64,000 bases of DNA from an uncultured Nitrososphaerota archaeon (GTDB lineage Archaea; Thermoproteota; Nitrososphaeria; Nitrososphaerales; Gagatemarchaeaceae): the NCBI GenBank assembly GCA_963718895.1, contig CAVRAG010000004.1, positions 256,001 to 320,000 on the forward strand. The letters are read 5' to 3'. Each line of letters starts with the position of its first letter. Positions within the stretch are counted from its first letter, which is position 1. A program made the position numbers and the translations under genes. The notes under the pieces were generated by a model, which was not told where the DNA came from, searched no databases, and saw only the letters and a program-made list of their open reading frames with translations. Positions 1 to 64,000 of this stretch are shown here, one piece after another.

Positions 1-1287
1 AGCGAACCCCTACCAGAATCCAAGTCCAGCCTAGTTATCTGCAGAAAATGCAGGACAAGGTACGCCACGGTCAAACGCCACGTCAGGGTGTTGACCGCGT
101 ACGAGCACGAGTTCGAGAGGAACTACCGGGACCTCGCGGGCAGGGATTCTACGTCCGATGTCACGAGGCTGGAAGAGGAGAGACAAGGTTCCACTTCTAG
201 AATCCTGGAACGCATCTACTATGATGAGCACCGTCCAGCGTCCGACGACAAAGACGAGCGCAGGACGCTGACGATCTATCCCGGGGACAGGATGCTGGTA
301 AAGGAAGGTAAGCTCTACATCTTCAAGAGACGGAATGTCGAGGCTGTCCCACTGACAGGCACGACGCTCGTCGACAACGGCGTGATAGGTGAGGAACAGC
401 TCAAGGCGCTCGAAGATGCGGGGGCGACCGTCCGGAAGGCAACAAGCTCCAATGCACCTCCCATGGAAGCGAAAGAACCAAGGTTTGACATCAGTCCACT
501 CGTAGAAAGGGCCGTCCTCGAGCGCCCCGAACTCGCCCGCGGATTCGCCTTGGCCATGGCCAAGAGCGCAATCGACGCCACCGAGAGAATAGCCGCCCTC
601 CCGCAGACGCAGGAGGCGGAGGCCATACCTTTGAAGAGGGAAGAGCTCCGGCTTTTCGGGCGTCTGGAGAGATCCGGCCCGAACGGGTTCCTGACCTTCG
701 AGGCGCGGATCATGATTCAATACTGGAAGTGCTTCAACCTGCCGCTCCGACGCGTCTTCGAAAGGTTCGGGCCCCGCAAGCGCTCACGTTTCGTGAGAGA
801 GAGCGTGACGGCTGCGTCGGGCAGGGCCAGGGGGTACTCCGCGGTGGACGCGGCGATAAACTACCTGCACCAGAGGCGGCTCTTCAAGTGCAGACAGGTC
901 AACATCCAGCTGGGGCTCGAATACAACCCGGGGGAGGGCTTTTTGCACAGGAGGAGGTGGAACTCGGATGGCCTAGGCCTGCTTCTCGACCTCATCGACC
1001 CCTTCAAGTTCGCTGACAGGGAGAAGCTCCTGAGCGCGATACTGGATTCAAGAGTCAACTGGAGGGACTTCTACAGCTCGACGGACAGGCACGGAGTCCG
1101 GTTCTACTATCCGAAACCGGAGGCGATAGGCACGCTCGAGGGCGTGGGCGAGGAAGCAGACAAGAGCATGGTGGAGTACAAAGGCGTCAAGCTCCCGCTT
1201 ATGGAAGCTTACCGGACCACGGTCTCCGATCTGATTGAGAACCTTCAGAAGGACGGGAAACCGTCTTTCACACCTTTCGCATACTGA
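1..1287 (+). CDS. cas1: Cas1-like integrase/nuclease (stand-alone), 5'-truncated by window edge, N-terminal extension with CxxC
   Basis: Frame open from base 1 (SEPLPESKSSLVICRKC...). Cas1 motifs in order: TLTIYPGDRMLVKEGKLYI, FEARIMIQYW, DAAINYLH, GLEYNPGEGFLH, LLLDLIDPFK, C-terminal TPFAY; E/H/D triad appears intact. Confidence 0.8.
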   Translation, partial: SEPLPESKSSLVICRKCRTRYATVKRHVRVLTAYEHEFERNYRDLAGRDSTSDVTRLEEERQGSTSRILERIYYDEHRPASDDKDERRTLTIYPGDRMLVKEGKLYIFKRRNVEAVPLTGTTLVDNGVIGEEQLKALEDAGATVRKATSSNAPPMEAKEPRFDISPLVERAVLERPELARGFALAMAKSAIDATERIAALPQTQEAEAIPLKREELRLFGRLERSGPNGFLTFEARIMIQYWKCFNLPLRRVFERFGPRKRSRFVRESVTAASGRARGYSAVDAAINYLHQRRLFKCRQVNIQLGLEYNPGEGFLHRRRWNSDGLGLLLDLIDPFKFADREKLLSAILDSRVNWRDFYSSTDRHGVRFYYPKPEAIGTLEGVGEEADKSMVEYKGVKLPLMEAYRTTVSDLIENLQKDGKPSFTPFAY

Positions 1288-1696
1288 GCAGACAGCCCTT
1301 CGCCCAAACGGCCTCGAGTTTAGGGTCTGTCACCGTCCTCCAGAAATCGAAATGCTTCAGCGTCTCCTCTCTCGTCATGAACTGCACCGGCCTCGTCACG
1401 CTAACCATCTTTTCGTGGAACAGCTCATGCACAGGAATGGGCCGGGCGAGGGCATGGTTCACTTCGACGCCGACGCCAGAGGTGATCCTGTTCAGGAGCC
1501 TGCTGAAGACCAGCCCGTCGCAGCAGTCTATCAGTCCAAACCAGTACGCCATCCCATCCTTCTTACCCTGATCGTTCTGAAGAGTTCCTGGATTCACTAT
1601 CTCGCAACCGGGCAAGTGGGTAGCTATCGCAAGCATCTCGGCTTTCTCGAGCGCGGTCCCGTAGAGGCACATGGCATGGGCGTAGTAGACCCGCAC
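1268..1696 (-). CDS. Nucleoside 2-deoxyribosyltransferase-like (NDT fold) protein
   Basis: MRVYYAH, EIVNP, IDCCDGLV, TSGVGVEVNHALA motifs. Confidence 0.6.
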   Translation of the reverse strand: MRVYYAHAMCLYGTALEKAEMLAIATHLPGCEIVNPGTLQNDQGKKDGMAYWFGLIDCCDGLVFSRLLNRITSGVGVEVNHALARPIPVHELFHEKMVSVTRPVQFMTREETLKHFDFWRTVTDPKLEAVWAKGCLLSMRKV

Positions 1697-1864
1697 ACAT
1701 CATCCTAGTACAAAGAAACTCGGGCCTATAATCGCCATGGTGCATCTGCGAATGCGACCAGAAGGTGCACCAAACAATCAAAGTATATTTAACCAACCAG
1801 ATTTGGTCGTGGCCACCCGAGGTTAGAGAAAATCAAAGGACGCAATTACCGCGAAGTTAAGTCA

Positions 1865-2347
1865 ATGGCTTACACCAGCAAGTACTACGCACCCGGCGCA
1901 CCCAACTCCAAGGTCGCCAGGTTCACCACAGGAAAGGCGAACCCCGACTACAACTACTGCATCAACCTGGTCTCCAGGGGAAGGGTCCAGATCAGGCACA
2001 ACGCCCTCGAGGCGGCCCGTGTGGCTGCGAACAAGAAATTGGTCAGCCTTGGAGAAGAGGGGTACCTTCTCACCGTGAAGACATACCCTCATATAATTTT
2101 GAGAGAGAACAAGATGATCGCCACCGCAGGCGCAGACAGGCTCCAGGAGGGTATGAGGAAGGCCTTCGGCAAGCCGATAGGTCTGGCCGCCCGCGTGGAC
2201 ATAGGCAGCACGATACTCGAGCTCCAGGTCAAGACGGCCGACCTCCAGCTGGGCAAGAACGCGCTCCACGCGGCGAAGGCGAAGCTGGGCGTGCTCACGG
2301 ACGTCGTAGCCGTAGAGATCCCGAAGGCCCCCACGCCCGCTGCCTAG
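1865..2347 (+). CDS. rpl10e: 50S ribosomal protein L10e/uL16
   Basis: [43 protein letters not shown] signatures. Confidence 0.97.
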   Translation: MAYTSKYYAPGAPNSKVARFTTGKANPDYNYCINLVSRGRVQIRHNALEAARVAANKKLVSLGEEGYLLTVKTYPHIILRENKMIATAGADRLQEGMRKAFGKPIGLAARVDIGSTILELQVKTADLQLGKNALHAAKAKLGVLTDVVAVEIPKAPTPAA

Positions 2348-2415
2348 CCGCTGACCAGTCGGCATAGTCAAGGCGTTAATCGACAGAGGATTTCAAGCAG
2401 GTAGATGCTGCGCAC

Positions 2416-2534
2416 AGGATTCATCACTCATCCGGGGACTCATCCAGGTACGTCGGTTGTGATAGGATGTCAAGGCGGGAATTCCAGTTGCTCTCCGGGC
2501 TTTTACGTGCGAACCGCGTCGGACCCCGAGGCCC
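2416..2534 (+). repeat. A-C repeat block (diverged copy just downstream of rpl10e)
   Basis: aggattcatc...atccaggtacgtc...ctctccgggcttttacgtgcgaaccgcgtcggaccccgaggccc. Confidence 0.85.
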
Positions 2535-2675
2535 TCTCTCGTCCCACCTCCGTCCCGCGCGACGCTACCAAGAGGCGACTCTGGAACTTCGGCAAGGCAG
2601 AGAGTGTTCCTCTATTCCTACATGAGTTGCCCCGAATAATCTTGGGTTGACGGCTGCCTTCGGAGGTTAGTCTAT

Positions 2676-4289
2676 CTAATCTCTCCTTATCGCCATGTAC
2701 AGGAAACAGGCGAGGGGAACGAGTATCCATAAGACCGCCGCTGCAACGATGGTGGGGATAGTTATCCCGTAAGCTTGGGGCACTATGGAAAAGCTCTGTC
2801 CGGCTAGAACCGGAAGCCCAACGGAAGATATTGTTCCAGTGAGGTATGTGCCTACGAGGCTCACGAATGCAGCGGGATTCACAAACTCCAAACTCACAGA
2901 GAGCTGGTAGAACCCCACAGAGCCGCTCTGAATCCCCAGTACTGACGTAACTAGAGTGGCAATCACGCCTTGGAAGAAGTCGATTACCAGGAACAGTCCC
3001 ACGCCTATTCCAATCAGCGAACCCGAAGACCTCACGAGATGCGAGAGAAGCATCATTGTCCCGATGAAGGCAGCTAGCTCCACCAGAAGACCCGCGGTTG
3101 ACGATATCAGAATCGAAGCATCGATGAACAACCCAGAGAAATGTTGGGCGATTAGGTCCAGCGCGGCCACCGAGGCGAGCGTGGCCACGGATATCCCGGC
3201 GAAGCTCGAGACGTACCTGGAAAGAGACAGTCCCCTTCGCGTGACGGGTTGGGCGAGCACGGACTCGAGGACTCCTGAAACGCGGTCCTTGCCGTATACG
3301 CTGTACACCGTGACTATCGTCAAGAGAGGGATGAAGAGACCGAAGAAGGTCTCGAAGAACGAGACGGCGACCTGATTGTTCAGCGCCCTCGTGAGCGCCG
3401 AATCAGGATACACCTGTCCAAGCGGCAAGTTAGAGGTTGACGTGGCGACGCTCGTGCCGTTCGGATACGCTAGACCTATTGCAACTATGTCGCCGGAAGC
3501 AGCAATAGTTGCTGGAGCTTCAGAGAGATTCCCAGTCAGTTGAGGAGAGGGGAGGACCTGGACGTAGGACCTCATCGTGCCGAGAAGCTGGGCGTTCGAC
3601 TGGTTCAGCTCGGCTGGAATAAGGGTCTCGGCTTGTACGCCTCCGCAGTCCTGCACGAACGCCCCGTTCTGGCACGGGGTCCCGCTGAGGAATCGGTAAT
3701 AGACGAGGTACCCGCTTGGTGAAGAGCCATTGAAACCGGCCCAGGACACCAGAATGTCCCTGGATGATGTATTCGTGAGGCCCGTGACGGTCGCGGGCGT
3801 GGCAGGCGATTGGTAACGGGTCGTGTGGAACACCGAGACGGTCTGACCGGGAGGGGTACTGCTTGAGAATGGCGCGTAATCACCACTAACTATGACGGAA
3901 GAACCGGAGGCCGTCACGACCACGCCGACTGAGTAGCTATTGCTCTCTGGAACGGCTATCGTGAACTGGGTCGAGCCGCTCGAGTTGGTGACCGCTGACC
4001 CAGATACTGTACGGGGCGGAACGGCTGGGATGGTCACGTTCAAGTCGAACTTCACCCCCGCCGCGGGTTGGCCGAACTCGGTCCACGCGAGTGCGATGAA
4101 GTGATATCCGCTCGAGTTATAGTAGACAAAGATCTGGCTGGTGTTGTTGTTGTTCGGGGGGATGGCGTTCGCGGAGAAGCTCCCAAAGGCTGCGAGGCTC
4201 AGGAGCACCATCGCAGCCATCGCAATCAGGACGGACTTGCTGGTCAGAGTCCTTCTAGTGTCGTAGAGGAACGGGCCCAGCATGCTCAC
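2676..4289 (-). CDS. ABC-2 type exporter permease with large extracellular domain
   Basis: N-terminal TM, Ser/Thr-rich ectodomain, GKDRVSGVLESVLAQPVTR motif, C-terminal TMs ending RRD. Confidence 0.85.
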   Translation of the reverse strand: MSMLGPFLYDTRRTLTSKSVLIAMAAMVLLSLAAFGSFSANAIPPNNNNTSQIFVYYNSSGYHFIALAWTEFGQPAAGVKFDLNVTIPAVPPRTVSGSAVTNSSGSTQFTIAVPESNSYSVGVVVTASGSSVIVSGDYAPFSSSTPPGQTVSVFHTTRYQSPATPATVTGLTNTSSRDILVSWAGFNGSSPSGYLVYYRFLSGTPCQNGAFVQDCGGVQAETLIPAELNQSNAQLLGTMRSYVQVLPSPQLTGNLSEAPATIAASGDIVAIGLAYPNGTSVATSTSNLPLGQVYPDSALTRALNNQVAVSFFETFFGLFIPLLTIVTVYSVYGKDRVSGVLESVLAQPVTRRGLSLSRYVSSFAGISVATLASVAALDLIAQHFSGLFIDASILISSTAGLLVELAAFIGTMMLLSHLVRSSGSLIGIGVGLFLVIDFFQGVIATLVTSVLGIQSGSVGFYQLSVSLEFVNPAAFVSLVGTYLTGTISSVGLPVLAGQSFSIVPQAYGITIPTIVAAAVLWILVPLACFLYMAIRRD

Positions 4290-5227
4290 TTCGCCTGCTC
4301 CGGACCACTCGACGCGCCGACCAGCCTGAAGAAGTACTCCTCAAGGTCGGATTTCTGGACCGAGAACTCCCGGAGGAGGTACCCCTTCTTCATCAGCTCA
4401 GCGCTCACTTCCGAGGGATCGGCCTCAAACCCGGAGAGAACGATGCTGGACTCGCTCTCGACGCTGACCGTACCGAGAGTGCGAAGGTAGTCCAAGCCGC
4501 TCTCGTTTAGGTTCGGAATCGTCATTCGCAGGACGCCGTTGCCGCGCTCTATGGCGGCCAGCTCGCCTCTCGTGAGAGTCTTGATTACCTTCCCCCTGTG
4601 GATGAAGATGATTCTGTCGGAGACGGCTTCGATCTCGGAGAGTATGTGAGAGGAGAGGAGGACGGACTTGCTCTGCTTCCTCAGGTCCGTCAGGAGGGCA
4701 CGGACAGACCTTATGCCCTGTGGATCCAGCCCGTTCAGCAACTCATCGAAAAGAAGGTCCTTCGGTTCAGGAAGCAGAGCTAGCGCGAGGGAGAAACGCT
4801 TCTTCATCCCCTGTGAGTAGTCTCGGAGACGTTCCCTTTCGTGTCCCGAAAGCTCGAGGAGCTGGAAGAGCTCTTTGGCTCTTCTTTCGGCGGCGTCTCT
4901 TTCGATCCGGCGGAAACCCGCAAAGTAGAGTAGCAGACTCTCAGCCTTGGCGTTCTGCTCATAGTTCGGAAACTCCGGTACCCAGCCAATCTGCTCGGAG
5001 GCTTTGCGCTTGTCCGCGACTATGTCGTGGCCGTCAATCGTGACCGCTCCCGACGTGGGGAGAGACACGCCGCTCGCGACTCTGATGGTCGTCGTCTTGC
5101 CTGCCCCGTTCAGTCCGACGAAACCCACCACCTCGCCATCTTCCACCGAGAACGATACGTCGTCCAACGCGGAGACTTTCGTCTCCCCCCTCCCGTAGTG
5201 CTTTGTCAGATTCGCGACCCTTATCAT
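4286..5227 (-). CDS. ABC transporter ATP-binding protein
   Basis: Walker A GLNGAGKTT, YSQGM signature, LLFDE, SSH. Confidence 0.95.
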   Translation of the reverse strand: MIRVANLTKHYGRGETKVSALDDVSFSVEDGEVVGFVGLNGAGKTTTIRVASGVSLPTSGAVTIDGHDIVADKRKASEQIGWVPEFPNYEQNAKAESLLLYFAGFRRIERDAAERRAKELFQLLELSGHERERLRDYSQGMKKRFSLALALLPEPKDLLFDELLNGLDPQGIRSVRALLTDLRKQSKSVLLSSHILSEIEAVSDRIIFIHRGKVIKTLTRGELAAIERGNGVLRMTIPNLNESGLDYLRTLGTVSVESESSIVLSGFEADPSEVSAELMKKGYLLREFSVQKSDLEEYFFRLVGASSGPEQAK

Positions 5228-5531
5228 AGGAAAGAGATCGCCTGGTCGAACCGGTGATTTCCTCCGGGTGGCCTAGAAAGCGAGAATTTCGCTAGGATAG
5301 GATCGAGAGTTACAGCCACCGAATGAAGTCCTGTCGGTGAGGTCTGGTCAAGCCCGAGGTGGATTCTCGATCGATGGCGGCGCGGGCAGGGCATGGAAGA
5401 GAGGAAGCCCATTCAAGCGATAATATACTCTGTTTAACGTAAGGACGTACTTTCGATACACCAGATTCATAACAGAGGTCTCGGGCATGAGGATGGCCTC
5501 GCGGTCTGAATAACGCTATTATAGTCGCTGG

Positions 5532-6179
5532 GTGGAGTTTTCGAGTGTGCCAGAACAACGAGCCGGAATAGCTTACCAGACGCGATTGGCCGTCGTTCTA
5601 TCAGCCTTCTTGCTCATTTCTTCTGGCTTCGTGCCCGCGATTTCAGCGAGCAGCGAGTCCGTCCTGACCGGCGTTCAACCAGGGAGCTTCCTGCTCATCT
5701 TGTTCAGCTTGCTCGATCCTTTCATGACAGTGACCTCCACGCACCCTGCTCCGGGGGTTGAGGGGGTCGCGGTTCAGCAGGAACCGACCTCGAGCGAGGT
5801 CCAGTCGGAAAGCCCGGCTGCCTCGACTCCAACTTACTCTTCTCCCTCCTCCACAACGTTGCCGTTGGCAGTGGTCCCACGCCTTTGGACCGACTCCGCA
5901 AGAAAGCGGTCGAGATTCCAGATATACATCGAGATACTCGAGTTGCTGAGGCGCGGCCCTCTGACTCCATTCGAAGTAGCATTCTATGCGAGACTGAATC
6001 ACAAGAAGGCAAAGGAATACCTCAAGTTCCTAGAAGAGAAGGGATACATCGAATTGGTCGACGAAGATGGCAGAAGGATGTGGGTTCTTTCAACGAGCGG
6101 GGGAAGCATCGTTGAGAAGGTGAGGGCCATCTACGGGTTGTTCGAGAGCGATTTCCCGACCAGAAGAGCCTACACGTAG
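5532..6179 (+). CDS. Membrane-tethered winged-helix (HTH_45-like) regulator
   Basis: Two N-terminal hydrophobic segments; C-terminal RKRSRFQIYIEILELL...YLKFLEEKGYI. Confidence 0.65.
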   Translation: MEFSSVPEQRAGIAYQTRLAVVLSAFLLISSGFVPAISASSESVLTGVQPGSFLLILFSLLDPFMTVTSTHPAPGVEGVAVQQEPTSSEVQSESPAASTPTYSSPSSTTLPLAVVPRLWTDSARKRSRFQIYIEILELLRRGPLTPFEVAFYARLNHKKAKEYLKFLEEKGYIELVDEDGRRMWVLSTSGGSIVEKVRAIYGLFESDFPTRRAYT

Positions 6180-6385
6180 GTCGAGCAGATTATTCATTAT
6201 ATCAGATTCTTTTCGGATGGGACGGTGTGATAGATATTAGGGCTAATGCTTCGCAAATCGCCTTGACCGCATCGGAGGATTCCATCGTCTCATTGGTGAC
6301 CTCAATCCAGCGGATGTTGCGCCTGTAACAAGAAATTTCACCCTTGATTGGTCGTGAATAGAGCTTTCCCACCTGATATATCTAC

Positions 6386-6429
6386 TCGTGGCCGTAGAGA
6401 TCCCGAAGGCCCCCACACCCGCTGCTTAG
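6386..6429 (+). pseudogene. Displaced copy of rpl10e 3' end (last 14 codons incl. stop)
   Basis: Matches 2304-2347; 3 differences, all synonymous; downstream flank also duplicated. Confidence 0.9.
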
Positions 6430-6501
6430 CCCCTGCCCGGTCGCCCCAACATCTCAGCCGCTCATCGGCAGGGGATTTCAAGTAGGTGGATTGCTGCGCA
6501 C

Positions 6502-6618
6502 AGGGCTCATCGCGCATCCGGTGACTCATTCCGATACGTCGGTGGTGATAGAATGTCAAGGTAGGTATTCCGATTGCTTTCCGGCTTTTACGTGCGAACC
6601 GAGCCAGGCCCCGAGGCC
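6502..6618 (+). repeat. A-C repeat block (copy of 2416-2534)
   Basis: agggctcatc...ccggcttttacgtgcgaaccgagccaggccccgaggcc. Confidence 0.85.
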
Positions 6619-6707
6619 GAAGCTATTGTGAATCGAGTCTGACGCTCGCTAGCCCGCTCATGAAGAAGGATAGTTCCGTGTAGCCAACGACGCGGAAGCG
6701 CTCGATT

Positions 6708-7115
6708 CTAGCCCACCATCAGAAAGTCGTTCGCTGTCAATATTCTGGTTCCGTCGACCTTCCCAAGAGAGAGCAGGTGTTCATCGCCAGAAACTATGAA
6801 GTCTGCTTTTGCAGCCACAGCGCTCTCCAGAATCACGTTGTCTGCTGGATCTTCCTTGACAACATCCAGTCTTGCGGGAGTATCGACGAAAATCGCGATG
6901 GCTGACACAAGAGCCTTGAATCTCGATTTCTGTTCTTCCTCGAATTCGAACTTTGGATAGTCGAGCACTCTCGAGAGCTCATCGAACTGAGCCTGGGAGA
7001 TGAAGAGCTCAATATCCCCGCTGACTATCTGCGCCAGTATCTTGTGCGGCTTCCCGTTCCACCCTAGGGCAGAGATGAGTATGTTTGTGTCGAGGACTAC
7101 TTTGCTCTTGCCCAC
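6708..7115 (-). CDS. vapC: PIN-domain (VapC-like) toxin
   Basis: VVLDTNILISA, DPADNVILE, IVSGDEHLL. Confidence 0.9.
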   Translation of the reverse strand: MGKSKVVLDTNILISALGWNGKPHKILAQIVSGDIELFISQAQFDELSRVLDYPKFEFEEEQKSRFKALVSAIAIFVDTPARLDVVKEDPADNVILESAVAAKADFIVSGDEHLLSLGKVDGTRILTANDFLMVG

Positions 7116-7357
7116 TTGACGGCCTCGTCGATGTCATCCTGCTTAACCTTGCGTTTCTTCATGTGAGACTGGATGTCTCTGGAGAGAGACTCGAACTCGA
7201 TCTTGACCTTTGGTATGTCTACTCGCTTGAACAGCACACCATCCTTTACCTCTATGGCCACGAATCTGTCGCTGCTGGTGAAGCCTTCGTTCTCTCTTAT
7301 TCGACGAGGGACCACTAATTGCCCCTTGCCTGACATCTTGACCAGTGGCTCCTCCAC
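7097..7357 (-). CDS. AbrB/MazE-family antitoxin
   Basis: VKMSGKGQLVVPRRIRE; overlaps PIN gene. Confidence 0.85.
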   Translation of the reverse strand: MEEPLVKMSGKGQLVVPRRIRENEGFTSSDRFVAIEVKDGVLFKRVDIPKVKIEFESLSRDIQSHMKKRKVKQDDIDEAVKWARAK

Positions 7358-7479
7358 CTTGACCGACTCCCATTGAGTCGTTGAACAGTTGAACTATTTA
7401 ACCGTTCGACCCAATCGGGCGCTACTCTTTCCTGCTCCTGCGAGCCGACGCATCGTCCGGTGAACTCCCGGCTTCCTAC

Positions 7480-7577
7480 GTGCGAACCGCGCCAGGGCCT
7501 CGAGGCCCTCTCCCCCGTCCGAGCTACGTCTTGTCTTAGATGCGGAATGGGCCTGAAGCCGTGCAAAGGGTTCATTG
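7480..7577 (+). repeat. C-to-A imperfect hairpin (attC-like), copy 1
   Basis: GTGCGAAC...GGCCTCGAGGCCC...GGGCCTGAAGCC...GTTCATTG. Confidence 0.8.
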
Positions 7578-7690
7578 AGCCTCCGCCGGTCCACTTTATC
7601 CAGGTTCGTCAGCTATTGTAAGTGAGCCGGGGTGGGTATTCCAATTGCTCTCCGGGCTTCTACTTGCGAACCGCGCCGGGCCCCGAGGCC
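7568..7690 (+). repeat. A-C repeat block
   Basis: gggttcattgagcctccgccggtccac...tgcgaaccgcgccgggccccgaggcc. Confidence 0.9.
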
Positions 7691-7707
7691 GCTCGAATCG
7701 ACCGCTT

Positions 7708-8898
7708 TCACGGACTTAGGGCGAACGAGGTGGCGTTTACCATGAAGCAGTAGGCGTACGGAGACGCCGTGTCGTCGGGCACGTTGAACATGCAGTTGGC
7801 GCTCGCCGGCTCTCCTTGCTGGCCGACGTATGGGTACCTCACAGTTATGGTGTAGCTCGTAGCGCTCCACGGCCCTGAGGAGGGGACTTGGGCGGTGCAG
7901 CCAGAGGCCGTGGCGGCTTGAGCGGCGCAGTTGAAGATGAACGCCTGGGAGAACCCGGAGGTCACGCACGGAACGGGATTGTTGTTCTCGGCACACCCTC
8001 CACCGTTGTCCAGGAAGCTCCCCACCGTCGGCAGGTTGCCGGACCGGACGACCGAGAAGTGCAGCAGGGTCACCTGGCCCAATTCGTCGCCGGCGACCAG
8101 AGTGTAGCTCGCGGGCAGGGCTGAGTGGAGCGAGTTGTAGAAGCCGGTGCCGTTCGCGGCGTAGATGGAGTCCTGGAAGGAAATCCGCGTTGTGAAGGTC
8201 CCCTTGGCGAGGGTCTCCGGGGTCTGGGTGTACGTGCACACCCCCGAGTTGCACACGGGCGGCGGAGGGGTGCCTGGGACGTCGTAGTAGCCGGCGTAGG
8301 TCCCGTTGTCGCTGCCCGGGAGCAGCGAGTAGCTTGTGATGTTGTGCAGGCCGTAGGATTGGTTGCCGATGAACACGAGATCGACCAGGCATTCGACCGT
8401 GGCCCACACAAACAGCGGCTTGCCCGCCGCGGAGATGTTGTTCAGCCCATAGGTCCCCGTAAAGACGCCTACGCCGACTGGATAGTACAGCTTGTTGGTG
8501 GCGTCGCCCAGGTCGCATGGTCCTGCGGACAGACCATCGATCGCCCAGGCGCTTGAGGCGGTCAGATTGTTCGCCGTCGGCAATGTGTTCAGGATTGAGG
8601 CGGTGATATCGATGGCGTCCTGGCTCGGTATCGTCGTCGCGTTGACCGACAGCGTCAGTTTCAGGCCCAACGACGAATTTGCCGTTTCCGCGCTGGCCGT
8701 GACCATCTCGGCGCCTTGGGAGGATGAGGCGGTGGTAGCCCCCGAAGAAGATGTGGAGCTCGAAGCGCTCGTATCGCTCGAGGTCGCGGACTGAGAGGAG
8801 AGTACAGCATATGTGATTCCGGCCAAGGCAGCCATTGCGACGATGACCACGGTCGCGAGGGTGGCTGTCGTCCCGATGGCGCTTCGCCGACTCACCAA
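7708..8898 (-). CDS. Membrane-anchored surface protein (Ser/Thr linker, Ig-like domain, Cys-rich C-terminal domain)
   Basis: N-terminal TM; YTLVAGDELGQ motif shared with 21141, 39526, 58481; C-terminal domain shared with 58481. Confidence 0.75.
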   Translation of the reverse strand: MVSRRSAIGTTATLATVVIVAMAALAGITYAVLSSQSATSSDTSASSSTSSSGATTASSSQGAEMVTASAETANSSLGLKLTLSVNATTIPSQDAIDITASILNTLPTANNLTASSAWAIDGLSAGPCDLGDATNKLYYPVGVGVFTGTYGLNNISAAGKPLFVWATVECLVDLVFIGNQSYGLHNITSYSLLPGSDNGTYAGYYDVPGTPPPPVCNSGVCTYTQTPETLAKGTFTTRISFQDSIYAANGTGFYNSLHSALPASYTLVAGDELGQVTLLHFSVVRSGNLPTVGSFLDNGGGCAENNNPVPCVTSGFSQAFIFNCAAQAATASGCTAQVPSSGPWSATSYTITVRYPYVGQQGEPASANCMFNVPDDTASPYAYCFMVNATSFALSP

Positions 8899-8933
8899 AC
8901 ATAGGTCACGCGATTCGCGAAGAGGCTCCCCTC

Positions 8934-8954
8934 GTGATTAATAGTTTTGTCCGA
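8934..8954 (-). promoter_or_regulatory. Motif B (conserved promoter-like/cassette-start element)
   Basis: tcggacaaaactattaatcac on minus strand, ~36 bp before gene start. Confidence 0.75.
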
Positions 8955-9026
8955 GTACACCCGAAGTCCCGGTCTTGGGCGGCTACTCATCGATGTTTAA
9001 ATAGGTATTACGCGTAATACTTTTCG

Positions 9027-9263
9027 ATGAAACGGGAGGAGACTACGGTTACCCGGAAATTCCAGACCACGATCCCAAAAGCGATAAGGAAGAACCTGGA
9101 AGTCAAGGCCGGTCAGAAGGTGACCTGGCATATCGTGAAGAGCCTCGTAGTCGTTGATACGCACAAGAGGGTGAAGGACCCGGTGGCGTTCCTCACATCT
9201 CAGACGAAACTCAACCTGGACGCCACAGCACTCGTCAGGGAGACCAGAGAAGAACTCACTTGA
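9027..9263 (+). CDS. AbrB/MazE-family antitoxin
   Basis: VTRKFQTTIPKAIRK. Confidence 0.85.
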   Translation: MKREETTVTRKFQTTIPKAIRKNLEVKAGQKVTWHIVKSLVVVDTHKRVKDPVAFLTSQTKLNLDATALVRETREELT

Positions 9264-9688
9264 AGTACCTGGACACCAACGTCATAGTCTACGCGATAGA
9301 GAACCATCCAAAGTACGGAGAGAGGTGCAAGAGAATCCTCGAAGACGTTGAGAGCGGGAAGCTGAAAGTCTCTTGTTCGATGTTGGTCCTGGTGGAACTG
9401 ATAAACGTCCTGAAGAAGCTGAACCGAGTTCTCTCGAAGCAAAAGAGGAAGGAGCTCGAACTTGAGGACAATGTTGATGCGGTGTTGTCGTTGGGAATTA
9501 CCTGGATTGACTTGGACTTTCTCATAGTAGAGAGAGCGTCCACTTACTCTTTCGATATCAACGGCGTGGACTACATCCACGCCGCGTCCATGGAGGTCAA
9601 CTCGATAACTGAAGTTCTCTCGGCGGATGCAGATTTTGACAAGGTTCCGATGGTCAAACGCCTGGATCCGTTGGGCTATGAAGGCTAG
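9260..9688 (+). CDS. vapC: PIN-domain (VapC-like) toxin
   Basis: YLDTNVIVY, DYIHAAS, SADADFD. Confidence 0.9.
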   Translation: MKYLDTNVIVYAIENHPKYGERCKRILEDVESGKLKVSCSMLVLVELINVLKKLNRVLSKQKRKELELEDNVDAVLSLGITWIDLDFLIVERASTYSFDINGVDYIHAASMEVNSITEVLSADADFDKVPMVKRLDPLGYEG

Positions 9689-9705
9689 CCAAGAAAGTCA
9701 CATCT

Positions 9706-9723
9706 GGGTTCGTTGCGCCTCGC
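9706..9723 (+). repeat. Motif A (partial)
   Basis: gggttcgttgcgcctcgc. Confidence 0.6.
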
Positions 9724-9786
9724 TTGTAGCTGCTCTTTACCCCAAAGGGTCGCTACCGCGTGATGGGTCAGGCGTCGCTGACAAGG

Positions 9787-10212
9787 CTAGCAGGAGATGC
9801 TCTCGAACTGGGTCCGGTTGGAGAAGGTCGCCGTGTTGTTGGTCACCGTGGTGAAGGAGGTCACGGTGCCGCTGACGTTGGCGGGATAGATGTACGTTAT
9901 CGTGGTCGTCTGGCCTCCGACCGGGCTCACGTAGGTCGTGCTCGTCTGTCCGGAAATCGTGACGCACTCGGGTATGTAGACGTAGACGACCACGACCTTC
10001 TGCGTCACCGTCTCCACGCCCGACTGGCCAAGGGAAGTCACGGTTATCGTGGTCGGCACGGTCTGGATTACGGTTGTGGGTAGCGTCCGGGTCTCGATAA
10101 GCGTGGTCGTCCGGGTCGTTATGGGGGAGGCGCTGTACCCAATTGATACGCCTAGGCCCAGGGCTACGAAGACGAGCGCGACCGAGACTAGGAAGGTTCT
10201 TCCGAATCGCAA
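9787..10212 (-). CDS. Thr-rich membrane-anchored protein
   Basis: N-terminal TM, Thr/Val-rich body, preceded by motif B. Confidence 0.65.
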   Translation of the reverse strand: MRFGRTFLVSVALVFVALGLGVSIGYSASPITTRTTTLIETRTLPTTVIQTVPTTITVTSLGQSGVETVTQKVVVVYVYIPECVTISGQTSTTYVSPVGGQTTTITYIYPANVSGTVTSFTTVTNNTATFSNRTQFESISC

Positions 10213-10247
10213 GGCACCAAAGGACCTGACTGCGAAGTTACTGAATC

Positions 10248-10270
10248 GTGATTAATAGTTATGTCCGAAC
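10248..10270 (-). promoter_or_regulatory. Motif B
   Basis: gttcggacataactattaatcac. Confidence 0.75.
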
Positions 10271-10300
10271 ACCGAGGGAAAGGAAAATCTGTTCTTTCGT

Positions 10301-10420
10301 CGGCTTTTACGTGCGAACCGCACCAGGTCCCGAGGCCGGAGCCAAGGCGCACTTCTTTCACAGCCCAACGTGTGGATGAAATGGCCCGGCGGAGGCGCGA
10401 TGAACCCTAGACGTGGCACG
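10301..10420 (+). repeat. Motif C plus linker plus inverted motif A
   Basis: cggcttttacgtgcgaaccgcaccaggtcccgaggcc...ccggcggaggcgcgatgaaccc; homologous to 41831-41937. Confidence 0.85.
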
Positions 10421-10670
10421 CCTTGGGCATTCTCGAGCATGAATCGGCCGAGCCGCTCAAGATTCCCTCACTGACTCGACAATCATTAGTTCCAATCTGG
10501 CGCCGGAGTAGCATCATCTAGTTTCTCAACCAACACTTTGGAGGTCAGGTGCAGGACCGGCCTAGCTCGCAATCTCAGAGCTTTCGAACCCATATACGCC
10601 TGAATTCGCCCAAATAAGAGAAAATACTGGGAGCAGTGGAGATGGATGCTCCACTGCATGCAATCGCCTC

Positions 10671-11468
10671 TCACAGGATGAATATCAGAGACAGCAGTCC
10701 AACGACATCAGCTGTGTAGTGTGTCACCCATGTCACGGCGAGGTTGTGGGTCTTGGCATAGATCAGCCCGAAGAAGGCACCATCTATGGCGACTCCAAGG
10801 ACGTCAATCAGTGTCACCTGCAAGCTCCCTGCGACGCCGACCGCGTGGACCAGAGCGAACATGCATGTGGTTACCAGAATTGCGGCTCGCGTCCCAATGA
10901 ACCAGCTCAGCCTCTCCTGTATCGTGACTCGGAAGACCAACTCCTCCATCAGGGTTAGCACAGCCATCAGGACCAGCATGCCCCCAAACACAGAAACCCC
11001 TCCAACGGAGGCGAAATCTGAGGCGAGCCTGCCGGAAATTTGCTGGAGCTCTTGACCGTAGTATCCGAATACGTATGCGACTCCCAGGGTCGGCGGCAGA
11101 ATCTGGAAGAGCAGGCCGTCGATTCCGAAATAGTACCAGACTCGCCGGAAGTCCTTACGGAAGCCGCGCTTGATCCCCAGGTCGCTCCAAGGGCGGTTGC
11201 GCCGAAGCGGCCCATCAACAGCATAGACAACGGCCATGATGTACCCGAAAATGTAGAGTTGACCATATCGCTGCCCGTCGTACAGGCCGACAGTAGTGGT
11301 GAAGATGAGGATCGCCATCACCCCTGCCAGTTGATAGAGAGCCTTTCTGTCATGGAGAGCGGGCATCCTTCGGGTGTGGTTTACTGCTGGACTCGAAGGA
11401 AGTTCTGCCGAGGAACTAGAAGCTCTCGCAGAATGCAGGTTGCCGTTCTCTGCTGGTTTCTTCTTCAT
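10671..11468 (-). CDS. CPBP/CAAX (Abi) family intramembrane metalloprotease
   Basis: MEELVFR, FALVH, THYTAD motifs; multi-TM. Confidence 0.85.
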   Translation of the reverse strand: MKKKPAENGNLHSARASSSSAELPSSPAVNHTRRMPALHDRKALYQLAGVMAILIFTTTVGLYDGQRYGQLYIFGYIMAVVYAVDGPLRRNRPWSDLGIKRGFRKDFRRVWYYFGIDGLLFQILPPTLGVAYVFGYYGQELQQISGRLASDFASVGGVSVFGGMLVLMAVLTLMEELVFRVTIQERLSWFIGTRAAILVTTCMFALVHAVGVAGSLQVTLIDVLGVAIDGAFFGLIYAKTHNLAVTWVTHYTADVVGLLSLIFIL

Positions 11469-11476
11469 TTCGTTTT

Positions 11477-11722
11477 TCAGCTCCCCTTGGATTTCTCCAG
11501 GTCATCCCTTGCAAGGTCAATCCTCAGAACGCCGCTGGTCCCGGTCACTTCCAGGACCGCATCCTCCACAAATTCTGCGTGTTTCAAGACCCCAATGGTC
11601 CCCTCCACGAGTACGCGCCGAGTTTCGTCCGGGACGCTCACTCTCCTCAAGTCAATTCCCGAATCGAGTTCTATTGTAAAGATGCGTTCCGTCCCAGGTT
11701 GTCTTACGTCCAGCTTCCCCAT
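11477..11722 (-). CDS. Small hypothetical protein
   Basis: Clean ORF MGKLDVRQ...GVLRIDL directly upstream of CPBP gene; start inferred. Confidence 0.55.
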   Translation of the reverse strand: MGKLDVRQPGTERIFTIELDSGIDLRRVSVPDETRRVLVEGTIGVLKHAEFVEDAVLEVTGTSGVLRIDLARDDLEKSKGS

Positions 11723-11813
11723 TTTTCCACGACTTGTGGAAAGGTGGGAAAATGAGATAACCCTTGTTTGACGAAGAGGCTTAAGAACACACAAAACTGT
11801 GTCAGGCTTACAA

Positions 11814-12575
11814 ATGGAGAAAAGGACGCAGCCTGAAGACAGGGCGGCAGAACTCCACCTTCAACTGGCCAGTGTAGATAGAAGGCGCATAATGTCAGAG
11901 TTGGAGAAAGAGAACCTGAACCTCAGCGAGCTAGCTCGGCGGGTCGGCGTGAGCGCGACGGAGGCCTTCAGACAGGTTCAGAGGATGACAGAGGCCAGAG
12001 TCCTCGAGAGGATGTCCGACGGGAAGTACAGACTAACGCCATACGCGAAACTCGCACTCGAGATGTCATCGCCCTTGGACTTCGTCTCCAAGTATAGAGA
12101 CGGCTTTATGCAGAATGATGCCTTCCTCCTCCCTAAAGAGTATCGAGCAAGGCTCGGGGAGCTGCTCGGCGGCGAGCGGGTAACGGACGACACCGAAGTA
12201 TACAACAGGGCCGCAGAGATGCAAAAAGGCGCGGAGGGGAGCATATACGCGACTGTGATGGGCAACCAGCTCCTCCTCGACATAACCATGCAACGCCTCC
12301 GGCAGGGAGTGAAGGTCAGGTGGCTCATGCATGAGAGCTTCCTCGACAAGGCCAGGTCAATCCTCCGCTCCGCCGAGCAGCGTCCCGAGACGAGATCGGC
12401 ATCGAGTTTCCCTGTTCACATGGTCGTGACAGAAAAGATGGCCGGCGTCGTTTTCCTTCCAAACAGGAGTGGCGCGTCCAGCTGGGCTTTGTTCGGCAGT
12501 GACTCTTCCTTCCTCAAATGGGCGGGCGACCTGTTCATGCATGAGTGGCAGAAGGCAAAGATTTGGTATCCCTGA
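11814..12575 (+). CDS. ArsR-type HTH plus DUF1724/TrmB-like transcriptional regulator
   Basis: LASVDRRRIM HTH; SDSSFLKWAGDLF..W C-terminus; paralog of 15300..16049. Confidence 0.75.
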   Translation: MEKRTQPEDRAAELHLQLASVDRRRIMSELEKENLNLSELARRVGVSATEAFRQVQRMTEARVLERMSDGKYRLTPYAKLALEMSSPLDFVSKYRDGFMQNDAFLLPKEYRARLGELLGGERVTDDTEVYNRAAEMQKGAEGSIYATVMGNQLLLDITMQRLRQGVKVRWLMHESFLDKARSILRSAEQRPETRSASSFPVHMVVTEKMAGVVFLPNRSGASSWALFGSDSSFLKWAGDLFMHEWQKAKIWYP

Positions 12576-12633
12576 ACGCGAGAGTACATGTGTCGCGTAT
12601 ACGCTCTCCATCACGGTAAGACATCCCGAGGTC

Positions 12634-12649
12634 AGGCGTAATGAACCCC
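12634..12649 (-). repeat. Inverted motif A abutting rpl10e fragment
   Basis: aggcgtaatgaacccc. Confidence 0.7.
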
Positions 12650-12836
12650 AACACGGGAACTTATATCCTCCGCGAGAACAAGATGATCGCCACCGCAGGC
12701 GCAGACAGGCTCCAGGAGGGGATGAGGAAGGCCTTCGGCAAGCCTATAGGTCTGGCCGCCCGTGTGGACATCGGCTCCACGATACTCGAGCTCCAGGTCA
12801 AGACGGCGGACCTCCAGCTGGGCAATGAACGCTCTC
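12650..12836 (+). pseudogene. Displaced internal fragment of rpl10e (ILRENKM...DLQLG)
   Basis: ~53 codons identical in protein to the resident gene, with synonymous DNA changes; a frameshift follows. Confidence 0.92.
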
Positions 12837-12922
12837 ACACTGCTTCGAAGAGACGATGAACGAGCTTGGTCGCCTCGATTTTGCTCACAAGATGTATATG
12901 TCTGGGACACCCAGACACTACC

Positions 12923-13513
12923 ATGTCATCGATGCGTGACTCGCAGTTTCGCAGGCCTGACATCGGCACGATTGGGGCAAGCCTGCTCGTCATGGTGGGC
13001 TTCGCCGTCTACCTTGCCGGACGCTACTTGGGGTCACTGCCTGGGTACCAGTACAACGGGCCGATACCCCCTGATATCGCCTACTCCATCATGGGCTTCT
13101 ATTCCGCCATCGTCGGCATCGTAATCTTGACTGCCAGGTTCCTCTGGCAGGTGTTCGCGCTCCCGGCCCGGGGGAGGATTGCGCTGCTGGCAGGATGGTC
13201 GCTTGTGATAGCAGGGCTGGTCGCCATGCCCACTGGCGCTCTTCAGGAGACCACCTGCTCCAACTGCTACTTCAACCTGAACGGCTCGTTTGTAATCTTC
13301 TGGGCCGGGGCCGTCGCCCTTCCTGCCGGCCTGACCGTAGTGGCATCCGTCCTCCTCGCGTCGCAGTCGCGGCCTCCCGGCCACAAGCAGCTTGTCCGTA
13401 TCGCGCTCGCCGCGGTGGTGATCATCCTGGCGGGTGTCACTCTCTGGACTGCCTTCGAAGCCTATTCCGCATATCTGAGCTACACCAGCTTACGTTTCAA
13501 CCTAGCGCTCTAG
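12923..13513 (+). CDS. Multi-pass membrane protein
   Basis: About 5 hydrophobic segments, CSNC loop; start inferred. Confidence 0.6.
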   Translation: MSSMRDSQFRRPDIGTIGASLLVMVGFAVYLAGRYLGSLPGYQYNGPIPPDIAYSIMGFYSAIVGIVILTARFLWQVFALPARGRIALLAGWSLVIAGLVAMPTGALQETTCSNCYFNLNGSFVIFWAGAVALPAGLTVVASVLLASQSRPPGHKQLVRIALAAVVIILAGVTLWTAFEAYSAYLSYTSLRFNLAL

Positions 13514-13550
13514 ACCGGACGACCCGAAGACGGCACCCAAGTACAGAGGT

Positions 13551-15155
13551 TCATTGCGTCTCCGCCGTGATCAGAACGTTGACTGGGTCTTCCCGGGTTC
13601 GTTTAGCACTCGATGGGTCAGTCAGCTCGCGAGATGGGAGAACGCGACCTACCAGATCATTGAGCAGGTTCGTGTCTCTGAGTATGATCTGCGCCGTCTG
13701 GATTCCTGAGACGAGGACGCCGTACACGCCGCCCCCTGGCTGGGTCCAGTGGCCAGAAAGGTAGAGACCACGTATCGGTGTCTCGTGGGGCATCCTGCCC
13801 AGTCCCACTTGAGCGGGGGTAGGCTCCCAGCCATAGATTGCACCTGACAGGTTCAGGGTGTACCGTTCCATGGTCCTCGGCGAAGCACCCTCGGCGAAGA
13901 GTGTGTGTTCGTGCAGTCCTGGGAAGAGCGTCTCCAGCTCTTTCACTATCAGCGCTGAATATCGTGCTTTCTTCTCTCTCCAGGAGCCCTCAATCTCGTA
14001 GGGGATCAGCGAGGTGGCTATGATGATGTGCTCGCCGGGGGGAGCCAGAGATGGGTCGATGAGGGTCGGAATGTCCACTCCCAGCATTGCGGGAGTCCCG
14101 TCCTGAATCATCCTGTACGTCTCATCGTGGTCCCACGTCTTGTAGAGAAACGTCTCGTGCGACGCTCCGAGCTTCCTCAGGTCGAGGTCGGTCGCAAGGA
14201 AGAGCACGAAAGCGGAGACGGATGGCGTCATGCTGTGAATCTTGCTAACGAAGCGTGTTGGGAGTTCATTTACGCCGACGAGTTCTTCGAACGTCTGCAC
14301 GGGGTCTGCGTTCGAGATCACCAGTTCGGCCTCTATCCGCTGGCCGTTCTCCAGGACGATCCCATTTACGGCTCCCTCGTGAACGATTATCCTCCTCACG
14401 CTGCTCAACAACATCACCTCGCCCTTGCACCTCCTGATGGCCTCCACCAAGGCGTTCGCGAGGTTCTGGAAGGTCCCCCGGCAGTAGAACGCGCCCCCGT
14501 CCATGAAGCTCATGAACATGGCGGACCAGTACAGGAACGAGATCTTCGAGGGAGGGAGGCCGAGGTAGGGCCACAGAGTCGCGAAGAGCGCCTTGGCCTT
14601 CGGGTCGGCCAGGTGCTCGTCCATCACCTGCTGCAGCGTCGCGTTGCGATACTTGTACAGGACCGGCAAGTTGCTCGGCGTCCGGAGCAGGTCGAAGATG
14701 GATGGCTTGGAGGGGAACCTCCGGACCTCCTCGTCAATCTGGGCGCAGAGCTCGAGGAGCTTCAAGAAACCTCCCTCCTCTTCGGGGAACTGGACCGCAA
14801 GGGCCCGGACGAACTCCTCCTCTCCCGTCGGGACGTCGACCCTGACCCCTGGGAAGATGGCGGTGTAGAACGGAGAAGCCCGGAGGAACTCGCAGAGTTC
14901 CCTGACCCCGAGCGTGCTGAGAAGGTTGTCGACAAGACCGCCCTCGCATCCGCCCGTGAGATGTACCGCCGCATCGAAGTGGTACCTCTTCAGCTGGAAT
15001 GACTGGGCATACCCTCCGGCACGGTCGTGCCTCTCTATCACGAGGACCTTCTTTCCGTTCTTGGCGAGCAGGGCCGCAGCCGTGAGCCCGCCGATTCCGC
15101 TGCCAATGACGATGACGTCGTATCTCTGCTCGCGCGATTCCCTTAGTATGGTCAT
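13551..15155 (-). CDS. Phytoene desaturase/CrtI-family FAD-dependent oxidoreductase
   Basis: YDVIVIGSGIGGL, ERHDRAGG, GAIYGW, LYLSGHWTQPGGGV. Confidence 0.88.
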   Translation of the reverse strand: MTILRESREQRYDVIVIGSGIGGLTAAALLAKNGKKVLVIERHDRAGGYAQSFQLKRYHFDAAVHLTGGCEGGLVDNLLSTLGVRELCEFLRASPFYTAIFPGVRVDVPTGEEEFVRALAVQFPEEEGGFLKLLELCAQIDEEVRRFPSKPSIFDLLRTPSNLPVLYKYRNATLQQVMDEHLADPKAKALFATLWPYLGLPPSKISFLYWSAMFMSFMDGGAFYCRGTFQNLANALVEAIRRCKGEVMLLSSVRRIIVHEGAVNGIVLENGQRIEAELVISNADPVQTFEELVGVNELPTRFVSKIHSMTPSVSAFVLFLATDLDLRKLGASHETFLYKTWDHDETYRMIQDGTPAMLGVDIPTLIDPSLAPPGEHIIIATSLIPYEIEGSWREKKARYSALIVKELETLFPGLHEHTLFAEGASPRTMERYTLNLSGAIYGWEPTPAQVGLGRMPHETPIRGLYLSGHWTQPGGGVYGVLVSGIQTAQIILRDTNLLNDLVGRVLPSRELTDPSSAKRTREDPVNVLITAETQ

Positions 15156-15299
15156 ATCGGACGATGGATGCAGCGAAGGGCACCCTACATCTTGGTTGCT
15201 CAACACGGACGATGTGACCTCAACACCCGTGTTGACGCTGGGAGGCTCTGTGCCGACCAAGGTTTAAGATTCGCGCCATCATGGACGGGGTGACAGCGC

Positions 15300-16049
15300 A
15301 TGCAAGAGACCGGCGAACTGATGTTTCTTTTGTCGAGCGCGGACAGGTTGAGGCTGCTCGAGGTGCTCCGAGAGGAGAAACTCAGAACGAGCAGGTTGTC
15401 GTCGAAGCTCTCCATGACGGTCCAGGAGACGTCCAGGCAGCTCTCTCGCCTGGAGGCGGCGAGCCTGGTCGAGAGGGACTCGCAGGGCCTCTACAGCCTC
15501 ACCGGCTACGGGACGGTCGTGCTGAAGCTCATACCATCGTTCGACTTTCTAGTCCACCGCAAAGAGTACCTCCTCTCCCACGACCTCTCGTTCATCCCCC
15601 CGGAGTTCGTAGAGAGGATAGGCGAGCTGGCGAAGAACGAATACAGGGCGACGGTGGGGTCGGTCCTCGACCACTTCGAGCAGGTGATGAGCGAGGCCCG
15701 CGAGTACGTCTGGCTGATGGCCGACCAGACTCTGATGGTGGACTCGATCGCCATGAAGCTGCTCGACGACGGTCCGGTGACGTGGAGGATAATCATCCCT
15801 GCTGCCGTCACCAAGGAGGAGGACTACCGGCTTCCGCCCAGCGATTTGAGGGGAAAGGTCGAGCTGGGCCTGGTCGAAGACGTCAGGATGGGGATGTCGC
15901 TCAACGAGACGCTGGCGGGCGTCACCCTCCCCGACAAGGGCGGGAAAGTGGATTTCGACAGAGGACTTCGCAGCAGCGATCCAGACTTCCACAGGTGGTC
16001 CAGAGACCTCTTTCTTTTCAACTGGAGCAAGTCGAAGAAGCTCCTCTGA
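15300..16049 (+). CDS. ArsR-type HTH plus DUF1724/TrmB-like transcriptional regulator
   Basis: LSSADRLRLL HTH; SSDPDFHRWSRDLF..W; divergent from oxidoreductase. Confidence 0.78.
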   Translation: MQETGELMFLLSSADRLRLLEVLREEKLRTSRLSSKLSMTVQETSRQLSRLEAASLVERDSQGLYSLTGYGTVVLKLIPSFDFLVHRKEYLLSHDLSFIPPEFVERIGELAKNEYRATVGSVLDHFEQVMSEAREYVWLMADQTLMVDSIAMKLLDDGPVTWRIIIPAAVTKEEDYRLPPSDLRGKVELGLVEDVRMGMSLNETLAGVTLPDKGGKVDFDRGLRSSDPDFHRWSRDLFLFNWSKSKKLL

Positions 16050-16099
16050 CCTCCTTGTCTGGCAAGCCTAGTACCAGCGCGAGACCAAAAGATAATCCC

Positions 16100-16222
16100 G
16101 GGTTCATTGAGCCTCCGCCGGTCCACCCTATCCAGGTTCGTCAGCTATTGTAGGTGAGCTGAGGTGGGTATTCCATCTGCTCTCCGCGCTTCTACGTGCG
16201 AACCGCGCCGGGCCCCGAGGCC
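16100..16222 (+). repeat. A-C repeat block
   Basis: Near-identical to 7568-7690. Confidence 0.92.
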
Positions 16223-16321
16223 GAAACCTCGACCTTGGCAGTGCGCTACCTCCTTTCTCCCAGTTCACACTCCGTCCCGACCGTGGAAGTATGCGATTTG
16301 AATGCCGCTCAATCCAAACAC

Positions 16322-16753
16322 CTAGTCTGCGATCTTCGGACTAAACTTCCGAGGATCCACCCTCGTGAGTCCTGGCACCCTGTCGTATACTTCGTCTGTG
16401 GACAGGATCGTCCTGTCCGAATCCTGATTCAGCGCAGTCGCCGCGTAAATCGCATCGAAGAGGCCTGTGACCTTGAACGACTTCATGATGGATTGTGCCG
16501 CCAGCAGGACCTCTGCCGTAACCGGAAGGATGGAGAGACCATCGATCCCCGCGATTTCGGCCTGCTTGCCAAGCACCGCCGCCTTATCGAATCCGAAATC
16601 CTCCAAGACATAATAGAGTTCGATGAGCACGGCCGCTGAGGTGTTCAGCTTCAGCTTGTTCCGTCGCAGCGATTCGAAGATGGGGTCGGCGTACTGCTTC
16701 AACCAGTCGGTCTTCTTCGAGTACGCCACGAAGAGGTCCGATTCGATGATCAT
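16322..16753 (-). CDS. vapC: PIN-domain (VapC-like) toxin
   Basis: IIESDLFVA, FDAIYAATA, LSTDEVYD. Confidence 0.85.
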   Translation of the reverse strand: MIIESDLFVAYSKKTDWLKQYADPIFESLRRNKLKLNTSAAVLIELYYVLEDFGFDKAAVLGKQAEIAGIDGLSILPVTAEVLLAAQSIMKSFKVTGLFDAIYAATALNQDSDRTILSTDEVYDRVPGLTRVDPRKFSPKIAD

Positions 16754-16983
16754 CTCTGTCGTCGCCTCGTTGCGCGCGCTCTGACCTCTTCGGCAAGCTT
16801 TCTCTCCGCCCGCTCCTTGGCCGACTTTCCTGTCACCTTCGTGTCCGACTCAACCGGCGCTCTCGCTATCGGAATCACCATGTACGAGTCGCCCATGTGG
16901 ATTACCAGCGCCCTGTCTGCCTCTATCCGCATCTCCTTCGGGATGGTGACCCGTCCACGTGCGTCAATCTCGACTACCGACAT
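16750..16983 (-). CDS. AbrB/MazE-family antitoxin
   Basis: VEIDARGRVTIPKEMR. Confidence 0.85.
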   Translation of the reverse strand: MSVVEIDARGRVTIPKEMRIEADRALVIHMGDSYMVIPIARAPVESDTKVTGKSAKERAERKLAEEVRARATRRRQR

Positions 16984-17152
16984 TAGCCCAAAAACGGGGA
17001 CTGCGCCCATATTTATCATTTGTGGGTAGAAATGAACTATTGCCCACGGAGCGATTTTTGGACCGGGGATCTCCGCCTGACCAGCCACGGCCAGCATGAA
17101 AGTTAGCCCATCCAGCAATCCCAACTCGGTCTGAGGGCTCTTGTTCAATGAG

Positions 17153-17275
17153 CTCCGGGCTTTTGCGTGCGAACCGCGTTAGGCCCCGAGGCCTCTCCAT
17201 CCGTCCGAGCTGCGTCTTGTCCTGGATGCGGAAGAGGCCTGAAGCCATGAATAGGGTTCATTGCGCCTCAGCCGG
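17153..17275 (+). repeat. C-to-A imperfect hairpin (attC-like), copy 2
   Basis: gtgcgaacc...aggcctctccatcc...ggatgcggaagaggcct...gggttcattgcgcc. Confidence 0.85.
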
Positions 17276-17283
17276 AGCATGCC

Positions 17284-17765
17284 TCAAGCCGTGGAGGCCG
17301 TGGAAGAACCTGACGCCATGGTTAATGGGCCAGATTCAGACTGGATGTAGTTCGACAGAGACGCAAGACACCCAGTCGCCTGCAAGGTGGGCTCCGGTAC
17401 CACGACCCAGACTGTTCCATTGGTCACGTACATGACAACCCAGTCAGGATACGTCTGACCGTTCATGTAATCGAGGACGGTCTCTGAGTAGTTCTGAACG
17501 GCTTGGGCAGACGCTCTATCGAAGACTTGTAGGCCGCCCTGGCTTGAATTTCTGAGAAGCTGGCTCGCGGAGGGCAGGTTCGGGCATGAGGAACTCACCA
17601 CACTGGAGGGCAAAAAATTATCGTGCCTGGTGAGGAGGCTGAGCGAGTCACGGTCGTCGCAGCACCGAAGTAGGACGCGGCAAAGACGCCAGCACCGATT
17701 ACCACCCCGGCTATGATAACGGCCACGGCCAGGCGAGTGCAACTTCGAGTTGGTGGGGCGTTCAT
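17284..17765 (-). pseudogene. Membrane-anchored protein, frameshifted (probably at T6 run ~17612)
   Basis: N-terminus MNAPPTRSCTRLAVAVIIAGVVIGAG is homologous to 57398; continues in another frame. Confidence 0.6.
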
Positions 17766-17835
17766 TCAGTAAGGACTTCGAAAGCCTTCGAGGGGCTCAT
17801 TGTTATCGATAGTTATTTCCGAATACCGCATCTCG

Positions 17836-18418
17836 CTACTTTCTGAATAGCCGGAACCGAACGAGCGCGTAGACGTAGACGGGTAGCGTGAACGCGACCG
17901 CGCTGACCCCGATGGCTCGAAAGGCGGCGAAGTAGAAGCCGGCGGCGTCCAAGAGGGGCGCTATGCCGACGACCCACATTGAAAGGGGCAATGAGGCCTT
18001 TGGCATAGAAGAAGACGCCGAACAGCGCCCCTGTGGCAAGGAGCACGGTCGCGCAGGCGACCAGCGAGTACAGGGTCCTCTTCCGCACCGCGAGAGCAGA
18101 CGCGATGAACTTCATGATCTGGTACGAGATTATCGGAGAGGAAATCAGCAGGGCCAGCATCACCGAGGCCGTCACGTAAATCTCGGTCGGCACCCCCGGG
18201 CTCCCAGCGATAAGGGTCCAACCGGCCGGCAGGACCTCGCTCTTTATGCCCGAGACGAATAGTGAGACGAGTGGGGAATAGGAGCCGCCTGAAGTCAGCA
18301 TCAGCACAGGGTTGGGTATCAAGAGGAGCGCCGCGAGGATCGCCGAGAATGCAAGGAAGGGCGCCCTGAATGTACTGAACGAGCCGATCTGTTCAGCGAC
18401 CCAAGGTCGCGAGTTCAT
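17836..18418 (-). pseudogene. Truncated TatC-like membrane protein, frameshift ~18000
   Basis: LPAGWTLI..P, SSPIISYQIMKFI, GALFGVF, FTLPV..ALVR resemble TatC TM1-4. Confidence 0.55.
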
Positions 18419-18438
18419 GTGTCTTGGAGCCACCATCT

Positions 18439-18460
18439 GTGATTGATAGTTATGTCCGAA
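18439..18460 (-). promoter_or_regulatory. Motif B
   Basis: ttcggacataactatcaatcac. Confidence 0.7.
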
Positions 18461-18480
18461 TCAGATGGGTTCGTCGTCGG

Positions 18481-18921
18481 TCATGCCCCCATAGGTTGGA
18501 AGGGTGGCGAGCACCCGAACGTCACCATGAACTCGACCGAGGGAGGAAGCGCGATGTTGTACTCAGTCCCCCAGCACCAGAGGTATTCCGTGACCGATTG
18601 TAGCTGAGTGACGCCGGAGCAGCCGGCGCCACTGCCGTTGCAGATGGAGCCACTGTCCTGACCGTTCGGGAGCGTTCCCGTTCGCACGTCGGGGCCGAAG
18701 AACACCAGGAAAATCCCGATGATTATGCAGGCCGCGATGATCTTGCTTCTCCTCCATGGCTTCATCTTCCTGGTGACGAAGTCAAGACTGAACATGAGAC
18801 CGCTCAGAAGAAAGAGCATTACAGAGGTGAACCCGGTATTGAAGTAGCCGAAAACTGCGGAGACAAAGAGAATCGAGGCAGCAACGAACAGTGCCGAGCC
18901 GACCTTCACAGCTAGGCCCAT
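18481..18921 (-). CDS. Membrane protein with small Cys-containing ectodomain
   Basis: 3 TMs then FGPDV...SVTEYLWCWG, a distant member of the VP-SY family. Confidence 0.6.
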   Translation of the reverse strand: MGLAVKVGSALFVAASILFVSAVFGYFNTGFTSVMLFLLSGLMFSLDFVTRKMKPWRRSKIIAACIIIGIFLVFFGPDVRTGTLPNGQDSGSICNGSGAGCSGVTQLQSVTEYLWCWGTEYNIALPPSVEFMVTFGCSPPFQPMGA

Positions 18922-18994
18922 GAATCCCGCCCAACGACGGTCTTGGAGCTCTGGGGCATGTCAGACCAATTCGCAGCCCGCGACAGCAATTCCC

Positions 18995-19015
18995 GATTAA
19001 TAGTTATGTCCGAAC
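18995..19015 (-). promoter_or_regulatory. Motif B
   Basis: gttcggacataactattaatc. Confidence 0.7.
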
Positions 19016-19063
19016 GACGTTCGATACCGCTTGTTTTTATCTCGGGGACTATCCTAACCGTTC

Positions 19064-19651
19064 ATGGGGGCTCCGCTTCCCGCTACGGCCCACAGGGTCA
19101 AGGTCGCGCTCACCAGTCTGTCCGCCCCGTTCCTCGTCCTGTTCCTCGTACCCGTCAACCTCCAATCGGTCCTCTTCGGTGGGGCGAGCGATGTGCCTCT
19201 GGCCTCGCTCTTCACGACGTGGGTCTGGAGTCAGTTGCTGCCACCGGGATGGGTTCTGACTAGTCCGGGCGGGCTCGGCGAACCTGCCGTGATCTTCGCT
19301 GAGGCTTCCCTGGCGCTCACTCTAATCATAGGGTACCCCCTCATCGCCTTCCTGCTCTTCGAGAGAATCGTCCGGTACGGAGGCGGTCGACGCCGGAGGA
19401 CGGTTTACACGCTGACATCGCTAGCCTCGGCCGCGTTCTTTGTCGGCGTGCTGTTCGGCGCCTTCTTCATGGCAAAGTTCTACATCGCCTCGCTCCCTCC
19501 GTACTTTGGGGCTGCTGCGGTGTTCGACTCTGGGGGCTTCTACCTGGCCGGGCTGGGCGTCGTATGCATCCTCGCTCTCGTCTCGACCCTACCGTTCGTC
19601 CTGTTGGGGGTCGCGCGGTTCCGGAGTTCCACGCTGTTGCGAATCCCCTGA
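19064..19651 (+). CDS. Truncated TatC-like membrane protein (paralog of 17836..18418)
   Basis: LLPPGWVL..P...EP, YPLIAF, FFVGVLFGAFF, TLPFV. Confidence 0.55.
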   Translation: MGAPLPATAHRVKVALTSLSAPFLVLFLVPVNLQSVLFGGASDVPLASLFTTWVWSQLLPPGWVLTSPGGLGEPAVIFAEASLALTLIIGYPLIAFLLFERIVRYGGGRRRRTVYTLTSLASAAFFVGVLFGAFFMAKFYIASLPPYFGAAAVFDSGGFYLAGLGVVCILALVSTLPFVLLGVARFRSSTLLRIP

Positions 19652-19750
19652 TTTGTTAGATTCGTGCCGCTACCGCCGTCATGATAATTTTCTCTAGGTG
19701 AAGGATCAAGGGCGGCGCTTGGTGACCGGCCCGCCGTAGTCCTCCAGCCC

Positions 19751-19770
19751 GTTCGGACAAAGGTGTATTA
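19751..19770 (+). promoter_or_regulatory. Motif B variant
   Basis: gttcggacaaaggtgtatta, ~37 bp before + strand gene. Confidence 0.65.
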
Positions 19771-19806
19771 CAAAGTGCATCCGGCTGCAGACGAAAGGCG
19801 ATCGGC

Positions 19807-20100
19807 TTGAAGCGATGGGTGATTCTTAGTCTAGGCCTGGTGGCTGTGTTGCTCGTCGTGGTCCTCTTCCTGCTTCCGGTTGTGTCGATCGGTGTGGAAG
19901 CAGCCACAGGTACACCAAACTCTTCCGTCGAACGCGTGACCTCAGCTTCGGCCTCGATGATGTACGCCTACTTCGGCGTGGGAGTAGTGCAGGTACCGCA
20001 CCCGTATGACAGTGGTCATACATACTGCTTCATGTACGGGAACCCCGGTACGATGTGCGGCTTCGCCATGCAGCGGATGAACCAGATGATGGCTCCGTGA
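19807..20100 (+). CDS. Small single-TM protein (VP-SY family)
   Basis: LFLLPVV...SASMMYAYFGVGVV. Confidence 0.65.
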   Translation: MKRWVILSLGLVAVLLVVVLFLLPVVSIGVEAATGTPNSSVERVTSASASMMYAYFGVGVVQVPHPYDSGHTYCFMYGNPGTMCGFAMQRMNQMMAP

Positions 20101-21272
20101 GTTCTCCGGAAGCCGAGAACATTCCTGACTCTGACGGGTGGACCTATTCGGCTCTGATCCTCCTCCTCACGATTCCCCTTTCGGCGGTTGTGTCGAATGC
20201 GTTTCCTCTGAGCGGTGTCATCGCATCGGTGACCGGAGCCAACAGCTATGACCTCGGTCCGTACTTCGTCCTCTGGCAGCTGGCCTTCACCGTCGTGATG
20301 CTCTACGTCTTCTACAAAGTCGGTGAGAGGGTGGACTTCCCCGGGACATACCGCCGCCTTGCGTTTATGGCGTTCGTTGGGGCGCTCATCGGGAACCTCC
20401 CGGGCTTGTACGTCTACAACTTCAACGTCTACAACAACGGCCCCTTCATTGGATTCGGTCAGGAGTGGGGCTACGGCTTCGGCTATGTCACGAGCTTCGG
20501 TATCGCGGAGCCGAGCTCCCTGATCGACCTCCTCACCGCTGCTGTCGCCTCGTTCATGATCCCGCTGGCAGGCCTGGCGCTCGCCCACTTCAGGTTGCAG
20601 TTCCTCTCTCCGGCCGGCGATGTGAGCCCCGGCGAAGGCCCGAAGAAGACCCGGGGTCCTCTCTCGCCTTTCGTCGTAACCTTCCTTGTGGTCGTGGCTT
20701 TCCTGCCGGTCACTCGAATTGCATCCAGCCTCTTCGCGACCGCACCGCCCCCTACTTTCCCCTATCGGTTCACCATCCAGCAGCTCATCCCCGGGTACGC
20801 AGGCTTCCTGGTCTATCCCTTCCTTCTGCTAGTAGCTTTCTACGCGATGGGGGCCACGCTGGACATGGGCCTGTGGGGCGCCCGGAGCTTCAGGAGGTTC
20901 GCGCTCTCCGTGTTTGAGGGTGCGGTGGCGGGGCTGTTCGTCATCGATGTGATTGATGGGTGGATCGAGAGTTCTTCGTTGGCTGTTGTTCTGAGCCCAT
21001 ACAATCTGGCAAGGTTGGGCGCGTTTCTCCTCTCCGGCGGCGTCATGGTGGTCATCCTGGCTTTCGCCGCCCTATCCCTCGGGTACGTTGCGAGGAACAG
21101 ACCCCATCTTACTGCTGCTGAGGGACTTCCAAACTCTTGCCTAGACCGTGAAGTAGGCGAACGCAGAGTGCCCCCATTCGTCCTCCGCCAGCACCGTGTA
21201 CGTCCCCTTCGGGAGGGTCGTGAAGGCCCCTCCCTGGCTCCAATACCCGGTGACCGCCCCCCACGAAGATGA
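20097..21272 (+). CDS. Multi-pass membrane protein
   Basis: About 8 TMs; 3' end overlaps opposite-strand gene, so true end uncertain. Confidence 0.55.
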   Translation: MSSPEAENIPDSDGWTYSALILLLTIPLSAVVSNAFPLSGVIASVTGANSYDLGPYFVLWQLAFTVVMLYVFYKVGERVDFPGTYRRLAFMAFVGALIGNLPGLYVYNFNVYNNGPFIGFGQEWGYGFGYVTSFGIAEPSSLIDLLTAAVASFMIPLAGLALAHFRLQFLSPAGDVSPGEGPKKTRGPLSPFVVTFLVVVAFLPVTRIASSLFATAPPPTFPYRFTIQQLIPGYAGFLVYPFLLLVAFYAMGATLDMGLWGARSFRRFALSVFEGAVAGLFVIDVIDGWIESSSLAVVLSPYNLARLGAFLLSGGVMVVILAFAALSLGYVARNRPHLTAAEGLPNSCLDREVGERRVPPFVLRQHRVRPLREGREGPSLAPIPGDRPPRR

Positions 21273-21988
21273 TGTCCGTCCGGTCGACGCGCTCCCCGAC
21301 ATGCACGTCTGCTGGTTGCAGCCGTACGAGTCAGCCATGTGGCTCAGGGGCTGGAAGGCGAACCCTGTCGGGTTTCCGTACCCCAGATACAGCGGGCAGC
21401 TATAGGTGACTCCCGGGTTGACAAGATCCAGGAACTTGGCCGCGGTGACGTTCGAAGAGGTGTAGTGCCCCTCGGCTATTGCGAAGCCGACTGTGAAGTC
21501 ATTCACCCAGCAGGGGGCGCCGTCCAGGTAACTGAGCGCAACGGGCCAGTCGTTCGCGGCCGTGACGTTGTTCGTTGAAGCGAGTGTGTTGTAGACGTCG
21601 GCCATGATGCTCACGGCAGCGCCGCTCGCGTTGACGGCCAGCTGCAGCTTGAGGGCATTCGCGGAGCCGCTCAGGCTGGTTGTGGTCGCAGTCTGCGTGC
21701 TCGTCGCAGTGGTGCAGGATACAACTGGACCGCCGACTCGGGCTGGATGACCGCGCTGAGTAGGAGGCCACCCGCGACCGGGGAGTAGAACACGTTGGAA
21801 GGGGAAATCGTAGTCGTGGTTACGTCGGTCACAGTTGTGGTGGACGTCGTCGTTGCGGTTGCGGTCGTACTAATGGTAGTGGTCTTAGCTCCTCCGATTG
21901 CCACGAAGAGGCTCGCAGATATCAGCACCCCCGCTATCACTATCGCCGCAGCGATCACCACGTAGCTCGGGTTGGCCTGGCCGCTCAT
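21141..21988 (-). pseudogene. Membrane-anchored Thr-rich surface protein, frameshifted ~21720
   Basis: N-terminus IAAAIVIAGVLISASLFVAIGGAKTTT matches 58481; C-terminal YTVLAEDEWG domain homologous to 7708. Confidence 0.7.
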
Positions 21989-22002
21989 GGGAGCCGGACC
22001 GC

Positions 22003-22248
22003 TCAAACGAACCTCACCAGCGGCCCGTTCGGCTCGGAGACGACGACGACTCCGTGATGGACCAGCGCGTAGGAAATCGAGCCGTGCAGGGGATACAGAA
22101 GTTCAAACGGGCAGAAGCACTGAGGACAGGAGACTCCGCAGGGGGTGGACTGGCCCATCGGGAATATCGGGACGAGGAGTACAAAGAGAAAGACTGCGAC
22201 GGCGGCTATGGTGATTGCAATCGGACCGACCGCTCTCCGATGATGCAC
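22003..22248 (-). CDS. Small single-TM Cys-rich protein (VP-SY family)
   Basis: LLVPIFP...CGVSCPQCFC...GSISYALVHHGVV. Confidence 0.65.
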   Translation of the reverse strand: MHHRRAVGPIAITIAAVAVFLFVLLVPIFPMGQSTPCGVSCPQCFCPFELLYPLHGSISYALVHHGVVVVSEPNGPLVRFV

Positions 22249-22276
22249 GGCAACTCGGCTGGTTAGAGTGCGATTG

Positions 22277-22299
22277 GTGATTAATAGTTTTGTCCGAAC
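22277..22299 (-). promoter_or_regulatory. Motif B
   Basis: gttcggacaaaactattaatcac. Confidence 0.8.
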
Positions 22300-22324
22300 G
22301 CCGAAGAGGAAAGATTGATTGTTT

Positions 22325-22448
22325 CCCCAGCTTTTGGGGGCGAACCACGCCGGGGCGCCGGGGCCCTCTCCCTCCGTCCGAGCTGGGTCTTGTTCTAGAT
22401 GCGGAAGAGACCTGAAGCCATGCAAAGGGGTCATTGCGCCTCCGCCGG
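22325..22448 (+). repeat. C-to-A imperfect hairpin, copy 3 (more degenerate)
   Basis: gcgaaccacgccgggg...gatgcggaagagacctgaagcc...ggggtcattgcgcctccgccgg. Confidence 0.8.
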
Positions 22449-22497
22449 TGCACTTCATCAGCGCGTTGTTCTACGCTCAGCGGCGGCCAATCAGCCT

Positions 22498-22722
22498 CTA
22501 GAGCAAATCGATGAATTGTTCCGTGGTGAGTCCTGAATCCTTGATGATTGCTCTGAGCGTACCCTTTGCGATTTCTTTGTGGTTTGGGATGGTTAGACGG
22601 CGATGAGGCGCTTCCTTGTGCCTCAGAATCATGTGGCTCCCGGTCTGATGGTCGAGTGAATATCCGGCCTTCGAGAGGGCCTTCACGACTTCCCTTCCTG
22701 AGACTACGGGAAGCTTAGGCAC
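22498..22722 (-). CDS. hicA: HicA-family toxin
   Basis: QTGSHMIL, TIPNHKEIAKGTLRAII. Confidence 0.92.
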   Translation of the reverse strand: MPKLPVVSGREVVKALSKAGYSLDHQTGSHMILRHKEAPHRRLTIPNHKEIAKGTLRAIIKDSGLTTEQFIDLL

Positions 22723-22927
22723 TGACCTCTACCACTTCCTCGTCTATTGAGGGTGGTATGGGCTCGCGGTGCTTCTTCAGACTTGCGAGATAACCGTTGA
22801 TGGCGTCCTTGATGTTCGCCAGCGCGTCGGCCCTCGTCGCTCCCTGAGAAACGCACCCCGGTAACGACGGACACCTGGCTACGAAGACTCCGTCCTCGTC
22901 CTGTTCGATGGTTACCCGGTACTTCAT
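22715..22927 (-). CDS. hicB: HicB-family antitoxin
   Basis: EQDEDGVFVARCPSLPGCVSQG. Confidence 0.92.
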   Translation of the reverse strand: MKYRVTIEQDEDGVFVARCPSLPGCVSQGATRADALANIKDAINGYLASLKKHREPIPPSIDEEVVEVSA

Positions 22928-23003
22928 GTTCTAGAATTCCAGACTGGCGGGTTAAAATCCTTTGGTCTGCTGGTGCACTTCTCACTGTGATGCGCGTGAG
23001 AGC

Positions 23004-23123
23004 AGTTCATCCTGACTTCGTCGGGCACTTCATCCAGGTAAATCAGCTATGGCAGGAGGGCCGAGGTGGGTACTCCAATTGCTCTCCGGCTTTTACGTGC
23101 GAACCCCGCCGCGCCCCGATGCC
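23004..23123 (+). repeat. A-C repeat block (diverged)
   Basis: atccaggtaaatcagctat...ctctccggcttttacgtgcgaacc. Confidence 0.8.
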
Positions 23124-23134
23124 GATGTACATTA

Positions 23135-23395
23135 TCACCGCAAAAGCTGGCTCAGGTCGAGGATCTCGACTGCCACCGCTTGATCGCCGTGGTCTTCGTA
23201 GAAGAAGACTGCCAATCCGTCCTTTGATGGCTCCCCGACCGGCTTCTCCACGTGTCTGAACCTGAGGTACAGGTCGTCGTGTTCGCCGTAATCCACGGCC
23301 AGAACGGTCCTGGGGAGCTTCACCTTGTATCTCTGCTCCAGCTTCGACAGTATCTTCCTCAGGTCCAAGTCCAAGATTGTCGTTCTGCTCGTCAT
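23135..23395 (-). CDS. DUF2283-like putative antitoxin
   Basis: DYGEHDDLYLRF...AVEILD. Confidence 0.65.
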   Translation of the reverse strand: MTSRTTILDLDLRKILSKLEQRYKVKLPRTVLAVDYGEHDDLYLRFRHVEKPVGEPSKDGLAVFFYEDHGDQAVAVEILDLSQLLR

Positions 23396-23700
23396 TGTGC
23401 CCAGTACCTCCTGTTCTTCCTCTTCTCGTTGATTATGAATGCCGTCTTAATTAAGCCTCTATCTGCTTCTGCGACTCTGTAGATCACGACGAGGAAATGG
23501 CTCTTGTCGATGCGCTTCAAAGCGTGGCACCCGCCGCGCTCGTCTTTGTGCAGCTCATCAGGGTCGGATACCGCCTGCATCAATACGCTCGGGTCGGTCC
23601 CCACCTCCGGGTGCCTGAATCGCACGTGGAGCCAGTCGTCTCTCGTCAGAGTGATCTTCTTCCCGTCTGGGGTTGTTGCGACCGCGGGAAGGCCTTCCAA
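23392..23700 (-). CDS. BECR/RelE-like putative ribonuclease toxin
   Basis: ITLT..DWLHV..RHPEV, LVVIY, IKTAF; coupled to DUF2283-like gene. Confidence 0.6.
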   Translation of the reverse strand: MEGLPAVATTPDGKKITLTRDDWLHVRFRHPEVGTDPSVLMQAVSDPDELHKDERGGCHALKRIDKSHFLVVIYRVAEADRGLIKTAFIINEKRKNRRYWAQ

Positions 23701-23768
23701 GTCTGGTCTTCTGCGATTCCAATGCCGGGTGCGGCTATAAGCGCCTTGTGTCTTCCGGGGTTACTTTC

Positions 23769-23810
23769 TGATTGAGAGTTTTTTCCGAACCGCGTCAGGT
23801 CCCGAGGCCC
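23769..23810. repeat. Hybrid site: motif B fused to right half of motif C at CGAAC
   Basis: tgattgagagttttttccgaac|cgcgtcaggtcccgaggccc. Confidence 0.7.
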
Positions 23811-23900
23811 TCTTCAGCGGTAGCAAGCGCGACAAGCATGGGATCGAAAGGGTTGCGAGGACCATGGTCCAAGTGCGGCTTCTCCAGCGAAGGGGCCCCG

Positions 23901-24479
23901 CTAGGAGATCGTGGCACTCCCAGACCAGCCGCCGCCACAAGCAGTGATTACCTGGATTCCGTTGATGGCATCATTCACGCTTCCCCCAAAACCGGGAGCG
24001 ATGCCGGAGCGGGACCCGTTCACCGCGCCTGAAGGAAGGTTCAGCTCGACCGTAGCCGTACCGCCTCCGCAGATGGGGCCACTGAACTGATAGATGTGTC
24101 CCTCGTACGGGACGTTGAACGTGAAGGACCACCCGGCGAGGTCAGAAGATGGCACCGAGACGTAGCCGGTCGAGTTCGTCACGAAATCCCAGTTGCCGAG
24201 TATGGTACTCGTGGGTTTGGACGGTGTATTCTCCGAGGTACCTATCGGACAGAGCTCGTACAGCCAGCCCTTGACGCCCAGACCGCTCACCGGGTAGGCG
24301 GGCGTTGTCGTTACGATGTGGACGTACAGATTATCCCCCGGAGTGAACACACATTCGATGCTCGGTCTGGAGTAGGTCGAGTAGATGGAATAGCTCGCGC
24401 CCGCTACGACCAGAACCAGGACAAGGACGAGGGCGAGCATGACCCGTCGAGAAGGCCGTTTCTTCTGTGGCGCTTCCAT
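23901..24479 (-). CDS. Membrane-anchored surface protein
   Basis: Basic N-terminus plus TM, beta-rich ectodomain. Confidence 0.65.
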   Translation of the reverse strand: MEAPQKKRPSRRVMLALVLVLVLVVAGASYSIYSTYSRPSIECVFTPGDNLYVHIVTTTPAYPVSGLGVKGWLYELCPIGTSENTPSKPTSTILGNWDFVTNSTGYVSVPSSDLAGWSFTFNVPYEGHIYQFSGPICGGGTATVELNLPSGAVNGSRSGIAPGFGGSVNDAINGIQVITACGGGWSGSATIS

Positions 24480-24503
24480 GTCTCGCGCGCCCACTGATGA
24501 GAA

Positions 24504-24524
24504 GATTTACGCTTTTGTCCGAAC
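24504..24524 (-). promoter_or_regulatory. Motif B variant
   Basis: gttcggacaaaagcgtaaatc (identical to 39503-39523). Confidence 0.7.
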
Positions 24525-24609
24525 GGTTCTACTAAGTCTTCGTCATTCGAGGCCTGACTTTAGGGCCGTTAACTGTGGTCAGTTATCGGGTCGTTACTCG
24601 AATCATCAA

Positions 24610-25053
24610 TCAGGGAGGGACTATTATTGTGATTGGGGTATTGGGATAGGACACTGCGGCGTTGGATATGGTTACGGCTGCGAACGTGACCGAATACACC
24701 CCCGGCGGGATTGACTGTAGGTCCATCAGGAACACAGGTAAGGTCTGATTGAACCCCATCGTCGTCGTACCGTCGGCCACATAGATCGCGGTGTCTCCCT
24801 TGAAGGTAGCAAAGACCACGACGGTCAAGGGAGGCTCAGGCTCCTCGCTCGTGACGTTGACTCTGATTCCTGAATAATACCCCAGAGTGACATATTGGGC
24901 GCTATTCGAGTTGAAGCAGACTCCACAGAGAGTTATGATGTGCTGAGTGCTACCGGATACTGCAGGACCACTTGCCAAGGCGGGAATCAGCGCCGCTGCT
25001 ATCACAATCGCTGCCGCGATGACGCGATAGCTTCGAACCGGCCGAGAGCTCAA
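24610..25053 (-). CDS. Secreted/anchored Ig-like protein
   Basis: Leader MSSRPVRSYRVIAAA and upstream DNA nearly identical to 58481 gene; partial motif B at 25087-25102. Confidence 0.65.
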   Translation of the reverse strand: MSSRPVRSYRVIAAAIVIAAALIPALASGPAVSGSTQHIITLCGVCFNSNSAQYVTLGYYSGIRVNVTSEEPEPPLTVVVFATFKGDTAIYVADGTTTMGFNQTLPVFLMDLQSIPPGVYSVTFAAVTISNAAVSYPNTPITIIVPP

Positions 25054-25157
25054 ACCGAAGCGCCTTGAGACGTCGCGCCCGACTTCGTGATTAATAGCTA
25101 TGCCTCAGTGATTGGAATCCAGAACATTCGTGGCGGCTTCTGGCAAAGGGAGGAGCG

Positions 25158-25409
25158 TCAATCGGTCACTGGTATTGGCGGGTTACATGTCATGTAGATG
25201 GACCCCTTCCAGAGGGAATCACCGAATCCAAGAGTAGCGCAACTGACCGAACTATAGATAGCATTTGAGGCACCGTTGCCCTTTGTGCTTGTAATGCAAC
25301 TACCGCCGCACGATTGACCAGTTTTCACCACTGGAGCGAGGGAGAAGACAAGTAGGGATACACCCACAATCCCGACGACCAAAACAACGGCTTTTGACTG
25401 GCGCTTCAT
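25158..25409 (-). CDS. Small single-TM Cys-rich protein (VP-SY family)
   Basis: FSLAPVV...YSSVSCATLGFG. Confidence 0.6.
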   Translation of the reverse strand: MKRQSKAVVLVVGIVGVSLLVFSLAPVVKTGQSCGGSCITSTKGNGASNAIYSSVSCATLGFGDSLWKGSIYMTCNPPIPVTD

Positions 25410-25435
25410 GCCAAGAACCTCAGCCACCGGATTCT

Positions 25436-25457
25436 TGACTAATAGTCTTGTCCGAAC
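25436..25457 (-). promoter_or_regulatory. Motif B
   Basis: gttcggacaagactattagtca. Confidence 0.7.
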
Positions 25458-25501
25458 TGGATTGGGTTTGAAGCATCTGGAGCTCATTGGGCCTAAACGC
25501 G

Positions 25502-26359
25502 TCAATTGACGCTAACGTAGAAGGTGATGAAGTCCGAGCCAGCATTCCATTCGATGCCGGCAGAAGGATCGGTCTGCTCTGTGAACCACACGCCCTTCGG
25601 CGGTTGGGTGTAAGCGATGTAGGCGAACCCGGTGAAATTCGTGTCCAGTGTCACCGTAAAGGGATTCCAGTATTCAACAGCCCGCGTCCCAGACGTGACG
25701 GCGATCTCGGGGAGCCCTATCAAGAATTGGTGCGTGTCATTTGAGTTCGGCAGTGGATAATGGGTCACGTTGGTTACGTTGTATTCCGTTATCGTTCCTG
25801 AATAATTCTGTCCCAGATTTGGGGATATCGCAGTGAAATTGACCCCTTCGAATACGATGGATCTGGCGTCGAACACGCTCTGCAGAGGCACGCTCAGGTG
25901 TCTGTATTCTACACCCTTGATGGTGACCGTATCAGACGAGATTTCGTGGGTTAGAGCCCCAATCTGCTCCTGCTGGTAGACGGCCACAGAACCGAGCACG
26001 ATCAGGACCACTAGCAGGCCGGCAAGCATGGCCTTCTGGTGCGACAGGTGGAGGGCGGGCCTCGCACTCGGGTGCCCCTCGTCCTGCTTTCTGCCTGCAT
26101 CGATTATCCGGAGAGCCTCCTTCCCTTCGTCAGTGACCGTGTACAGACCCTGGCCATTCAGCTTGACCAGCCCCGACAGCCTGCCCAGGTGGAACGAGAG
26201 GAGCCCGTTGCTCTCGAGCCCTACCGCGTGCTTGAGCTCCGAGAAGGGGAGCGGCCTTTCGCTTACAGCCTGAAGTATCCTGATTCTTGTGGGATGCCCG
26301 AGGGCCTCGAACACCTCAGCCCTCGATGAGTTGAACGATTCGTCGCCATTCCCTGACAC
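25502..26359 (-). CDS. ArsR HTH-TM-ectodomain transmembrane regulator
   Basis: SFNSSRAEVFEALGHPTRIRIL, central TM, C-terminal ectodomain. Confidence 0.8.
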   Translation of the reverse strand: MSGNGDESFNSSRAEVFEALGHPTRIRILQAVSERPLPFSELKHAVGLESNGLLSFHLGRLSGLVKLNGQGLYTVTDEGKEALRIIDAGRKQDEGHPSARPALHLSHQKAMLAGLLVVLIVLGSVAVYQQEQIGALTHEISSDTVTIKGVEYRHLSVPLQSVFDARSIVFEGVNFTAISPNLGQNYSGTITEYNVTNVTHYPLPNSNDTHQFLIGLPEIAVTSGTRAVEYWNPFTVTLDTNFTGFAYIAYTQPPKGVWFTEQTDPSAGIEWNAGSDFITFYVSVN

Positions 26360-26511
26360 TTTGGCATGCGCTCCCGTAGCAGCAATGGGTGTGTCGTGAT
26401 TTAATGCCTCGTTCGTTGACCTGCCGAATCTTCCGATTATTGCAGGACAACGTTTCTTGACCCTCGTCTGGACTGGATGTTCTGTTGTGGTCGACTCTCC
26501 GGTTCGCCCAG

Positions 26512-26811
26512 TCAAGACCCCGACCGCAGCCGAGACAGCTTCAGGCTTCCCACGTGGTCGACAATCCATCGGACGATTCCGTCGTAGGCCTCTGAACCCG
26601 ACCGGGTGAGCTGCACCTGGCCGTCCGCGTCGAGTCTGACGAACCCCTTCTCCGTCATCCAGTCCATGTACCTGACGAGGCGGTCGTACGAGAGCCCCGT
26701 CGCCGCCGCGAGCGCTGTCCTGTTCATCGCTCCCTTCTCTTTCAGGGTCTTGACGATGCGAGCGAAGACGTACAGGTCAGGCCTTGTTGAACTCGGCCCT
26801 CTTGAACTCAG
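26512..26811 (-). CDS. Winged-helix (HTH_45-like) regulator, possible CTG start
   Basis: RPDLYVFARIV...NRTALAAATGLSYDRLVRY; frame open up to a CTG preceded by GAGGGG. Confidence 0.65.
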   Translation of the reverse strand: MSSRGPSSTRPDLYVFARIVKTLKEKGAMNRTALAAATGLSYDRLVRYMDWMTEKGFVRLDADGQVQLTRSGSEAYDGIVRWIVDHVGSLKLSRLRSGS

Positions 26812-27469
26812 AGTAGAATCCCCTCAGGTCCCAGAACAGAAGATCGAGCGAGCGCAACCGGTTGAAGCCCGTCTCGAGGCTCTTCTTGCTGAATATCAGG
26901 ACAATTATGATGGATGCCGGGACGAGAAACTCCAGGACTGCGGGAACCCAGTACATCAGCCCTGCGAATTCGGCGATGACTGAGAGTAAGAAGTAGGTCA
27001 CGAGTGAGTAGCCGGCGACCTTGAGGATAGAGTAGAACAGGTACGCGATTCTCGAGGTGCTGACCATGCCCAGCTGCGACTCCCAGTCCAGCTCGGAGAG
27101 AAGTTTGACGGCTCCCGGGACGCCCTCCTCCATGGTCTTCTTCCATTCGCCCATCTTGGTCCGGCTAACCCTCCGGTCGACCCAGAGTATACCTCCGAGG
27201 AAGCCTCCCAGGACGATGATGCCGACCGCGAGGGAGGCGAAATTGCTCGACGGGATTCCGCTGAACGAGAAGTTCGCGCCGTTGACGGGAAATCCGGAAG
27301 TCACCTCGTACACGCCATCGAAGAATACAATGAGGATCGAGGCGATAATTGTGACCACCAAGATTGCCAGGAAGTCGAGCATCGCATAGGCGAGCTCCCT
27401 GTACTTCCGTACGTCGTCGAGGGCCCGCATGAGGTCGCTGACCTGCTCGACCACCTCCGCTTCGCTCAT
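26777..27469 (-). CDS. Membrane protein (4 TM)
   Basis: Hydrophobic segments; overlapping operon arrangement. Confidence 0.65.
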   Translation of the reverse strand: MSEAEVVEQVSDLMRALDDVRKYRELAYAMLDFLAILVVTIIASILIVFFDGVYEVTSGFPVNGANFSFSGIPSSNFASLAVGIIVLGGFLGGILWVDRRVSRTKMGEWKKTMEEGVPGAVKLLSELDWESQLGMVSTSRIAYLFYSILKVAGYSLVTYFLLSVIAEFAGLMYWVPAVLEFLVPASIIIVLIFSKKSLETGFNRLRSLDLLFWDLRGFYSEFKRAEFNKA

Positions 27470-27957
27470 AGGGACACGCCCAGCACGCGGACCGAGACCA
27501 TGGCAGCCCCGTTAATCACGAGGTAGAATACGTGAATCCCTTTGATGGGGACCGGAATGGCGTTGAACGTCAGGAAGTCCGTGGCGTTCTGTCCGGTGAG
27601 GACCGACGCGTCGAGCGGATGATTCCCGTAGACGGAGTATCCTTCGCCGCTCGTGCCGACGTCCTCGAACGTATAGTAGATGGTGTTGGGCAGGACGATG
27701 GACTCGCTCCGGGTGACCCCCTGGATGGTCGTGCTCGTCCCGTTCGGGAAGGTCACTGACGCCGACTGGTTCACCCCGTCAGGCTGGATTGTTATCAGGA
27801 CGCGCGCATAGACGTAGTCTTCCTTGGCAATCACGAGGACCGAGGTTCCAGAGTTCCCTGTCTGATAGAAAGAAGGTTGTGGGCTCTGGAACAACGATAG
27901 TGTGGGCGCGACCAACACGAGAATCAGAACCAGGACCAGGAGCCATCTGACTCTCAT
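27466..27957 (-). CDS. Secreted/anchored protein
   Basis: Signal-like N-terminus; TATA-like ttaaata upstream. Confidence 0.6.
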   Translation of the reverse strand: MRVRWLLVLVLILVLVAPTLSLFQSPQPSFYQTGNSGTSVLVIAKEDYVYARVLITIQPDGVNQSASVTFPNGTSTTIQGVTRSESIVLPNTIYYTFEDVGTSGEGYSVYGNHPLDASVLTGQNATDFLTFNAIPVPIKGIHVFYLVINGAAMVSVRVLGVSL

Positions 27958-28029
27958 AAATCGCAGCGCCTCTCGAGTCTATTTAAGGCGGACTCACTCG
28001 GAGAGAGTCCCCAGGCGCTCGTTGGTCTG

Positions 28030-28176
28030 AGATGCCGAAGAATGGGAGTGCCACGTATTGGGTTCGTTGCGCCTCCGCCGGTCCACCCTATCCAGGTTCG
28101 TCAGCTACTGTGAGTGAGCCGTGGTGGGGGTTCCAATTGCTCTCCGGGTTTCTGCGTGCGAACCGCGCCGGGGCCC
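28030..28176 (+). repeat. A-C repeat block with upstream arm
   Basis: gggttcgttgcgcctccgccggtccaccctatccaggttcgtcagc...gcgtgcgaaccgcgccggggccc. Confidence 0.9.
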
Positions 28177-28319
28177 TCTTGCTACCCAGAAGAAGTTGGC
28201 AGATCTCTCTGGGAATGATTGCGAGACCCAGCTCTCCCTTAAATACGTGAAGGTGCTCTCCGACATCGTGGCGCTCATCCGCGAGTTGACTCTTCCTCGT
28301 AAAACGGTGGATTCAGAGC

Positions 28320-28712
28320 TTGGATGATGCCGTGCTCAAGCGGAGACTTGCATCGATGTTGAGGTTCGATCCTGCAATCAGGTATGTCATGTTAATCGGA
28401 GAGGACGACAAGCCTCTGTCTTCCGTCTCTAGAAGAAGCGATAAGTCGGCCCTCGAGCCTCCTGGACAGGGGAACCTAGTGCTCAGGCGGTTCGCGATCG
28501 CTCGGGGCATGGCGTCGACATCTGATTCATTTTACGGCCCAGCGCGCTTCGTCATACTACTGCGAGAGAAACTGATCGAGATAGTCTACCTGTCAGCCGC
28601 GAATATGATTCTAGTGGGGGCTGACCCTGATTTCCCCCTCGAGAAGGTCAAGCGACTTGCCAAGGTCTTGGACAAGGTTCAAATCAGGAGTCGGGCAACT
28701 CCGAAGTCTTGA
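28320..28712 (+). CDS. Roadblock/longin-like (DUF6659-like) protein
   Basis: DPAIRYVMLI...FYGPARFVILLREKL pattern. Confidence 0.5.
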   Translation: MDDAVLKRRLASMLRFDPAIRYVMLIGEDDKPLSSVSRRSDKSALEPPGQGNLVLRRFAIARGMASTSDSFYGPARFVILLREKLIEIVYLSAANMILVGADPDFPLEKVKRLAKVLDKVQIRSRATPKS

Positions 28713-28830
28713 CTGGGACGCGTAGTCGCCCCGCTTCGTCTGCCGCGAACAGGGTCTATCGCGCCACCGCCAAGCCACCCATCCAGATACATCGGCTTTG
28801 GCAAGAGGATGTTGGAGGGACGGTTCCATC

Positions 28831-28866
28831 TCTCTCGGGTCTTACGTGTGAACCGCGCCGAGGCCC
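28831..28866 (+). repeat. Motif C
   Basis: tctctcgggtcttacgtgtgaaccgcgccgaggccc. Confidence 0.7.
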
Positions 28867-29360
28867 TCTCGCTCCTTGTCCCTCAGAGGTACGCCATGCG
28901 ACCGAGACGGCTCTAAGGTTAAGGATACGGAGAGACCCGATTCATCAGCAGGCGATTATTGAGGGCGTTGCGCTGTGCTTATCTAGAACGAATGGCCCGA
29001 CGATCAGGGAAACTGGTTTGGACACAACCAGAAGAGGGACCACCACCTGGGTTGCTCTCGCCGCCCTTCGAGTCGCCTCGATACTGATAGGAGGGGTCGT
29101 CGCTTTTGCTCTGGGGACTTCTTCCCGTCTCAAGGGTCGAGCGTCGGCCTCCCAACTACGGTAATCACCGTCGTGCTGTTCGTCTTCTTCGTTGTCCTCC
29201 GGCAAAGAAGGGCGCGAGAAATCGAGTCCGAGTCCGACCAATCTGCCGTGGAAGTGAACGCTCTGAGTCATTCCAGCTCGTGACACAGAGGTTTGGCGCA
29301 CAGCCCGGCTTTAATCATAGCCTACGTTGGAAAGGCTTATGGGCGACTTATCCGGTCGTC

Positions 29361-29651
29361 ATGAATGACTTGACTGAATCACAGGGTCGGGCGATGATGA
29401 TTGGAGTGCCAACATTGGTGCTTCTGACTCTTGCTGGATTCATTGTCAGCGCAGTACTCGAAGGGGCTTCGCGTACCCCTGCCCCCATTCTCGTTCCACT
29501 TGCCTTGAATCTCGGTCTTGGGTATGTGCTACTCAGAGGTGGAAAGCATGCTGGAGCCGGGCGAGTGATCCTCTATGGCGGAATGCTTGCCTCAGCGGCG
29601 CTGTTCTTCGTCTTCATTGTGCTCTTTTCGCCAAATTCGCTGTTTGGTTAG
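29361..29651 (+). CDS. Small 3-TM membrane protein
   Basis: Hydrophobic ORF; start inferred. Confidence 0.5.
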   Translation: MNDLTESQGRAMMIGVPTLVLLTLAGFIVSAVLEGASRTPAPILVPLALNLGLGYVLLRGGKHAGAGRVILYGGMLASAALFFVFIVLFSPNSLFG

Positions 29652-29878
29652 CTAGGGGTCTGCAGAACTTTCAGTAGTCTTGTTAATCTTGGATAAAGAA
29701 AGAAGGACATGCCACGGATAGGGTCCATTGCGTTTCCCGGAAACTGGTGTAGAACGTGGGGTGGTCCTAGAGCCAGCGACTCGTCCCAACTCAGCCTGCG
29801 TTGTTGGCCATTCGATTAGACACCCGGCGAACTCAACCCAAACAGATGCCGATGAGGGTAGCATTCGGAAGGCTGCTG

Positions 29879-30496
29879 TCACTCCGTCGCATAGCCTTTC
29901 TCGATGAGGAACTTCTTGAAGTCCTCCGACTCGGTTATCATCAGATCGATAGAGCGGAGGAGCATCGCGTAGAAGAACTCCATTGCCTCGTGGCTGCGCT
30001 GGCAGTTCGGACAGATATTGGTCTGCTTGGTGGGGATGAACCTCTGGAGCTCCTTGGTTCGGAACTGCTCAAAAGCGCCCTGCAGGGCCCTCGTCACGGG
30101 CTCGCGCATCTCCCCGGTCATCTTCTCGAGGATGCCGCTCACCCTGAGCGCGGCGTCGAACTCCTGATCGATGCGATACTTCCCCCAGGTGCTCCTTTCG
30201 CAGACGAAGCGCTTCTTCCTCTCCCCCTTCCGCTTCTTCTCCCTCGGGTAGAGGAAGACGTATTCCAGGCGGTATAGCTCCTTGAGGGTCGAATAGACGA
30301 CGCTGGCGGGTATCATCTCCCGCCGCGTGATGTCCTCCACCGTGACCCCCTGGGCGCCTGCCTGGCGTATCTGGTCCATTATTCGCCAGGTCGTCTCCTT
30401 CGAGAGCAGGTCCGCCTCCAGGTACGACTTGACCGGAAGATGGGTCAGGTATGTCTTGATGTTCTTCGCCTTCGCGGTCCGCATCAGCGACCGCAT
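29879..30496 (-). CDS. Winged-helix regulator with CxxC, divergent from Ehr operon
   Basis: VTVEDI...SVVYSTLKELYRLEYV HTH; CPNC..H. Confidence 0.6.
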   Translation of the reverse strand: MRSLMRTAKAKNIKTYLTHLPVKSYLEADLLSKETTWRIMDQIRQAGAQGVTVEDITRREMIPASVVYSTLKELYRLEYVFLYPREKKRKGERKKRFVCERSTWGKYRIDQEFDAALRVSGILEKMTGEMREPVTRALQGAFEQFRTKELQRFIPTKQTNICPNCQRSHEAMEFFYAMLLRSIDLMITESEDFKKFLIEKGYATE

Positions 30497-30734
30497 CGTC
30501 GTGGCGGCCTTAAGACTTTCGAGATTTCTCTATTTCCCGAAATTAGCGCGATTCCAATCTTTCGGGTCAAAATATCTAATAGCTGAACCGGGTCGCGGGC
30601 CGCTCCTAGAATTGCCAGACCCGACCATGCAGAGCCTTCCGACCTCGAGCTTCGAGGAGACCGGGGAGACTGCTGCCAGTTGACAGCTATACGATTGTCA
30701 GAGTAGGACAGAGAAGAGAGAACCCGAGACTCAG

Positions 30735-32812
30735 TTGAACGTCAGCTACGCCGTCCCAGCCCTGTTTCTAGCGATCGTCGCGCTCTTCGTCGTTGGCGCG
30801 CTGCTGCCGCTCTTGCTCAGGGATGCGAGGCGTGCGACCATCGCCGCGTTCGTGCCGGCGGCCGTCGCCTCCGCGCTGACGGTGGCGCTCTCGGTCCTGG
30901 TATTGTCCTCGGGAGCCGTGGTCCTGTTCTCATCTCCTCTCGCCGCGCCCGCACCCTCAATCGGGATCACGTTCTACATCGACGGCGTCGCCGCCTTCTT
31001 CATGCTGATTATCGGGCTCGTCGCGGCAGCCGTATCCGTCTACTCGCTGGGCTACAGCGGCGCGTCTGGCGGAGGGCACAGCGGCAAGTCCCTCGGGCTG
31101 CTGCTCAACGTCTTCGTCCTGTCGATGATCCTGGTGACAGCCACGGACAACGTGTTCTCTTTCCTGTTGTTCTGGGAGCTCATGTCGCTTACCTCGTTCC
31201 TTCTGGTCATCCACGACGACGAGAAGCCGGCCAACCTCAAGTCGGGGATCACTTACCTTGTCATGACGCATGTCGGCACCGCGCTCATCACGGCCGCATT
31301 TCTCGTCCTCTACTTCCAGACCGGGAGCCTCTCGTTCGACGTGTTCAGGAACTCCGCCGGTCAGCTCGCCCCCCTCACCAAGGACGCCGTCTTCGTCCTG
31401 GCGCTGGCTCGGCTTCGGCACCAAGGCTGGGCTGGTCCCTATGCACATCTGGCTCCCCAAGGCGCATCCCTCCGCCCCGAGCAACGTCTCCGCCCTCATG
31501 TCGGGGGTGATGCTGAAGGTGGCCATCTACGGGCTGGTCAGGGTAACGCTGGACTTCGTCGTCCCGAGCTCCCCAGGAGACGCCTGGCTCGGCCTGCTCA
31601 TGGTGGGAGCCGGGGCCACCTCCGCGCTGGTCGGGGTCCTCTACGCTGCCGTAGAGCACGACATCAAGCGCGCCCTTGCGTACCACAGCGTAGAGAACAT
31701 CGGGATCATCGTCCTGGGTCTCGGGCTCACGGTGGTCTTCATGTCGTATGGGCTCGCAACTCTGGCAGCCCTCGCGCTGCTCGCCAGCATGTACCACTCG
31801 CTCAACCACGCGGTCTTCAAGGGGCTCCTGTTCATGGGGGCCGGGTCGGTCGTGGCCAGGACCGGTAACGCCGACATGAATCTGATGGGCGGACTGGCGA
31901 AGAGGATGCCGTGGACCGCCGCGTTCTTCCTCGTCGGGTCCATAGCCATCGCAGGTCTCCCTCCGCTCAACGGATTCGTCAGCGAGTGGCTCACGATGCA
32001 GGCGCTGCTCTCGTCATACCAGGTGCCCAACCAGGCGCTGCAGGTCTCGATCGGCTTCGCCAGCATCGCCTTCGCGCTGACCCTCGGGTTGGCTCTGGCC
32101 ACATTCGTCAAACTATTCGGAATCTCTTTCCTGTCGCGGCCGCGGTCCGGAGAAGCCGAGCGGGCCACCGAGGTCCCCCGAACGATGATCGGCGGCATGG
32201 CCGTCGGCGGGCGTGCTCTGTGTCGTGCTGGGCGTGCTGCCGTTCTTGGCGACGTCCGCCATCGCGTCGGCCTTCAATCTGAACCTGGGGCTGACCTCCC
32301 CGTACTCCGCGCTCGGTCCCCTCGCCGTGGGTTACACCGCAAACGGCCTGAGCTCCGTCAGCAGCCTCTCGATGCCGACGGTGCTGATTCTCACCGGGTC
32401 GGTAGGTGCTGCGCTCTTCGGCTTCGTGGCCCTCGCCGGCTCCGGACGGAAGCCGGTCGTTCGACCGTACCCGACATGGGAGGGTGGTTTCGGTCCACTC
32501 AGCGAGAGGACCGAGTACACCGCCACTTCGCTCTCCCAGCCCATCCGCACCGCGTTCAAGGCGTTCTACAGGCCGCACACGAGCATCCATCGCGAGTACA
32601 ACGGCTCAAATCGCATGGTCACGAGGTCGGTGAGCGTCGTCTCCGAGACCAGGGAGATATTCGAGGACTACCTCTACTCGCCGATCGTCAGCGGGACCCT
32701 GTTCGTCCTCGACAAGGTGCGAAGGATCCAGACGGGCAAGGTGAACTCCTACCTCCTCTACATGATGATAGCGACTGTCTCACTGCTGCTACTGGCGGTG
32801 CTCGAGCAATGA
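30735..32812 (+). pseudogene. hyfB: HyfB/EhrA-like antiporter subunit (NuoL/MrpA family), two +1 frameshifts (~31408, ~32208)
   Basis: FWELMSL, KAGLVPMHIWLPKAH, LAYHSVEN, GLPPLNGF, IQTGKVNSYL found across three frames. Confidence 0.8.
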
Positions 32813-33783
32813 TGGTCTACGACTTCGCCCTGAGCGCCGGTCCTGTGGAGGTCGCAGTCATCGGGATTCTGCAGGCTGCCGGCATATTCGCCCTCGCGCC
32901 CCTGCTGACGGGCATCATGCGCAAGGTCAAGGCGAAGACCCAGAAGAGGGTCGGGGTGAGTGTCATCCAGCCCTACTATGACCTGCTGAAGCTCCTGAAG
33001 AAGGACGAGGTTGTCTCCGAGCACGCCTCCTGGATCTTCTCCTGGGCGCCGTGGGTCGTCGCAGCCTCGACCATGGCCGCGGCGCTCTTCGTCCCCGTCT
33101 TCGTCCCGTTCAGCCCCGTCAGCTCCGCGGGAGACATCCTGGTCGTGTTGGGCCTGTTCGCCCTCGCGCGCTTCTTCACCATGCTCGCCGGGATCGACAC
33201 TGCCAGCGCGTTCGGTGGCATCGGAGTCAGCCGGGAGATGATGATGTCCTCGCTGGCAGAGCCAGGCCTGTTCCTCACCGTCTTCGTCGTGTCCCTCACC
33301 TTTGGCGGGACGAACCTCACCAGCCTCGTGGGAGCTGCAGCGGTGTCCGGGGTTACCATCGCCCCGAGCCTGCTCTTCGGGCTCATCGCGTTCTTCATCA
33401 TAGCGCTGGCCGAGACGGGGAGGCTGCCGTTCGACAACCCGGCCACCCATCTCGAACTGACCATGGTCCACGAGGCCATGGTGCTCGAGTACTCTGGGAG
33501 GGGTCTGGCCCTCATCCAGTGGTCCCAGTCGATCAAACAGCTGCTCCTGCTCGGGCTCATGGTGGACCTGTTCCTGCCGATCGGGATGCCCGCATCCATA
33601 GACTCGGGCCTGCCTCTCCTAGGCCTCGGCGCCGGCGCCGTCGTCTTCAAGGTGGTCCTCCTCGCGGCGGGCGTCTCCTACCTTGAGACCCGCGTGGCCA
33701 AGTGGAGGCTGTTCAGGCTGCCGGACCTGTTCACGATGGCCATCGCGAGCGCGATGGTCGGGATGGTGCTGTTCTACCTATGA
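32809..33783 (+). CDS. hyfC: HyfC/HycD (NuoH-like) membrane subunit
   Basis: QPYYDLLKLL, ETGRLPFDNP.THLELTMVHEAM. Confidence 0.88.
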   Translation: MMVYDFALSAGPVEVAVIGILQAAGIFALAPLLTGIMRKVKAKTQKRVGVSVIQPYYDLLKLLKKDEVVSEHASWIFSWAPWVVAASTMAAALFVPVFVPFSPVSSAGDILVVLGLFALARFFTMLAGIDTASAFGGIGVSREMMMSSLAEPGLFLTVFVVSLTFGGTNLTSLVGAAAVSGVTIAPSLLFGLIAFFIIALAETGRLPFDNPATHLELTMVHEAMVLEYSGRGLALIQWSQSIKQLLLLGLMVDLFLPIGMPASIDSGLPLLGLGAGAVVFKVVLLAAGVSYLETRVAKWRLFRLPDLFTMAIASAMVGMVLFYL

Positions 33784-33797
33784 TTGGTGAGATGTAG

Positions 33798-34469
33798 TTG
33801 CAGATAGGACAACCCGACATAGTCGCGTTCTCCTCGGTGGCTCTCCTTGTCTCGACCTTCGGCGTGGTCGTCCGACGGAGCTTCGCGGGCTGGCTGAGCG
33901 CCTACCGGTACCAGTCGGTGGTCCTCGCCGGCTCGACCGGGCTCATCGCCTACGCGACGGGCGTCTGGGAGATATACGCGGCGGCCGTCCTCACCCTGCT
34001 GATCAAGGCCATCGTGATTCCGAGGCTGCTGGTCCGGGTCACAGAGGGGGTGAATGACGAGTTCAAGATCGAAGCGAACCCGTACGTGAGTATAAGGCTC
34101 TCCGTCTTGGTCTCGGCCCTCTTGGTCGCCCTCTCCTACGCCCTCGTCCAGGAGACCCTGCCGTCAGCGGGGCTGGACGCCCTGGCCGCGGCCTACCTGC
34201 CAATCTCGCTCTCCCTCTTCTTCATCGGGCTCTTCGTCATGGTCAGCAGGAGGATGGCACTCAACCAGGTGGTCGGCCTCCTCATCATCGAGAACGGCCT
34301 CTTCCTCTTCACCACGGCGCTGACGAGCGGCGTCTCCCTCATAATCGAGGTCGGGATCCTGGCCGACATCCTGGTCGGCGTGATGATCTCCGTTCTGCTC
34401 CTAATCAGGATGACCCGGACCTACGACACTCTCGACATCGGCCGTCTGGAGAAGCTCAAGGATGATTGA
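33798..34469 (+). CDS. hyfE: HyfE membrane subunit
   Basis: KAIVIP, QVVGLLIIENG; position in operon. Confidence 0.85.
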   Translation: MQIGQPDIVAFSSVALLVSTFGVVVRRSFAGWLSAYRYQSVVLAGSTGLIAYATGVWEIYAAAVLTLLIKAIVIPRLLVRVTEGVNDEFKIEANPYVSIRLSVLVSALLVALSYALVQETLPSAGLDALAAAYLPISLSLFFIGLFVMVSRRMALNQVVGLLIIENGLFLFTTALTSGVSLIIEVGILADILVGVMISVLLLIRMTRTYDTLDIGRLEKLKDD

Positions 34470-34475
34470 TCGGTC

Positions 34476-36029
34476 GTGTGGTGGTCGAACTTGCTGACCG
34501 TCGCTGGTCTGGTCCTCCCGTCGGGCTGGGGGGCCGTCCTTCTCACCATCATCTTGACCCCTGCCGTCTCGGCCGTGCTGGTGACCCTCACGCACAGGAA
34601 GAGGTGGGCCGAGGCCATCACGCTCGCCTCCGTAATGCTGGTGGGCCTCCAGGCCCTAGGGTTGGTAGCGGGCGTAATCGTTGGCAGGCAGGTCTCCGCC
34701 TTCGGCGAGATCCTGTACCTCGACGCGTTCGGCGCCCTGATCCTGATTCCGATAGCAGGCGTCGGATTCGTCGCCGCCCTCTACTCCATCAACTACATGG
34801 GGAGGCAGTACGACCGCGGCATCGTCGACGACCGGCACATAGTCAGGTACTACCAGGGATTCAACGGGTTCATGCTCACCATGCTCGTCGTCCCGCTTGC
34901 GAACGACATGGGGCTCATGTGGGTCGCAATCGAGGCGACCACTCTCGTCTCCGTCTTCATGATAATGCTCTACACGACCGAGGGGGCCATCGAGGCCGCC
35001 TGGAAGTACCTGACGATCGCCACGGTGGGGCTGTCCCTCGCCCTGCTCGGCATAGTCCTCTTCTCGTACGCGAACACCTCGGCATCGCCCTCGGCCTCAG
35101 GGATGGACTGGACGAGCATGGTCGCCAACTCGGCACTCCTCAACCCGGGGATCGTCAAGGTTGCCTATGTCTTCGTCCTTGTGGGCCTTGGAACGAAGGC
35201 CGGCCTCGCCCCTATGCACACGTGGCTCCCGGACGCCCACGGAGAGGCCCCGACCCCCGTCAGCGCGCTGCTCTCAGGCGTCCTACTGAACTGCGCCATC
35301 TACGGCGTGCTGAGGTTCTATATCGTAGCGTCCGGCACGCTGGGACCGGCATTCCCAGGCCAGCTGCTCATCCTGCTCGGCCTGCTTTCCATGGGCATAG
35401 CGGCGGCATCCATCTACTTCCAGAAAGACATGAAGAGGATGCTAGCGTACTCGAGTGTCGAGCACATGGGGATAGTCTCACTGGCGGTGGGCTTTGGAGG
35501 CTTTCTGGGGCTCTTCGCCGCCCTGCTCCACATAATCAACCACGCCATTGCGAAGCCCCTGATGTTCTTCGCGAGCGGCACGGTGAGCCAGAGGTACGGG
35601 ACCAAGGTGATGGCAGAAATCAAGGGGATCATCAGGGTCATGCCGGTCACGGGCGCCATGCTCCTCCTCGGAGGCCTGGCCATAGCCGGGATGCCCCCGT
35701 TCAACGTATTCCTGAGCGAGTTCCTCGTGATGACGGATGGATTCGGCACGGGACAGTTCTTGATCACCCCGATAATGATCATCCTCCTCGTGGTCGTCTT
35801 CGCGGGGTTCTTGCGGCACCTCGTGCCTATGGTGTTCGGGAACCCGGCCACCGGGAAGGCGGTCCCCTCCGAGAAGGGTTTGGGAACCGACGGCATGGGG
35901 GTGCTCGCGGTGGCCCCGATGCTAATCCTGGCGTCGCTGGTGATAGTCCTCGGATTCTTTGTCCCCCAGCCTCTGCAGACCCTCATCCGCGACGCGACGC
36001 AGGTGTTCAGCCAGGGGGCGGCATCCTAG
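34476..36029 (+). CDS. hyfF: HyfF antiporter-like subunit
   Basis: WVAIEATT, EAAWKY, HTWLPDAH.EAP, KRMLAYSS.EH. Confidence 0.88.
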   Translation: MWWSNLLTVAGLVLPSGWGAVLLTIILTPAVSAVLVTLTHRKRWAEAITLASVMLVGLQALGLVAGVIVGRQVSAFGEILYLDAFGALILIPIAGVGFVAALYSINYMGRQYDRGIVDDRHIVRYYQGFNGFMLTMLVVPLANDMGLMWVAIEATTLVSVFMIMLYTTEGAIEAAWKYLTIATVGLSLALLGIVLFSYANTSASPSASGMDWTSMVANSALLNPGIVKVAYVFVLVGLGTKAGLAPMHTWLPDAHGEAPTPVSALLSGVLLNCAIYGVLRFYIVASGTLGPAFPGQLLILLGLLSMGIAAASIYFQKDMKRMLAYSSVEHMGIVSLAVGFGGFLGLFAALLHIINHAIAKPLMFFASGTVSQRYGTKVMAEIKGIIRVMPVTGAMLLLGGLAIAGMPPFNVFLSEFLVMTDGFGTGQFLITPIMIILLVVVFAGFLRHLVPMVFGNPATGKAVPSEKGLGTDGMGVLAVAPMLILASLVIVLGFFVPQPLQTLIRDATQVFSQGAAS

Positions 36030-37696
36030 TGGCGGGGCAGACAGGGGTCGCTGGCTGCGAGGCGAAGCTGCGCGCCCGATTCACGATGGGGACGAATTCC
36101 ATTCGGCTGCTAAACGGAAACGAACTTCACTTCAGGATTAGTAGGAGGGAAGAGCTCCCGGACGTGTGCGCCTACGTGTACGATGAACTGAAAGGCGTCC
36201 TGGCGACGGTCGTCTGTTCCGACGAGAGGCGCCTCAGTGGAGAGTTCGTCCTCAGGTACGCCTTCGGCATCGGCGGTGAGGACCTCTTCATCGTGGTCGA
36301 GGCGGGGGTCGAGCAGGGTCACCCCGACTCGCCTTCCTCCTTCCCGAGCGTGGCGACCCGTCTGCCGGCCGCGACCCTCTATGAGCGGGAGGTTAGGGAC
36401 ATGTTCGGCCTTGTGCCAGAGGGCCATCCGGACGTGAGGCCGATGGTGCTTCACGAACAATGGCCCCACCGCGCGCATCCCCTGAGGAAGGACTTCGAGA
36501 TGGGCACCAAAGTAGGCAGGGTCACGGACCGTCCATACGAGTTCCTCAGGGTGGACGGAGAGGGCGTCTCCGAGATCCCGGTAGGCCCAGTCCACGCGGG
36601 GATAATCGAGCCCGGCCACTTCAGGTTCAGCACTCTCGGCGACACCATAGTCAACCTGGAGACGCGACTCTACTACACGCACAGGGGGGTCGAGAAGCTA
36701 TCGGAGTCGATGAAGCTGGACCATATCCTCCTTGTCAGCGAGCGAATATCCGGCGACGAGGCGGTGGCGAACTCGACGGCCTACTGCCAGGCCATCGAGA
36801 AGATCGCTGGAGTGACCCCACCACGAAGGGCGCTCCAGATTAGGGCCGTCTGCGCAGAGATGGAACGCATGTACAACCACATCGGCACGGTTGCAGGACT
36901 CTCGACCGATGTGGGGTTCGCCTACGGCTCCGCCAGGCTCAGCATCTTGAAGGAGAGGATGATGCGGCTGAACGAAGAGGTTGCGGGGAGCCGGCTCCTC
37001 TTCGGCGTCAACAGGCTGGGTGGGGTTGGCGTAGACCTGACCGAGGAGAAGGCCGGGCGAGTGCTTGCCGAGGTCGACGCAGTGCTGGGAGATTTCAAGC
37101 GTGTGGTGTCCGTCCTGAGGAACGATTCGTCAGTCATGGACAGGTTGAGGGGAACAGGGGCGATATCCTCCGCCGTCGCCCTGGAGTTGGGTCTGGTGGG
37201 GGTCGCTGCGAGAGCGTCGGGCGTGGACATCGACGTGAGGAGAGACCATCCCTACGGCGCCTACCGCTCTCTTCGTGTCGACTCGCACCACGACACCGGG
37301 GAGCGCGCGGCCCACTACGAGACCGAGATGAAGAGGAGAAGGGGAGACGTGCTTGCGCGCTTTGAGGTGAGGGTCGAGGAGGTCGACAACTCGGCAGCGG
37401 TCGTGAGAGAAGTGCTGCAGGACCTCGACGGTGGGCGGGAGCTAGTGGTCCCTCTAGCGAAGGACGCGCTCAAACCCTACGCCCACGCACTGGGCTATGC
37501 GGAGTCCCACAGGGGCCAGACCGTCCACTGGGCGATGATCGGGGAAGACCGGGACTCGCTCTTCCGCTACAAGGTGAGGACGGCGTCGTTCGCCAACTGG
37601 CCGGCGATAGAGACAGCTGTGCTCAATGACATAGTCGCTGATTTCCCTCTCGTGAACAAGAGCTTGGACCTGTCCTACGCAGGGAACGACCTGTGA
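36029..37696 (+). CDS. hyfG: HyfG/EhrL large subunit (NuoC+D-like) lacking NiFe cysteines
   Basis: YEREVRDMFG, GPVHAGIIEPGHFRF, ERISGD (no CxxC), NKSLDLSYAGNDL (no DPC..C). Confidence 0.85.
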   Translation: MAGQTGVAGCEAKLRARFTMGTNSIRLLNGNELHFRISRREELPDVCAYVYDELKGVLATVVCSDERRLSGEFVLRYAFGIGGEDLFIVVEAGVEQGHPDSPSSFPSVATRLPAATLYEREVRDMFGLVPEGHPDVRPMVLHEQWPHRAHPLRKDFEMGTKVGRVTDRPYEFLRVDGEGVSEIPVGPVHAGIIEPGHFRFSTLGDTIVNLETRLYYTHRGVEKLSESMKLDHILLVSERISGDEAVANSTAYCQAIEKIAGVTPPRRALQIRAVCAEMERMYNHIGTVAGLSTDVGFAYGSARLSILKERMMRLNEEVAGSRLLFGVNRLGGVGVDLTEEKAGRVLAEVDAVLGDFKRVVSVLRNDSSVMDRLRGTGAISSAVALELGLVGVAARASGVDIDVRRDHPYGAYRSLRVDSHHDTGERAAHYETEMKRRRGDVLARFEVRVEEVDNSAAVVREVLQDLDGGRELVVPLAKDALKPYAHALGYAESHRGQTVHWAMIGEDRDSLFRYKVRTASFANWPAIETAVLNDIVADFPLVNKSLDLSYAGNDL

Positions 37697-38514
37697 TTGA
37701 CATGGACAAGTCTAGAGACATCCTCAGCAATGCGGTCGAGACCGACAGGGACGTACTCAACGGGGAAAGGTCGGTCTCAGGCTTTCGCGGAGACGTGTCG
37801 CTGGTGCCGCAGTCACCTGGCTTTGTAGCAGACCTTGAACTGTACGGGCAGCTGAAGAAAGTCTGCGCACCAAATGCGATTGCGGAGATTCCGGGCGAAC
37901 TCGGCCCCCAGCTTACACTCGACAAGGGCAGGTGCATAATGTGTGGGATGTGCAAGCAGGTCGCGCCCCAGCTAATCGTTGTCTCTGAGCACTTCGCCGC
38001 GCCCGTGAGAAGACAAAGAGAGCTCGTCGTCGCACAGATACCGGAGCCTCCTGACGGCGGCACCCGGCTCCAGCCCGATGAGATAGGGAGACAGCTGAAG
38101 GAGAAGGTGGTGCAGGCGCTCGGGAGATCGCTGGCGGTAAGGGAGGTAGATGCGGGCTCCTGCAATGGGTGCGAGGTCGAGGTCTCTGCGCTTAACAACC
38201 CGGTCTACGATGTCGAGAGATTCGGCGTGCACTTCGTAGCCTCTCCGCGCCATGCGGACGTCCTGTTGGTCACCGGGGTAGGTTCCAGGAACATGGAACT
38301 CGCCCTGAAGAGGGCGTTCGAGGCTACGCCGGACCCGAAGGTCGTTGTCGCTGCGGGAGCCTGCGCCTGTTCGGGAGGGTTGTTTGGGGATACGTATGCC
38401 ACAACAGGTGGGGTCGGAGGGATTGTGCCAGTTGATGTGTTCGTCCCCGGGTGCCCTCCGAGGCCTGAAGCGTTGCTGTATGGGCTACTCCTCGCGGTCG
38501 ATAGAATCCAGTAG
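37693..38514 (+). CDS. hyfI: HyfI/EhrS small subunit (NuoB-like) fused to N-terminal ferredoxin-like region
   Basis: CIMCGMC, GSCNGCEVE, SPRHAD, GACACSGG, PGCPP. Confidence 0.88.
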   Translation: MIDMDKSRDILSNAVETDRDVLNGERSVSGFRGDVSLVPQSPGFVADLELYGQLKKVCAPNAIAEIPGELGPQLTLDKGRCIMCGMCKQVAPQLIVVSEHFAAPVRRQRELVVAQIPEPPDGGTRLQPDEIGRQLKEKVVQALGRSLAVREVDAGSCNGCEVEVSALNNPVYDVERFGVHFVASPRHADVLLVTGVGSRNMELALKRAFEATPDPKVVVAAGACACSGGLFGDTYATTGGVGGIVPVDVFVPGCPPRPEALLYGLLLAVDRIQ

Positions 38515-38701
38515 CGCGTCTGGATTACGCGAGCATCCCAAGAAGGTTCGCCAAAAAAATCGTTCAAGAAAGAGTGGCGGATATGAATACCCCATTTCAC
38601 TTTGTCCAAGATTCTGTCTCAATTCTTACTCGGCTACCAATTCTAATGCCAAGCCGACCCACTTCAAACTCCCGGATTGATGGCGGATTCCAATGAACTC
38701 T

Positions 38702-38742
38702 TCCCGGCTTCTACGTGCGAACCGCGCCGAGGCCCGAGGCCC
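38702..38742 (+). repeat. Motif C
   Basis: tcccggcttctacgtgcgaaccgcgccgaggcccgaggccc. Confidence 0.85.
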
Positions 38743-38842
38743 TTTGATAGGCCCCTTGTCCGTCGAGGCGCGACTATACGGTTAAGATAATGGGACGCGT
38801 TCGATCATCAACCCGAAGTGGCTAGCCTGACTACACTGCCTG

Positions 38843-39472
38843 CTATCCAGCCACCAAGTTGAACCCGGACGCCCCCGAGTACAGCTCGCCTACGTAGGGA
38901 ACTCCTGAACCCGAGACCAGAACCATCTGAACCATGACGCTCGTGCTTCCCACGGTCTCGGGCGTCGCTGTGTTACCGTAGGACAGACCCACGCTGTAGA
39001 TCGCGGATGGGTCGCCGGAAGCCGGGAAGCCTGAGAGCGTCAAGACGGCTCCTGAAACCTCAGAAGGGCCTCCAGTGTAGTTGACGTTCTTCGTGTCGAG
39101 CGCGGGATAGTTTCCCGTGTAATAGCTGAACTGGCTCATCCAGACCTTGGCGGGGTACGGCCCGATTGAGAAGGTGAGGTTTAGTCCCTGGACGCTGAAT
39201 CCTGTTGCATGCCATACCTTGAACCCAAAGGCGGCCGCGTTCCCGGTTGAGTTCGCGGTCAGAAGTCGCGCCGTCGAGTAGTTGAACTCTGCAAGCAGCA
39301 CTCCGGACGCGCTCTTGAAGTAGAGAGTGCTCCATCCCGGGCTCGGAGACCCGGCGAAGCTGGCCGACATGGTGTTATGAGATTGATACACCTGATAGCC
39401 AAACGCGTAGGCCGAACCGAGAAAGAGGAGAACCACTACCACCACGATTGGGACTAGGAGTTTCCTTCTCAA
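38843..39472 (-). CDS. Membrane-anchored surface protein
   Basis: MRRKLL plus TM, Ser/Gly/Thr-rich body. Confidence 0.65.
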   Translation of the reverse strand: MRRKLLVPIVVVVVLLFLGSAYAFGYQVYQSHNTMSASFAGSPSPGWSTLYFKSASGVLLAEFNYSTARLLTANSTGNAAAFGFKVWHATGFSVQGLNLTFSIGPYPAKVWMSQFSYYTGNYPALDTKNVNYTGGPSEVSGAVLTLSGFPASGDPSAIYSVGLSYGNTATPETVGSTSVMVQMVLVSGSGVPYVGELYSGASGFNLVAG

Positions 39473-39502
39473 TTCCCTTCAGATTGGCCGGCTTGACTCG
39501 TC

Positions 39503-39523
39503 GATTTACGCTTTTGTCCGAAC
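39503..39523 (-). promoter_or_regulatory. Motif B variant
   Basis: gttcggacaaaagcgtaaatc. Confidence 0.7.
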
Positions 39524-39525
39524 GC

Positions 39526-40665
39526 CTAGCCCGGTGGAGATGCTGTTACAGTGAAGGGAAGGATGACGCTGTCACCGAATGCGTCGAAGGCGACCATCGT
39601 GTAGTGGCCCGGGCTGAAGTGCTGGAACCCTGAGATCCCTTGTATCTGCGTATTTCCTTGACGGGGAATGCTCCAGTATCCTCCTATGTTGATGGTCGTG
39701 CTCAGCGCCTGGGAGGCGGCGAAGTCGTATACCGGAGCTCCGATGGATAAGCACAGCAAAGTGATTTGGCCGGTGCCGGCCGACGTGTTGGTGATCGAGA
39801 CGGAGAAGTGGATTGGGACGCCGTTTGACGGATCGTTCAGCAGCAAGGGGTCTCCAGACGAGTTGTAGACCATCACGAAGGCGGGCACCGGCGCGTCCAG
39901 CGGAGACAGCCCGCAGAACGGGATGTTCGGAAGGGTGTAGTACCAATAGCCCCCGTTGTTCGGGTTCGCGCCGTAGGGCAGAAGGGGATAGCCCGTGGTG
40001 TTGAGCTGCCTCGGGGCGTTCAGGTTGTTCTGCAACGAGAGCGAGATGGTCAGGTTGGTCCCCGAAGGCACCGTCGTGTTCCCCATCCCGAGGGACAGCG
40101 TCAGGCTCTCCTGGCAGTTCGTGTCGTGGGCCGACGGGCTGTTCGCAATCGACCCGCCAAGATCGCAGAGTTGCCCTTGGGTTATGACCTGGGTCACAGT
40201 GGTGGTAGTCGTCGTTGTCGTGGTCGTTACCAGGGGGATAGTTGTAGTACGTGAATCGAGGCCCTGAATCTGGTTGTACTCTATCGCCGACGCCGCGGCG
40301 AGGACGATCAGCACCACAACCAAGCCCGCAAGTATGGTATTCAGGTGCGGCACACGAATTGAGGGCCGCTGGAACGGACCACCCTCGCTCTGGTTCCTGC
40401 TCGCCTCCACAATCTGGAGAGCCTCCCTGCCTTCATCCGTGAGAGCATAGCTGCCTTCAGGGTTGAGCCTTACGAGGTCCCTCATCTTCCCAAGGTGGAA
40501 GGTGAGGAGGCCGTTGCTCTCCATGCCGGCCGCCCGCTTCAACTCCGAGTAGGCGAGAGGTTTGGCCGCCAGCTCCCGCAAAATCCGGATCCTCGTGGGA
40601 TGCCCGAGGGCTTCGAATACCTCCGCCTTGGAGGAGTTGAACGAGTCGTCGCTGTTCTCGGTCAT
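39526..40665 (-). CDS. ArsR HTH-TM-Thr linker-ectodomain transmembrane regulator
   Basis: SFNSSKAEVFEALGHPTRIRIL; ectodomain ends YTMVAFDAFG, homologous to 58481. Confidence 0.8.
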   Translation of the reverse strand: MTENSDDSFNSSKAEVFEALGHPTRIRILRELAAKPLAYSELKRAAGMESNGLLTFHLGKMRDLVRLNPEGSYALTDEGREALQIVEASRNQSEGGPFQRPSIRVPHLNTILAGLVVVLIVLAAASAIEYNQIQGLDSRTTTIPLVTTTTTTTTTTVTQVITQGQLCDLGGSIANSPSAHDTNCQESLTLSLGMGNTTVPSGTNLTISLSLQNNLNAPRQLNTTGYPLLPYGANPNNGGYWYYTLPNIPFCGLSPLDAPVPAFVMVYNSSGDPLLLNDPSNGVPIHFSVSITNTSAGTGQITLLCLSIGAPVYDFAASQALSTTINIGGYWSIPRQGNTQIQGISGFQHFSPGHYTMVAFDAFGDSVILPFTVTASPPG

Positions 40666-40785
40666 CGCATTCCACGCTGGAGAGAAGATGATTCAGTTGG
40701 GATATAATCCCTCGGTCGTTGTCCAACCGCCGTCGGATGTTCTGGTCTTTGATTCTACAGGACAAGAGTCGTTGTCTAAGGTGAA

Positions 40786-40809
40786 GGGGTTCATTGCGCC
40801 TCCGCCGGG
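40786..40809 (+). repeat. Motif A immediately after a minus-strand stop
   Basis: ggggttcattgcgcctccgccggg. Confidence 0.85.
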
Positions 40810-40815
40810 GCATCT

Positions 40816-41079
40816 TCACCAGTGAGGGTACGCACAGTTCCAGACGGAGTTCGACGTCAAAGACGGTTCTGGAAGACCGACTCCGCTGCCGCTGGGAACT
40901 TGGAGAAAATATCCGCCTACCGCGGCTCCGCACTGGAAGAGCGCGAACGAGGGTGAGACCCAGCCGATGTCCTGCGCGCCCGAACCTGCGTTCCTTCCGA
41001 CGGTCTGTACGAACGGGACAAAGATGAAGACGGCTATCACGATGACCGCGACAATTCCCCAGAGACGCCGGCTTCGCAT
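40816..41079 (-). CDS. Small single-TM protein (VP-SY family)
   Basis: FIFVPFV...VSPSFALFQCG; motif B variant at 41100-41122. Confidence 0.65.
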   Translation of the reverse strand: MRSRRLWGIVAVIVIAVFIFVPFVQTVGRNAGSGAQDIGWVSPSFALFQCGAAVGGYFLQVPSGSGVGLPEPSLTSNSVWNCAYPHW

Positions 41080-41154
41080 ACATCCGCCAATGAGAATCTG
41101 TGACTAATACGCTTGTCAGAACGCTAGAACCCTCTGTAGCAGCTTGTTTGGTTG

Positions 41155-41201
41155 GATGCCTAAGAAAGGCATGCCACGCGTGGGGTTAGTTGCACCTCCG
41201 C
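41155..41201 (+). repeat. Motif A with upstream arm (diverged)
   Basis: gatgcctaagaaaggcatgccacgcgtggggttagttgcacctccgc. Confidence 0.65.
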
Positions 41202-41257
41202 AAGGGTATGCAACACAGTCGCCGCGTTGCTCATCCTTGAGCACCTGTTCCGCCGTA

Positions 41258-41785
41258 TCAGTGAGTCGGACAGGTTGGCGCCGTGTCCAAGTGCGGGATG
41301 ACGCAGTAGAGAGTGGAATTGGTGAACCATGCAGTGTAAACCACGGTCGATTGATTCTCGGTTATCGTAGTGATGTTCAGCCCGCCCGTTGAGTCGGTAT
41401 GAGTTTCTGTGACTGTTCCACCGCCAATGACCGTGTCGTTGTGGACATAATAGTAGGTACCATTGTAGCTGATCAGTTCAACGCTGAGCGATGCGTTAAC
41501 CTCTGATGGAGGACAAGTCGCGGCGATTGCATCGCACAGTCCGATGAACGCAGGTTCTCCGTGGACGGTGACGTTCGCGTTGACGATTCTCAGGCCGTTT
41601 CCCGAAGACACTGTGTTGATTGGAAGGGATGCGGCGGCAGAGGATGATCCGCCGGGATTGGGTGACAAGGTCGACGAGATGGGCTCGCTGCTATACACCC
41701 AGTAGCCCGTCCCAACGGCCATGACAGCCAAGACGACGCCCACGGCTGTAATCGTTCTGGCGACTGCCCATCTTTGGTGCTCCAA
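41258..41785 (-). CDS. Membrane-anchored surface protein
   Basis: TM then Ser/Thr/Asn-rich body; start inferred. Confidence 0.6.
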   Translation of the reverse strand: MEHQRWAVARTITAVGVVLAVMAVGTGYWVYSSEPISSTLSPNPGGSSSAAASLPINTVSSGNGLRIVNANVTVHGEPAFIGLCDAIAATCPPSEVNASLSVELISYNGTYYYVHNDTVIGGGTVTETHTDSTGGLNITTITENQSTVVYTAWFTNSTLYCVIPHLDTAPTCPTH

Positions 41786-41813
41786 TCCAAGTCGTGTTTG
41801 AGAAGGTGATTCC

Positions 41814-41937
41814 TGATTAATAGTTTTGTCCGAACCGCGGCCGGCCCCGAGGCCGGAGCCAAGCCGTGCTCTTTCAACCCCAACATTATGATGAAATGCC
41901 CGGGCGGAGGTGCGATTCACCCTATGCGCATGGCACG
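41814..41937. repeat. Hybrid B|C site plus linker plus inverted motif A
   Basis: tgattaatagttttgtccgaac|cgcggccggccccgaggcc; remainder matches 10338-10420. Confidence 0.85.
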
Positions 41938-42002
41938 AATCATCCATTTCCGCTATCCAAAGCCGTAATACCAGCTCCCCCGCGCGTCCCGTCGGTGAAC
42001 GC

Positions 42003-43286
42003 ATGCAGTTGCTGCCCGCGCACCGGAGCTACACCCTGATTGCCATCGCGATAGTCATAGCCGGGGTGCTGGTCTCGGCGTCACTCTATGCGACCGTGGG
42101 TCAACCGACGAAGACTGTGACCAGCACGTCTGCGAGCACGGCTACCGAAACCACCACACAGACGGCCACTACGATTCTGACCGTCTCCGGCACGACCACG
42201 TCGACGTACTTACTGACCACCACCTTGCTTCAGACCACGACTTCGACCGCGACCTCTACCTCCACGTTGACCTCCACGGTCACCTCGACCTCCACCGTCA
42301 CCAGGAACGTGACTTCCGTCTATGGAGCGCCCGTCTCGACCATCATGAAGGACAACCTGAGTCTGCCCCCAAAGAACATCTACTCCAGCATGTTCATTGT
42401 TCCTTCGACGGGCTTGGTCTATGTCATCGGGGGAGCACACCCGATAATCCTCAAGGAGTCTGACCGCACGACCAGCGTGAACGAGATTAACGTGAGTTCT
42501 TACTACGGCGCGGTGAACCCGGTCACGAACACGATTTACTTCAATAACGATGGGTGCCCGCCGTGCACAGATTCGGTCGTGACGGTGGACGCCTCAACGA
42601 ACAGCATAATCGGGGGCATCAACCTTGGAACCTACGTCAACGGCATAGCGGTGAACGCGAAGACCGATACCATATACATGACCAGCGCAAACACGGATTC
42701 CCTGTACATCGTCAATGGCACTGACAATGACTTGATCGCTACGGTACCGATGGGCGGCGAGGCGTTTGGAGTAGCTGTCAACTCGAACGACGGGCTGGTC
42801 TACGTGCCTGTCTGCGTGGCCCCATTCCCGGGTTCGTTCGTCTGCTCTCCGTATTACATTGCCGTCATGAATGGGACCACTGGCGCGATCATCTCCAAGC
42901 TCTCTATTCCTGAGTCATCGATGCTGGCAGACCCCACCACAAACACGGTATACATGACGAGCGGCAACACGTTGCTGGCCATTAACAGCAGCGGTGGCAT
43001 TGTGAGGACCACGACCCTGAGCGCCTACTCCGTGAACTGTTACGGTTTGGCCATGAACACGCCGCTGAACCAGATATACGTCGCTTGCAGTCCTCCCAAC
43101 ATCCCGGGTGGTCTGGGCTCCTTCCTGGTAGTTGACCGTTCCACGGGAGACATCCTGAACTCCTTCGCCTACAACGGTGTGGGTGGGGCCGTCGTCTTTG
43201 ACCAGGCGAGTCAGACAATCTATCTTCTGGACCAGAACGGGTACGTCTTGACGCTGAGCCTCGCCACGCCCCCGATTCTCCCCTGA
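42003..43286 (+). CDS. Membrane-anchored YncE/YVTN beta-propeller protein with Thr-rich stalk
   Basis: Repeats AVNPVTNTIY, IAVNAKTDTIY, VAVNSNDGLVY; shared IAIAIVIAGVLVSASL leader. Confidence 0.8.
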   Translation: MQLLPAHRSYTLIAIAIVIAGVLVSASLYATVGQPTKTVTSTSASTATETTTQTATTILTVSGTTTSTYLLTTTLLQTTTSTATSTSTLTSTVTSTSTVTRNVTSVYGAPVSTIMKDNLSLPPKNIYSSMFIVPSTGLVYVIGGAHPIILKESDRTTSVNEINVSSYYGAVNPVTNTIYFNNDGCPPCTDSVVTVDASTNSIIGGINLGTYVNGIAVNAKTDTIYMTSANTDSLYIVNGTDNDLIATVPMGGEAFGVAVNSNDGLVYVPVCVAPFPGSFVCSPYYIAVMNGTTGAIISKLSIPESSMLADPTTNTVYMTSGNTLLAINSSGGIVRTTTLSAYSVNCYGLAMNTPLNQIYVACSPPNIPGGLGSFLVVDRSTGDILNSFAYNGVGGAVVFDQASQTIYLLDQNGYVLTLSLATPPILP

Positions 43287-43313
43287 AGCGAACAACAACT
43301 AGGGTTCTGTGTG

Positions 43314-43389
43314 CCGGTCGAGAAGGCGCATTGAACCCAACACGAAAACTCATACCCTAGGGAGAACAAGATGATCGTCACCGCCGGCG
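43314..43389 (+). pseudogene. Inverted motif A joined to decayed rpl10e fragment
   Basis: aaggcgcattgaaccc|aacacgaaaactcataccctagggagaacaagatgatcgtcaccgccggcg. Confidence 0.75.
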
Positions 43390-43426
43390 GGGTGGGGTCC
43401 ATCCAGACAACAGTTGGCCTAGGGGG

Positions 43427-43861
43427 TCACGGCTCCGAATCCAAAGTAGGCGTACCCAGGAAGACTACCTCGTCATCAAGATCTCTGAAGTGTTTGTCTC
43501 CCGTCACAACTTGAGCGCCCCACTGCCTGGCGGTAGCGAGCACAATTGAATCGGCCAGACCCCAATCCGGCACTTTCCGCTTTCTCTCAAGGTCTATCTC
43601 TCCGGCCTTTGTAGCTATCTCTCGGGTCAGGTCTAGGACGGTCGTCGATGAGGTTACGAATTCGAGCCTGCTCAATCTGCCTTCGGCTGTCTCGCGTCCA
43701 CCATCAATCTCTTTGAGCAGCTTCCGGCTCAGCTCAGCCATCACGACCGTGGGAGTCGCCGAACTAGCATCTTGTACATACCTCGTTGCGGACTTGCCCT
43801 TCGCCGACCCTGCGAAGTATTCAATCCAAGCGTAACTGTCGATCACATACTCATAGGTCAT
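43427..43861 (-). CDS. vapC: PIN-domain (VapC-like) toxin
   Basis: YVIDSYAWIEY, LADSIVLATA, TGDKHF. Confidence 0.92.
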   Translation of the reverse strand: MTYEYVIDSYAWIEYFAGSAKGKSATRYVQDASSATPTVVMAELSRKLLKEIDGGRETAEGRLSRLEFVTSSTTVLDLTREIATKAGEIDLERKRKVPDWGLADSIVLATARQWGAQVVTGDKHFRDLDDEVVFLGTPTLDSEP

Positions 43862-44051
43862 GGAACTCGGCCTCATCTTCGGCCTTGAACAGCTTCAAAC
43901 GAGGATTCGATCCAAGGAGCGAGTCCGGGGTTAGCAGCTTCTCCTTGATTAGCCCTCTGATAACCTCATCGTACGTCTTGGCTCCGGTCTTCCTCATGAT
44001 TTCTCGCAGCTGTTGCGCCGTTCTTTTGCTCGTTTGGATGGTCGTACTCAT
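43851..44051 (-). CDS. VapB-like (RHH) antitoxin
   Basis: STTIQ...KTYDEVIRGLI; overlaps PIN gene. Confidence 0.8.
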   Translation of the reverse strand: MSTTIQTSKRTAQQLREIMRKTGAKTYDEVIRGLIKEKLLTPDSLLGSNPRLKLFKAEDEAEFHDL

Positions 44052-44155
44052 ACCGTGACTATAGTTATAGCCATAGCCATAGATAAATCTTGAGGAGGAA
44101 GCTCCTCACGCGACTCTTCAGAGCCAGGGTTCGTCTGGCCTGTTTACTGGCTACC

Positions 44156-44189
44156 CCAGGCGGAGGCGCTATGAACCCTATACATGGCA
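44156..44189 (-). repeat. Inverted motif A
   Basis: ccaggcggaggcgctatgaaccctatacatggca. Confidence 0.75.
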
Positions 44190-44190
44190 T

Positions 44191-44622
44191 CTACTTTTCG
44201 CTATCTGACTCCTTCATTCTTATCCAGGTACGCTTGACTTCGGTGAAGTGAGGGTCGTCGGTGACGCATGAAACGCGGAGCCGCTTCGCGGTCGCCATGA
44301 TTAGGGAATCAGCCATCGGAATCCTCAGCCTGTGGCTGATCCTAGCGCCTTCCGCGGCAATCTCGGCGTCGACATCCATGATATCGAACTCATTCTCCAT
44401 GGTCGTGACCCTCACATCAGCGACCGACATGTCTTCGGACTCAATCGTCTGCTTGTAGACCTCGTAGATGCTGATCGAGGAGACGTAGGTCGTATCTGCC
44501 CGGTCGTAGATGGCTCTCAGTTCTCTTACGGTTCGCCGATCTTTGGATCTGAAGATGGCCCAGAAGTACCTTGTCTCGAAGAGCACACTGCCCTCATCCC
44601 TCTTCTTGCCGCATGGCGTCAA
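44191..44622 (-). CDS. vapC: PIN-domain (VapC-like) toxin
   Basis: LFETRYF, MADSLIMATA, TDDPHF; true start probably ~44586. Confidence 0.85.
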   Translation of the reverse strand: MTPCGKKRDEGSVLFETRYFWAIFRSKDRRTVRELRAIYDRADTTYVSSISIYEVYKQTIESEDMSVADVRVTTMENEFDIMDVDAEIAAEGARISHRLRIPMADSLIMATAKRLRVSCVTDDPHFTEVKRTWIRMKESDSEK

Positions 44623-44818
44623 GGCGATCGAAGGCTTCTTTCACGTTCCCCTTGCTCGTCCCCGCCAAATCAAATACTGACGGGATTTTTGTGAATACCA
44701 CCTTGCCCTCCACAGCCTCAACCTTCAGCCTTGTTCCTTCCTCAATCCCCAGCTTCCTTCTCACGTCCACGGGGATCGTCGTCTGGCCTCTTCTCGTGAC
44801 CACGACCTCTTGAGCCAT
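44594..44818 (-). CDS. AbrB/MazE-family antitoxin
   Basis: VTRRGQTTIPVDVRRKLGIEEG. Confidence 0.9.
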   Translation of the reverse strand: MAQEVVVTRRGQTTIPVDVRRKLGIEEGTRLKVEAVEGKVVFTKIPSVFDLAGTSKGNVKEAFDRLDAMRQEEG

Positions 44819-44919
44819 GCATTCTGACATGGATTCCTACCTTAAAATGATTTCCTACCTATCCGTTAATCCTACTCCTGGTTTTTCTTGGCGTCTTCTC
44901 GATATGTTAGGGTGTCCCC

Positions 44920-45042
44920 CCGGCGGAGGCTCGATGAACCCCAACACGAGATCATACCTTCAGCGAGAACAAGATGATCGCCACGCAGGCGCAGACAGGC
45001 TCCCGGTTTTTTTACATGCGAACCGCGCCTTGCCCGGAGGCC
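44920..45042 (+). pseudogene. Inverted motif A plus rpl10e fragment plus motif C (collapsed unit)
   Basis: ccggcggaggctcgatgaacccc|aacacg...gagaacaagatgatcgccacgcaggcgcagacaggctcc|cggtttttttacatgcgaaccgcg. Confidence 0.85.
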
Positions 45043-45275
45043 GAAGAGCCTCTTCCGGAATTGCGGTGAGGACGCAGAAGATTTGAACAACTTGATAAAA
45101 ACGCACGAAATCGATCTTGCAGACTTGCGTGCCCAGCTGCCGACGCTGGGGAAGATAGCAATCATGACAGAAGCAACGCAATCAGTTCGATCAAGTACCC
45201 CTAACCATATCAAGCATGGAGGCCCATGCTTTCTCTTCCACCCAAGACCAAAGAAATGAGGGCTGACCTCCTCGG

Positions 45276-45677
45276 TCACTCGCTCTTGTCAGCGCCAATG
45301 AAGGCTTGCATAGGTTCAACGGTCAGTCCGTACCGCTTGAACCTCTCGAAGTGCTTCACGTTTCCTGTGACCAGAGGCAAGCTGTTTGCTATGCACATGC
45401 TGGCTATCAATAAGTCCGGGTCCTCCACCACGGCTCCTTGACGCCTCAGTTCGCCGTAAATCCTTGAAGCTTCGCCTATGGCAGCATTATCAAGAGGGAG
45501 GACCTCGAGGTGTGATTCAACGTATGCCATGTATTCGGCCACGTCTTTCTTCAGGTAGGCCAATCCTCTGAGGAACTCGTAGAGTGATATGCAGGTTGTG
45601 TGAAGGCCGTCGAACTTGGAGATTCCGGCCTCGTACGCTTCAATGAGCGCGTCCGAATCTAGGACCGCGTCTTCCAT
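45276..45677 (-). CDS. vapC: PIN-domain (VapC-like) toxin
   Basis: VLDSDALI, DLLIAS, VTGNVKHF. Confidence 0.9.
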   Translation of the reverse strand: MEDAVLDSDALIEAYEAGISKFDGLHTTCISLYEFLRGLAYLKKDVAEYMAYVESHLEVLPLDNAAIGEASRIYGELRRQGAVVEDPDLLIASMCIANSLPLVTGNVKHFERFKRYGLTVEPMQAFIGADKSE

Positions 45678-45871
45678 GGTCTCCCCTCTGCCACCAGCCG
45701 CTTCAGCTCCATGACTTCGCTCTTGCTGAGTTCGGGAGGTTTCGCCGCTGAGAAGGCATGCTCGAAGAATTCGTCCCAGGTGAGCTGGTTACCCTCGGTC
45801 ACCTCAAGCGACCTCTTTCTCCTGGCGAGGAGGTCCTTCGTTCTTCTATCAACCGAAATGGTCGTAGACAC
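45659..45871 (-). CDS. VapB-like antitoxin
   Basis: STTISVDRRTKDLL..TWDEF; overlaps PIN gene. Confidence 0.7.
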   Translation of the reverse strand: MSTTISVDRRTKDLLARRKRSLEVTEGNQLTWDEFFEHAFSAAKPPELSKSEVMELKRLVAEGRPWKTRS

Positions 45872-46038
45872 GATAATTGCTAATCAATTGGTAATTGATA
45901 AACTTGACGAGATGAATCTTCCAGCGCCTAACTGCAGAAGACACATGCCGGGAACTTCAGGTCTACATGAAAGAAGGATAGAGGATGTCTTCATTCAGCT
46001 CTGCATATATACGAACCCGCGGCCATTTCCGAGGTCCC

Positions 46039-46677
46039 ATGAGGAAGGTGTACCTTTTCATGACGCTGAGCCTTGACGGCTACTTCGAAGGACCGGACCA
46101 TGACCTGTCGTGGCACAGGGTCGATGACGAGTTCAACGGATTTGCGATAGAACAGCTGAAGGATGCTGACATTCTCCTGTTCGGACGCAGGACGTATCAA
46201 ACCATGGAAGCCGCCTGGCCAAGGGCGGCTAGAGACCCCGCGACGTCAAAGCAGGACCTAGAAATCGCCAGTCTGATCAATAATGCCAACAAGATAGTGT
46301 TCTCAAGGACGCTCGACAGGGTCGAAGAGACCGAGAACTGGAAGAACGTCACGCTCGCTCGCGAGTTCGACCCCGCAGCGATAGAGCGCCTGAAAGACCA
46401 GCCGGGCAAGAGCATCTGGCTGGGCGGATCAGATTTGGCCGTGTCCTTCATCAAGGCGGGCTTAATCGATGAGTTTAGGTTCATGGTGGACCCGATTGTC
46501 CTGGGCGAAGGCACCCCGATATTCGAAGGGTTGCGCGGCAGATTGGAGCTCGAGCTCATTAAGACGCGCAGGTTTGACTCTGGCAACGTCCTGTTGTACT
46601 ACAAACCTGCCAAAAGGGAGCAAGCGATGGGTTCCAGGCGAGCATTCATTGACGGCGTTCCAAGCGGCCTTGGTTAG
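46039..46677 (+). CDS. Dihydrofolate reductase-like (RibD C-terminal) protein
   Basis: SLDGYFEG, LFGRRTY, GLIDEF, PIVLGEG. Confidence 0.88.
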   Translation: MRKVYLFMTLSLDGYFEGPDHDLSWHRVDDEFNGFAIEQLKDADILLFGRRTYQTMEAAWPRAARDPATSKQDLEIASLINNANKIVFSRTLDRVEETENWKNVTLAREFDPAAIERLKDQPGKSIWLGGSDLAVSFIKAGLIDEFRFMVDPIVLGEGTPIFEGLRGRLELELIKTRRFDSGNVLLYYKPAKREQAMGSRRAFIDGVPSGLG

Positions 46678-46702
46678 CATCTAGATTGAGATGCCGCAGA
46701 TA

Positions 46703-46721
46703 GAGTTCATTGCACGTCCGC
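46703..46721 (+). repeat. Motif A (diverged)
   Basis: gagttcattgcacgtccgc, ~22 bp after a minus-strand stop. Confidence 0.55.
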
Positions 46722-46743
46722 TCGCCATTTGTTTGGCGATTCA

Positions 46744-47025
46744 CTAGATGCAGGTGAGGTTTGATGTTTGCCCTGAGGATGGGAGCCACCAGAGATGACC
46801 GCCGGTGGGGACGTAGACCACTCCATAGTGCGACAACATATACGAAGCAGAGCCGTAGATCACCAGAGTCGGAGCCGGGTCGATTTCAGTGCCGATGCAC
46901 AAACCATGCTGTGAATACAAGTCATAGGTCGTGACTGTCGTCGGGATGATGGGAACGAGGAACAGGAAGGCCAACACACCAGCTGCACCGACGCAGGCTG
47001 CTACCACCTTGACGATGCGCTTCAT
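46744..47025 (-). CDS. Small single-TM protein (VP-SY family)
   Basis: FLFLVPIIP...GSASYMLSHYGVVYV..LWW; close paralog of 48301. Confidence 0.7.
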   Translation of the reverse strand: MKRIVKVVAACVGAAGVLAFLFLVPIIPTTVTTYDLYSQHGLCIGTEIDPAPTLVIYGSASYMLSHYGVVYVPTGGHLWWLPSSGQTSNLTCI

Positions 47026-47119
47026 GACGTCACCGCAGCCTCTTGGGAAGGCAGTCCTAATCGGCAGTTCTGACCGATGACCGAACTTGGAATCGGGTCG
47101 TCTGGTTCTTGGCGCTCCG

Positions 47120-47551
47120 TCATGCAATGCCAGCTCGGTAACCAAGGAGCGTCATGTTGTCGAAGTACATGTGCTGAATCGTGCCGTTGCCCGCAGAGAC
47201 GTCAACCTGGATTTGGCCGCTCATGTTCGGCGAGTAGAAGATTATCGTCTCGATTGAGGCTATGTTCGGTCCCCAGTCGTAGCCGAAGCTCGAGTATCGC
47301 TGGATGTGGTATTGGAGCCCGCCGGCGAGGGACTGGAACTGGGAGGTGTTCTCGATCATCGGAATGAGGAACGAGCCGAGGGACGATATCTGTCCGTCAC
47401 CGGGATAGCCGGGGTGCAGAGTCGGAGGGACCTGCTCGACCTGAGTACTGGCAGATGCCCCTGAGATGTTGAGTCCGACCGTAATCAGCAACAAGGTAAT
47501 AATCGTCGCTGCGGATATCGAGAGCGTCGCTCTGGCTCGGCGGGATGGCAT
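47120..47551 (-). CDS. Secreted/anchored protein
   Basis: Basic N-terminus plus TM; start inferred. Confidence 0.55.
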   Translation of the reverse strand: MPSRRARATLSISAATIITLLLITVGLNISGASASTQVEQVPPTLHPGYPGDGQISSLGSFLIPMIENTSQFQSLAGGLQYHIQRYSSFGYDWGPNIASIETIIFYSPNMSGQIQVDVSAGNGTIQHMYFDNMTLLGYRAGIA

Positions 47552-47640
47552 GTCGAGTGGGCAGACATGGCATCGGGGGTTAAGGTTCCTTCCGACCGTT
47601 CGGAATAAAGTATTTATCAACAGTTCCATCCTTTTGACCG

Positions 47641-48273
47641 ATGTCGCGGGCTTCCTTCGTCCTGGCAGTGGTCGTCGGGTTCGCGATCGCCAATACCGTG
47701 TTCCTGGGGGTCCACCTGGCGAGTCCGTCAGAATCGGGTCCCGCATTGCAAACCTCAATCACCAATCTTGGGACCGCCATCAACGGCTACTCGGCGGGTT
47801 CTCTCACCCCACTCCCGTCCACCACGCAGCCGGCGTTTCAGTTCCTACTCGCCAACTCTCCCGCCTTGTCCACGGCTAGCTGGGCTCTGGTTGGAGGCGT
47901 CTGGATCTGGCGGGGAAGGATGAAGTCGCGCTGGGAAGGCCTGGGCTTCGACTCGGGGATCTTCGACCTCTTCATCAAGATGAAGGGCGCCAAGACGAGG
48001 CTGAACCTCCTGGACTCGCTCTCGATGCCCAAGGACAGGCTGCAGCTCGCCCGGGAGCTCGGCCTTGACTGGAAGGCCGTCGACTACCACATCGTCCTGC
48101 TAAACAGGTATGGTCTGGTGCACGAGGACCACGCATTCGGGAACGTGAGGATGTACAGGCTCACGAAGCAGGGAGAGGTCCTGCTCCAGCTGCTAAGGGA
48201 GTTCGACAAGGGACCTCCGAGGGCTATTGAATCGGGTGGCGCGCCGGTTCCCTCTGCCTTGTCCGGGAGATGA
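47641..48273 (+). CDS. Membrane-tethered ArsR-like wHTH regulator (TM-loop-TM-HTH)
   Basis: KGAKTRLNLL...QLARELGLDWKAVDYHIVLL; motif B variant at 47598-47621. Confidence 0.75.
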   Translation: MSRASFVLAVVVGFAIANTVFLGVHLASPSESGPALQTSITNLGTAINGYSAGSLTPLPSTTQPAFQFLLANSPALSTASWALVGGVWIWRGRMKSRWEGLGFDSGIFDLFIKMKGAKTRLNLLDSLSMPKDRLQLARELGLDWKAVDYHIVLLNRYGLVHEDHAFGNVRMYRLTKQGEVLLQLLREFDKGPPRAIESGGAPVPSALSGR

Positions 48274-48300
48274 TTTGGGTGACAATCTGCATGCCAAGAC

Positions 48301-57397: not shown

Positions 57398-58111
57398 ATG
57401 AGCGCTACCCCAGCCCGAAGCTACACTCGCATCGCAATCGCCGTCGTCGTAGCGGCCGTCGTGATCGGGGCAGGAATAGTCGCCTCCATGTATCTCGCAG
57501 CGACGGCGACATCGACAGGTACGGTGACCGTCGGGCCCAGCCTCGCCCGGCTCTGCAACGAGCAGGTGTGGAGCGCCGGCAGCTCCCAGAGCAATGGGGA
57601 GGTCCCGGTGCTCCTCATGCAGCCCCTGTCGACGGCCTACGTCTGCGTGACCTACCAGTCGGAGTGGCAGGGAAGCGCGAACCAATATCACAGTGAGTAC
57701 ACTAGTGGCGGGACGGATCAGCTCGGCCTCTACATGAGTCCGGGACACTGCATGATGGTCGCGGTAGGGTCCAACGGGGAATCGGTCAGCTGCGCCGCCG
57801 GGGCCCCTAACCCCTTCATGACCAGCGGCCCCTTCTCGTTCCAGCCGTCGGCTGCCACCGACTACGTGACTGTGGTGTTCACGGTCAGCTCGCTGGGCAA
57901 CTCGACGGGGTTCTACGACTATGCGCCGTCGAATTCCTGTGGCTCGATGCCGATGGCGGTGGGTTACACGGCCTCCCAGCTGAACGCATCGGACTTCGGT
58001 CCCAGGGTACAGCCTCAGGGGTGCATGCCGCTCGCGTTGGAGCCCTCGTCTGTGAGCGTCGGCGGGATGAGCGTGGCACACGTCGCGCTCGAAGGCGCCT
58101 TCGACCTATGA
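57398..58111 (+). CDS. Membrane-anchored Cys-containing surface protein
   Basis: RSYTRIAIAVVVAAVVIGAG leader shared with 17765. Confidence 0.65.
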   Translation: MSATPARSYTRIAIAVVVAAVVIGAGIVASMYLAATATSTGTVTVGPSLARLCNEQVWSAGSSQSNGEVPVLLMQPLSTAYVCVTYQSEWQGSANQYHSEYTSGGTDQLGLYMSPGHCMMVAVGSNGESVSCAAGAPNPFMTSGPFSFQPSAATDYVTVVFTVSSLGNSTGFYDYAPSNSCGSMPMAVGYTASQLNASDFGPRVQPQGCMPLALEPSSVSVGGMSVAHVALEGAFDL

Positions 58112-58425
58112 GATGCAGGTCAAGGCCTCGCTTTATGTCGCTGGCCCTTCTGGCTCTGGGAGTCCTCACGACCGCCGCAGTGCTATTCAAAGTAAATTTC
58201 ACTCAGACCGGCTGCCAGCACGGTCCAGCCCCCAACCGCCTCAGGGCTGCGGCTACATCCCCCAACTGGTCCTGTTCGTCTGGGGCGAATACCTGGGGTT
58301 GGTCGACGACCTGTAGCTGATCTACCTCGGCTGCGCGGTCCTGGTCATCCGCTGGCTGGTGTACATTTGGCCGAGGGTCCTGAAGGAAAGCACCAAACTC
58401 CCATGAGGAGCGGCGCCTCCTGGCC

Positions 58426-58448
58426 GTTCGGACAAAGATGTATTAGTC
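58426..58448 (+). promoter_or_regulatory. Motif B variant
   Basis: gttcggacaaagatgtattagtc. Confidence 0.65.
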
Positions 58449-58480
58449 GCAGAATTCGCCTTACCACAAGGCGCTTCGGT

Positions 58481-59530
58481 TTGAGCTCTCAGTCGGTTCG
58501 GAGCTATCGCATGATTGCCGCGGCGATAATCATAGCGGGTGTGCTGATTTCAGCGAGTCTGTTTGTCGCCATCGGAGGAGCGAAGACAACGACCGTCACA
58601 ACCACTTCGACCGCGACCTGCACCGACAGAGGCTCCAACGCCACGAACGTCTCCTCCACCGATTGCAACCTGGGGATCACCCTGGGCCTTGCGGTCACTC
58701 CAGAGGTCCTAGCGGGACGGAACGAGACCTTCCACCTCTCGGTGACCAACGACCTAGCAAGGAGTTCCACTGTCAACTACACCAGCCTCCCCACCCTCCC
58801 CAACGGCCCCGCGCTGTCTTCTGTCGCGGCGAGTGTCGACATGTTCCCTCCGCCCCCCATCTGCGGTTACCCATCATTAGGCAACTACGTACCTGCCTAC
58901 ATAGTGATTTACAACGGGGCGGGCGTCCCGGTCCAGCTGACCGACTCTGCCATAGCGACATTGAGCTGCCTGCACGAAACGGGTGATTCCCTCTCGTTCA
59001 ACGCCTTCCAGACCATCACGGAGGACCTCAGCATAGGGGGCGTGTGGACGAGCACGGACGTGGACCAGCCTTGGATCAACGCGACCTACAGCCAGTTCAG
59101 CCCCGGGAACTATTTCGTGGTAGCTTTCGACGCATGGGGCCAGCTCGCCGAGCTGAACTTCTCGGTCGGCCTCAGTCCCAACGCGGACTATCTGACGGCC
59201 GGGACCATCTGCACCGGGCCTGGAGGCTACGTGCCGTGCTTTGGTGGAAGCATGCCCAACAATACCCCATACTTCTTCAACTGCGCAGCCGCGGCAGCGA
59301 CGCCACAGGGTTGCACCCAGAAAGTGACCTACACTGGAGTGCCTCTGGTCAGCCAGGTGCCGAGCTATGTGATCAACATCAGGTTCACCAACCAGACGGC
59401 TCCGTGGTGGGCCAACTGCCTGTGGAGCGTGCAGGGGACAACAGCCGGGCAGGAGTATGGGTACTGCATGATGGTCAGCTCCACCTCGTTCGCATTGGGA
59501 GAGCCGACCCCGCCGCCGGTCGGTGGATGA
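58481..59530 (+). CDS. Membrane-anchored surface protein (Ig-like plus Cys-rich domains)
   Basis: Shared leader; YFVVAFDAWGQ; FNCAAAAATPQGCT...YCMMVSSTSF. Confidence 0.75.
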   Translation: MSSQSVRSYRMIAAAIIIAGVLISASLFVAIGGAKTTTVTTTSTATCTDRGSNATNVSSTDCNLGITLGLAVTPEVLAGRNETFHLSVTNDLARSSTVNYTSLPTLPNGPALSSVAASVDMFPPPPICGYPSLGNYVPAYIVIYNGAGVPVQLTDSAIATLSCLHETGDSLSFNAFQTITEDLSIGGVWTSTDVDQPWINATYSQFSPGNYFVVAFDAWGQLAELNFSVGLSPNADYLTAGTICTGPGGYVPCFGGSMPNNTPYFFNCAAAAATPQGCTQKVTYTGVPLVSQVPSYVINIRFTNQTAPWWANCLWSVQGTTAGQEYGYCMMVSSTSFALGEPTPPPVGG

Positions 59531-59902
59531 CTCAGCACTGGCGCGCTGTTTACCTTGCCATGGCAACCGCTGTTAAATATCGATCCGCCCTGTTCTTGTG
59601 CTAAAAACAACGAACGACCGACGATTCGGACCCCGAAAGGGAACGGCATGAGAAGCTTGGCTTCTCAGGTCGTGCCGCACAGGATGCGGCAAACTGGCGA
59701 CGTGCAACGGCCCCATCTTCGGCCATAAATCGCCTCAGAAGTCATTCGATTTCTTTCAACTGAACGGGTAGCAATCTGCAAATCCTCTATCGATGTTGCC
59801 AAACTCAGTGGCAATGTTGCCACCATGTTGCCATTGGCAACATCTAGAATCCTGGGATAGCATGCCCTGTGGGGCTTTTCTAGGCTTCTGCACTCCTTTG
59901 CG

Positions 59903-61621
59903 ATGGACGAAGAGAACTCTGTCCAGAAAGAGACTCCGAAGACGAGAATAGGAGACTCCAAGACGGTTTCGTCCCCGGATGTCAAGCAGGAACCTGCCTT
60001 TTCTGAGGTTCCAAGCGACGCCGGGTCTCAGGCGGAAGGGACGGAAGGTCAGGTGAGCATCGAACGGACGGATGAGGCGACCCAGACGACGCTGGCAAGG
60101 TTCAACGAGGTTCAGGGTTCAGCAAAACCAGCAAGCGCGCCGCCGAGCGAGAGGGAACAGTTCGAATCAAATCCGACTGTGCTCGAAACAAGAGTCTATG
60201 GTCACACGTACACGAAGAAGAATGGGGAGCTTGGCTCGAACCTGATGTTCAGACTGCCTTGGCGGAAGCTCAGAAGCCCCGAGGGAGCGAGGCTGGAGGC
60301 CGAGAAGCTCTACCGAGTATCCGGGAAGGTCGATGGAGACTTCGAGTTCGAAAGCTACGTCCAAACGACCGGATTCCGGTCACTGATTGTCTACGTGCCC
60401 GTGAAGTACGCCGATAGGGTAAGACCCTCGGAGGTTCACAAGCTTTCCATCCTCGGAGTCGCCTTGGTAGAGACGAAGAAGCCGGTTGGCGAGCTCGTGA
60501 ATGGGATTCGCATCACGTCTTGGAGGAGGTTCGCCAGGTCGAAGTATGTGGACGAGGTTAACGGAGAGGAATTTGGCGATGGGCCGCCGAGGCAGCTAAG
60601 TGAAATCGAGAGGTCATGGCTCGCTGGGGTCATTGATGGAGAGGGCTCGATCTTCATTACGAAGTTGAACAGAGGGCTGGCTGCCCAGAGAAGACGCGGC
60701 TTCGCCTATGCTCCTGCCATCAATCTCAGCAGCTCCAACGAGGAGTTTGCGAGAAAGGTGAGGGACGTGATTGGAAGGGGATCGGTGAATTTCCAAGAGG
60801 AGCGGCGGTATGAGTGGAAGGATAGATGGTGCTACCGAGGCGCTGCCATGGTCCTTCGGGGGCTGTTGCCACAGCTAGTGACTCACCTGCTCATCAAGAG
60901 GGAGGCTGCAGAGAGTATGCTGGAGTACCTTGCATTCGTCGATGCACACCCAATCAACGGTCTCATGGACATTCCAGCAGGCTACTATGAGAAGGTAGAT
61001 TCGCTGTACTTGGCGCTCAAGAAGAAGAACGAGAAAGGAAAGGACCTCTCGGATGAAGAACTGGCTACTCTGCTCGCGTTGCCGAAAGGGTTGAAGAGAA
61101 AGGGGCGGGGTTCCAGGGCGACCGAATGCCGGACTCTCACAGAAGAAGAGATTGTTTGGCTGGCAGGTGTCATAGATGGAGAAGGGGCGATATTTCTCTC
61201 CAAGGTCGTTCATCCTGCGTACAGCAGAGGATACTTCTACAGGCCGCAGCTCAGTGTGACCAACTCCAACCGGCAGTTCTGCGTGAAGGTGATGGAGATT
61301 ATAGGGGAAGGGACAGTGAATCTAGCTCGTAGAGGGGACGCGGTGACCAGGACGAGATGGGAGTATCAGGCGAACTCTGGCGTCTTACGTGCGATTCTGC
61401 CCCAGGTTATGCCCTACTTGATTATCAAACGTGGGGTTGCCGGTCACGTCCTCGAGTACCTTCGATTTGTAAGGGAGAGCTACGCGCCCAGCAGAAGTGC
61501 CCAGCCCGGCTGGTATTATGAGAAGTTGGATACGCTTTACGGAATGATAAAGAGGCTGAACGAGAAGGGGAAGAAACCCAGCCCGTCGGCGGATGGTGCG
61601 GATACGCTAAATATTAGATAA
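59903..61621 (+). CDS. Free-standing double-motif LAGLIDADG endonuclease-like protein with long N-terminal extension
   Basis: WLAGVIDGEGSIFI and WLAGVIDGEGAIFL in two repeated domains, each with a (H/Y)L(L/I)IKR motif. Confidence 0.8.
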   Translation: MDEENSVQKETPKTRIGDSKTVSSPDVKQEPAFSEVPSDAGSQAEGTEGQVSIERTDEATQTTLARFNEVQGSAKPASAPPSEREQFESNPTVLETRVYGHTYTKKNGELGSNLMFRLPWRKLRSPEGARLEAEKLYRVSGKVDGDFEFESYVQTTGFRSLIVYVPVKYADRVRPSEVHKLSILGVALVETKKPVGELVNGIRITSWRRFARSKYVDEVNGEEFGDGPPRQLSEIERSWLAGVIDGEGSIFITKLNRGLAAQRRRGFAYAPAINLSSSNEEFARKVRDVIGRGSVNFQEERRYEWKDRWCYRGAAMVLRGLLPQLVTHLLIKREAAESMLEYLAFVDAHPINGLMDIPAGYYEKVDSLYLALKKKNEKGKDLSDEELATLLALPKGLKRKGRGSRATECRTLTEEEIVWLAGVIDGEGAIFLSKVVHPAYSRGYFYRPQLSVTNSNRQFCVKVMEIIGEGTVNLARRGDAVTRTRWEYQANSGVLRAILPQVMPYLIIKRGVAGHVLEYLRFVRESYAPSRSAQPGWYYEKLDTLYGMIKRLNEKGKKPSPSADGADTLNIR

Positions 61622-61635
61622 GATGATGGAGAATA

Positions 61636-62391
61636 TTACGACTCCTGGATGCGCGGCGCCAAAAAATAGGAAATTATTGCACCTTGTTCGTTGAGCTTGA
61701 AGGTCAGCTTCGCAGGCTTCTTGCTCGAGAACTGGAGCAGCACGGTCTCGGCGGTGCTGCCTAGTGCCCGCGAAATACTCATGAAATAGTCAATGTTGTA
61801 GCTCGCCTTGGCCTCCGCCTTCACGTCCATCTCCAATACGTCTGCCCCGTTCTTGTCCAGCTGGATCGTGGCCGCCCCGATGTCTGACTTGCCGCCGAAC
61901 GAGACGCCCTCCTTCAGCGCGCTGATCGCGACCTGGTCTGCGACCACGGAGATGTCGCCCAAGACCTTCTCGAAGACGCTCTTGCTCATGGAGATGCTGG
62001 CGTCGAAGTCGAGCTTCGGGAGAGGCGCGGTCCCGGACGTGCTCTCGATTAGGTGGATCCTGAACTCCCTCTTGTAGCCGTTCATCAGCCTCAGGAGGAG
62101 CGCGTCCTCTTCGGTGGACGTCAGCTCGATGCTGTCCTTCGAGTCGGTCCTCCCGATCAGCTTCACAAAGTCCTCCACGCGGATGCTGAACTTGAACGGC
62201 TTGTCGCACTCGTACTTCTCGAACGCGACCGCTGGCCAGGCCAAGTCGACCAGAGCTATGTGGGAAGGGTCCATCGCCCTGAAGATGAGCGCCTCGCTGC
62301 TCGCCTCGAAGGTAGCCTCCTCCACGAGGGTCTTGATTGCAGAAGCGACGGCCTTCCATTCGACAGCGCTTGAGGTCTTTGTAAACAGCAA
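61636..62391 (-). CDS. pcn: DNA polymerase sliding clamp PCNA
   Basis: RAMDPSHIALVDL, C-terminal YFLAPR. Confidence 0.95.
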   Translation of the reverse strand: MLFTKTSSAVEWKAVASAIKTLVEEATFEASSEALIFRAMDPSHIALVDLAWPAVAFEKYECDKPFKFSIRVEDFVKLIGRTDSKDSIELTSTEEDALLLRLMNGYKREFRIHLIESTSGTAPLPKLDFDASISMSKSVFEKVLGDISVVADQVAISALKEGVSFGGKSDIGAATIQLDKNGADVLEMDVKAEAKASYNIDYFMSISRALGSTAETVLLQFSSKKPAKLTFKLNEQGAIISYFLAPRIQES

Positions 62392-62709
62392 AGGAATCCG
62401 ACGCGGGTTCGAGGGCTAGCCGTAATTAGCTTTTGGGTTGCCCAGTTCTGGTAGCTTAGCGTCACCTCCGAAGAAGTCTTCTGGGTGTTAACTGCCGTCA
62501 CCCCGTTTAGTTCGGGACCAGCGGACCAAGGATCGCAAGAGGCGAACTGAAAAGCCTCAGGGGCCCTAGGAAATACTCTGCGGTGGCCGCTGGAATCAAG
62601 GTCGAGGGCGAGAAAAGTGGATTACCCTAATCCAGAACGCGGCAAGCCGTAAGACGTCGGACCCGATGTTACGAGGATTAATTAGCCCCTCCCAGCCAAG
62701 AAATGCAAG

Positions 62710-63069
62710 ATGGCCGAACTTAGTGGCTGGCTCTACGACCAGCTCAGAGAAATCCCACGCGGGGCGGACCCGATCACCCTCGTGGAATGGTCTCGCATCA
62801 TAGAGAGGAAGGCCATCGAGTGCTGCCGCGACTTCGACAAGACGCGCATCCGGTTCAAAGGAACAGTCGCCAAAGGCAGATTCGCGCTTGGTATAGATGC
62901 CAGGGATTCCGCCACGATGCTGTGCCTGCTCACGGCTATTCAAGACCACCTTGACCTGATGCCAAGGATGACCAAGGAGTTCTATACCGTGGTCATGATT
63001 ACGTTGGCTTCGCAAGCGGAGAAGAACGGGCTTATCAACGAACATCCGGCGTCAGGTCACGAAAGTTAA
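62710..63069 (+). CDS. Hypothetical protein
   Basis: 119 aa ORF, no recognisable motif. Confidence 0.45.
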   Translation: MAELSGWLYDQLREIPRGADPITLVEWSRIIERKAIECCRDFDKTRIRFKGTVAKGRFALGIDARDSATMLCLLTAIQDHLDLMPRMTKEFYTVVMITLASQAEKNGLINEHPASGHES

Positions 63070-63203
63070 CAGGGCGAAGTAACAACAGGTGACGCTGTTA
63101 CCAGAGTCGGGTCGCCCGCAAGAACGAACTGACAGAATGCGGATTCGACTGAACTGTTTCCGGCGATGAAACCTTCCCCCGACCCAAGATTCGCGCCGTG
63201 CTA

Positions 63204-63623
63204 CTACGGGACCAACCCGCCACAAGCCGTCGCGCTTCCGCTCGGAGCTGATGTGTTGCGTATTTCCAGGGGATAAGGACCATTGACGGTGTAGACACTC
63301 ACCGTTAGGGTGCCGTTGGAGTTGTCGAGCTTGCTCGCCTGTGCACAGAAATAGACTCCACCTTTGTCGTAGTCACCGGGGGATATCTGGACCGACACGA
63401 TTCTTGAGCTGTTTCCCGTCCCCGCATAGCCTCCCGTCCCGACCTGGTTCTGCGGCGCAGGCCCGCCCCAATATGAGGTCCACGACACCTGCCAGGGCCC
63501 CTGATAGGCGACCTGAACCTGGAAATCGAAGGTCTTTGGATACAGCTCAACGGCTGCGAACGATGCGGCGATGATTGTGACCATGACTATTATTACAAGA
63601 AGAACCCTGCGTGTGCCGAGCAC
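63204..63623 (-). CDS. Membrane-anchored surface protein
   Basis: N-terminal TM; preceded by motif B. Confidence 0.6.
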   Translation of the reverse strand: MLGTRRVLLVIIVMVTIIAASFAAVELYPKTFDFQVQVAYQGPWQVSWTSYWGGPAPQNQVGTGGYAGTGNSSRIVSVQISPGDYDKGGVYFCAQASKLDNSNGTLTVSVYTVNGPYPLEIRNTSAPSGSATACGGLVP

Positions 63624-63653
63624 TTTGAGATACGGTGCGAGGTCTGCTGAGTC

Positions 63654-63674
63654 GTGATTAATGGCTTTGTCCGA
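63654..63674 (-). promoter_or_regulatory. Motif B
   Basis: tcggacaaagccattaatcac. Confidence 0.7.
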
Positions 63675-64000
63675 TAAGGCTTATCTGCTTCGGTCCTCAC
63701 ATCCAAGCTGGAGGGGGCTACGGTGGGATTTGAGCCGAACATTCACAGTGAGGAGGGCGAGGACGGAGGATATCGGGTCCGTAAAGCGGATGGTTCGTAC
63801 GTGGTTGCGTTTTGCTCCCGCGAGTGGAAGGACTGAGTCGATCAAGAGTTCGATTTCAAAGAAGGAACTCCTCGTAGCCGAAGTGGGTTCCAGAGTGGTG
63901 GGGTTCATTCACTGTGATACACGACGACATCATAGATGGGGCCCCGAACTCTTTCATTACGGCATTCTACGTGTCGCCCGCGTACAGAGGCGCCGGTGCG

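Follow-up and report, generated by a model that had tools for sequence, protein, structure and literature searches.

Phage 21 and e14, in icd of Escherichia coli, carry an alternative 3′ end of this essential-pathway gene that differs mainly at silent sites; each is one prophage that itself encodes an integrase, unlike the apparently multi-event array described here. In the islands that tyrosine integrases make in tRNA and tmRNA genes (the Islander principle), the target gene is split and island sequence regenerates it (PMC4383910). As outlined in that source, such islands resemble the present locus in that a regenerated target and a displaced fragment mark the ends and in that the site is reusable, which gives tandem arrays. 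The target here, however, is the middle of a ribosomal-protein gene of which ~85 codons are replaced, with a companion array at the 3′ end of the 23S rRNA gene; moreover, the island holds no integrase and a piece of another gene (23S) precedes the displaced fragment. The tRNA-anchored islands of Prochlorococcus and their tycheposons are likewise described as flexible-gene islands that are reshaped through recurrent integration and excision at a small set of conserved RNA genes, with partial target-gene copies as punctuation and niche genes as cargo (bioRxiv 10.1101/2020.12.28.424599). By the definition given there, a tycheposon has an integrase that faces inward and, in many cases, a replication module, whereas the units here are mostly cassettes of 0.6–6 kb with neither, in other targets and in an archaeal host.

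Integrated elements of thaumarchaea, the same phylum, use 3′-distal targets in protein genes, reconstitute the open reading frame and occur as tandem integrations (Krupovic et al. 2019, PMC6563490). For 14 cases the list in the text of that paper names EF-2, dph, purD and others, and rpl10e and 23S rRNA are absent from it; the att sites are short (13 bp in its example), as against 160–250 nt of coding sequence replaced here. Integrons, archaeal ones included, are reported to have long arrays of small cassettes set apart by a conserved repeat that always points the same way, many pairs of toxin-antitoxin size, integrase-free (CALIN-like) arrays and a cassette order that varies between related strains (Ghaly et al. 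2022, PMC9668308), all of which recur in our material. In contrast to integrons, the two repeats found here (R and T) have no hairpin and IntI is lacking. A repeat that copies the end of a cellular gene is the signature of att-site duplication, not of attC.

The resident gene and its displaced copies

The window is a 64,000-nt stretch of the genome of an uncultured Nitrososphaerota archaeon from soil (Table 1). The original prediction named four displaced rpl10e fragments and held that incoming DNA brings the 3′ half of the gene and repeatedly pushes the former half downstream. By blastn of 1701–2700 against the window we recovered all four (A–D), and no other rpl10e piece was found in the whole 3.13-Mb assembly. 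Fragment A (6386–6618 = 2304–2533, 81.6%) consists of 44 nt of the rpl10e end and 186 nt of downstream DNA, so that it covers a part of the locus different from that in B, C and D; its 14 codons hold three silent changes, and one further mismatch lies at the edge of the homology. Fragment B (12674–12836 = 2105–2266, 94.5%) has, when read from 12665, 12 nt differences from the resident gene, spread over 9 of its 53 codons; all leave the amino acid unchanged, and a 1-nt insertion follows. Every codon change that had been listed for A and B is present, and those at the start of B (att>atc, ttg>ctc, aga>cgc) belong to genuine rpl10e sequence: from 12665 onward the fragment shares 98% identity with the resident gene of the relative G011 and 96% with the one in G001. 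When 12 substitutions were placed at random 100,000 times, not one set was wholly silent. Fragments C (43359–43389 = 2102–2132; one replacement) and D (44959–45006 = 2099–2147, with a 1-nt deletion, fused to 45010–45042 = 2501–2533) are too short for the silent-change test. In G013, a complete displaced 3′ half including the stop codon (224 nt of homology, ending near this codon) gave pS 0.59 and pN 0.078 against its own resident gene. The claim of synonymous divergence, as opposed to neutral decay, is thus borne out.

Discordance between the two halves of the resident gene had been proposed as a check. The 5′ half is 88.2% identical to G001 and 82.9% to G011, the 3′ part 79.2% and 87.4%, respectively, and the sites matching G001 or G011 were distributed 21:7 in the 5′ half versus 9:18 in the 3′ part (Fisher p=0.0029). 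As judged from these alignments, the resident gene has a mosaic structure, being nearest to G001 in the 5′ half and nearest to G011 in the 3′ part.

The displaced copies B, C and D start at resident positions 2096–2105, and fragments with the same start point occur in G007, G013 and G002. The entry-site motif (19 residues) does not vary among 17 rpl10e genes from the family. Directly before B, C and D stands T, which duplicates the final ~25 nt of the 23S rRNA gene together with the flank of its 3′ processing stem; G007 and G002 have the same T-rpl10e joint, and G013 has a degenerate version of it. At these joints 9–12 nt of the gene are missing, a loss that a clean crossover does not predict. 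No convincing T-like core was found in rpl10e at the joint, where just a short ACCCT..ATA resemblance is visible by eye.

Table 1. Features of the rpl10e locus (window coordinates)
Position	Strand	Feature	Details
1..1287	+	Cas1-family protein, C-terminal 428 codons of ~896 aa	full gene G000:C4:254597-257287; outside island
1865..2347	+	resident rpl10e, intact, 160 aa	Pfam Ribosomal_L16, E 3e-23
2087..2147	+	entry site inside rpl10e	codons ~75-95; from alignments
2348..50438	.	inserted island, 48.1 kb	extends from rpl10e to the flank common to G011 and metagenome contig L095
2405..2450	-	probable degenerate inverted T	between rpl10e stop and first R; read by eye, no nhmmer match
2471..2534	+	R, first copy	nhmmer E 1.6e-17; ~125 nt past rpl10e stop
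6386..6624	+	fragment A	last 44 nt of older rpl10e copy, downstream spacer, R
7448..7691	+	double unit	R, arm a, inverted T (7529-7592), arm L, R; no cargo between
10278..10420	+	R, forward T (10383-10420)	92% over 63 nt to 23S 3′ end and flank
12626..12674	+	T (23S 3′ end and flank)	directly before fragment B; nhmmer and alignment
12665..12836	+	fragment B	codons 78-130 of another rpl10e allele; silent differences, then frameshift
13510..13569	-	inverted T	
16065..16227	+	left border of PIN/antitoxin cassette	inverted T (16065-16124), arm L, R (16161-16227)
17142..17278	+	right border of same cassette	R (17142-17194), arm a, inverted T (17215-17278)
22303..22451	+	R (weak), arm a, inverted T	
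23062..23127	+	R	left border of cassette 23133-23790 common to L095
23778..23810	+	R (short)	
28023..28176	+	inverted T, arm L, R	
28829..28866	+	R (weak)	
38682..38742	+	R	
40749..40811	-	inverted T	
41793..41937	+	R, degenerate forward T (arm b)	
43324..43389	+	T joined to fragment C	T 43324-43358, C 43359-43389
44155..44203	+	forward T	between two PIN/antitoxin pairs
44918..45047	+	compact unit	T 44918-44969, fragment D 44959-45006, R 44995-45047; homologous unit in G002:C3
50439..52989	+	conserved right flank	GNAT, F420H2-dependent reductase, dph2; from Pfam and synteny

The island and its two repeat families

In 9 of 13 related loci with both genes on the stretch compared, dph2 follows immediately after rpl10e; in this genome the distance is ~48 kb. 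Smaller islands at rpl10e are found in G010 (1.8 kb), G013 (4.4 kb), G011 (7.7 kb) and G007 (10.3 kb) and on the metagenome contig L095 (7.5 kb), whose positions 7976–9365 correspond to the right flank at 50439–51830, which G011 matches too. According to gene calls by our own codon-score script, Pfam and the protein sequences, the cargo comprises an ABC transporter, HTH regulators, S/T-rich secreted and membrane proteins, six PIN-domain genes with small partners, and an Mrp/Mbh-like cluster (31270–38514).

Using nhmmer, we detected 15 direct copies of R in the island. R also lies downstream of rpl10e in G011, G001, G007 and G002, the last with 22 copies. Two stretches of L095, which represents a related strain, 6045–6910 and 7300–7957, match the window at 6583–7447 (91.6%) and 23133–23790 (92.1%); both are bounded by R and their order differs from that in the window. 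Going by these comparisons, R-bounded cassettes in the island are gained, lost and reordered.

T had 55 nhmmer matches genome-wide, 43 of them on contig C8, where 40 stand in one orientation at C8:1461044-1567997, from the 23S end onward. A cassette array of ~107 kb punctuated by T starts at the 3′ end of the 23S rRNA gene, whereas in the rpl10e island T occurs both ways. G007, with 33 T copies in its complete genome, has a T array at the same locus. A 21-mer of T was present in 22 of 41 relatives (reversed control: 0 matches), without mismatch across species whose rpl10e DNA is just 65–75% identical. We conclude that the 48-kb island in rpl10e is an array of cassettes and has two families of repeats, R and T; neither this nor the 23S origin of the joint sequence was part of the original prediction.

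Probable repeated insertion into rpl10e

The best explanation, and in our judgement a probable one, is that the island was built by repeated site-specific insertion into rpl10e, with machinery shared with the T cassette system of the 23S end. Insertion would occur at codons ~75–78, within the most conserved motif of the gene. Along with a 3′ part of rpl10e, each incoming segment would bring an R repeat and ~150 nt of the DNA that follows the gene; the replacement would keep the essential gene whole, as the mosaic resident gene shows, and the previous 3′ part would be pushed downstream to decay by frameshift and deletion, as fragments A–D show. The far end of the segment would be T (23S rRNA 3′ terminus and processing-stem flank), and the displaced fragment therefore appears as a T-rpl10e joint, as the sequences before B, C and D show. 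T is the repeat of a genus-wide cassette system with its main array at the 23S 3′ end, where the same machinery may normally act, renewing the 23S end while the former one is displaced; rpl10e would offer it an additional landing site. A circle closed between this site and a T further downstream would hold the T joint and, after it, the rpl10e 3′ half, exactly the order that is seen. The predicted displacement is thus supported by the silent divergence, the mosaic gene, the empty sites and the same start point elsewhere. The number of events is uncertain: four fragments need not equal four independent events, because a compact unit of the D type also occurs in G002, and such a unit may have been inherited or transferred as a whole.

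R (and T elsewhere) could instead be the cassette recombination sites of an integron-like platform, with a recombinase encoded elsewhere and cassettes moving singly; the rpl10e pieces would then be passengers, copied when sites flanking the 3′ end of the gene recombined, and not traces of whole-element integration. The punctuation by direct R copies, the changed cassette order relative to L095, two PIN/antitoxin cassettes with an identical frame (arm L, R, genes, R, arm a), the arrays of R doublets at 0.6–1.5 kb spacing in G002, the many two-gene cassettes of toxin-antitoxin size in the 23S array and a recombinase at the head of six T copies in G021 all fit such a platform. We nevertheless regard it as unlikely. 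No attC-like hairpin was found in the R/L units (z-scores +0.1 to +2.0, six folds) or the T units (−1.8 to +1.5, 28 folds), there is no adjoining IntI-type gene, R was detected in just 5 of 41 genomes, and the mosaic resident gene and the fixed T-rpl10e joint are unexplained by this reading alone. It overlaps with site-specific insertion rather than excluding it.

Dedicated machinery might also be dispensable if DNA of related strains recombined homologously through the conserved rpl10e, and local duplications, deletions and illegitimate joins made the fragments and repeats. The replaced 3′ part does come from a close relative (87% to G011), R and T supply many short homologies, the fragment ends vary as under random deletion, and D can be interpreted as the product of a deletion from one GCTCC.GG stretch to another. 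Homologous exchange replaces DNA, however, and would not leave the old 3′ half in place; nor would it account for the same start and the same non-rpl10e sequence (T) before displaced copies in five genomes of four species, or for a T 21-mer free of mismatches between species with such diverged rpl10e DNA. We consider this improbable.

Candidate enzymes

No recombinase of any searched family was found inside the island. PF00589 had four matches in the genome and none in the window; PF16795 and PF00239 had no match in the genome. Under repeated site-specific insertion, the best candidate would be a family of ~450-aa tyrosine recombinases, encoded directly upstream of T copies elsewhere: on the same strand and 0.25–5.3 kb away at six places (G000:C8, G015:C25, G011:C218, G021:C3, G001:C2 and G002:C25). 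The complete genome of G007 has no member at E<=1e-10 despite its T array, rpl10e island and T-rpl10e joint; its one PF00589 match lies 92 kb from rpl10e. A search for a circular or free form, by the joint pattern, gave no matches in metagenome contigs.

The giant protein encoded upstream of rpl10e (Table 1) has no Pfam match itself, but its homologues are named Cas1 or carry PF01867. Its AF2 model (pLDDT 83) has Cas1 4n06_B (E 2e-9) and casposase 6opm (E 4e-8) as top Foldseek matches, and E702, H784, D798 and D801 vary little or not at all. It could thus be the integrase and insert cassettes beside a ‘leader’ (rpl10e) in the manner of casposases and CRISPR Cas1, the repeat being duplicated each time; R and the T core have the length of CRISPR repeats. 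In the loci compared, the gene or its fragments lie 0.5–9.5 kb upstream of rpl10e in G005, G012, G009, G022, G017, G023 and G020 and, by coordinates, 1.7 kb upstream in G001; it is degraded in G013, and a fragment stands ~5.8 kb away on the dph2 side in G021. We disfavour this role as very improbable: the gene does not track the island, being present in four genomes with empty sites (G012, G009, G022 and G017) and not found in G007, G002, G010 or G018; the duplicated rpl10e parts (160–224 nt, 8–20% diverged at silent sites) are not fresh target-site duplications; and a scan of 10 ORFs in the 20 kb upstream found no PolB. That the assembly fused reads of several populations into a strain chimera is hardly credible, even though the genome is a metagenome bin (completeness 80.5%, contamination 5.4%) and public runs yield short contigs of which none bridges the T-B joint, given the 389-kb contig, a window without N and the same architecture in the independent assemblies G007 (one 2.25-Mb contig), G013, G002, G011 and L095.

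Repeated site-specific insertion into rpl10e would follow a general principle already known from tDNA islands and tycheposons; what is new here are the targets and the scale.

The resident rpl10e and its displaced pieces

A blastn search with the rpl10e region against the window (C4:256001-320000 of the assembly under study, G000) and the whole bin (3.13 Mb, 11 contigs) recovered the resident gene and four extra pieces, A to D, all downstream of the gene and on its strand, which confirms the four displaced fragments of the original prediction. The locus has the form of a regenerated target, the intact mosaic rpl10e, with displaced partial copies in direct orientation.

Features of the rpl10e locus, the 23S rRNA array and the recombinase genes linked to the repeat T (positions without a prefix are those of the window; otherwise genome:contig, G000 being the assembly under study and the other G-numbers relatives)
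Feature	Position	Remarks
Resident rpl10e	1865-2347	intact, 160 codons; Pfam L16/L10e
Piece A	6386-6618	corresponds to 2304-2533; blastn
Piece B	12674-12836	corresponds to 2105-2266; blastn, in-frame alignment from 12665
Piece C	43359-43389	blastn
Piece D	44959-45006, fused to 45010-45042	second part corresponds to 2501-2533; blastn
Cas1-like protein, ~896 aa	1-1287	ORF runs off the left window end; full gene G000:C4:254597-257287 (fetched stretch L067:10-2700)
23S rRNA gene	G000:C8:1568000-1572001	Rfam; rRNA operon at array end
T-linked recombinase	G000:C8:1190965-1192236	1.4 kb from T
T-linked recombinase	G015:C25	0.25 kb from T
T-linked recombinase	G011:C218	0.7 kb from T
T-linked recombinase	G021:C3	1.0 kb from T, then five more T copies
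T-linked recombinase	G001:C2	0.8 kb from T
T-linked recombinase	G002:C25	5.3 kb from T, R copies in between

Pieces A and B had been predicted to differ from the gene at silent sites only, and hence to have been parts of functional alleles. Read in frame, piece B aligned over 53 codons; 12 bases differed, in nine codons, without changing any amino acid, and a 1-nt insertion came next. None of 100,000 simulated random sets of 12 substitutions was entirely silent. Piece A showed three changes in 14 codons, all silent. The related genome G013 provided an independent and clean two-copy case, in which a full displaced 3' half, including the stop codon, lies 3 kb past the resident gene (pS 0.59, pN 0.078). 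The duplicated rpl10e parts were 160-224 nt long and 8-20% diverged, with nearly all differences silent. The silent-site pattern in B, in A and in G013 indicates that the copies diverged while each was in a working gene, so that the predicted origin from functional alleles is supported.

The codons of piece B just 5' of the blastn match (ATC CTC CGC) had the form found in the resident genes of the relatives G011 and G001, and piece B from 12665 was 98% identical to the gene of G011 and 96% to that of G001 over 56 nt. Public reads from four runs, possibly including the source sample, gave only short Logan contigs at a depth of 2-5; these covered 12435-12610 and 12775-12870 without differences, and none bridged 12634-12674.

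The resident gene itself was mosaic. Codons 2-77 were 88.2% identical to G001 and 82.9% to G011, and codons 108-160 were 79.2% and 87.4% identical, respectively. Some sites of G000 agreed with only one of these two relatives; before base 232, 21 such sites matched G001 and 7 matched G011, and beyond it the numbers were 9 and 18 (Fisher p=0.0029), the discordance between the 5' and 3' halves for which the original prediction had proposed to look. We conclude that rpl10e was regenerated from a foreign 3' part and that the old parts were displaced and are decaying.

Pieces B, C and D and the displaced fragments of G007 (a complete genome) and G002 all start at an identical position in rpl10e. Clear homology puts it at codon ~78, or perhaps it is codon 72 with a 9-12-nt gap. 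All of these fragments are preceded by ~40-60 nt of common non-rpl10e sequence, the repeat T. Read by eye, the G013 fragment has a degenerate form of T in front of it. The entry point lies in a motif of rpl10e that was invariant across the 17 genes compared. These data show that the entry point is fixed. The joints lack 9-12 nt relative to rpl10e. No T-like core was established within rpl10e at the joint in a search by eye, and the T-rpl10e joint pattern had no matches in metagenome contigs. A compact T-O-R unit, R being a second repeat, was conserved in both G000 and G002.

Empty and filled sites and the cassettes of the island

In the genus, the ancestral arrangement runs from the Cas1-like gene through p143, two p171 genes, rpl10e and dph2 to rrp4. 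Among the 13 related loci with both rpl10e and dph2 on the fetched stretch, dph2 directly follows rpl10e in nine (G012, G009, G022, G017, G018, G008, G023, G021 and G020), and the remaining four hold inserts of 1.8 kb (G010), 4.4 kb (G013), 7.7 kb (G011) and 10.3 kb (G007). The insert measured 7.5 kb in L095, a metagenome contig of a close strain (rpl10e protein 94% identical), and 48.1 kb in G000 (2348-50438), where the right flank is common to L095 and G011. Taken together, the displaced pieces, the mosaic gene and the empty sites support the predicted replacement of the 3' half, with the old half pushed downstream.

Several further features of the flanks were observed. In G000, the segment that runs from p142 and the Cas1-like gene through p143 and p171 is flipped with respect to rpl10e. 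In relatives (e.g. the fetched stretches L035:18850-19911 and L080:15745-16701), two tandem paralogues of ~140-170 aa always stand directly upstream of rpl10e, fused into a single ORF in G007. When nine ORFs were scanned for LAGLIDADG_3, the five p171 ORFs among them gave only one borderline match (22.6 bits, cut-off 22.5) and one at E 0.28; a homing endonuclease role of the p171 pair is no more than a lead. A repeat family of ~85-105 nt (77-82% identity; 21852-21957, 24985-25067 and 58467-58617) has copies in opposite orientation in the island and at a site 8 kb past dph2, and also occurs in G011 (L037 18668-18756).

R, the second repeat, is built on the core TACGTGCGAACCGCGCCGGGCCCCGAGGCC, and its subfamilies have longer arms. 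The window holds 15 copies, all on the plus strand, from 2471 to 45047; elsewhere in G000 only one weak copy was found, at an uninformative place (C8:907985). With up to 3 mismatches, R occurred in five of 41 genomes (G002, 22; G000, 7; G011, 2; G001, 2; G007, 1), and it was found in 16 metagenome contigs. The R pattern matched 20 stretches of the genome contig collection, half of them from this genus and half chance matches in GC-rich bacteria. In G011, G001, G007 and G002, R lies 115-150 nt downstream of rpl10e, and at the same mismatch limit its core was absent from all nine empty-site genomes. Since R stands 3' of rpl10e in these four genomes and was not found in those with empty sites, it belongs to the incoming DNA, and the ancestral site lacked it.

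Two PIN/antitoxin cassettes (6708-7357 and 16322-17148) are identically framed by arm L, R, the genes, R and arm a, the arms being segments that flank R. Two cassettes are common to L095 (91.6% and 92.1% identity), in a different order and with different neighbours. In G002, R forms doublets 120 nt apart, in arrays spaced 0.6-1.5 kb. These findings show that cassette arrays exist and that cassettes are exchanged between strains. R/L units were not better folded than shuffled sequence (DNA folds of six units, z +0.1 to +2.0), and RNAalifold on R/L units and G002 doublets gave no convincing covariation (double changes in 3/19 and 3/32 pairs).

The cargo, according to uncurated gene calls by our own codon-score script, includes an ABC transporter, six PIN-domain genes with small partners, winged-helix regulators, a CAAX protease, an amine oxidase, TatC-like proteins, S/T-rich or Gly-rich secreted proteins and an Mrp/Mbh-type membrane module. 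The last of these, a cluster for a membrane-bound complex at 31270-38514 (NuoL/M/H/K-like subunits and a NuoB-like small subunit), sits in a ~10-kb cassette between two R copies and has a G+C content of 62-64%, above that of the rest of the island. The window contains no tRNA genes and no Rfam match at gathering score; only snoRNA noise below the threshold appeared, at 2300-2750. A PDB sequence search with the two large proteins encoded by the small insertions of G013 and G007 gave no meaningful match; both look like secreted proteins.

The repeat T and the end of the 23S rRNA gene

A profile built from the window's T copies found 12 copies in the window with nhmmer, in both orientations, and that of piece C was added by pattern match. 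Genome-wide, nhmmer gave 55 matches, 43 of them on contig C8, where 40 like-oriented copies spaced 0.4-6 kb occupy C8:1461044-1567997. This region is a cassette array; 74 ORFs were counted in the 56 kb examined, many of them paired (~75-90 and 125-155 codons). In the last T copy of the array, the terminal ~22 nt of the 23S rRNA gene are joined to the ~55 nt that follow the gene. The 5' flank of the 23S gene is complementary to this copy, which identifies T as the 3' strand of an rRNA processing stem. The window copy at 10361-10423 is 92% identical to the T copy at the 23S 3' end over 63 nt. T is thus the end of the 23S rRNA, and the repeat ahead of the displaced rpl10e pieces is a displaced copy of the end of another essential gene.

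Counted from the 23S gene, the array (C8:1461044-1572001) comprises 107 kb and ~40 cassettes, each followed by a copy of the 23S 3' end with its processing-stem flank. Its form is what would be expected if dozens of rounds of restoring and displacing had taken place. The far flank is syntenic with G007, in which a T run of 59 kb also lies just downstream of the 23S gene. A 21-base T core (up to 2 mismatches) was present in 22 of the 41 genomes searched, and the reversed control in none; positives were G000, 20 of 22 other genus members, one of two other genera of the family and none of 16 genomes of other families. The fold of 14 T units, on both strands, was no better than that of shuffled DNA (z -1.8 to +1.5).

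Two side observations concern these repeats. The 23S gene of G007 (contig C1) holds a group I intron (L112 7780-8155; Rfam RF00028, 54.6 bits). The motif GATTAATAGTTATGTCCGAAC occurs beside R and T copies (window 10250-10275, the fetched stretch L046 at ~10125 and G002 loci) and 83-140 nt downstream of five of the 40 C8 T copies; judged by sequence, its other strand resembles an archaeal TATA-type promoter directed towards the neighbouring cassette gene.

Candidate enzymes and relation to known systems

No recombinase was found in the island by Pfam (50 called window ORFs) or PHROGs (10 unknown island proteins, no family matched), and an all-against-all blastp revealed no recombinase-like family common to the island proteins. 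PF00589 had no match in the window, the nearest on the contig being 157 kb away, and PF16795 and PF00239 had none in the G000 genome. At six places, a member of a ~450-aa tyrosine recombinase family is encoded immediately 5' of T copies and on their strand, an association noticed post hoc. No member was detected in G007 at E≤1e-10. Going by this gene neighbourhood, the family is the best candidate for the island-building enzyme.

The Cas1-like protein was also considered as the island integrase. It has no Pfam match itself and its homologues carry PF01867; its C-terminal ~340 residues adopt a Cas1/casposase fold (Foldseek versus 4n06_B, E 2e-9, probability 1.00, target TM 0.61), preceded by alpha/beta and winged-helix-like domains and by four conserved Cys pairs. 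With this fold and with E702, H784, D798 and D801 conserved across 56 sequences, the protein belongs to the Cas1 family. Its 88 homologues (E≤1e-3) are widespread in Nitrososphaerales, often with 2-4 copies per genome, and in G000 the gene is associated with neither CRISPR nor PolB. The gene neighbours rpl10e, on the 5' side and outside the island, across many genomes of the genus, and this placement is conserved. It also stands next to empty sites, and none was found in G007, G002, G010 or G018, which have T arrays or islands; since its presence does not follow the island, it is probably not the island builder. In the relative G012 (L081, G012:C1:130000-149999), two Cas1-like and p143 pairs (1417-4586 and 16632-19795) form a 3.2-kb inverted repeat (74% identity) around ~12 kb just upstream of rpl10e.

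As a mechanism, we propose that a site-specific recombinase normally acting at T may also use the rpl10e site. Circle formation between the rpl10e site and a T further downstream would yield a molecule with the T-joint, then rpl10e codons 78-160, R and cargo. Its re-integration at the rpl10e of another cell would leave an intact mosaic gene on the left and T with the old 3' half on the right, exactly as observed. This model does not account for the gap of 9-12 nt at the joints, the inverted orientation of some T copies in the island, the origin and role of R, or the conserved T-O-R unit.

The principle is the same as in tDNA islands (PMC4383910) and tycheposon-built islands (10.1101/2020.12.28.424599). 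Like the tDNA-island type, the locus pairs a regenerated target with displaced partial copies in direct orientation, and relatives have empty target sites (9/13 loci). In contrast, no integrase gene was found inside the island described here, and instead of tRNA or tmRNA genes the elements target rpl10e and, in the case of T, 23S rRNA. Integration in 3'-distal parts of protein genes, with repair of the reading frame, has been described for Thaumarchaeota (PMC6563490); the genes listed in the main text there include neither rpl10e nor 23S rRNA.

As in integrons, cassettes stand between like-oriented repeats (15 R; 40 T on C8) and are reshuffled among strains; however, no IntI-type tyrosine recombinase lies beside the array, and neither R/L nor T has an attC-like single-strand fold. 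The array form, but not attC and IntI, is likewise common to archaeal integrons (PMC9668308). A casposon differs in three respects: here, the Cas1-like gene is outside the island in conserved synteny, no PolB was found among the 10 upstream ORFs scanned, and the duplicates are diverged rpl10e parts and not a short target-site duplication. In the literature searched, neither rpl10e nor the 23S 3' end was found as an archaeal integration target, nor were these arrays described, although the supplementary tables of PMC6563490 and PMC9668308 may list such a target or taxon. In the Gagatemarchaeaceae genome paper, the terms integron, cassette, toxin, mobile genetic, genomic island and integrase do not occur. 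Processes of this kind are known. New are the scale, the format of cassettes without an integrase, and the targets, one an internal site of an essential ribosomal-protein gene and the other the 23S 3' end. The island is one visible corner of a larger system, undescribed as far as our searches reach.

Our tentative reading, to which we give somewhat less than even credence, is that Gagatemarchaeum-like archaea possess a cassette-capture system. Its site would be the 23S 3' end with the processing-stem flank, where a recombinase acting in trans would pile up small cassettes without integrases by the dozen behind the rRNA operon (here 107 kb with 40 copies of T, in G007 59 kb); the internal rpl10e site would be a second entry, open only to cassettes with a spare gene half.

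Our findings show that an essential and universal ribosomal-protein gene has been rebuilt repeatedly from foreign halves. They are direct evidence that even core translation genes are mosaic at strain level, which bears on marker-gene phylogenies using L10e. Throughout this genus of uncultured acid-soil archaea, copies of the 23S 3' end appear to have most of the flexible genes (toxin-antitoxin pairs, surface proteins and regulators) stacked behind them. If identified, the machinery would offer a natural site-specific landing system for archaea that lack genetic tools and a new comparison point for the evolution of integrons and tRNA-gene islands. If the cassette-capture reading is true, integrons and tDNA islands would be joined by these arrays as a third kind of gene-cassette platform, and parts of two core translation genes would be continually swapped between strains.

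Follow-up and report, generated by a model that had tools for sequence, protein, structure and literature searches.

The window, as the whole analysed stretch of 64 kb is called here, belongs to a genome (G000) estimated to be 80.5% complete. It carries the ribosomal protein gene rpl10e and, far downstream, the diphthamide synthase gene dph2, with an inserted region, partial rpl10e copies and repeat units between them (Table 1). By Pfam, the cargo of the 49.6-kb insert includes six PIN toxins, HicA, a MazE-type antitoxin, an ABC transporter, HTH regulators, an amine oxidase and an Mrp/Mbh-like membrane complex. Units built on one repeat, motif A, either alone or followed by the segments D7 and B, stand within it in both orientations. 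No tRNA was found in the window by ARAGORN and no Rfam match at E up to 1, which excludes a tRNA or known RNA as the insertion target.

Table 1. Genes, junctions and repeat units in the window (positions are those of the window)
Feature	Position	Strand	Evidence or remark
rpl10e, resident and intact (ribosomal protein L10e/L16), 160 aa	1865..2347	+	Pfam PF00252, E 3e-23
Shared core opening every partial rpl10e copy (GAGAACAAGATGATCGCCAC...)	2105..2164	+	candidate att core
Inserted region between rpl10e and dph2, 49.6 kb	2348..51951		Pfam scans; empty sites in relatives
First A'-D7-B unit: degenerate 23S-type unit, then motif B	2413..2533	+	66 nt past rpl10e stop
Second copy: last 44 nt of rpl10e and A'-D7-B unit	6386..6618	+	82% identical to 2304-2533
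Full A-D7-B unit	7556..7690	-	23S-like sense on - strand
A-D7-B copies, polarity of 7556..7690	16100-16222, 23020-23123, 28048-28182	-
Further A units, polarity of 7556..7690	13537-13567, 17242-17284, 22415-22472, 40782-40822, 41171-41221	-
A units of opposite polarity, as in the junctions	10361..10419, 41878-41933, 44149-44190	+	E 6e-16, 3e-6, 2e-10
Junction a, left arm: degenerate 23S-stem motif AGGCGTAATGAACCC, trailer-like bases, rpl10e-like ATCCTCCGC	12627..12673	+
Junction a, displaced rpl10e fragment, codons 81-134, 163 nt	12674..12836	+	94.5% identical to 2105-2266
Junction b, left arm: degenerate motif, TTG, one base lost	43317..43361	+
Junction b, rpl10e remnant	43362..43389	+	31 nt from 43359 on, 90% identity
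Junction c, left arm: clear 23S-stem unit CCGGCGGAGGCTCGATGAACCC and linker	44910..44964	+	profile hit 44948-44910, E 5e-6
Junction c, rpl10e remnant	44965..45006	+	stretch 44959-45006, 49 nt, 92% identity
dph2 (diphthamide synthase), ancestral downstream neighbour of rpl10e	51952..52989	+	Pfam PF01866, E 3e-59

Orthologues of rpl10e are present in 25 of 31 related genomes; relatives named below are G002, G007, G010, G011, G013, G015 and G058. In all eight genomes examined outside the affected clade, five of the same genus and three of other genera, rpl10e directly adjoins dph2. The five same-genus genomes supply an empty site, with the rpl10e stop and the dph2 start overlapping by 4 nt; in the other three, from two genera, dph2 starts within about 40 nt of rpl10e. 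The unit just behind resident rpl10e counts as inserted DNA, since it is absent from the empty-site genomes. Where the gap is filled it measures 1.8 kb (G010), 4.4 kb (G013), 7.7 kb (G011), 10.3 kb (G007) and 49.6 kb (G000), and insert size and content vary between species. All five filled genomes keep the dph2 promoter region, which makes the first separation of rpl10e from dph2 ancestral to the clade. An intact gene with direct-oriented displaced 3' fragments, together with an empty site in relatives, is the arrangement of a target-regenerating island. An ancestral adjacency of the rRNA operon and rpl10e is ruled out, the two lying 78-180 kb apart in four genomes.

The sequence-only reading had described motif A joined three times to rpl10e at one breakpoint, and the junctions are present, with the sequence it described, at 12627 (a), 43317 (b) and 44910 (c). 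At each, rpl10e-like sequence runs from about codon 71 on, in direct orientation relative to the intact gene. Exact copies of GAGAACAAGATGATCG number four, at 2105 in the resident gene and at 12674, 43362 and 44965, all on the plus strand; 0.05 matches are expected by chance, and four copies were reached in none of 100 shuffles. TGAACCCCAACACG is exact at 12642 and 44935 (0.34 matches expected), and a match with two mismatches at 63894 on the minus strand is unrelated. The copy at 43332, TTGAACCCAACACG, is absent from the ungapped search because one base is missing and TTG replaces ATG. From TGAACCC to GAGAAC the three junctions measure 32, 30 and 30 bases. By profile search a statistically clear motif-A unit stands only at the 44920 junction, the other two junction motifs being degenerate, and the three left arms are strongly diverged among themselves. 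The displaced fragment of junction a is in frame with the motif ATG (tblastn match 12665-12853). The remnant of junction b has ACCGCCGGCG, shared with the G007 gene and differing from that of G000, and the remnant of junction c joins motif B (45013-45042) directly, as in G002. A fifth partial copy, missed earlier, combines the final 44 nt of rpl10e with 186 nt of downstream sequence and closes a 4.1-kb ABC-transporter/HTH cassette (6386-6618). The att-like boundary proposed earlier is fixed and recurrent, but its position shifts from 2078-2095 to near 2075-2080 of the resident gene, because rpl10e-like sequence extends left of GAGAAC to about codon 71, without codons 75-77.

The same junction recurs in three further species of the genus, again downstream of rpl10e. 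In G007 it reads GAAGGCGCAATGAACCC, 23 nt, then GAGAATAAGATG; G002 has the order motif, linker, rpl10e remnant, motif B, matching that at 44920; in G013 a degenerate motif is followed by the complete rpl10e 3' part including the stop codon, 3.2 kb behind the resident gene. The partial copies in G013, G007 and G002 share their start point, and a random scatter of junction positions among genomes is not what is seen. All six left arms have one structure: the 23S-derived motif, a trailer of about 10 nt, and rpl10e minus codons 75-77. Because these traits are shared, the left arm has a single origin, and the earlier caveat that the copies might descend from one ancestral junction is partly right. 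The DNA to the left of the six junctions is different in each, similarity ending at the unit edge. The displaced fragments are nearest to their own genome's gene (G000 94.5%, next 89.0%; G013 84.2%, next 83.4%), and the displaced copy of G007 has AAT and ACCGCCGGC in common with its host gene. Within the gene, the 20 codons of the core show 65-95% third-position identity vs 49-75% in the 5' part in all 12 comparisons with genus relatives. Synonymous-site conservation over 60 nt past the rpl10e boundary, taken with the sharply bounded unit core of about 55 nt, suggests a site recognised by a protein.

Motif A reproduces the 3' strand of the 23S rRNA processing stem. The processing-stem sequence sits directly past the 3' terminus of 23S, whose 5' and 3' flanks pair at -71.1 kcal/mol vs -50.8 +/- 3.4 for 200 shuffles. 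Units carry from 0 to about 75 nt of 23S sequence, the most conserved part being the core of about 55 nt. That D7 and B also continue the 23S sequence is not borne out: the profile built from the six A-D7-B units aligns with the 23S end at positions 3-47 alone. Motif A reads GGAGG, 5 nt, ATG, and the resulting ORFs reach 100 aa at just 8 of 80 sites; a role as gene start is ruled out, the ORFs being rarely long, the ATG often ACG or another codon, and indels shifting the frame. At 32 of 45 sites an ORF start follows the reverse complement of motif C at a distance of -5 to 60 nt. A promoter directed toward motif A is likewise ruled out for motif C, which is a cassette promoter on the other strand. 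In the search, motif A was confined to Gagatemarchaeaceae-like Nitrososphaerales.

A far larger set of units lies on another contig of G000. This 126-kb captured-gene array begins at the 23S 3' end and consists of 74 co-oriented units with none reversed, and the longest ORF is on the minus strand in 49 of 73 intervals. Spacing is often 0.6-2 kb with one or two ORFs per unit, and many cassettes are toxin-antitoxin; small co-oriented cassettes split by a repeat are an integron-like trait. Arrays also begin at the 23S 3' end in G058 and in G007, where the unit array is about 60 kb. Cassette paralogues occur in both the rpl10e and the 23S arrays of G000, e.g. 23141-23645 and C8:1532041-1532544 (85%).

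No recombinase or integrase gene was found among the window ORFs scanned (Pfam, 64 kb). The four PF00589 loci of G000 include none at an array end; on another contig, a tyrosine recombinase gene stands 1.4 kb away from a unit, at the edge of a 26.7-kb element flanked by units. In G015 a homologue of this candidate has a unit 0.25 kb away, in G002 8.4 kb away; the candidate is without a nearby unit at three of six loci, and no homologue was found in G007. PF00589 matches number one in G007 and none in G058. Against the integron-integrase model TIGR02249 (cut-off 265), the two G000 recombinases scanned (the other two PF00589 loci are degenerate) scored 27.6 and 33.8 bits. Cas1 (PF01867) gave no match in the whole 80.5%-complete genome, the control being positive in 7 of 14 reference genomes. 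Among viral contigs the rpl10e core pattern had no match, and the unit pattern had two, inside phage structural genes of about 50% G+C, which are due to chance. Four public soil read runs returned parts of the window only as short, low-depth contigs. The sole read-derived joint, 1936 to 12674, is in a contig of less than 95% likeness and is compatible with the uninterrupted gene of a relative. Read and viral-contig data give no sign of recent movement.

The anatomy of the locus, the 23S identity of the motif, the empty sites and the presence of the junction in further species are observations. We add to them a model of serial insertion by integrase-less cassettes, their arm made of a 23S-derived unit and a captured rpl10e 3' fragment, with the gene regenerated each time; we give it about an even chance. 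The three junctions would be attR-like right-hand scars of successive insertions into the 3' half of rpl10e. The attachment unit of the cassette family would be a copy of the 23S rRNA 3' end with its processing stem, to which one sub-lineage may have added an rpl10e fragment from about codon 71 to the gene end. Recombination between this fragment and chromosomal rpl10e would insert the element, leaving an intact gene made of the host 5' part and an element-derived or hybrid 3' part; the previous 3' part would be displaced to the far side, behind the 23S-derived arm of the element. Repeated insertions would shift older scars downstream, where they would be truncated (163, 31 and 49 nt), and 23S-type units within inserted DNA could offer further docking sites, giving the 49.6 kb now between rpl10e and dph2. 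Catalysis would most likely be in trans by a tyrosine recombinase, the family at the edge of the 26.7-kb element being a candidate. In this model the order of the steps, the passage through a circular form and the enzyme at work are inferred.

Serial insertion is consistent with one intact gene and direct partial copies of common start, with the same junction in other species and the empty sites, with different DNA to the left of arms of one structure, and with right-hand parts resembling the host gene. The match of the motif to the 23S stem, the 74-copy array at the 23S 3' end, the shared cassette paralogues, the recombinase near units and the synonymous conservation over 60 nt past the boundary also argue for it. 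Against it stand the empty scan of window ORFs for recombinases, the PF00589 counts in G007 and G058, the unit-less loci of the candidate and its missing G007 homologue, and the lack of any excised circle or attP-bearing free element among viral contigs. The idiosyncratic deletion common to the left arms could be explained by one ancestral event too, and the likeness of fragments to their own genome's gene would also be given by in-situ duplication or gene conversion. The remnant at 43362 is G007-like rather than G000-like, two remnants are just 31 and 49 nt, and the two orientations of window units speak against a simple stack history.

An alternative is a process in which no dedicated recombinase is needed. 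Homologous recombination between 23S-type units would excise circles, and Campbell-type insertion would place them in rpl10e or any unit; imprecise excision would have given one lineage its rpl10e 3' fragment, whose edge would be the 'breakpoint'. The recombinase-free window and the G007 and G058 counts favour this, and the repeats (55-230 nt) are long enough for homologous recombination, the variable 23S length is expected from captured-fragment edges, and displaced fragments resemble the host gene. It nonetheless seems unlikely, if deserving of some weight, as the most conserved unit part is a sharply bounded core, the 60 nt are conserved at synonymous sites genus-wide, and an autonomous-looking element with a tyrosine recombinase has the same flanking units. 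Rather improbable is a single ancestral insertion whose copies are later segmental duplications or rearrangements, kept alike by gene conversion, with a boundary no longer in active use. The linker and missing codons common to six left arms, the ancestral first split marked by the dph2 promoter region and the lack of any sign of recent movement in public reads and viral contigs agree with it; the cargo differing in all six beyond the unit edge, the strong divergence of the G000 left arms and the species-specific size and content of inserts do not, and copy b being of G007 type and copy c of G002 type points to more than one lineage and away from duplication on the spot.

A classical integron or CALIN, with motif A as attC and arrays built by an IntI integrase, would account for the cassette-sized spacing, one or two ORFs per unit, uniform orientation of the 23S array and many toxin-antitoxin cassettes. 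However, none of the units folded forms an attC-type hairpin (six of six DNA folds, both strands, z-scores -0.34 to +1.33), the unit copies the end of an rRNA gene, both tested recombinases score far under the TIGR02249 cut-off and none of the four PF00589 loci adjoins an array; two defining features are already contradicted, and this origin is very improbable. Casposon ends, with motif A as terminal inverted repeat and the rpl10e boundary as a casposase target with target-site duplication, had been suggested by the G-run resemblance in the sequence-only reading, and thaumarchaeal casposons do target 3' ends of protein genes (PMC6563490). That comparison fails on a genome without a Cas1 match, a motif that is 23S processing-stem sequence, 74 of 74 array copies direct rather than in inverted pairs, and duplications of 31-230 nt of gene sequence in place of a short target-site duplication, and we assign it almost no probability. 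Beyond serial insertion at rpl10e, a tentative and somewhat unlikely reading of the whole is a family-wide, super-integron-like gene capture in Gagatemarchaeaceae-type Thaumarchaeota, its unit the 23S 3' end and stem. Cassettes with their own promoters would be stacked behind the rRNA operon (74 units) and composite arms would open docking sites in essential genes such as rpl10e, driven by a recombinase in trans or by host recombination machinery.

Serial insertion has partial parallels in known systems. CIMEs next to ICEs at the fda 3' end of streptococci are integrase-less, att-flanked DNA that accretes at the integration site of an autonomous element, whose recombinase is able to move it. 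The likeness here is integrase-less DNA flanked by unit copies and piled at one site; the CIME system, unlike this case, is bacterial, with few units and no composite arm, and trans-mobilisation is here a proposal. Archaeal elements integrate into protein genes at their 3'-distal parts (Krupovic et al. 2019, PMC6563490), and as in these and the tRNA/tmRNA 'Islander' islands (PMC4383910) a gene is split and a replacement 3' part supplied, the intact gene and a direct-oriented displaced fragment mark the ends, and reuse of the site gives tandem arrays. Unlike those islands, the targets here are a ribosomal protein gene and the 23S rRNA 3' end, the elements are without integrase, the duplication is long, extending over as much as about 250 nt, and the arm joins parts of two different host genes; PMC6563490 mentions neither 'rRNA' nor 'ribosomal protein' in its main text. 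Tycheposon islands of Prochlorococcus (10.1101/2020.12.28.424599) likewise grow by repeated insertion at one gene, with older elements pushed inward and partial target-gene copies and degraded elements scattered in the island. The targets of tycheposons are seven tRNA genes, and most of these elements bring recombinase and replication modules of their own, whereas the units here are rRNA-derived, the cassettes mostly 0.4-4 kb without such modules, and one array has 74 units. Sedentary chromosomal integrons and CALINs, of which Ghaly et al. (10.1101/2022.02.06.479319) report cases from Archaea, are similar in outcome, with long, toxin-antitoxin-rich arrays of co-oriented small cassettes and a conserved repeat between; here there is no attC-type hairpin, IntI or integrase-adjacent attI, and the repeat is a host gene end copy. 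In literature on 23S-end integration, rRNA-operon hotspots and this family, supplementary tables aside, no such system was found. The genomic description of the lineage (PMC10640624) uses none of the terms mobile, integrase, island, toxin, 23S or repeat in its main text.

For annotation, copies of the 23S tail and partial rpl10e copies are markers that delimit the flexible genome in these MAGs. If serial insertion is true, two unreported archaeal integration targets would be added, one the 3' processing stem of 23S rRNA and the other a site inside rpl10e, and it would suggest that cassettes without an integrase are able to assemble 50-126 kb islands in a soil lineage. It would also be a natural case of an attachment arm fused from two host genes, a route by which an element family may reach a new target.

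The window holds one intact rpl10e and several partial copies of it (see table). The 16-mer GAGAACAAGATGATCG occurs in the window as four exact matches, at 2105, 12674, 43362, and 44965, all on the + strand, against 0.05 expected, and none of 100 shuffles reaches four. Each of the three downstream matches is preceded at 30-32 bases by ...TGAACCC(C)AACACG. The three junctions of motif A with rpl10e-like sequence described in the sequence-only reading (copies a, b, and c, near 12627, 43317, and 44910) are confirmed in the window sequence and are real, but its inventory of copies overlooked the additional partial one.

Features of the rpl10e locus and of related loci (window coordinates unless a contig or genome is named; C8 is another contig of the same genome)
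Feature	Location	Extent	Remarks
Resident intact rpl10e	1865-2347		Pfam Ribosomal_L16, E 3e-23
rpl10e-like stretch, copy a	12674-12836	163 nt	94.5% identity to 2105-2266
rpl10e-like stretch, copy b	43359-43389	31 nt	90% identity
rpl10e-like stretch, copy c	44959-45006	49 nt	92% identity
Additional partial copy	6386-6618	last 44 nt of rpl10e plus 186 nt downstream	82% identity to original
TGATTAATAGTTTTGTCCGAAC motif	8935-8956, 10249-10270, 18994-19015, 22278-22299, 41814-41835, 50350-50371, and others
Array of 23S-type units	C8:1441758-1567973 (loci L027, L028)	126 kb	74 copies at <=5 mismatches, one orientation, 0 reverse
Element with recombinase	C8:1189536-1216205 (locus L029)	26.7 kb	direct 23S-type units on both sides
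Composite junction, related genome G007	3.3 kb behind rpl10e
Composite junction, related genome G002	11 kb behind rpl10e		motif B comes next, just as it does at 44920 (copy c)
Composite junction, related genome G013			degenerate; displaced rpl10e part complete to stop codon

Motif A (GGGTTCATTGCGCCTCCGCCGG) is not limited to the window. At <=4 mismatches it has 80 sites in the genome, of which the window's contig has 12, C8 has 67, and C10 has one. Units of the C8 array lie mostly 0.4-4 kb apart with one or two ORFs per interval; one interval, of 18.8 kb, contains genes of 1587, 828, and 782 aa. The right end of the array is the rRNA operon, with 23S (C8:1568000-1572001) and an adjoining 16S gene (Rfam), and the true 23S 3' end is likewise the array start in G007 and in G058, a genome of another genus. 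Read on the rRNA strand, the sequence at the right end is ...CCCAACGTGTGGATGAAATGCC CCGGCGGAGGCGCAATGAACCC TACACATGGC..., corresponding first to 23S helix 1 and then to the processing stem, in each case to the 3' strand. The complementary sequence is present on the 5' side of the 23S gene, and the 5' and 3' flanks pair at -71.1 kcal/mol, versus -50.8 +/- 3.4 for 200 shuffles. A core of about 55 nt is conserved among array units, and the length of 23S sequence they carry varies from none to about 75 nt. Of 151 genomes that sample the order, 19 contain motif A, the present one counted; among the other 150, carriers comprise 18 of the 24 from the window's own family and none of the 126 from 19 other families. 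Carriers within Nitrososphaerales include 'Candidatus Gagatemarchaeum'.

The 23S match itself, at L027:2001-6002, is 4002 nt long against a 2987-nt model, so the gene probably contains an insertion of about 1 kb, which may be an intron; similar excess length is seen in G007 and G058. The units at G058:C4:1066-32136 form two opposed blocks, - at 1066-18096 and + at 26570-32136, which suggests an inversion inside that array.

Each junction consists of three parts: a copy of the stem, about 10 nt resembling the rRNA trailer, and rpl10e-like sequence. The last begins at about codon 71 and is without codons 75-77, e.g. ACTTAT-ATCCTCCGC-GAGAAC in copy a aligns to ACTTAC-(9 nt)-ATCCTCCGC-GAGAAC in the gene of the related genome G011. 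The left-hand DNA is unlike in all six junctions, and the right-hand parts resemble the rpl10e of their own genome. In copy a, identity to the resident gene is 94.5% (next best 89.0%), the displaced part in G013 is 84.2% identical to the G013 gene (next best 83.4%), and unusual codons of the G007 host gene recur in the G007 displaced copy. An exception is the remnant at 43362, with G007-type ACCGCCGGCG. In the 60 nt past the boundary (the rpl10e core, 2105-2164), synonymous-site conservation exceeds that of the rest of rpl10e in 12 of 12 comparisons, which use related species and are not independent; this pattern fits a core recognised by a protein.

Composite junctions also lie downstream of rpl10e in three further species of the genus (table). 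In five more distant genus members rpl10e and dph2 overlap by 4 nt, the stop codon of the first running into the TTG start of the second, and dph2 follows within about 40 nt in three genomes of two other genera; the adjacency is therefore ancestral. Within the window's clade the two genes are separated by 1.8 kb (G010), 4.4 kb (G013), 7.7 kb (G011), 10.3 kb (G007), and 49.6 kb (the present genome); for G002 no dph2 was found inside the 20 kb fetched. All five filled genomes have gained a conserved promoter-like region upstream of dph2, and the first split of the pair is thus older than the clade. A conserved element of about 65 nt (...ACGAGAACCCTAATTAAGGGA...) lies 5' of dph2 at 51860-51951 in the window and at the same place in G011, G007, G013, and G010, and is probably a promoter acquired when the two-gene operon was split.

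The insert encodes six PIN-domain proteins, HicA, a MazE-type antitoxin, an ABC transporter pair, several HTH regulators, a CAAX protease, an amine oxidase, and an Mrp/Mbh-like membrane complex (Pfam). The cluster for this complex covers seven kb (31270-38514) and includes subunits of NADH dehydrogenase and antiporter type, some of which appear to be fused. Among the window ORFs scanned with Pfam there was no integrase, transposase, or Cas1. Besides the junctions, the window has at least 11 extra 23S-type units in both orientations, and 15 copies of motif B (TACGTGCGAACCGCGCCGGGCCCCGAGGCC) between 2504 and 45042, all on the + strand. Motif B is nearly restricted to the rpl10e locus, with one other copy in the genome (C8:907985), and also follows rpl10e in G007, G011, G001, and G002. 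Most ORFs of both arrays run in the rRNA-like sense of the unit, with stop codons abutting it. A motif of 21-22 nt (TGATTAATAGTTTTGTCCGAAC) has 45 genomic copies, 37 of them on the array-bearing contigs C4 and C8; in reverse complement it is located about 30-40 nt ahead of ORF starts, with 32 of the 45 sites inside the range of -5 to 60 nt upstream, so it looks like a shared cassette promoter. The window shares cassette paralogues of 77-90% identity with the 23S array and with other regions that bear units. Elsewhere in the window (59903-61621), a LAGLIDADG endonuclease domain occupies the middle of a 572-aa ORF; this ORF adjoins the genes for PCNA and the small subunit of primase, and may encode a replication protein with an intein.

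An intact gene, direct displaced 3' fragments, empty sites in relatives, and arrays formed by site reuse together are the signature of elements that enter the 3' part of a gene with a replacement supplied. The novelty is the fused arm, in which the usual 23S-tail attachment unit is joined to a captured piece of rpl10e. By acquiring this piece, a cassette lineage of the 23S array would have gained a second docking site, and the 23S-type units brought in would permit more growth at the rpl10e locus. The A'-D7-B repeat unit behind the resident rpl10e is not present in the empty-site genomes and so is itself inserted DNA; the model predicts such a unit as the arm of the newest element. The att-like boundary proposed earlier for rpl10e is largely borne out by the recurrent junction and the empty sites, though not as a casposon-type end. 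The evidence speaks against a casposon, as no Cas1 was found in the genome (80.5% complete), the motif copies are direct and not inverted, and what is duplicated is long stretches of gene sequence. It also speaks against a classical integron; no IntI was found, and folding of the units gave z-scores of only -0.34 to +1.33 in six of six folds, so they form no hairpin.

A candidate for the enzyme is a 473-aa tyrosine recombinase (C8:1190962-1192383) at the left edge of the L029 element, 1.4 kb from a unit; a degenerate second copy lies beside it. Its family has a conserved C-terminal extension (...LLGAMANNG.KQKVI...), nine matches in this genome, and members in 40 of 61 genomes of the archaeal family, this one counted. 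The protein scores below the equivalog cut-offs for XerA (74.5 bits vs 220) and integron integrase (27.6 bits vs 265). Two other genomes have homologues at distances of 0.25 and 8.4 kb from units, and no unit is near those in three others. A serious rival is Campbell-type homologous insertion of circles, which builds the junctions without a dedicated enzyme; it gains weight because PF00589 matches are scarce in two array-bearing genomes, one in G007 and none in G058, which disfavours such an enzyme.

A survey of integrated elements in Thaumarchaeota (PMC6563490) reports 14 insertions toward the 3' ends of protein genes and notes that sites are reused in tandem; 'rRNA' and 'ribosomal protein' are absent from its main text. 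The main text of the Gagatemarchaeaceae genomic description (PMC10640624) is without the terms mobile, integrase, island, toxin, 23S, and repeat. No description of integration at the 23S 3' end was found in the literature, supplementary tables being outside the scope. The closest concept found is the tycheposon island of Prochlorococcus, with partial tRNA copies and older elements pushed in (10.1101/2020.12.28.424599). The junctions lead to an archaeal flexible-genome architecture of an apparently undescribed kind, for which the L029 recombinase is a candidate enzyme.

Follow-up and report, generated by a model that had tools for sequence, protein, structure and literature searches.

The repeated elements of a 64-kb stretch of DNA (the whole stretch analysed, called the window below) were characterized in an uncultured Nitrososphaerota archaeon of the Gagatemarchaeaceae, whose genome (G000) is 80.5% complete. 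The comparison set consisted of 23 genomes of the genus i.e. G000 and 22 congeners, including G002 and the complete genome G007. The window is part of a gene-cassette array system of this soil archaeon; tblastx gave five clear blocks common to the window and the G002 loci in an otherwise noisy output. Three repeats, referred to as C, B and D, were considered. Motif C (CGAACCGCNNCNGGNCCCGAGGCC on the plus strand) has 11 matches in the window against 0.02 expected, and motif B (GATTAATAGTTWTGTCCGAAC on the plus strand) has 10 matches with up to 3 mismatches allowed, against 0.00 expected from 100 shuffles. Both motifs, which a first-pass annotation had placed here, are present and strongly non-random. 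They meet in two ways: in the full form a spacer separates C from B (C-spacer-B), and in the fused form the left part of C (C-left) is joined straight to B through a common GTTCG (CGAAC on the plus strand).

Motif C is the core, about 40 nt long, of a repeat found in one orientation between small accessory gene blocks. There are about 15 copies in G000, all within the window, and 24 in one congener. The array extends over positions 2499..45042 with every C on the minus strand, and it includes the two fused sites and a degenerate copy at 22341. The other cores are distributed as follows: 2499-2533, 6584-6618, 7472-7507, 7656-7690, 10303-10337, 16188-16222, 17159-17193, 23089-23123, 28148-28176, 28838-28866 (weak), 38707-38741 and 45008-45042. 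In the consensus profile, conservation reaches about 20 nt leftward and 17 nt rightward from the pentamer, which is therefore the middle of C and not its edge. From the pentamer onward the consensus is GTTCGCACGTAAAAGCc, and CACGTARAAGC follows the pentamer in 13 of the 15 window copies. This right part of C (C-right) comes directly after C-left in 13/15 copies of the window and in 30/30 cores of the G002 loci, and most copies carrying both parts have no B behind them. The consensus also shows, by inspection, a weak dyad about the pentamer (GGC..CGCG GTTCG CACG..GCC). The hairpin arm proposed by the first-pass annotation does exist as a GC stem (GGCC-loop-GGCC), but it is short (4-6 bp) and is not a long attC-like hairpin. 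In G002, 21 C cores of the same orientation occupy 13 kb (locus L001), and 8 of the 20 successive gaps between them measure 111-119 nt. The presence of C-111 nt-C doublets alongside solo copies in this genome indicates that gain or loss between direct repeats of the C element is recurrent.

No source gene for C was found in tRNA, Rfam and rRNA-operon comparisons. As a candidate RNA gene or structured element, C gave no Rfam hit at the gathering threshold in the window or in four G002 loci. A tRNA origin was equally rejected: ARAGORN returned no tRNA for the window or for six loci, and 0/42 tRNAs of G000 resemble C. When the rRNA operon was considered as the source of C or B, only the D parts of window units matched the operon and its flanks.

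Motif B is a 21-nt box present in 48 copies in G000. An ORF of at least 70 aa starts 6-128 nt downstream in each of the 48, and 38 of the 48 encoded proteins begin with a hydrophobic, membrane-anchor-like segment. The proteins form 31 BLAST clusters, and the sequences upstream of the B copies are unrelated to one another. The consensus profile reads gTTCGGACATAACTATTAATCA, with conservation setting in sharply at GTTCG. Comparison of 32 B-B pairs revealed homology of the right flank only in 27 cases, of the left flank only in 4 cases, and of both flanks in 1 case. Judged from sequence, B appears to act like a promoter box of the downstream surface or membrane protein gene. As the genes behind B share one class (membrane-anchored, Thr/Ser-rich proteins), it may mark a regulon.

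The third repeat, D, duplicates the tail of the 23S rRNA together with its processing arm. In the window, the D core at 10387..10407 (plus strand) reproduces the 3' strand of the 23S processing stem, and 63 nt here are 92% identical to the 23S tail and trailer. Further cores are found on the minus strand at 7568-7588, 13547-13567, 16100-16120, 17254-17274, 22427-22447, 28060-28080 and 40787-40807, and on the plus strand at 44158-44178 and 44921-44941. About 65 D copies make up an array of 126 kb directly behind the 23S gene of G000. The first core starts 7 nt past the Rfam 23S match, and the D-containing trailer is computed to pair with the 16S-23S spacer at -70.1 kcal/mol. Cores at C8:1.44-1.57 Mb are on the minus strand throughout, 26 of them in one 20-kb stretch. 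The same arrangement at the 23S tail is found in the complete genome G007, where the array extends over about 59 kb. In both genomes the array is bounded by the rRNA operon and by partly syntenic distal flanks, with few blocks in common, and 20 of the 22 congeners searched have a 23S-anchored array. Thirteen pairs of D sites are homologous on one side only, the switch falling inside the 21-nt core or at its border. D was also considered as a small gene and rejected: its core holds GGAGG followed by ATG, yet the downstream frames are unconserved and shifted by indels. A full-text literature search returned nothing on 23S-tail repeats. The main text of the Gagatemarchaeaceae genome paper (PMC10640624) contains no mention of integron, toxin, repeat, genomic island, mobile or rRNA operon, and that of a survey of integrated elements in Thaumarchaeota (PMC6563490) does not mention rRNA.

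The two fused sites were then compared with the full forms. At fused site 1, motif B lies at 41815..41835 (minus strand; GTTCGGACAAAACTATTAATC, promoter-like, 0 mismatches), 29 nt upstream of the ORF 41258-41775. C-left lies at 41831..41854 (minus strand), where the GC hairpin and CCGCG end in the common GTTCG and abut B. The gene behind this site (41258..41775, minus strand) encodes a protein with an N-terminal hydrophobic anchor; a Pfam scan of the overlapping ORF 41590-41886 (minus strand) found no family. Fused site 2 combines a degenerate B-like box at 23770..23790 (minus strand, 3 mismatches) with C-left at 23786..23809 (minus strand), which also ends in the common GTTCG; the ORF 23392-23700 begins 69 nt past it and encodes no membrane anchor. 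The direct joining of B and C through a shared CGAAC, reported by the first-pass annotation, was seen at both places (41815-41854 and 23770-23809). The fusion string quoted there is that of the 41.8-kb copy, and the 23.8-kb copy differs from it in several letters. The flanks of the two fused sites are mutually non-homologous.

Two full forms are present in the window, with B and C set apart by a homologous spacer, as had been described. The first (10250..10337, minus strand) consists of C at 10314-10337, a 43-nt spacer at 10271-10313 and B at 10250-10270, the next gene being ORF 9787-10212. The second (22279..22366, minus strand) has a degenerate C at about 22341-22366, a 41-nt spacer and B at 22279-22299. 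Both spacers align with each other and with six congener sites, the G000 full forms being 77-82% identical to the congener sites over 92-93 nt. These eight full forms (2 from G000 and 6 from G002 loci) and the two fused forms were assembled into one alignment. Spacer length among the full forms ranges from about 36 to 50 nt, which marks this stretch as indel-prone. The fused copies lack exactly the columns between two GT(T/C)CG repeats, and one copy of the repeat is kept. The joint accordingly lies inside GTTCG, since the letters before it are those of C and the letters after it those of B. The consensus sequences of C-right and B agree at 10 of their first 12 positions; perfect microhomology is limited to 5 nt, and we calculated a chance of about 0.013 for at least 5/7 matches beyond the pentamer.

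This likeness over 10/12 bases gives the fused sites the appearance of a deletion or unequal exchange. We consider it fairly probable that the hybrid sites are small deletions between look-alike 12-base boxes in the inter-cassette spacer. Microhomology deletion, which the first-pass annotation had put forward as its simpler alternative, is thus the explanation favoured by the evidence. The element between gene blocks is a modular one: on the minus strand it comprises a GC hairpin and CGGCGCG (C-left), followed by a first box GTTCGCACGTAAAAGCC (C-right), by an indel-prone stretch of about 40 nt and, ahead of genes for surface or membrane proteins, by a second box GTTCGGACAWAACTATTAATC (B). C-right and B are direct repeats 41-46 nt apart, between which the DNA would be lost by replication slippage or unequal exchange, leaving one hybrid box in which C-left abuts B at GTTCG. 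Slippage assisted by a hairpin was rejected as a variant of this route, spacer folds being no better than those of shuffles (z -0.67 to +0.56).

The full form is the commoner, with 8 copies in two species. The fused junction pattern (up to 3 mismatches) occurs at 2 sites in G000 and at none in the 22 congeners, the lone G002 match to this search being an ordinary C. Such a distribution corresponds either to two independent rare events or to one event followed by divergence. The event probably ran from full to fused, a direction deduced from frequency only, as no spacer-bearing allele was found at the 41.8-kb or the 23.8-kb locus in thin read data. In the opposite direction, the fused form would be ancestral, and C-right with the spacer, a segment of about 43 nt, would be an insertion that duplicated GTTCG as its target site. 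The 5-nt direct repeat on either side of the segment is what a target-site duplication would leave, but C-right stands regularly behind C-left, mostly without B, and is therefore a part of C rather than a separate insert. To our knowledge, 43 nt is too short for any autonomous or miniature element. Together with the absence of the fused form from the 22 congeners searched, these observations make an insertion very improbable.

Exchange in trans is a stronger competitor of deletion in cis. Here C would have recombined with a block headed by B that came from another locus or cell, the spacer never having been present at the fused locus, and the related boxes GTTCGSACRTAA would have given the host's homologous or microhomology-tolerant recombination a short stretch of matching sequence. 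Homology between paralogous loci switches at B, at C and at D, as the 13 one-sided D pairs and the 32 B-B pairs illustrate, and these mosaic joints make exchange in trans plainly possible in G000. The left flanks of the fused site at 41831 (reversed D, about 50 nt, C-left) and of the full-form site at 10314 are moreover 78.6% identical over 112 nt, and the downstream genes differ, so that one left module is found with different B genes. However, C-right and B offer 5 perfect and 10/12 imperfect bases of homology, compared with at least 21 nt between copies of one box. Since the full form already holds both boxes in cis, a local event is more economical, and we regard exchange in trans as rather unlikely.

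A further possibility examined was a site-specific recombination of cassettes, integron-like in logic, with its core site in C and B; exchange would take place at G|TTCG and the hybrids would be C x B products. Same-orientation repeats bound short cassettes for C in the window and in G002, and for D at C8:1.44-1.57 Mb; the repeats follow one another every 0.5-2 kb around small accessory genes, in an orientation that does not depend on that of the genes (C in G002, D in G000). The genes are of the kinds usual in sedentary integrons (PIN/MazE, HicAB, DUF4258, GNAT and many unknowns). The sharp onset of B conservation at GTTCG and the weak dyad of C point the same way. Structure does not: for 5 C units and 10 D-C/C-flank strands, DNA folds gave z -1.38 to +2.13 against shuffles (-0.87 to +2.13 for the C and D-C units), with nothing attC-like, and in neither 58 D units nor 16 extended D units did RNAalifold detect consensus pairing. 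The R' core of integrons is GTTRRRY, with crossover at G|TT. C reads GTTCGCA and B reads GTTCGGA, and neither fits this core, the fourth base being C and the seventh A. An integron cassette would have its conserved site ahead of the crossover and would become variable about 6 nt past it. In C, conservation extends from about -20 to +17 and flanks the pentamer on either side in 13/15 window copies, so that the cassette edge is not there. Where a C site and a B site have an upstream gene in common, homology stops at the stop codon of this gene, about 45 nt before the pentamer. No reciprocal C x B product was seen in G000, each copy of C-right retaining its C-left. Four matches to the tyrosine recombinase family PF00589 were found in this genome, which is 80.5% complete (C8:1339140, C4:99048, C8:1191328 and C8:1192853), and all four lie outside the C array, the D array and the flanks of both.

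Metagenomic data were searched for the same joints. Of the sampled words, six sequencing runs contain a fraction of 0.35 or less and a seventh contains almost none; four runs yielded short unitigs of depth 2-4 without joints, and no record spans the 41.8-kb joint. One 91-nt unitig matches the window exactly at 23733-23786 and then diverges inside the pentamer. This divergence could reflect a natural exchange point and speaks for site-specific recombination. The 24-nt word beside B at the 41.8-kb locus and the exact fused pattern CCNNNNGCGGTTCGGACAWAACTATTAATC each gave 0 metagenome matches, in searches without a positive control and in a collection that may lack these organisms. A D-array paralogue of the 23.8-kb cassette was discarded as evidence on the joint, its homology beginning inside the coding region (window 23645). 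Of the crossover at CGAAC/GTTCG proposed by the first-pass annotation, the C-left/B joint inside GTTCG stands, and a site-specific exchange of integron type is unsupported. Against it stand the lack of an attC fold, the misfit to GTTRRRY, the two-sided conservation of C, the position of the four tyrosine-recombinase matches away from the arrays and the rarity of the fused form. Instead of the expected sharp linkage break at the pentamer, flanks switch at gene ends, at the D core and at any point of B, an outcome that the annotation itself had named as counting against its proposal. We consider integron-like recombination at these sites improbable. A broader version appears similarly improbable: C, D and the GTTCG-headed B would be recognition sites of an undescribed cassette-shuffling system of Gagatemarchaeaceae type without linked integrase, having linear cores and not attC hairpins, with the C|B hybrids as rare cross-products of exchange in GTTCG and the 23S-tail array as the primary docking site.

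By themselves, the hybrid sites represent a minor and ordinary rearrangement. As markers, they reveal spacer elements built of short conserved boxes that recombine with one another, and the region is confirmed as an array of gene blocks in one orientation whose recombination joints fall at such boxes. Their analysis exposed large cassette arrays of one orientation, one of which is anchored on the 23S rRNA tail. If non-ammonia-oxidising soil Thaumarchaeota do gather accessory genes through such arrays, these would represent a gene-capture platform outside the integron paradigm, which can now be tested.

The elements were finally compared with known systems. As in deletions between short direct repeats, the missing segment is bounded in the undeleted form by direct repeats, one copy of which is found at the joint in the alignment of 8 full and 2 fused forms. 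The repeats differ here in being functional-looking inter-cassette boxes (5 nt perfect, 10/12 overall), and the undeleted allele was not seen at the same locus. B resembles the reused or "mobile" promoters (PMC3575422), a near-identical 21-nt box lying at promoter distance before all 48 genes of 31 sequence clusters; unlike these promoters, the putative promoter B precedes genes of one class (membrane-anchored, Thr/Ser-rich). Integron cassettes and attC sites, including CALINs and archaeal integrons (Ghaly et al. 2022, PMC9668308), likewise offer one-orientation repeats between small, mostly unknown or toxin-antitoxin genes. As in CALINs, no integrase match lies next to the arrays, and the geometry repeat-short gap-gene is shared as well. 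The present repeats differ in being linear sequence boxes without attC hairpin, with conservation to the left and to the right of the proposed crossover; many blocks have their own promoter-like box, and repeat D copies the tail of an rRNA gene. The last comparison concerns additive flexible genomic islands, formed by tandem accretion at the 3' ends of tRNA and tmRNA genes (Lopez-Perez et al. 2016, PMC4898812). Their anchor is a tRNA, in contrast to the 23S rRNA tail and processing arm of D, with its ~65 repeats over 126 kb. Like D, they occupy a hotspot by a stable-RNA gene, and relatives stack different cassettes marked by direct repeats of the 3' part of that gene. Among our repeats, D alone copies the 3' end of an RNA gene in an array starting at this gene, and different cassette sets are found at this same locus in G000 and G007.

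The four sites at which the first-pass annotation had placed motif B, a promoter-like box of 21 nt, next to motif C, a repeat core of about 40 nt, were found as it described them. In the window, B has 10 matches at ≤3 mismatches (0.00 expected) and C has 11 (0.02 expected). The minus strand is the coding strand for most window genes, and on this strand the fused site at 41.8 kb reads in the order GC hairpin, CCGCG, GTTCG, GACAAAACTATTAATC. The fused site at 23.8 kb has the same order, with a degenerate B. In the full forms C is separated from B by the announced spacer, of 43 nt at 10.3 kb and 41 nt at 22.3 kb. These two full forms, six full forms of one congener and the two fused forms were aligned: the columns between two GT(T/C)CG repeats are exactly what the fused forms are without. 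The full form is thus represented by eight sites in two species; the fused junction pattern was found at two sites, both in the source genome, among the 23 genomes of the genus searched. The two boxes that flank the missing segment are related, as the right half of C (GTTCGCACGTAAAAGCC) and the start of B (GTTCGGACATAACTATT) agree at 10 of the first 12 positions. The most economical reading of the hybrids is the loss of the segment between these two boxes of a C-spacer-B element, which would have occurred by slippage or unequal exchange.

The main rival is an exchange in trans between a C element and a B-headed block. The left modules of the 41.8-kb fused site and the 10.3-kb full form are homologous (78.6% over 112 nt), and the genes downstream of the two sites are not alike. 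A thin argument for exchange at the pentamer, and against deletion, comes from a 91-nt unitig of the soil run X4. It is identical to the window over 54 nt (23733-23786) and unlike it to either side, and the upper of these two breaks lies within CGAAC at the 23.8-kb fused site. Two metagenome scans, one with a word beside the 41.8-kb B and one with the exact fused pattern, were empty, both being run without a positive control.

A third possibility is a dedicated enzyme cutting at GTTCG, in line with the integron-like crossover at CGAAC proposed in the first-pass annotation. No structural, positional or gene-content evidence supports it, and the distribution of homology switches speaks against site-specific crossover at this pentamer. 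In 13 pairs of sites of the third repeat, D, homology is one-sided only, and starts or ends inside the 21-nt core or ≤10 nt past it. Among 32 B-B pairs, the right flank alone is common in 27, the left alone in 4 and both in 1, with the switch located anywhere inside B. Finally, the C site at window 23104 has its upstream gene in common with the B site at C8:1531980, and homology stops at the stop codon of this gene, about 45 nt before the pentamer. Since switches occur at D, at B and at gene ends, the boxes are mosaic joints at which switching is not restricted to GTTCG. This is the pattern that the first-pass annotation had set as a refutation of its site-specific crossover. C itself is conserved from about -20 to +17 relative to GTTCG, so the pentamer is the centre of C and not its edge. 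Folding of C and of longer D-C units gave results no better than shuffled sequence, the search for Rfam families or tRNA found none, and no recombinase gene was found in or beside the arrays of the source genome, which is 80.5% complete.

True C copies of the source genome are all in the window (2.5-45 kb), on one strand; nhmmer retrieved 13 window copies and one weak copy at C8:908028. The C pattern is present in 4 of 40 relatives: 24 copies in G002, two each in G001 and G011, and one in G007. In G002, a 13-kb stretch carries 21 C cores on one strand, among toxin-antitoxin-like and unknown genes in either orientation, and gaps of about 111 nt between cores alternate with gaps of 0.5-1.9 kb. 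Doublets 111-119 nt apart are frequent in the G002 locus L001 (G002:C10:18000-37999, minus strand), where a conserved element devoid of genes, with an inverted repeat inside it, lies between the two cores. This locus also has solo C copies, suggesting that the interval between two C copies has been gained or lost repeatedly.

Box B is present in 45-48 copies in the 3.13-Mb source genome, for example at window 10250, 18995, 22279, 41815 and 50351. Its conservation begins abruptly at GTTCG and extends over 21-25 nt, and the sequence 5' of it is unrelated from copy to copy. An ORF of ≥70 aa lies 6-128 nt downstream of every one of the 48 copies, and BLAST groups the encoded proteins into 31 clusters. 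In 38 of the 48 proteins the N-terminus carries a hydrophobic segment, with Thr/Ser-rich stretches (linkers) often coming after it. From its position, B is read as a putative promoter or regulatory box that surface-protein genes have in common, and the B-headed genes may form a surface-protein regulon under one such box. Two identical B-like boxes, GTTCGGACAAAAGCGTAAATC, lie on the minus strand at 24504-24524 and 39503-39523, 5' of ORFs 23901-24494 and 38843-39472; they adjoin paralogous DUF7347/HTH genes (25502-26569 and 39526-40665).

Genes for PCNA, the primase small subunit, a TFS-like protein and diphthamide synthase are also in the window and identify the organism as an archaeon. A 572-aa ORF (59903-61621, plus strand), some 15 nt upstream of where the PCNA gene ends, matches LAGLIDADG_1 (E 2.4e-7) and may encode a homing endonuclease or intein-type protein.

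Repeat D (CGGCGGAGGCGCAATGAACCC) has 87 copies genome-wide at ≤4 mismatches, of which about 65, without exception on the minus strand, occupy C8:1441778-1567993 at a spacing of 0.4-2 kb. This 126-kb array of one orientation (G000:C8:1441778-1572001, loci L008-L012) bounds blocks of one or two small accessory genes, in either orientation, encoding PIN/MazE, HicAB, DUF4258/DUF2283, GNAT, methyltransferases and many unknowns. It starts 7 nt past the 3' end of the genome's single 23S rRNA gene. The D core was found in 20 of 22 congeners and in 1 of 2 other genera of the family searched, and D-bearing database records are Nitrososphaerota, Nitrososphaerales or Thaumarchaeota MAGs, including Candidatus Gagatemarchaeum. 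In the complete genome G007 the D array likewise begins at the true 23S end; it spans about 59 kb, its distal flanks are partly syntenic, and it has few blocks in common with the source genome. The 23S genes themselves appear to carry insertions: the Rfam match covers 4002 nt in the source genome (L012:8000-12001) for a model of 2987 positions, and in G007 (L175:5842-10884) about 750 nt of unrelated sequence separate the end of the match from the last 23S domain.

The full-text literature searched holds no published description of a 23S-tail cassette array of this kind, and RNAalifold gave no consensus structure for D units. The extended repeat reproduces the final ~35 nt of 23S together with the trailer, and the 23S trailer pairs with the 16S-23S spacer (-70.1 kcal/mol), so that D is the 3' arm of the 23S processing stem. 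The 10 window copies occur in both orientations, three on the plus strand (10387-10407, 44158-44178 and 44921-44941) and the others on the minus strand. A transcript running across one reversed and one forward D could form a putative processing stem around the intervening genes, similar to that of 23S rRNA.
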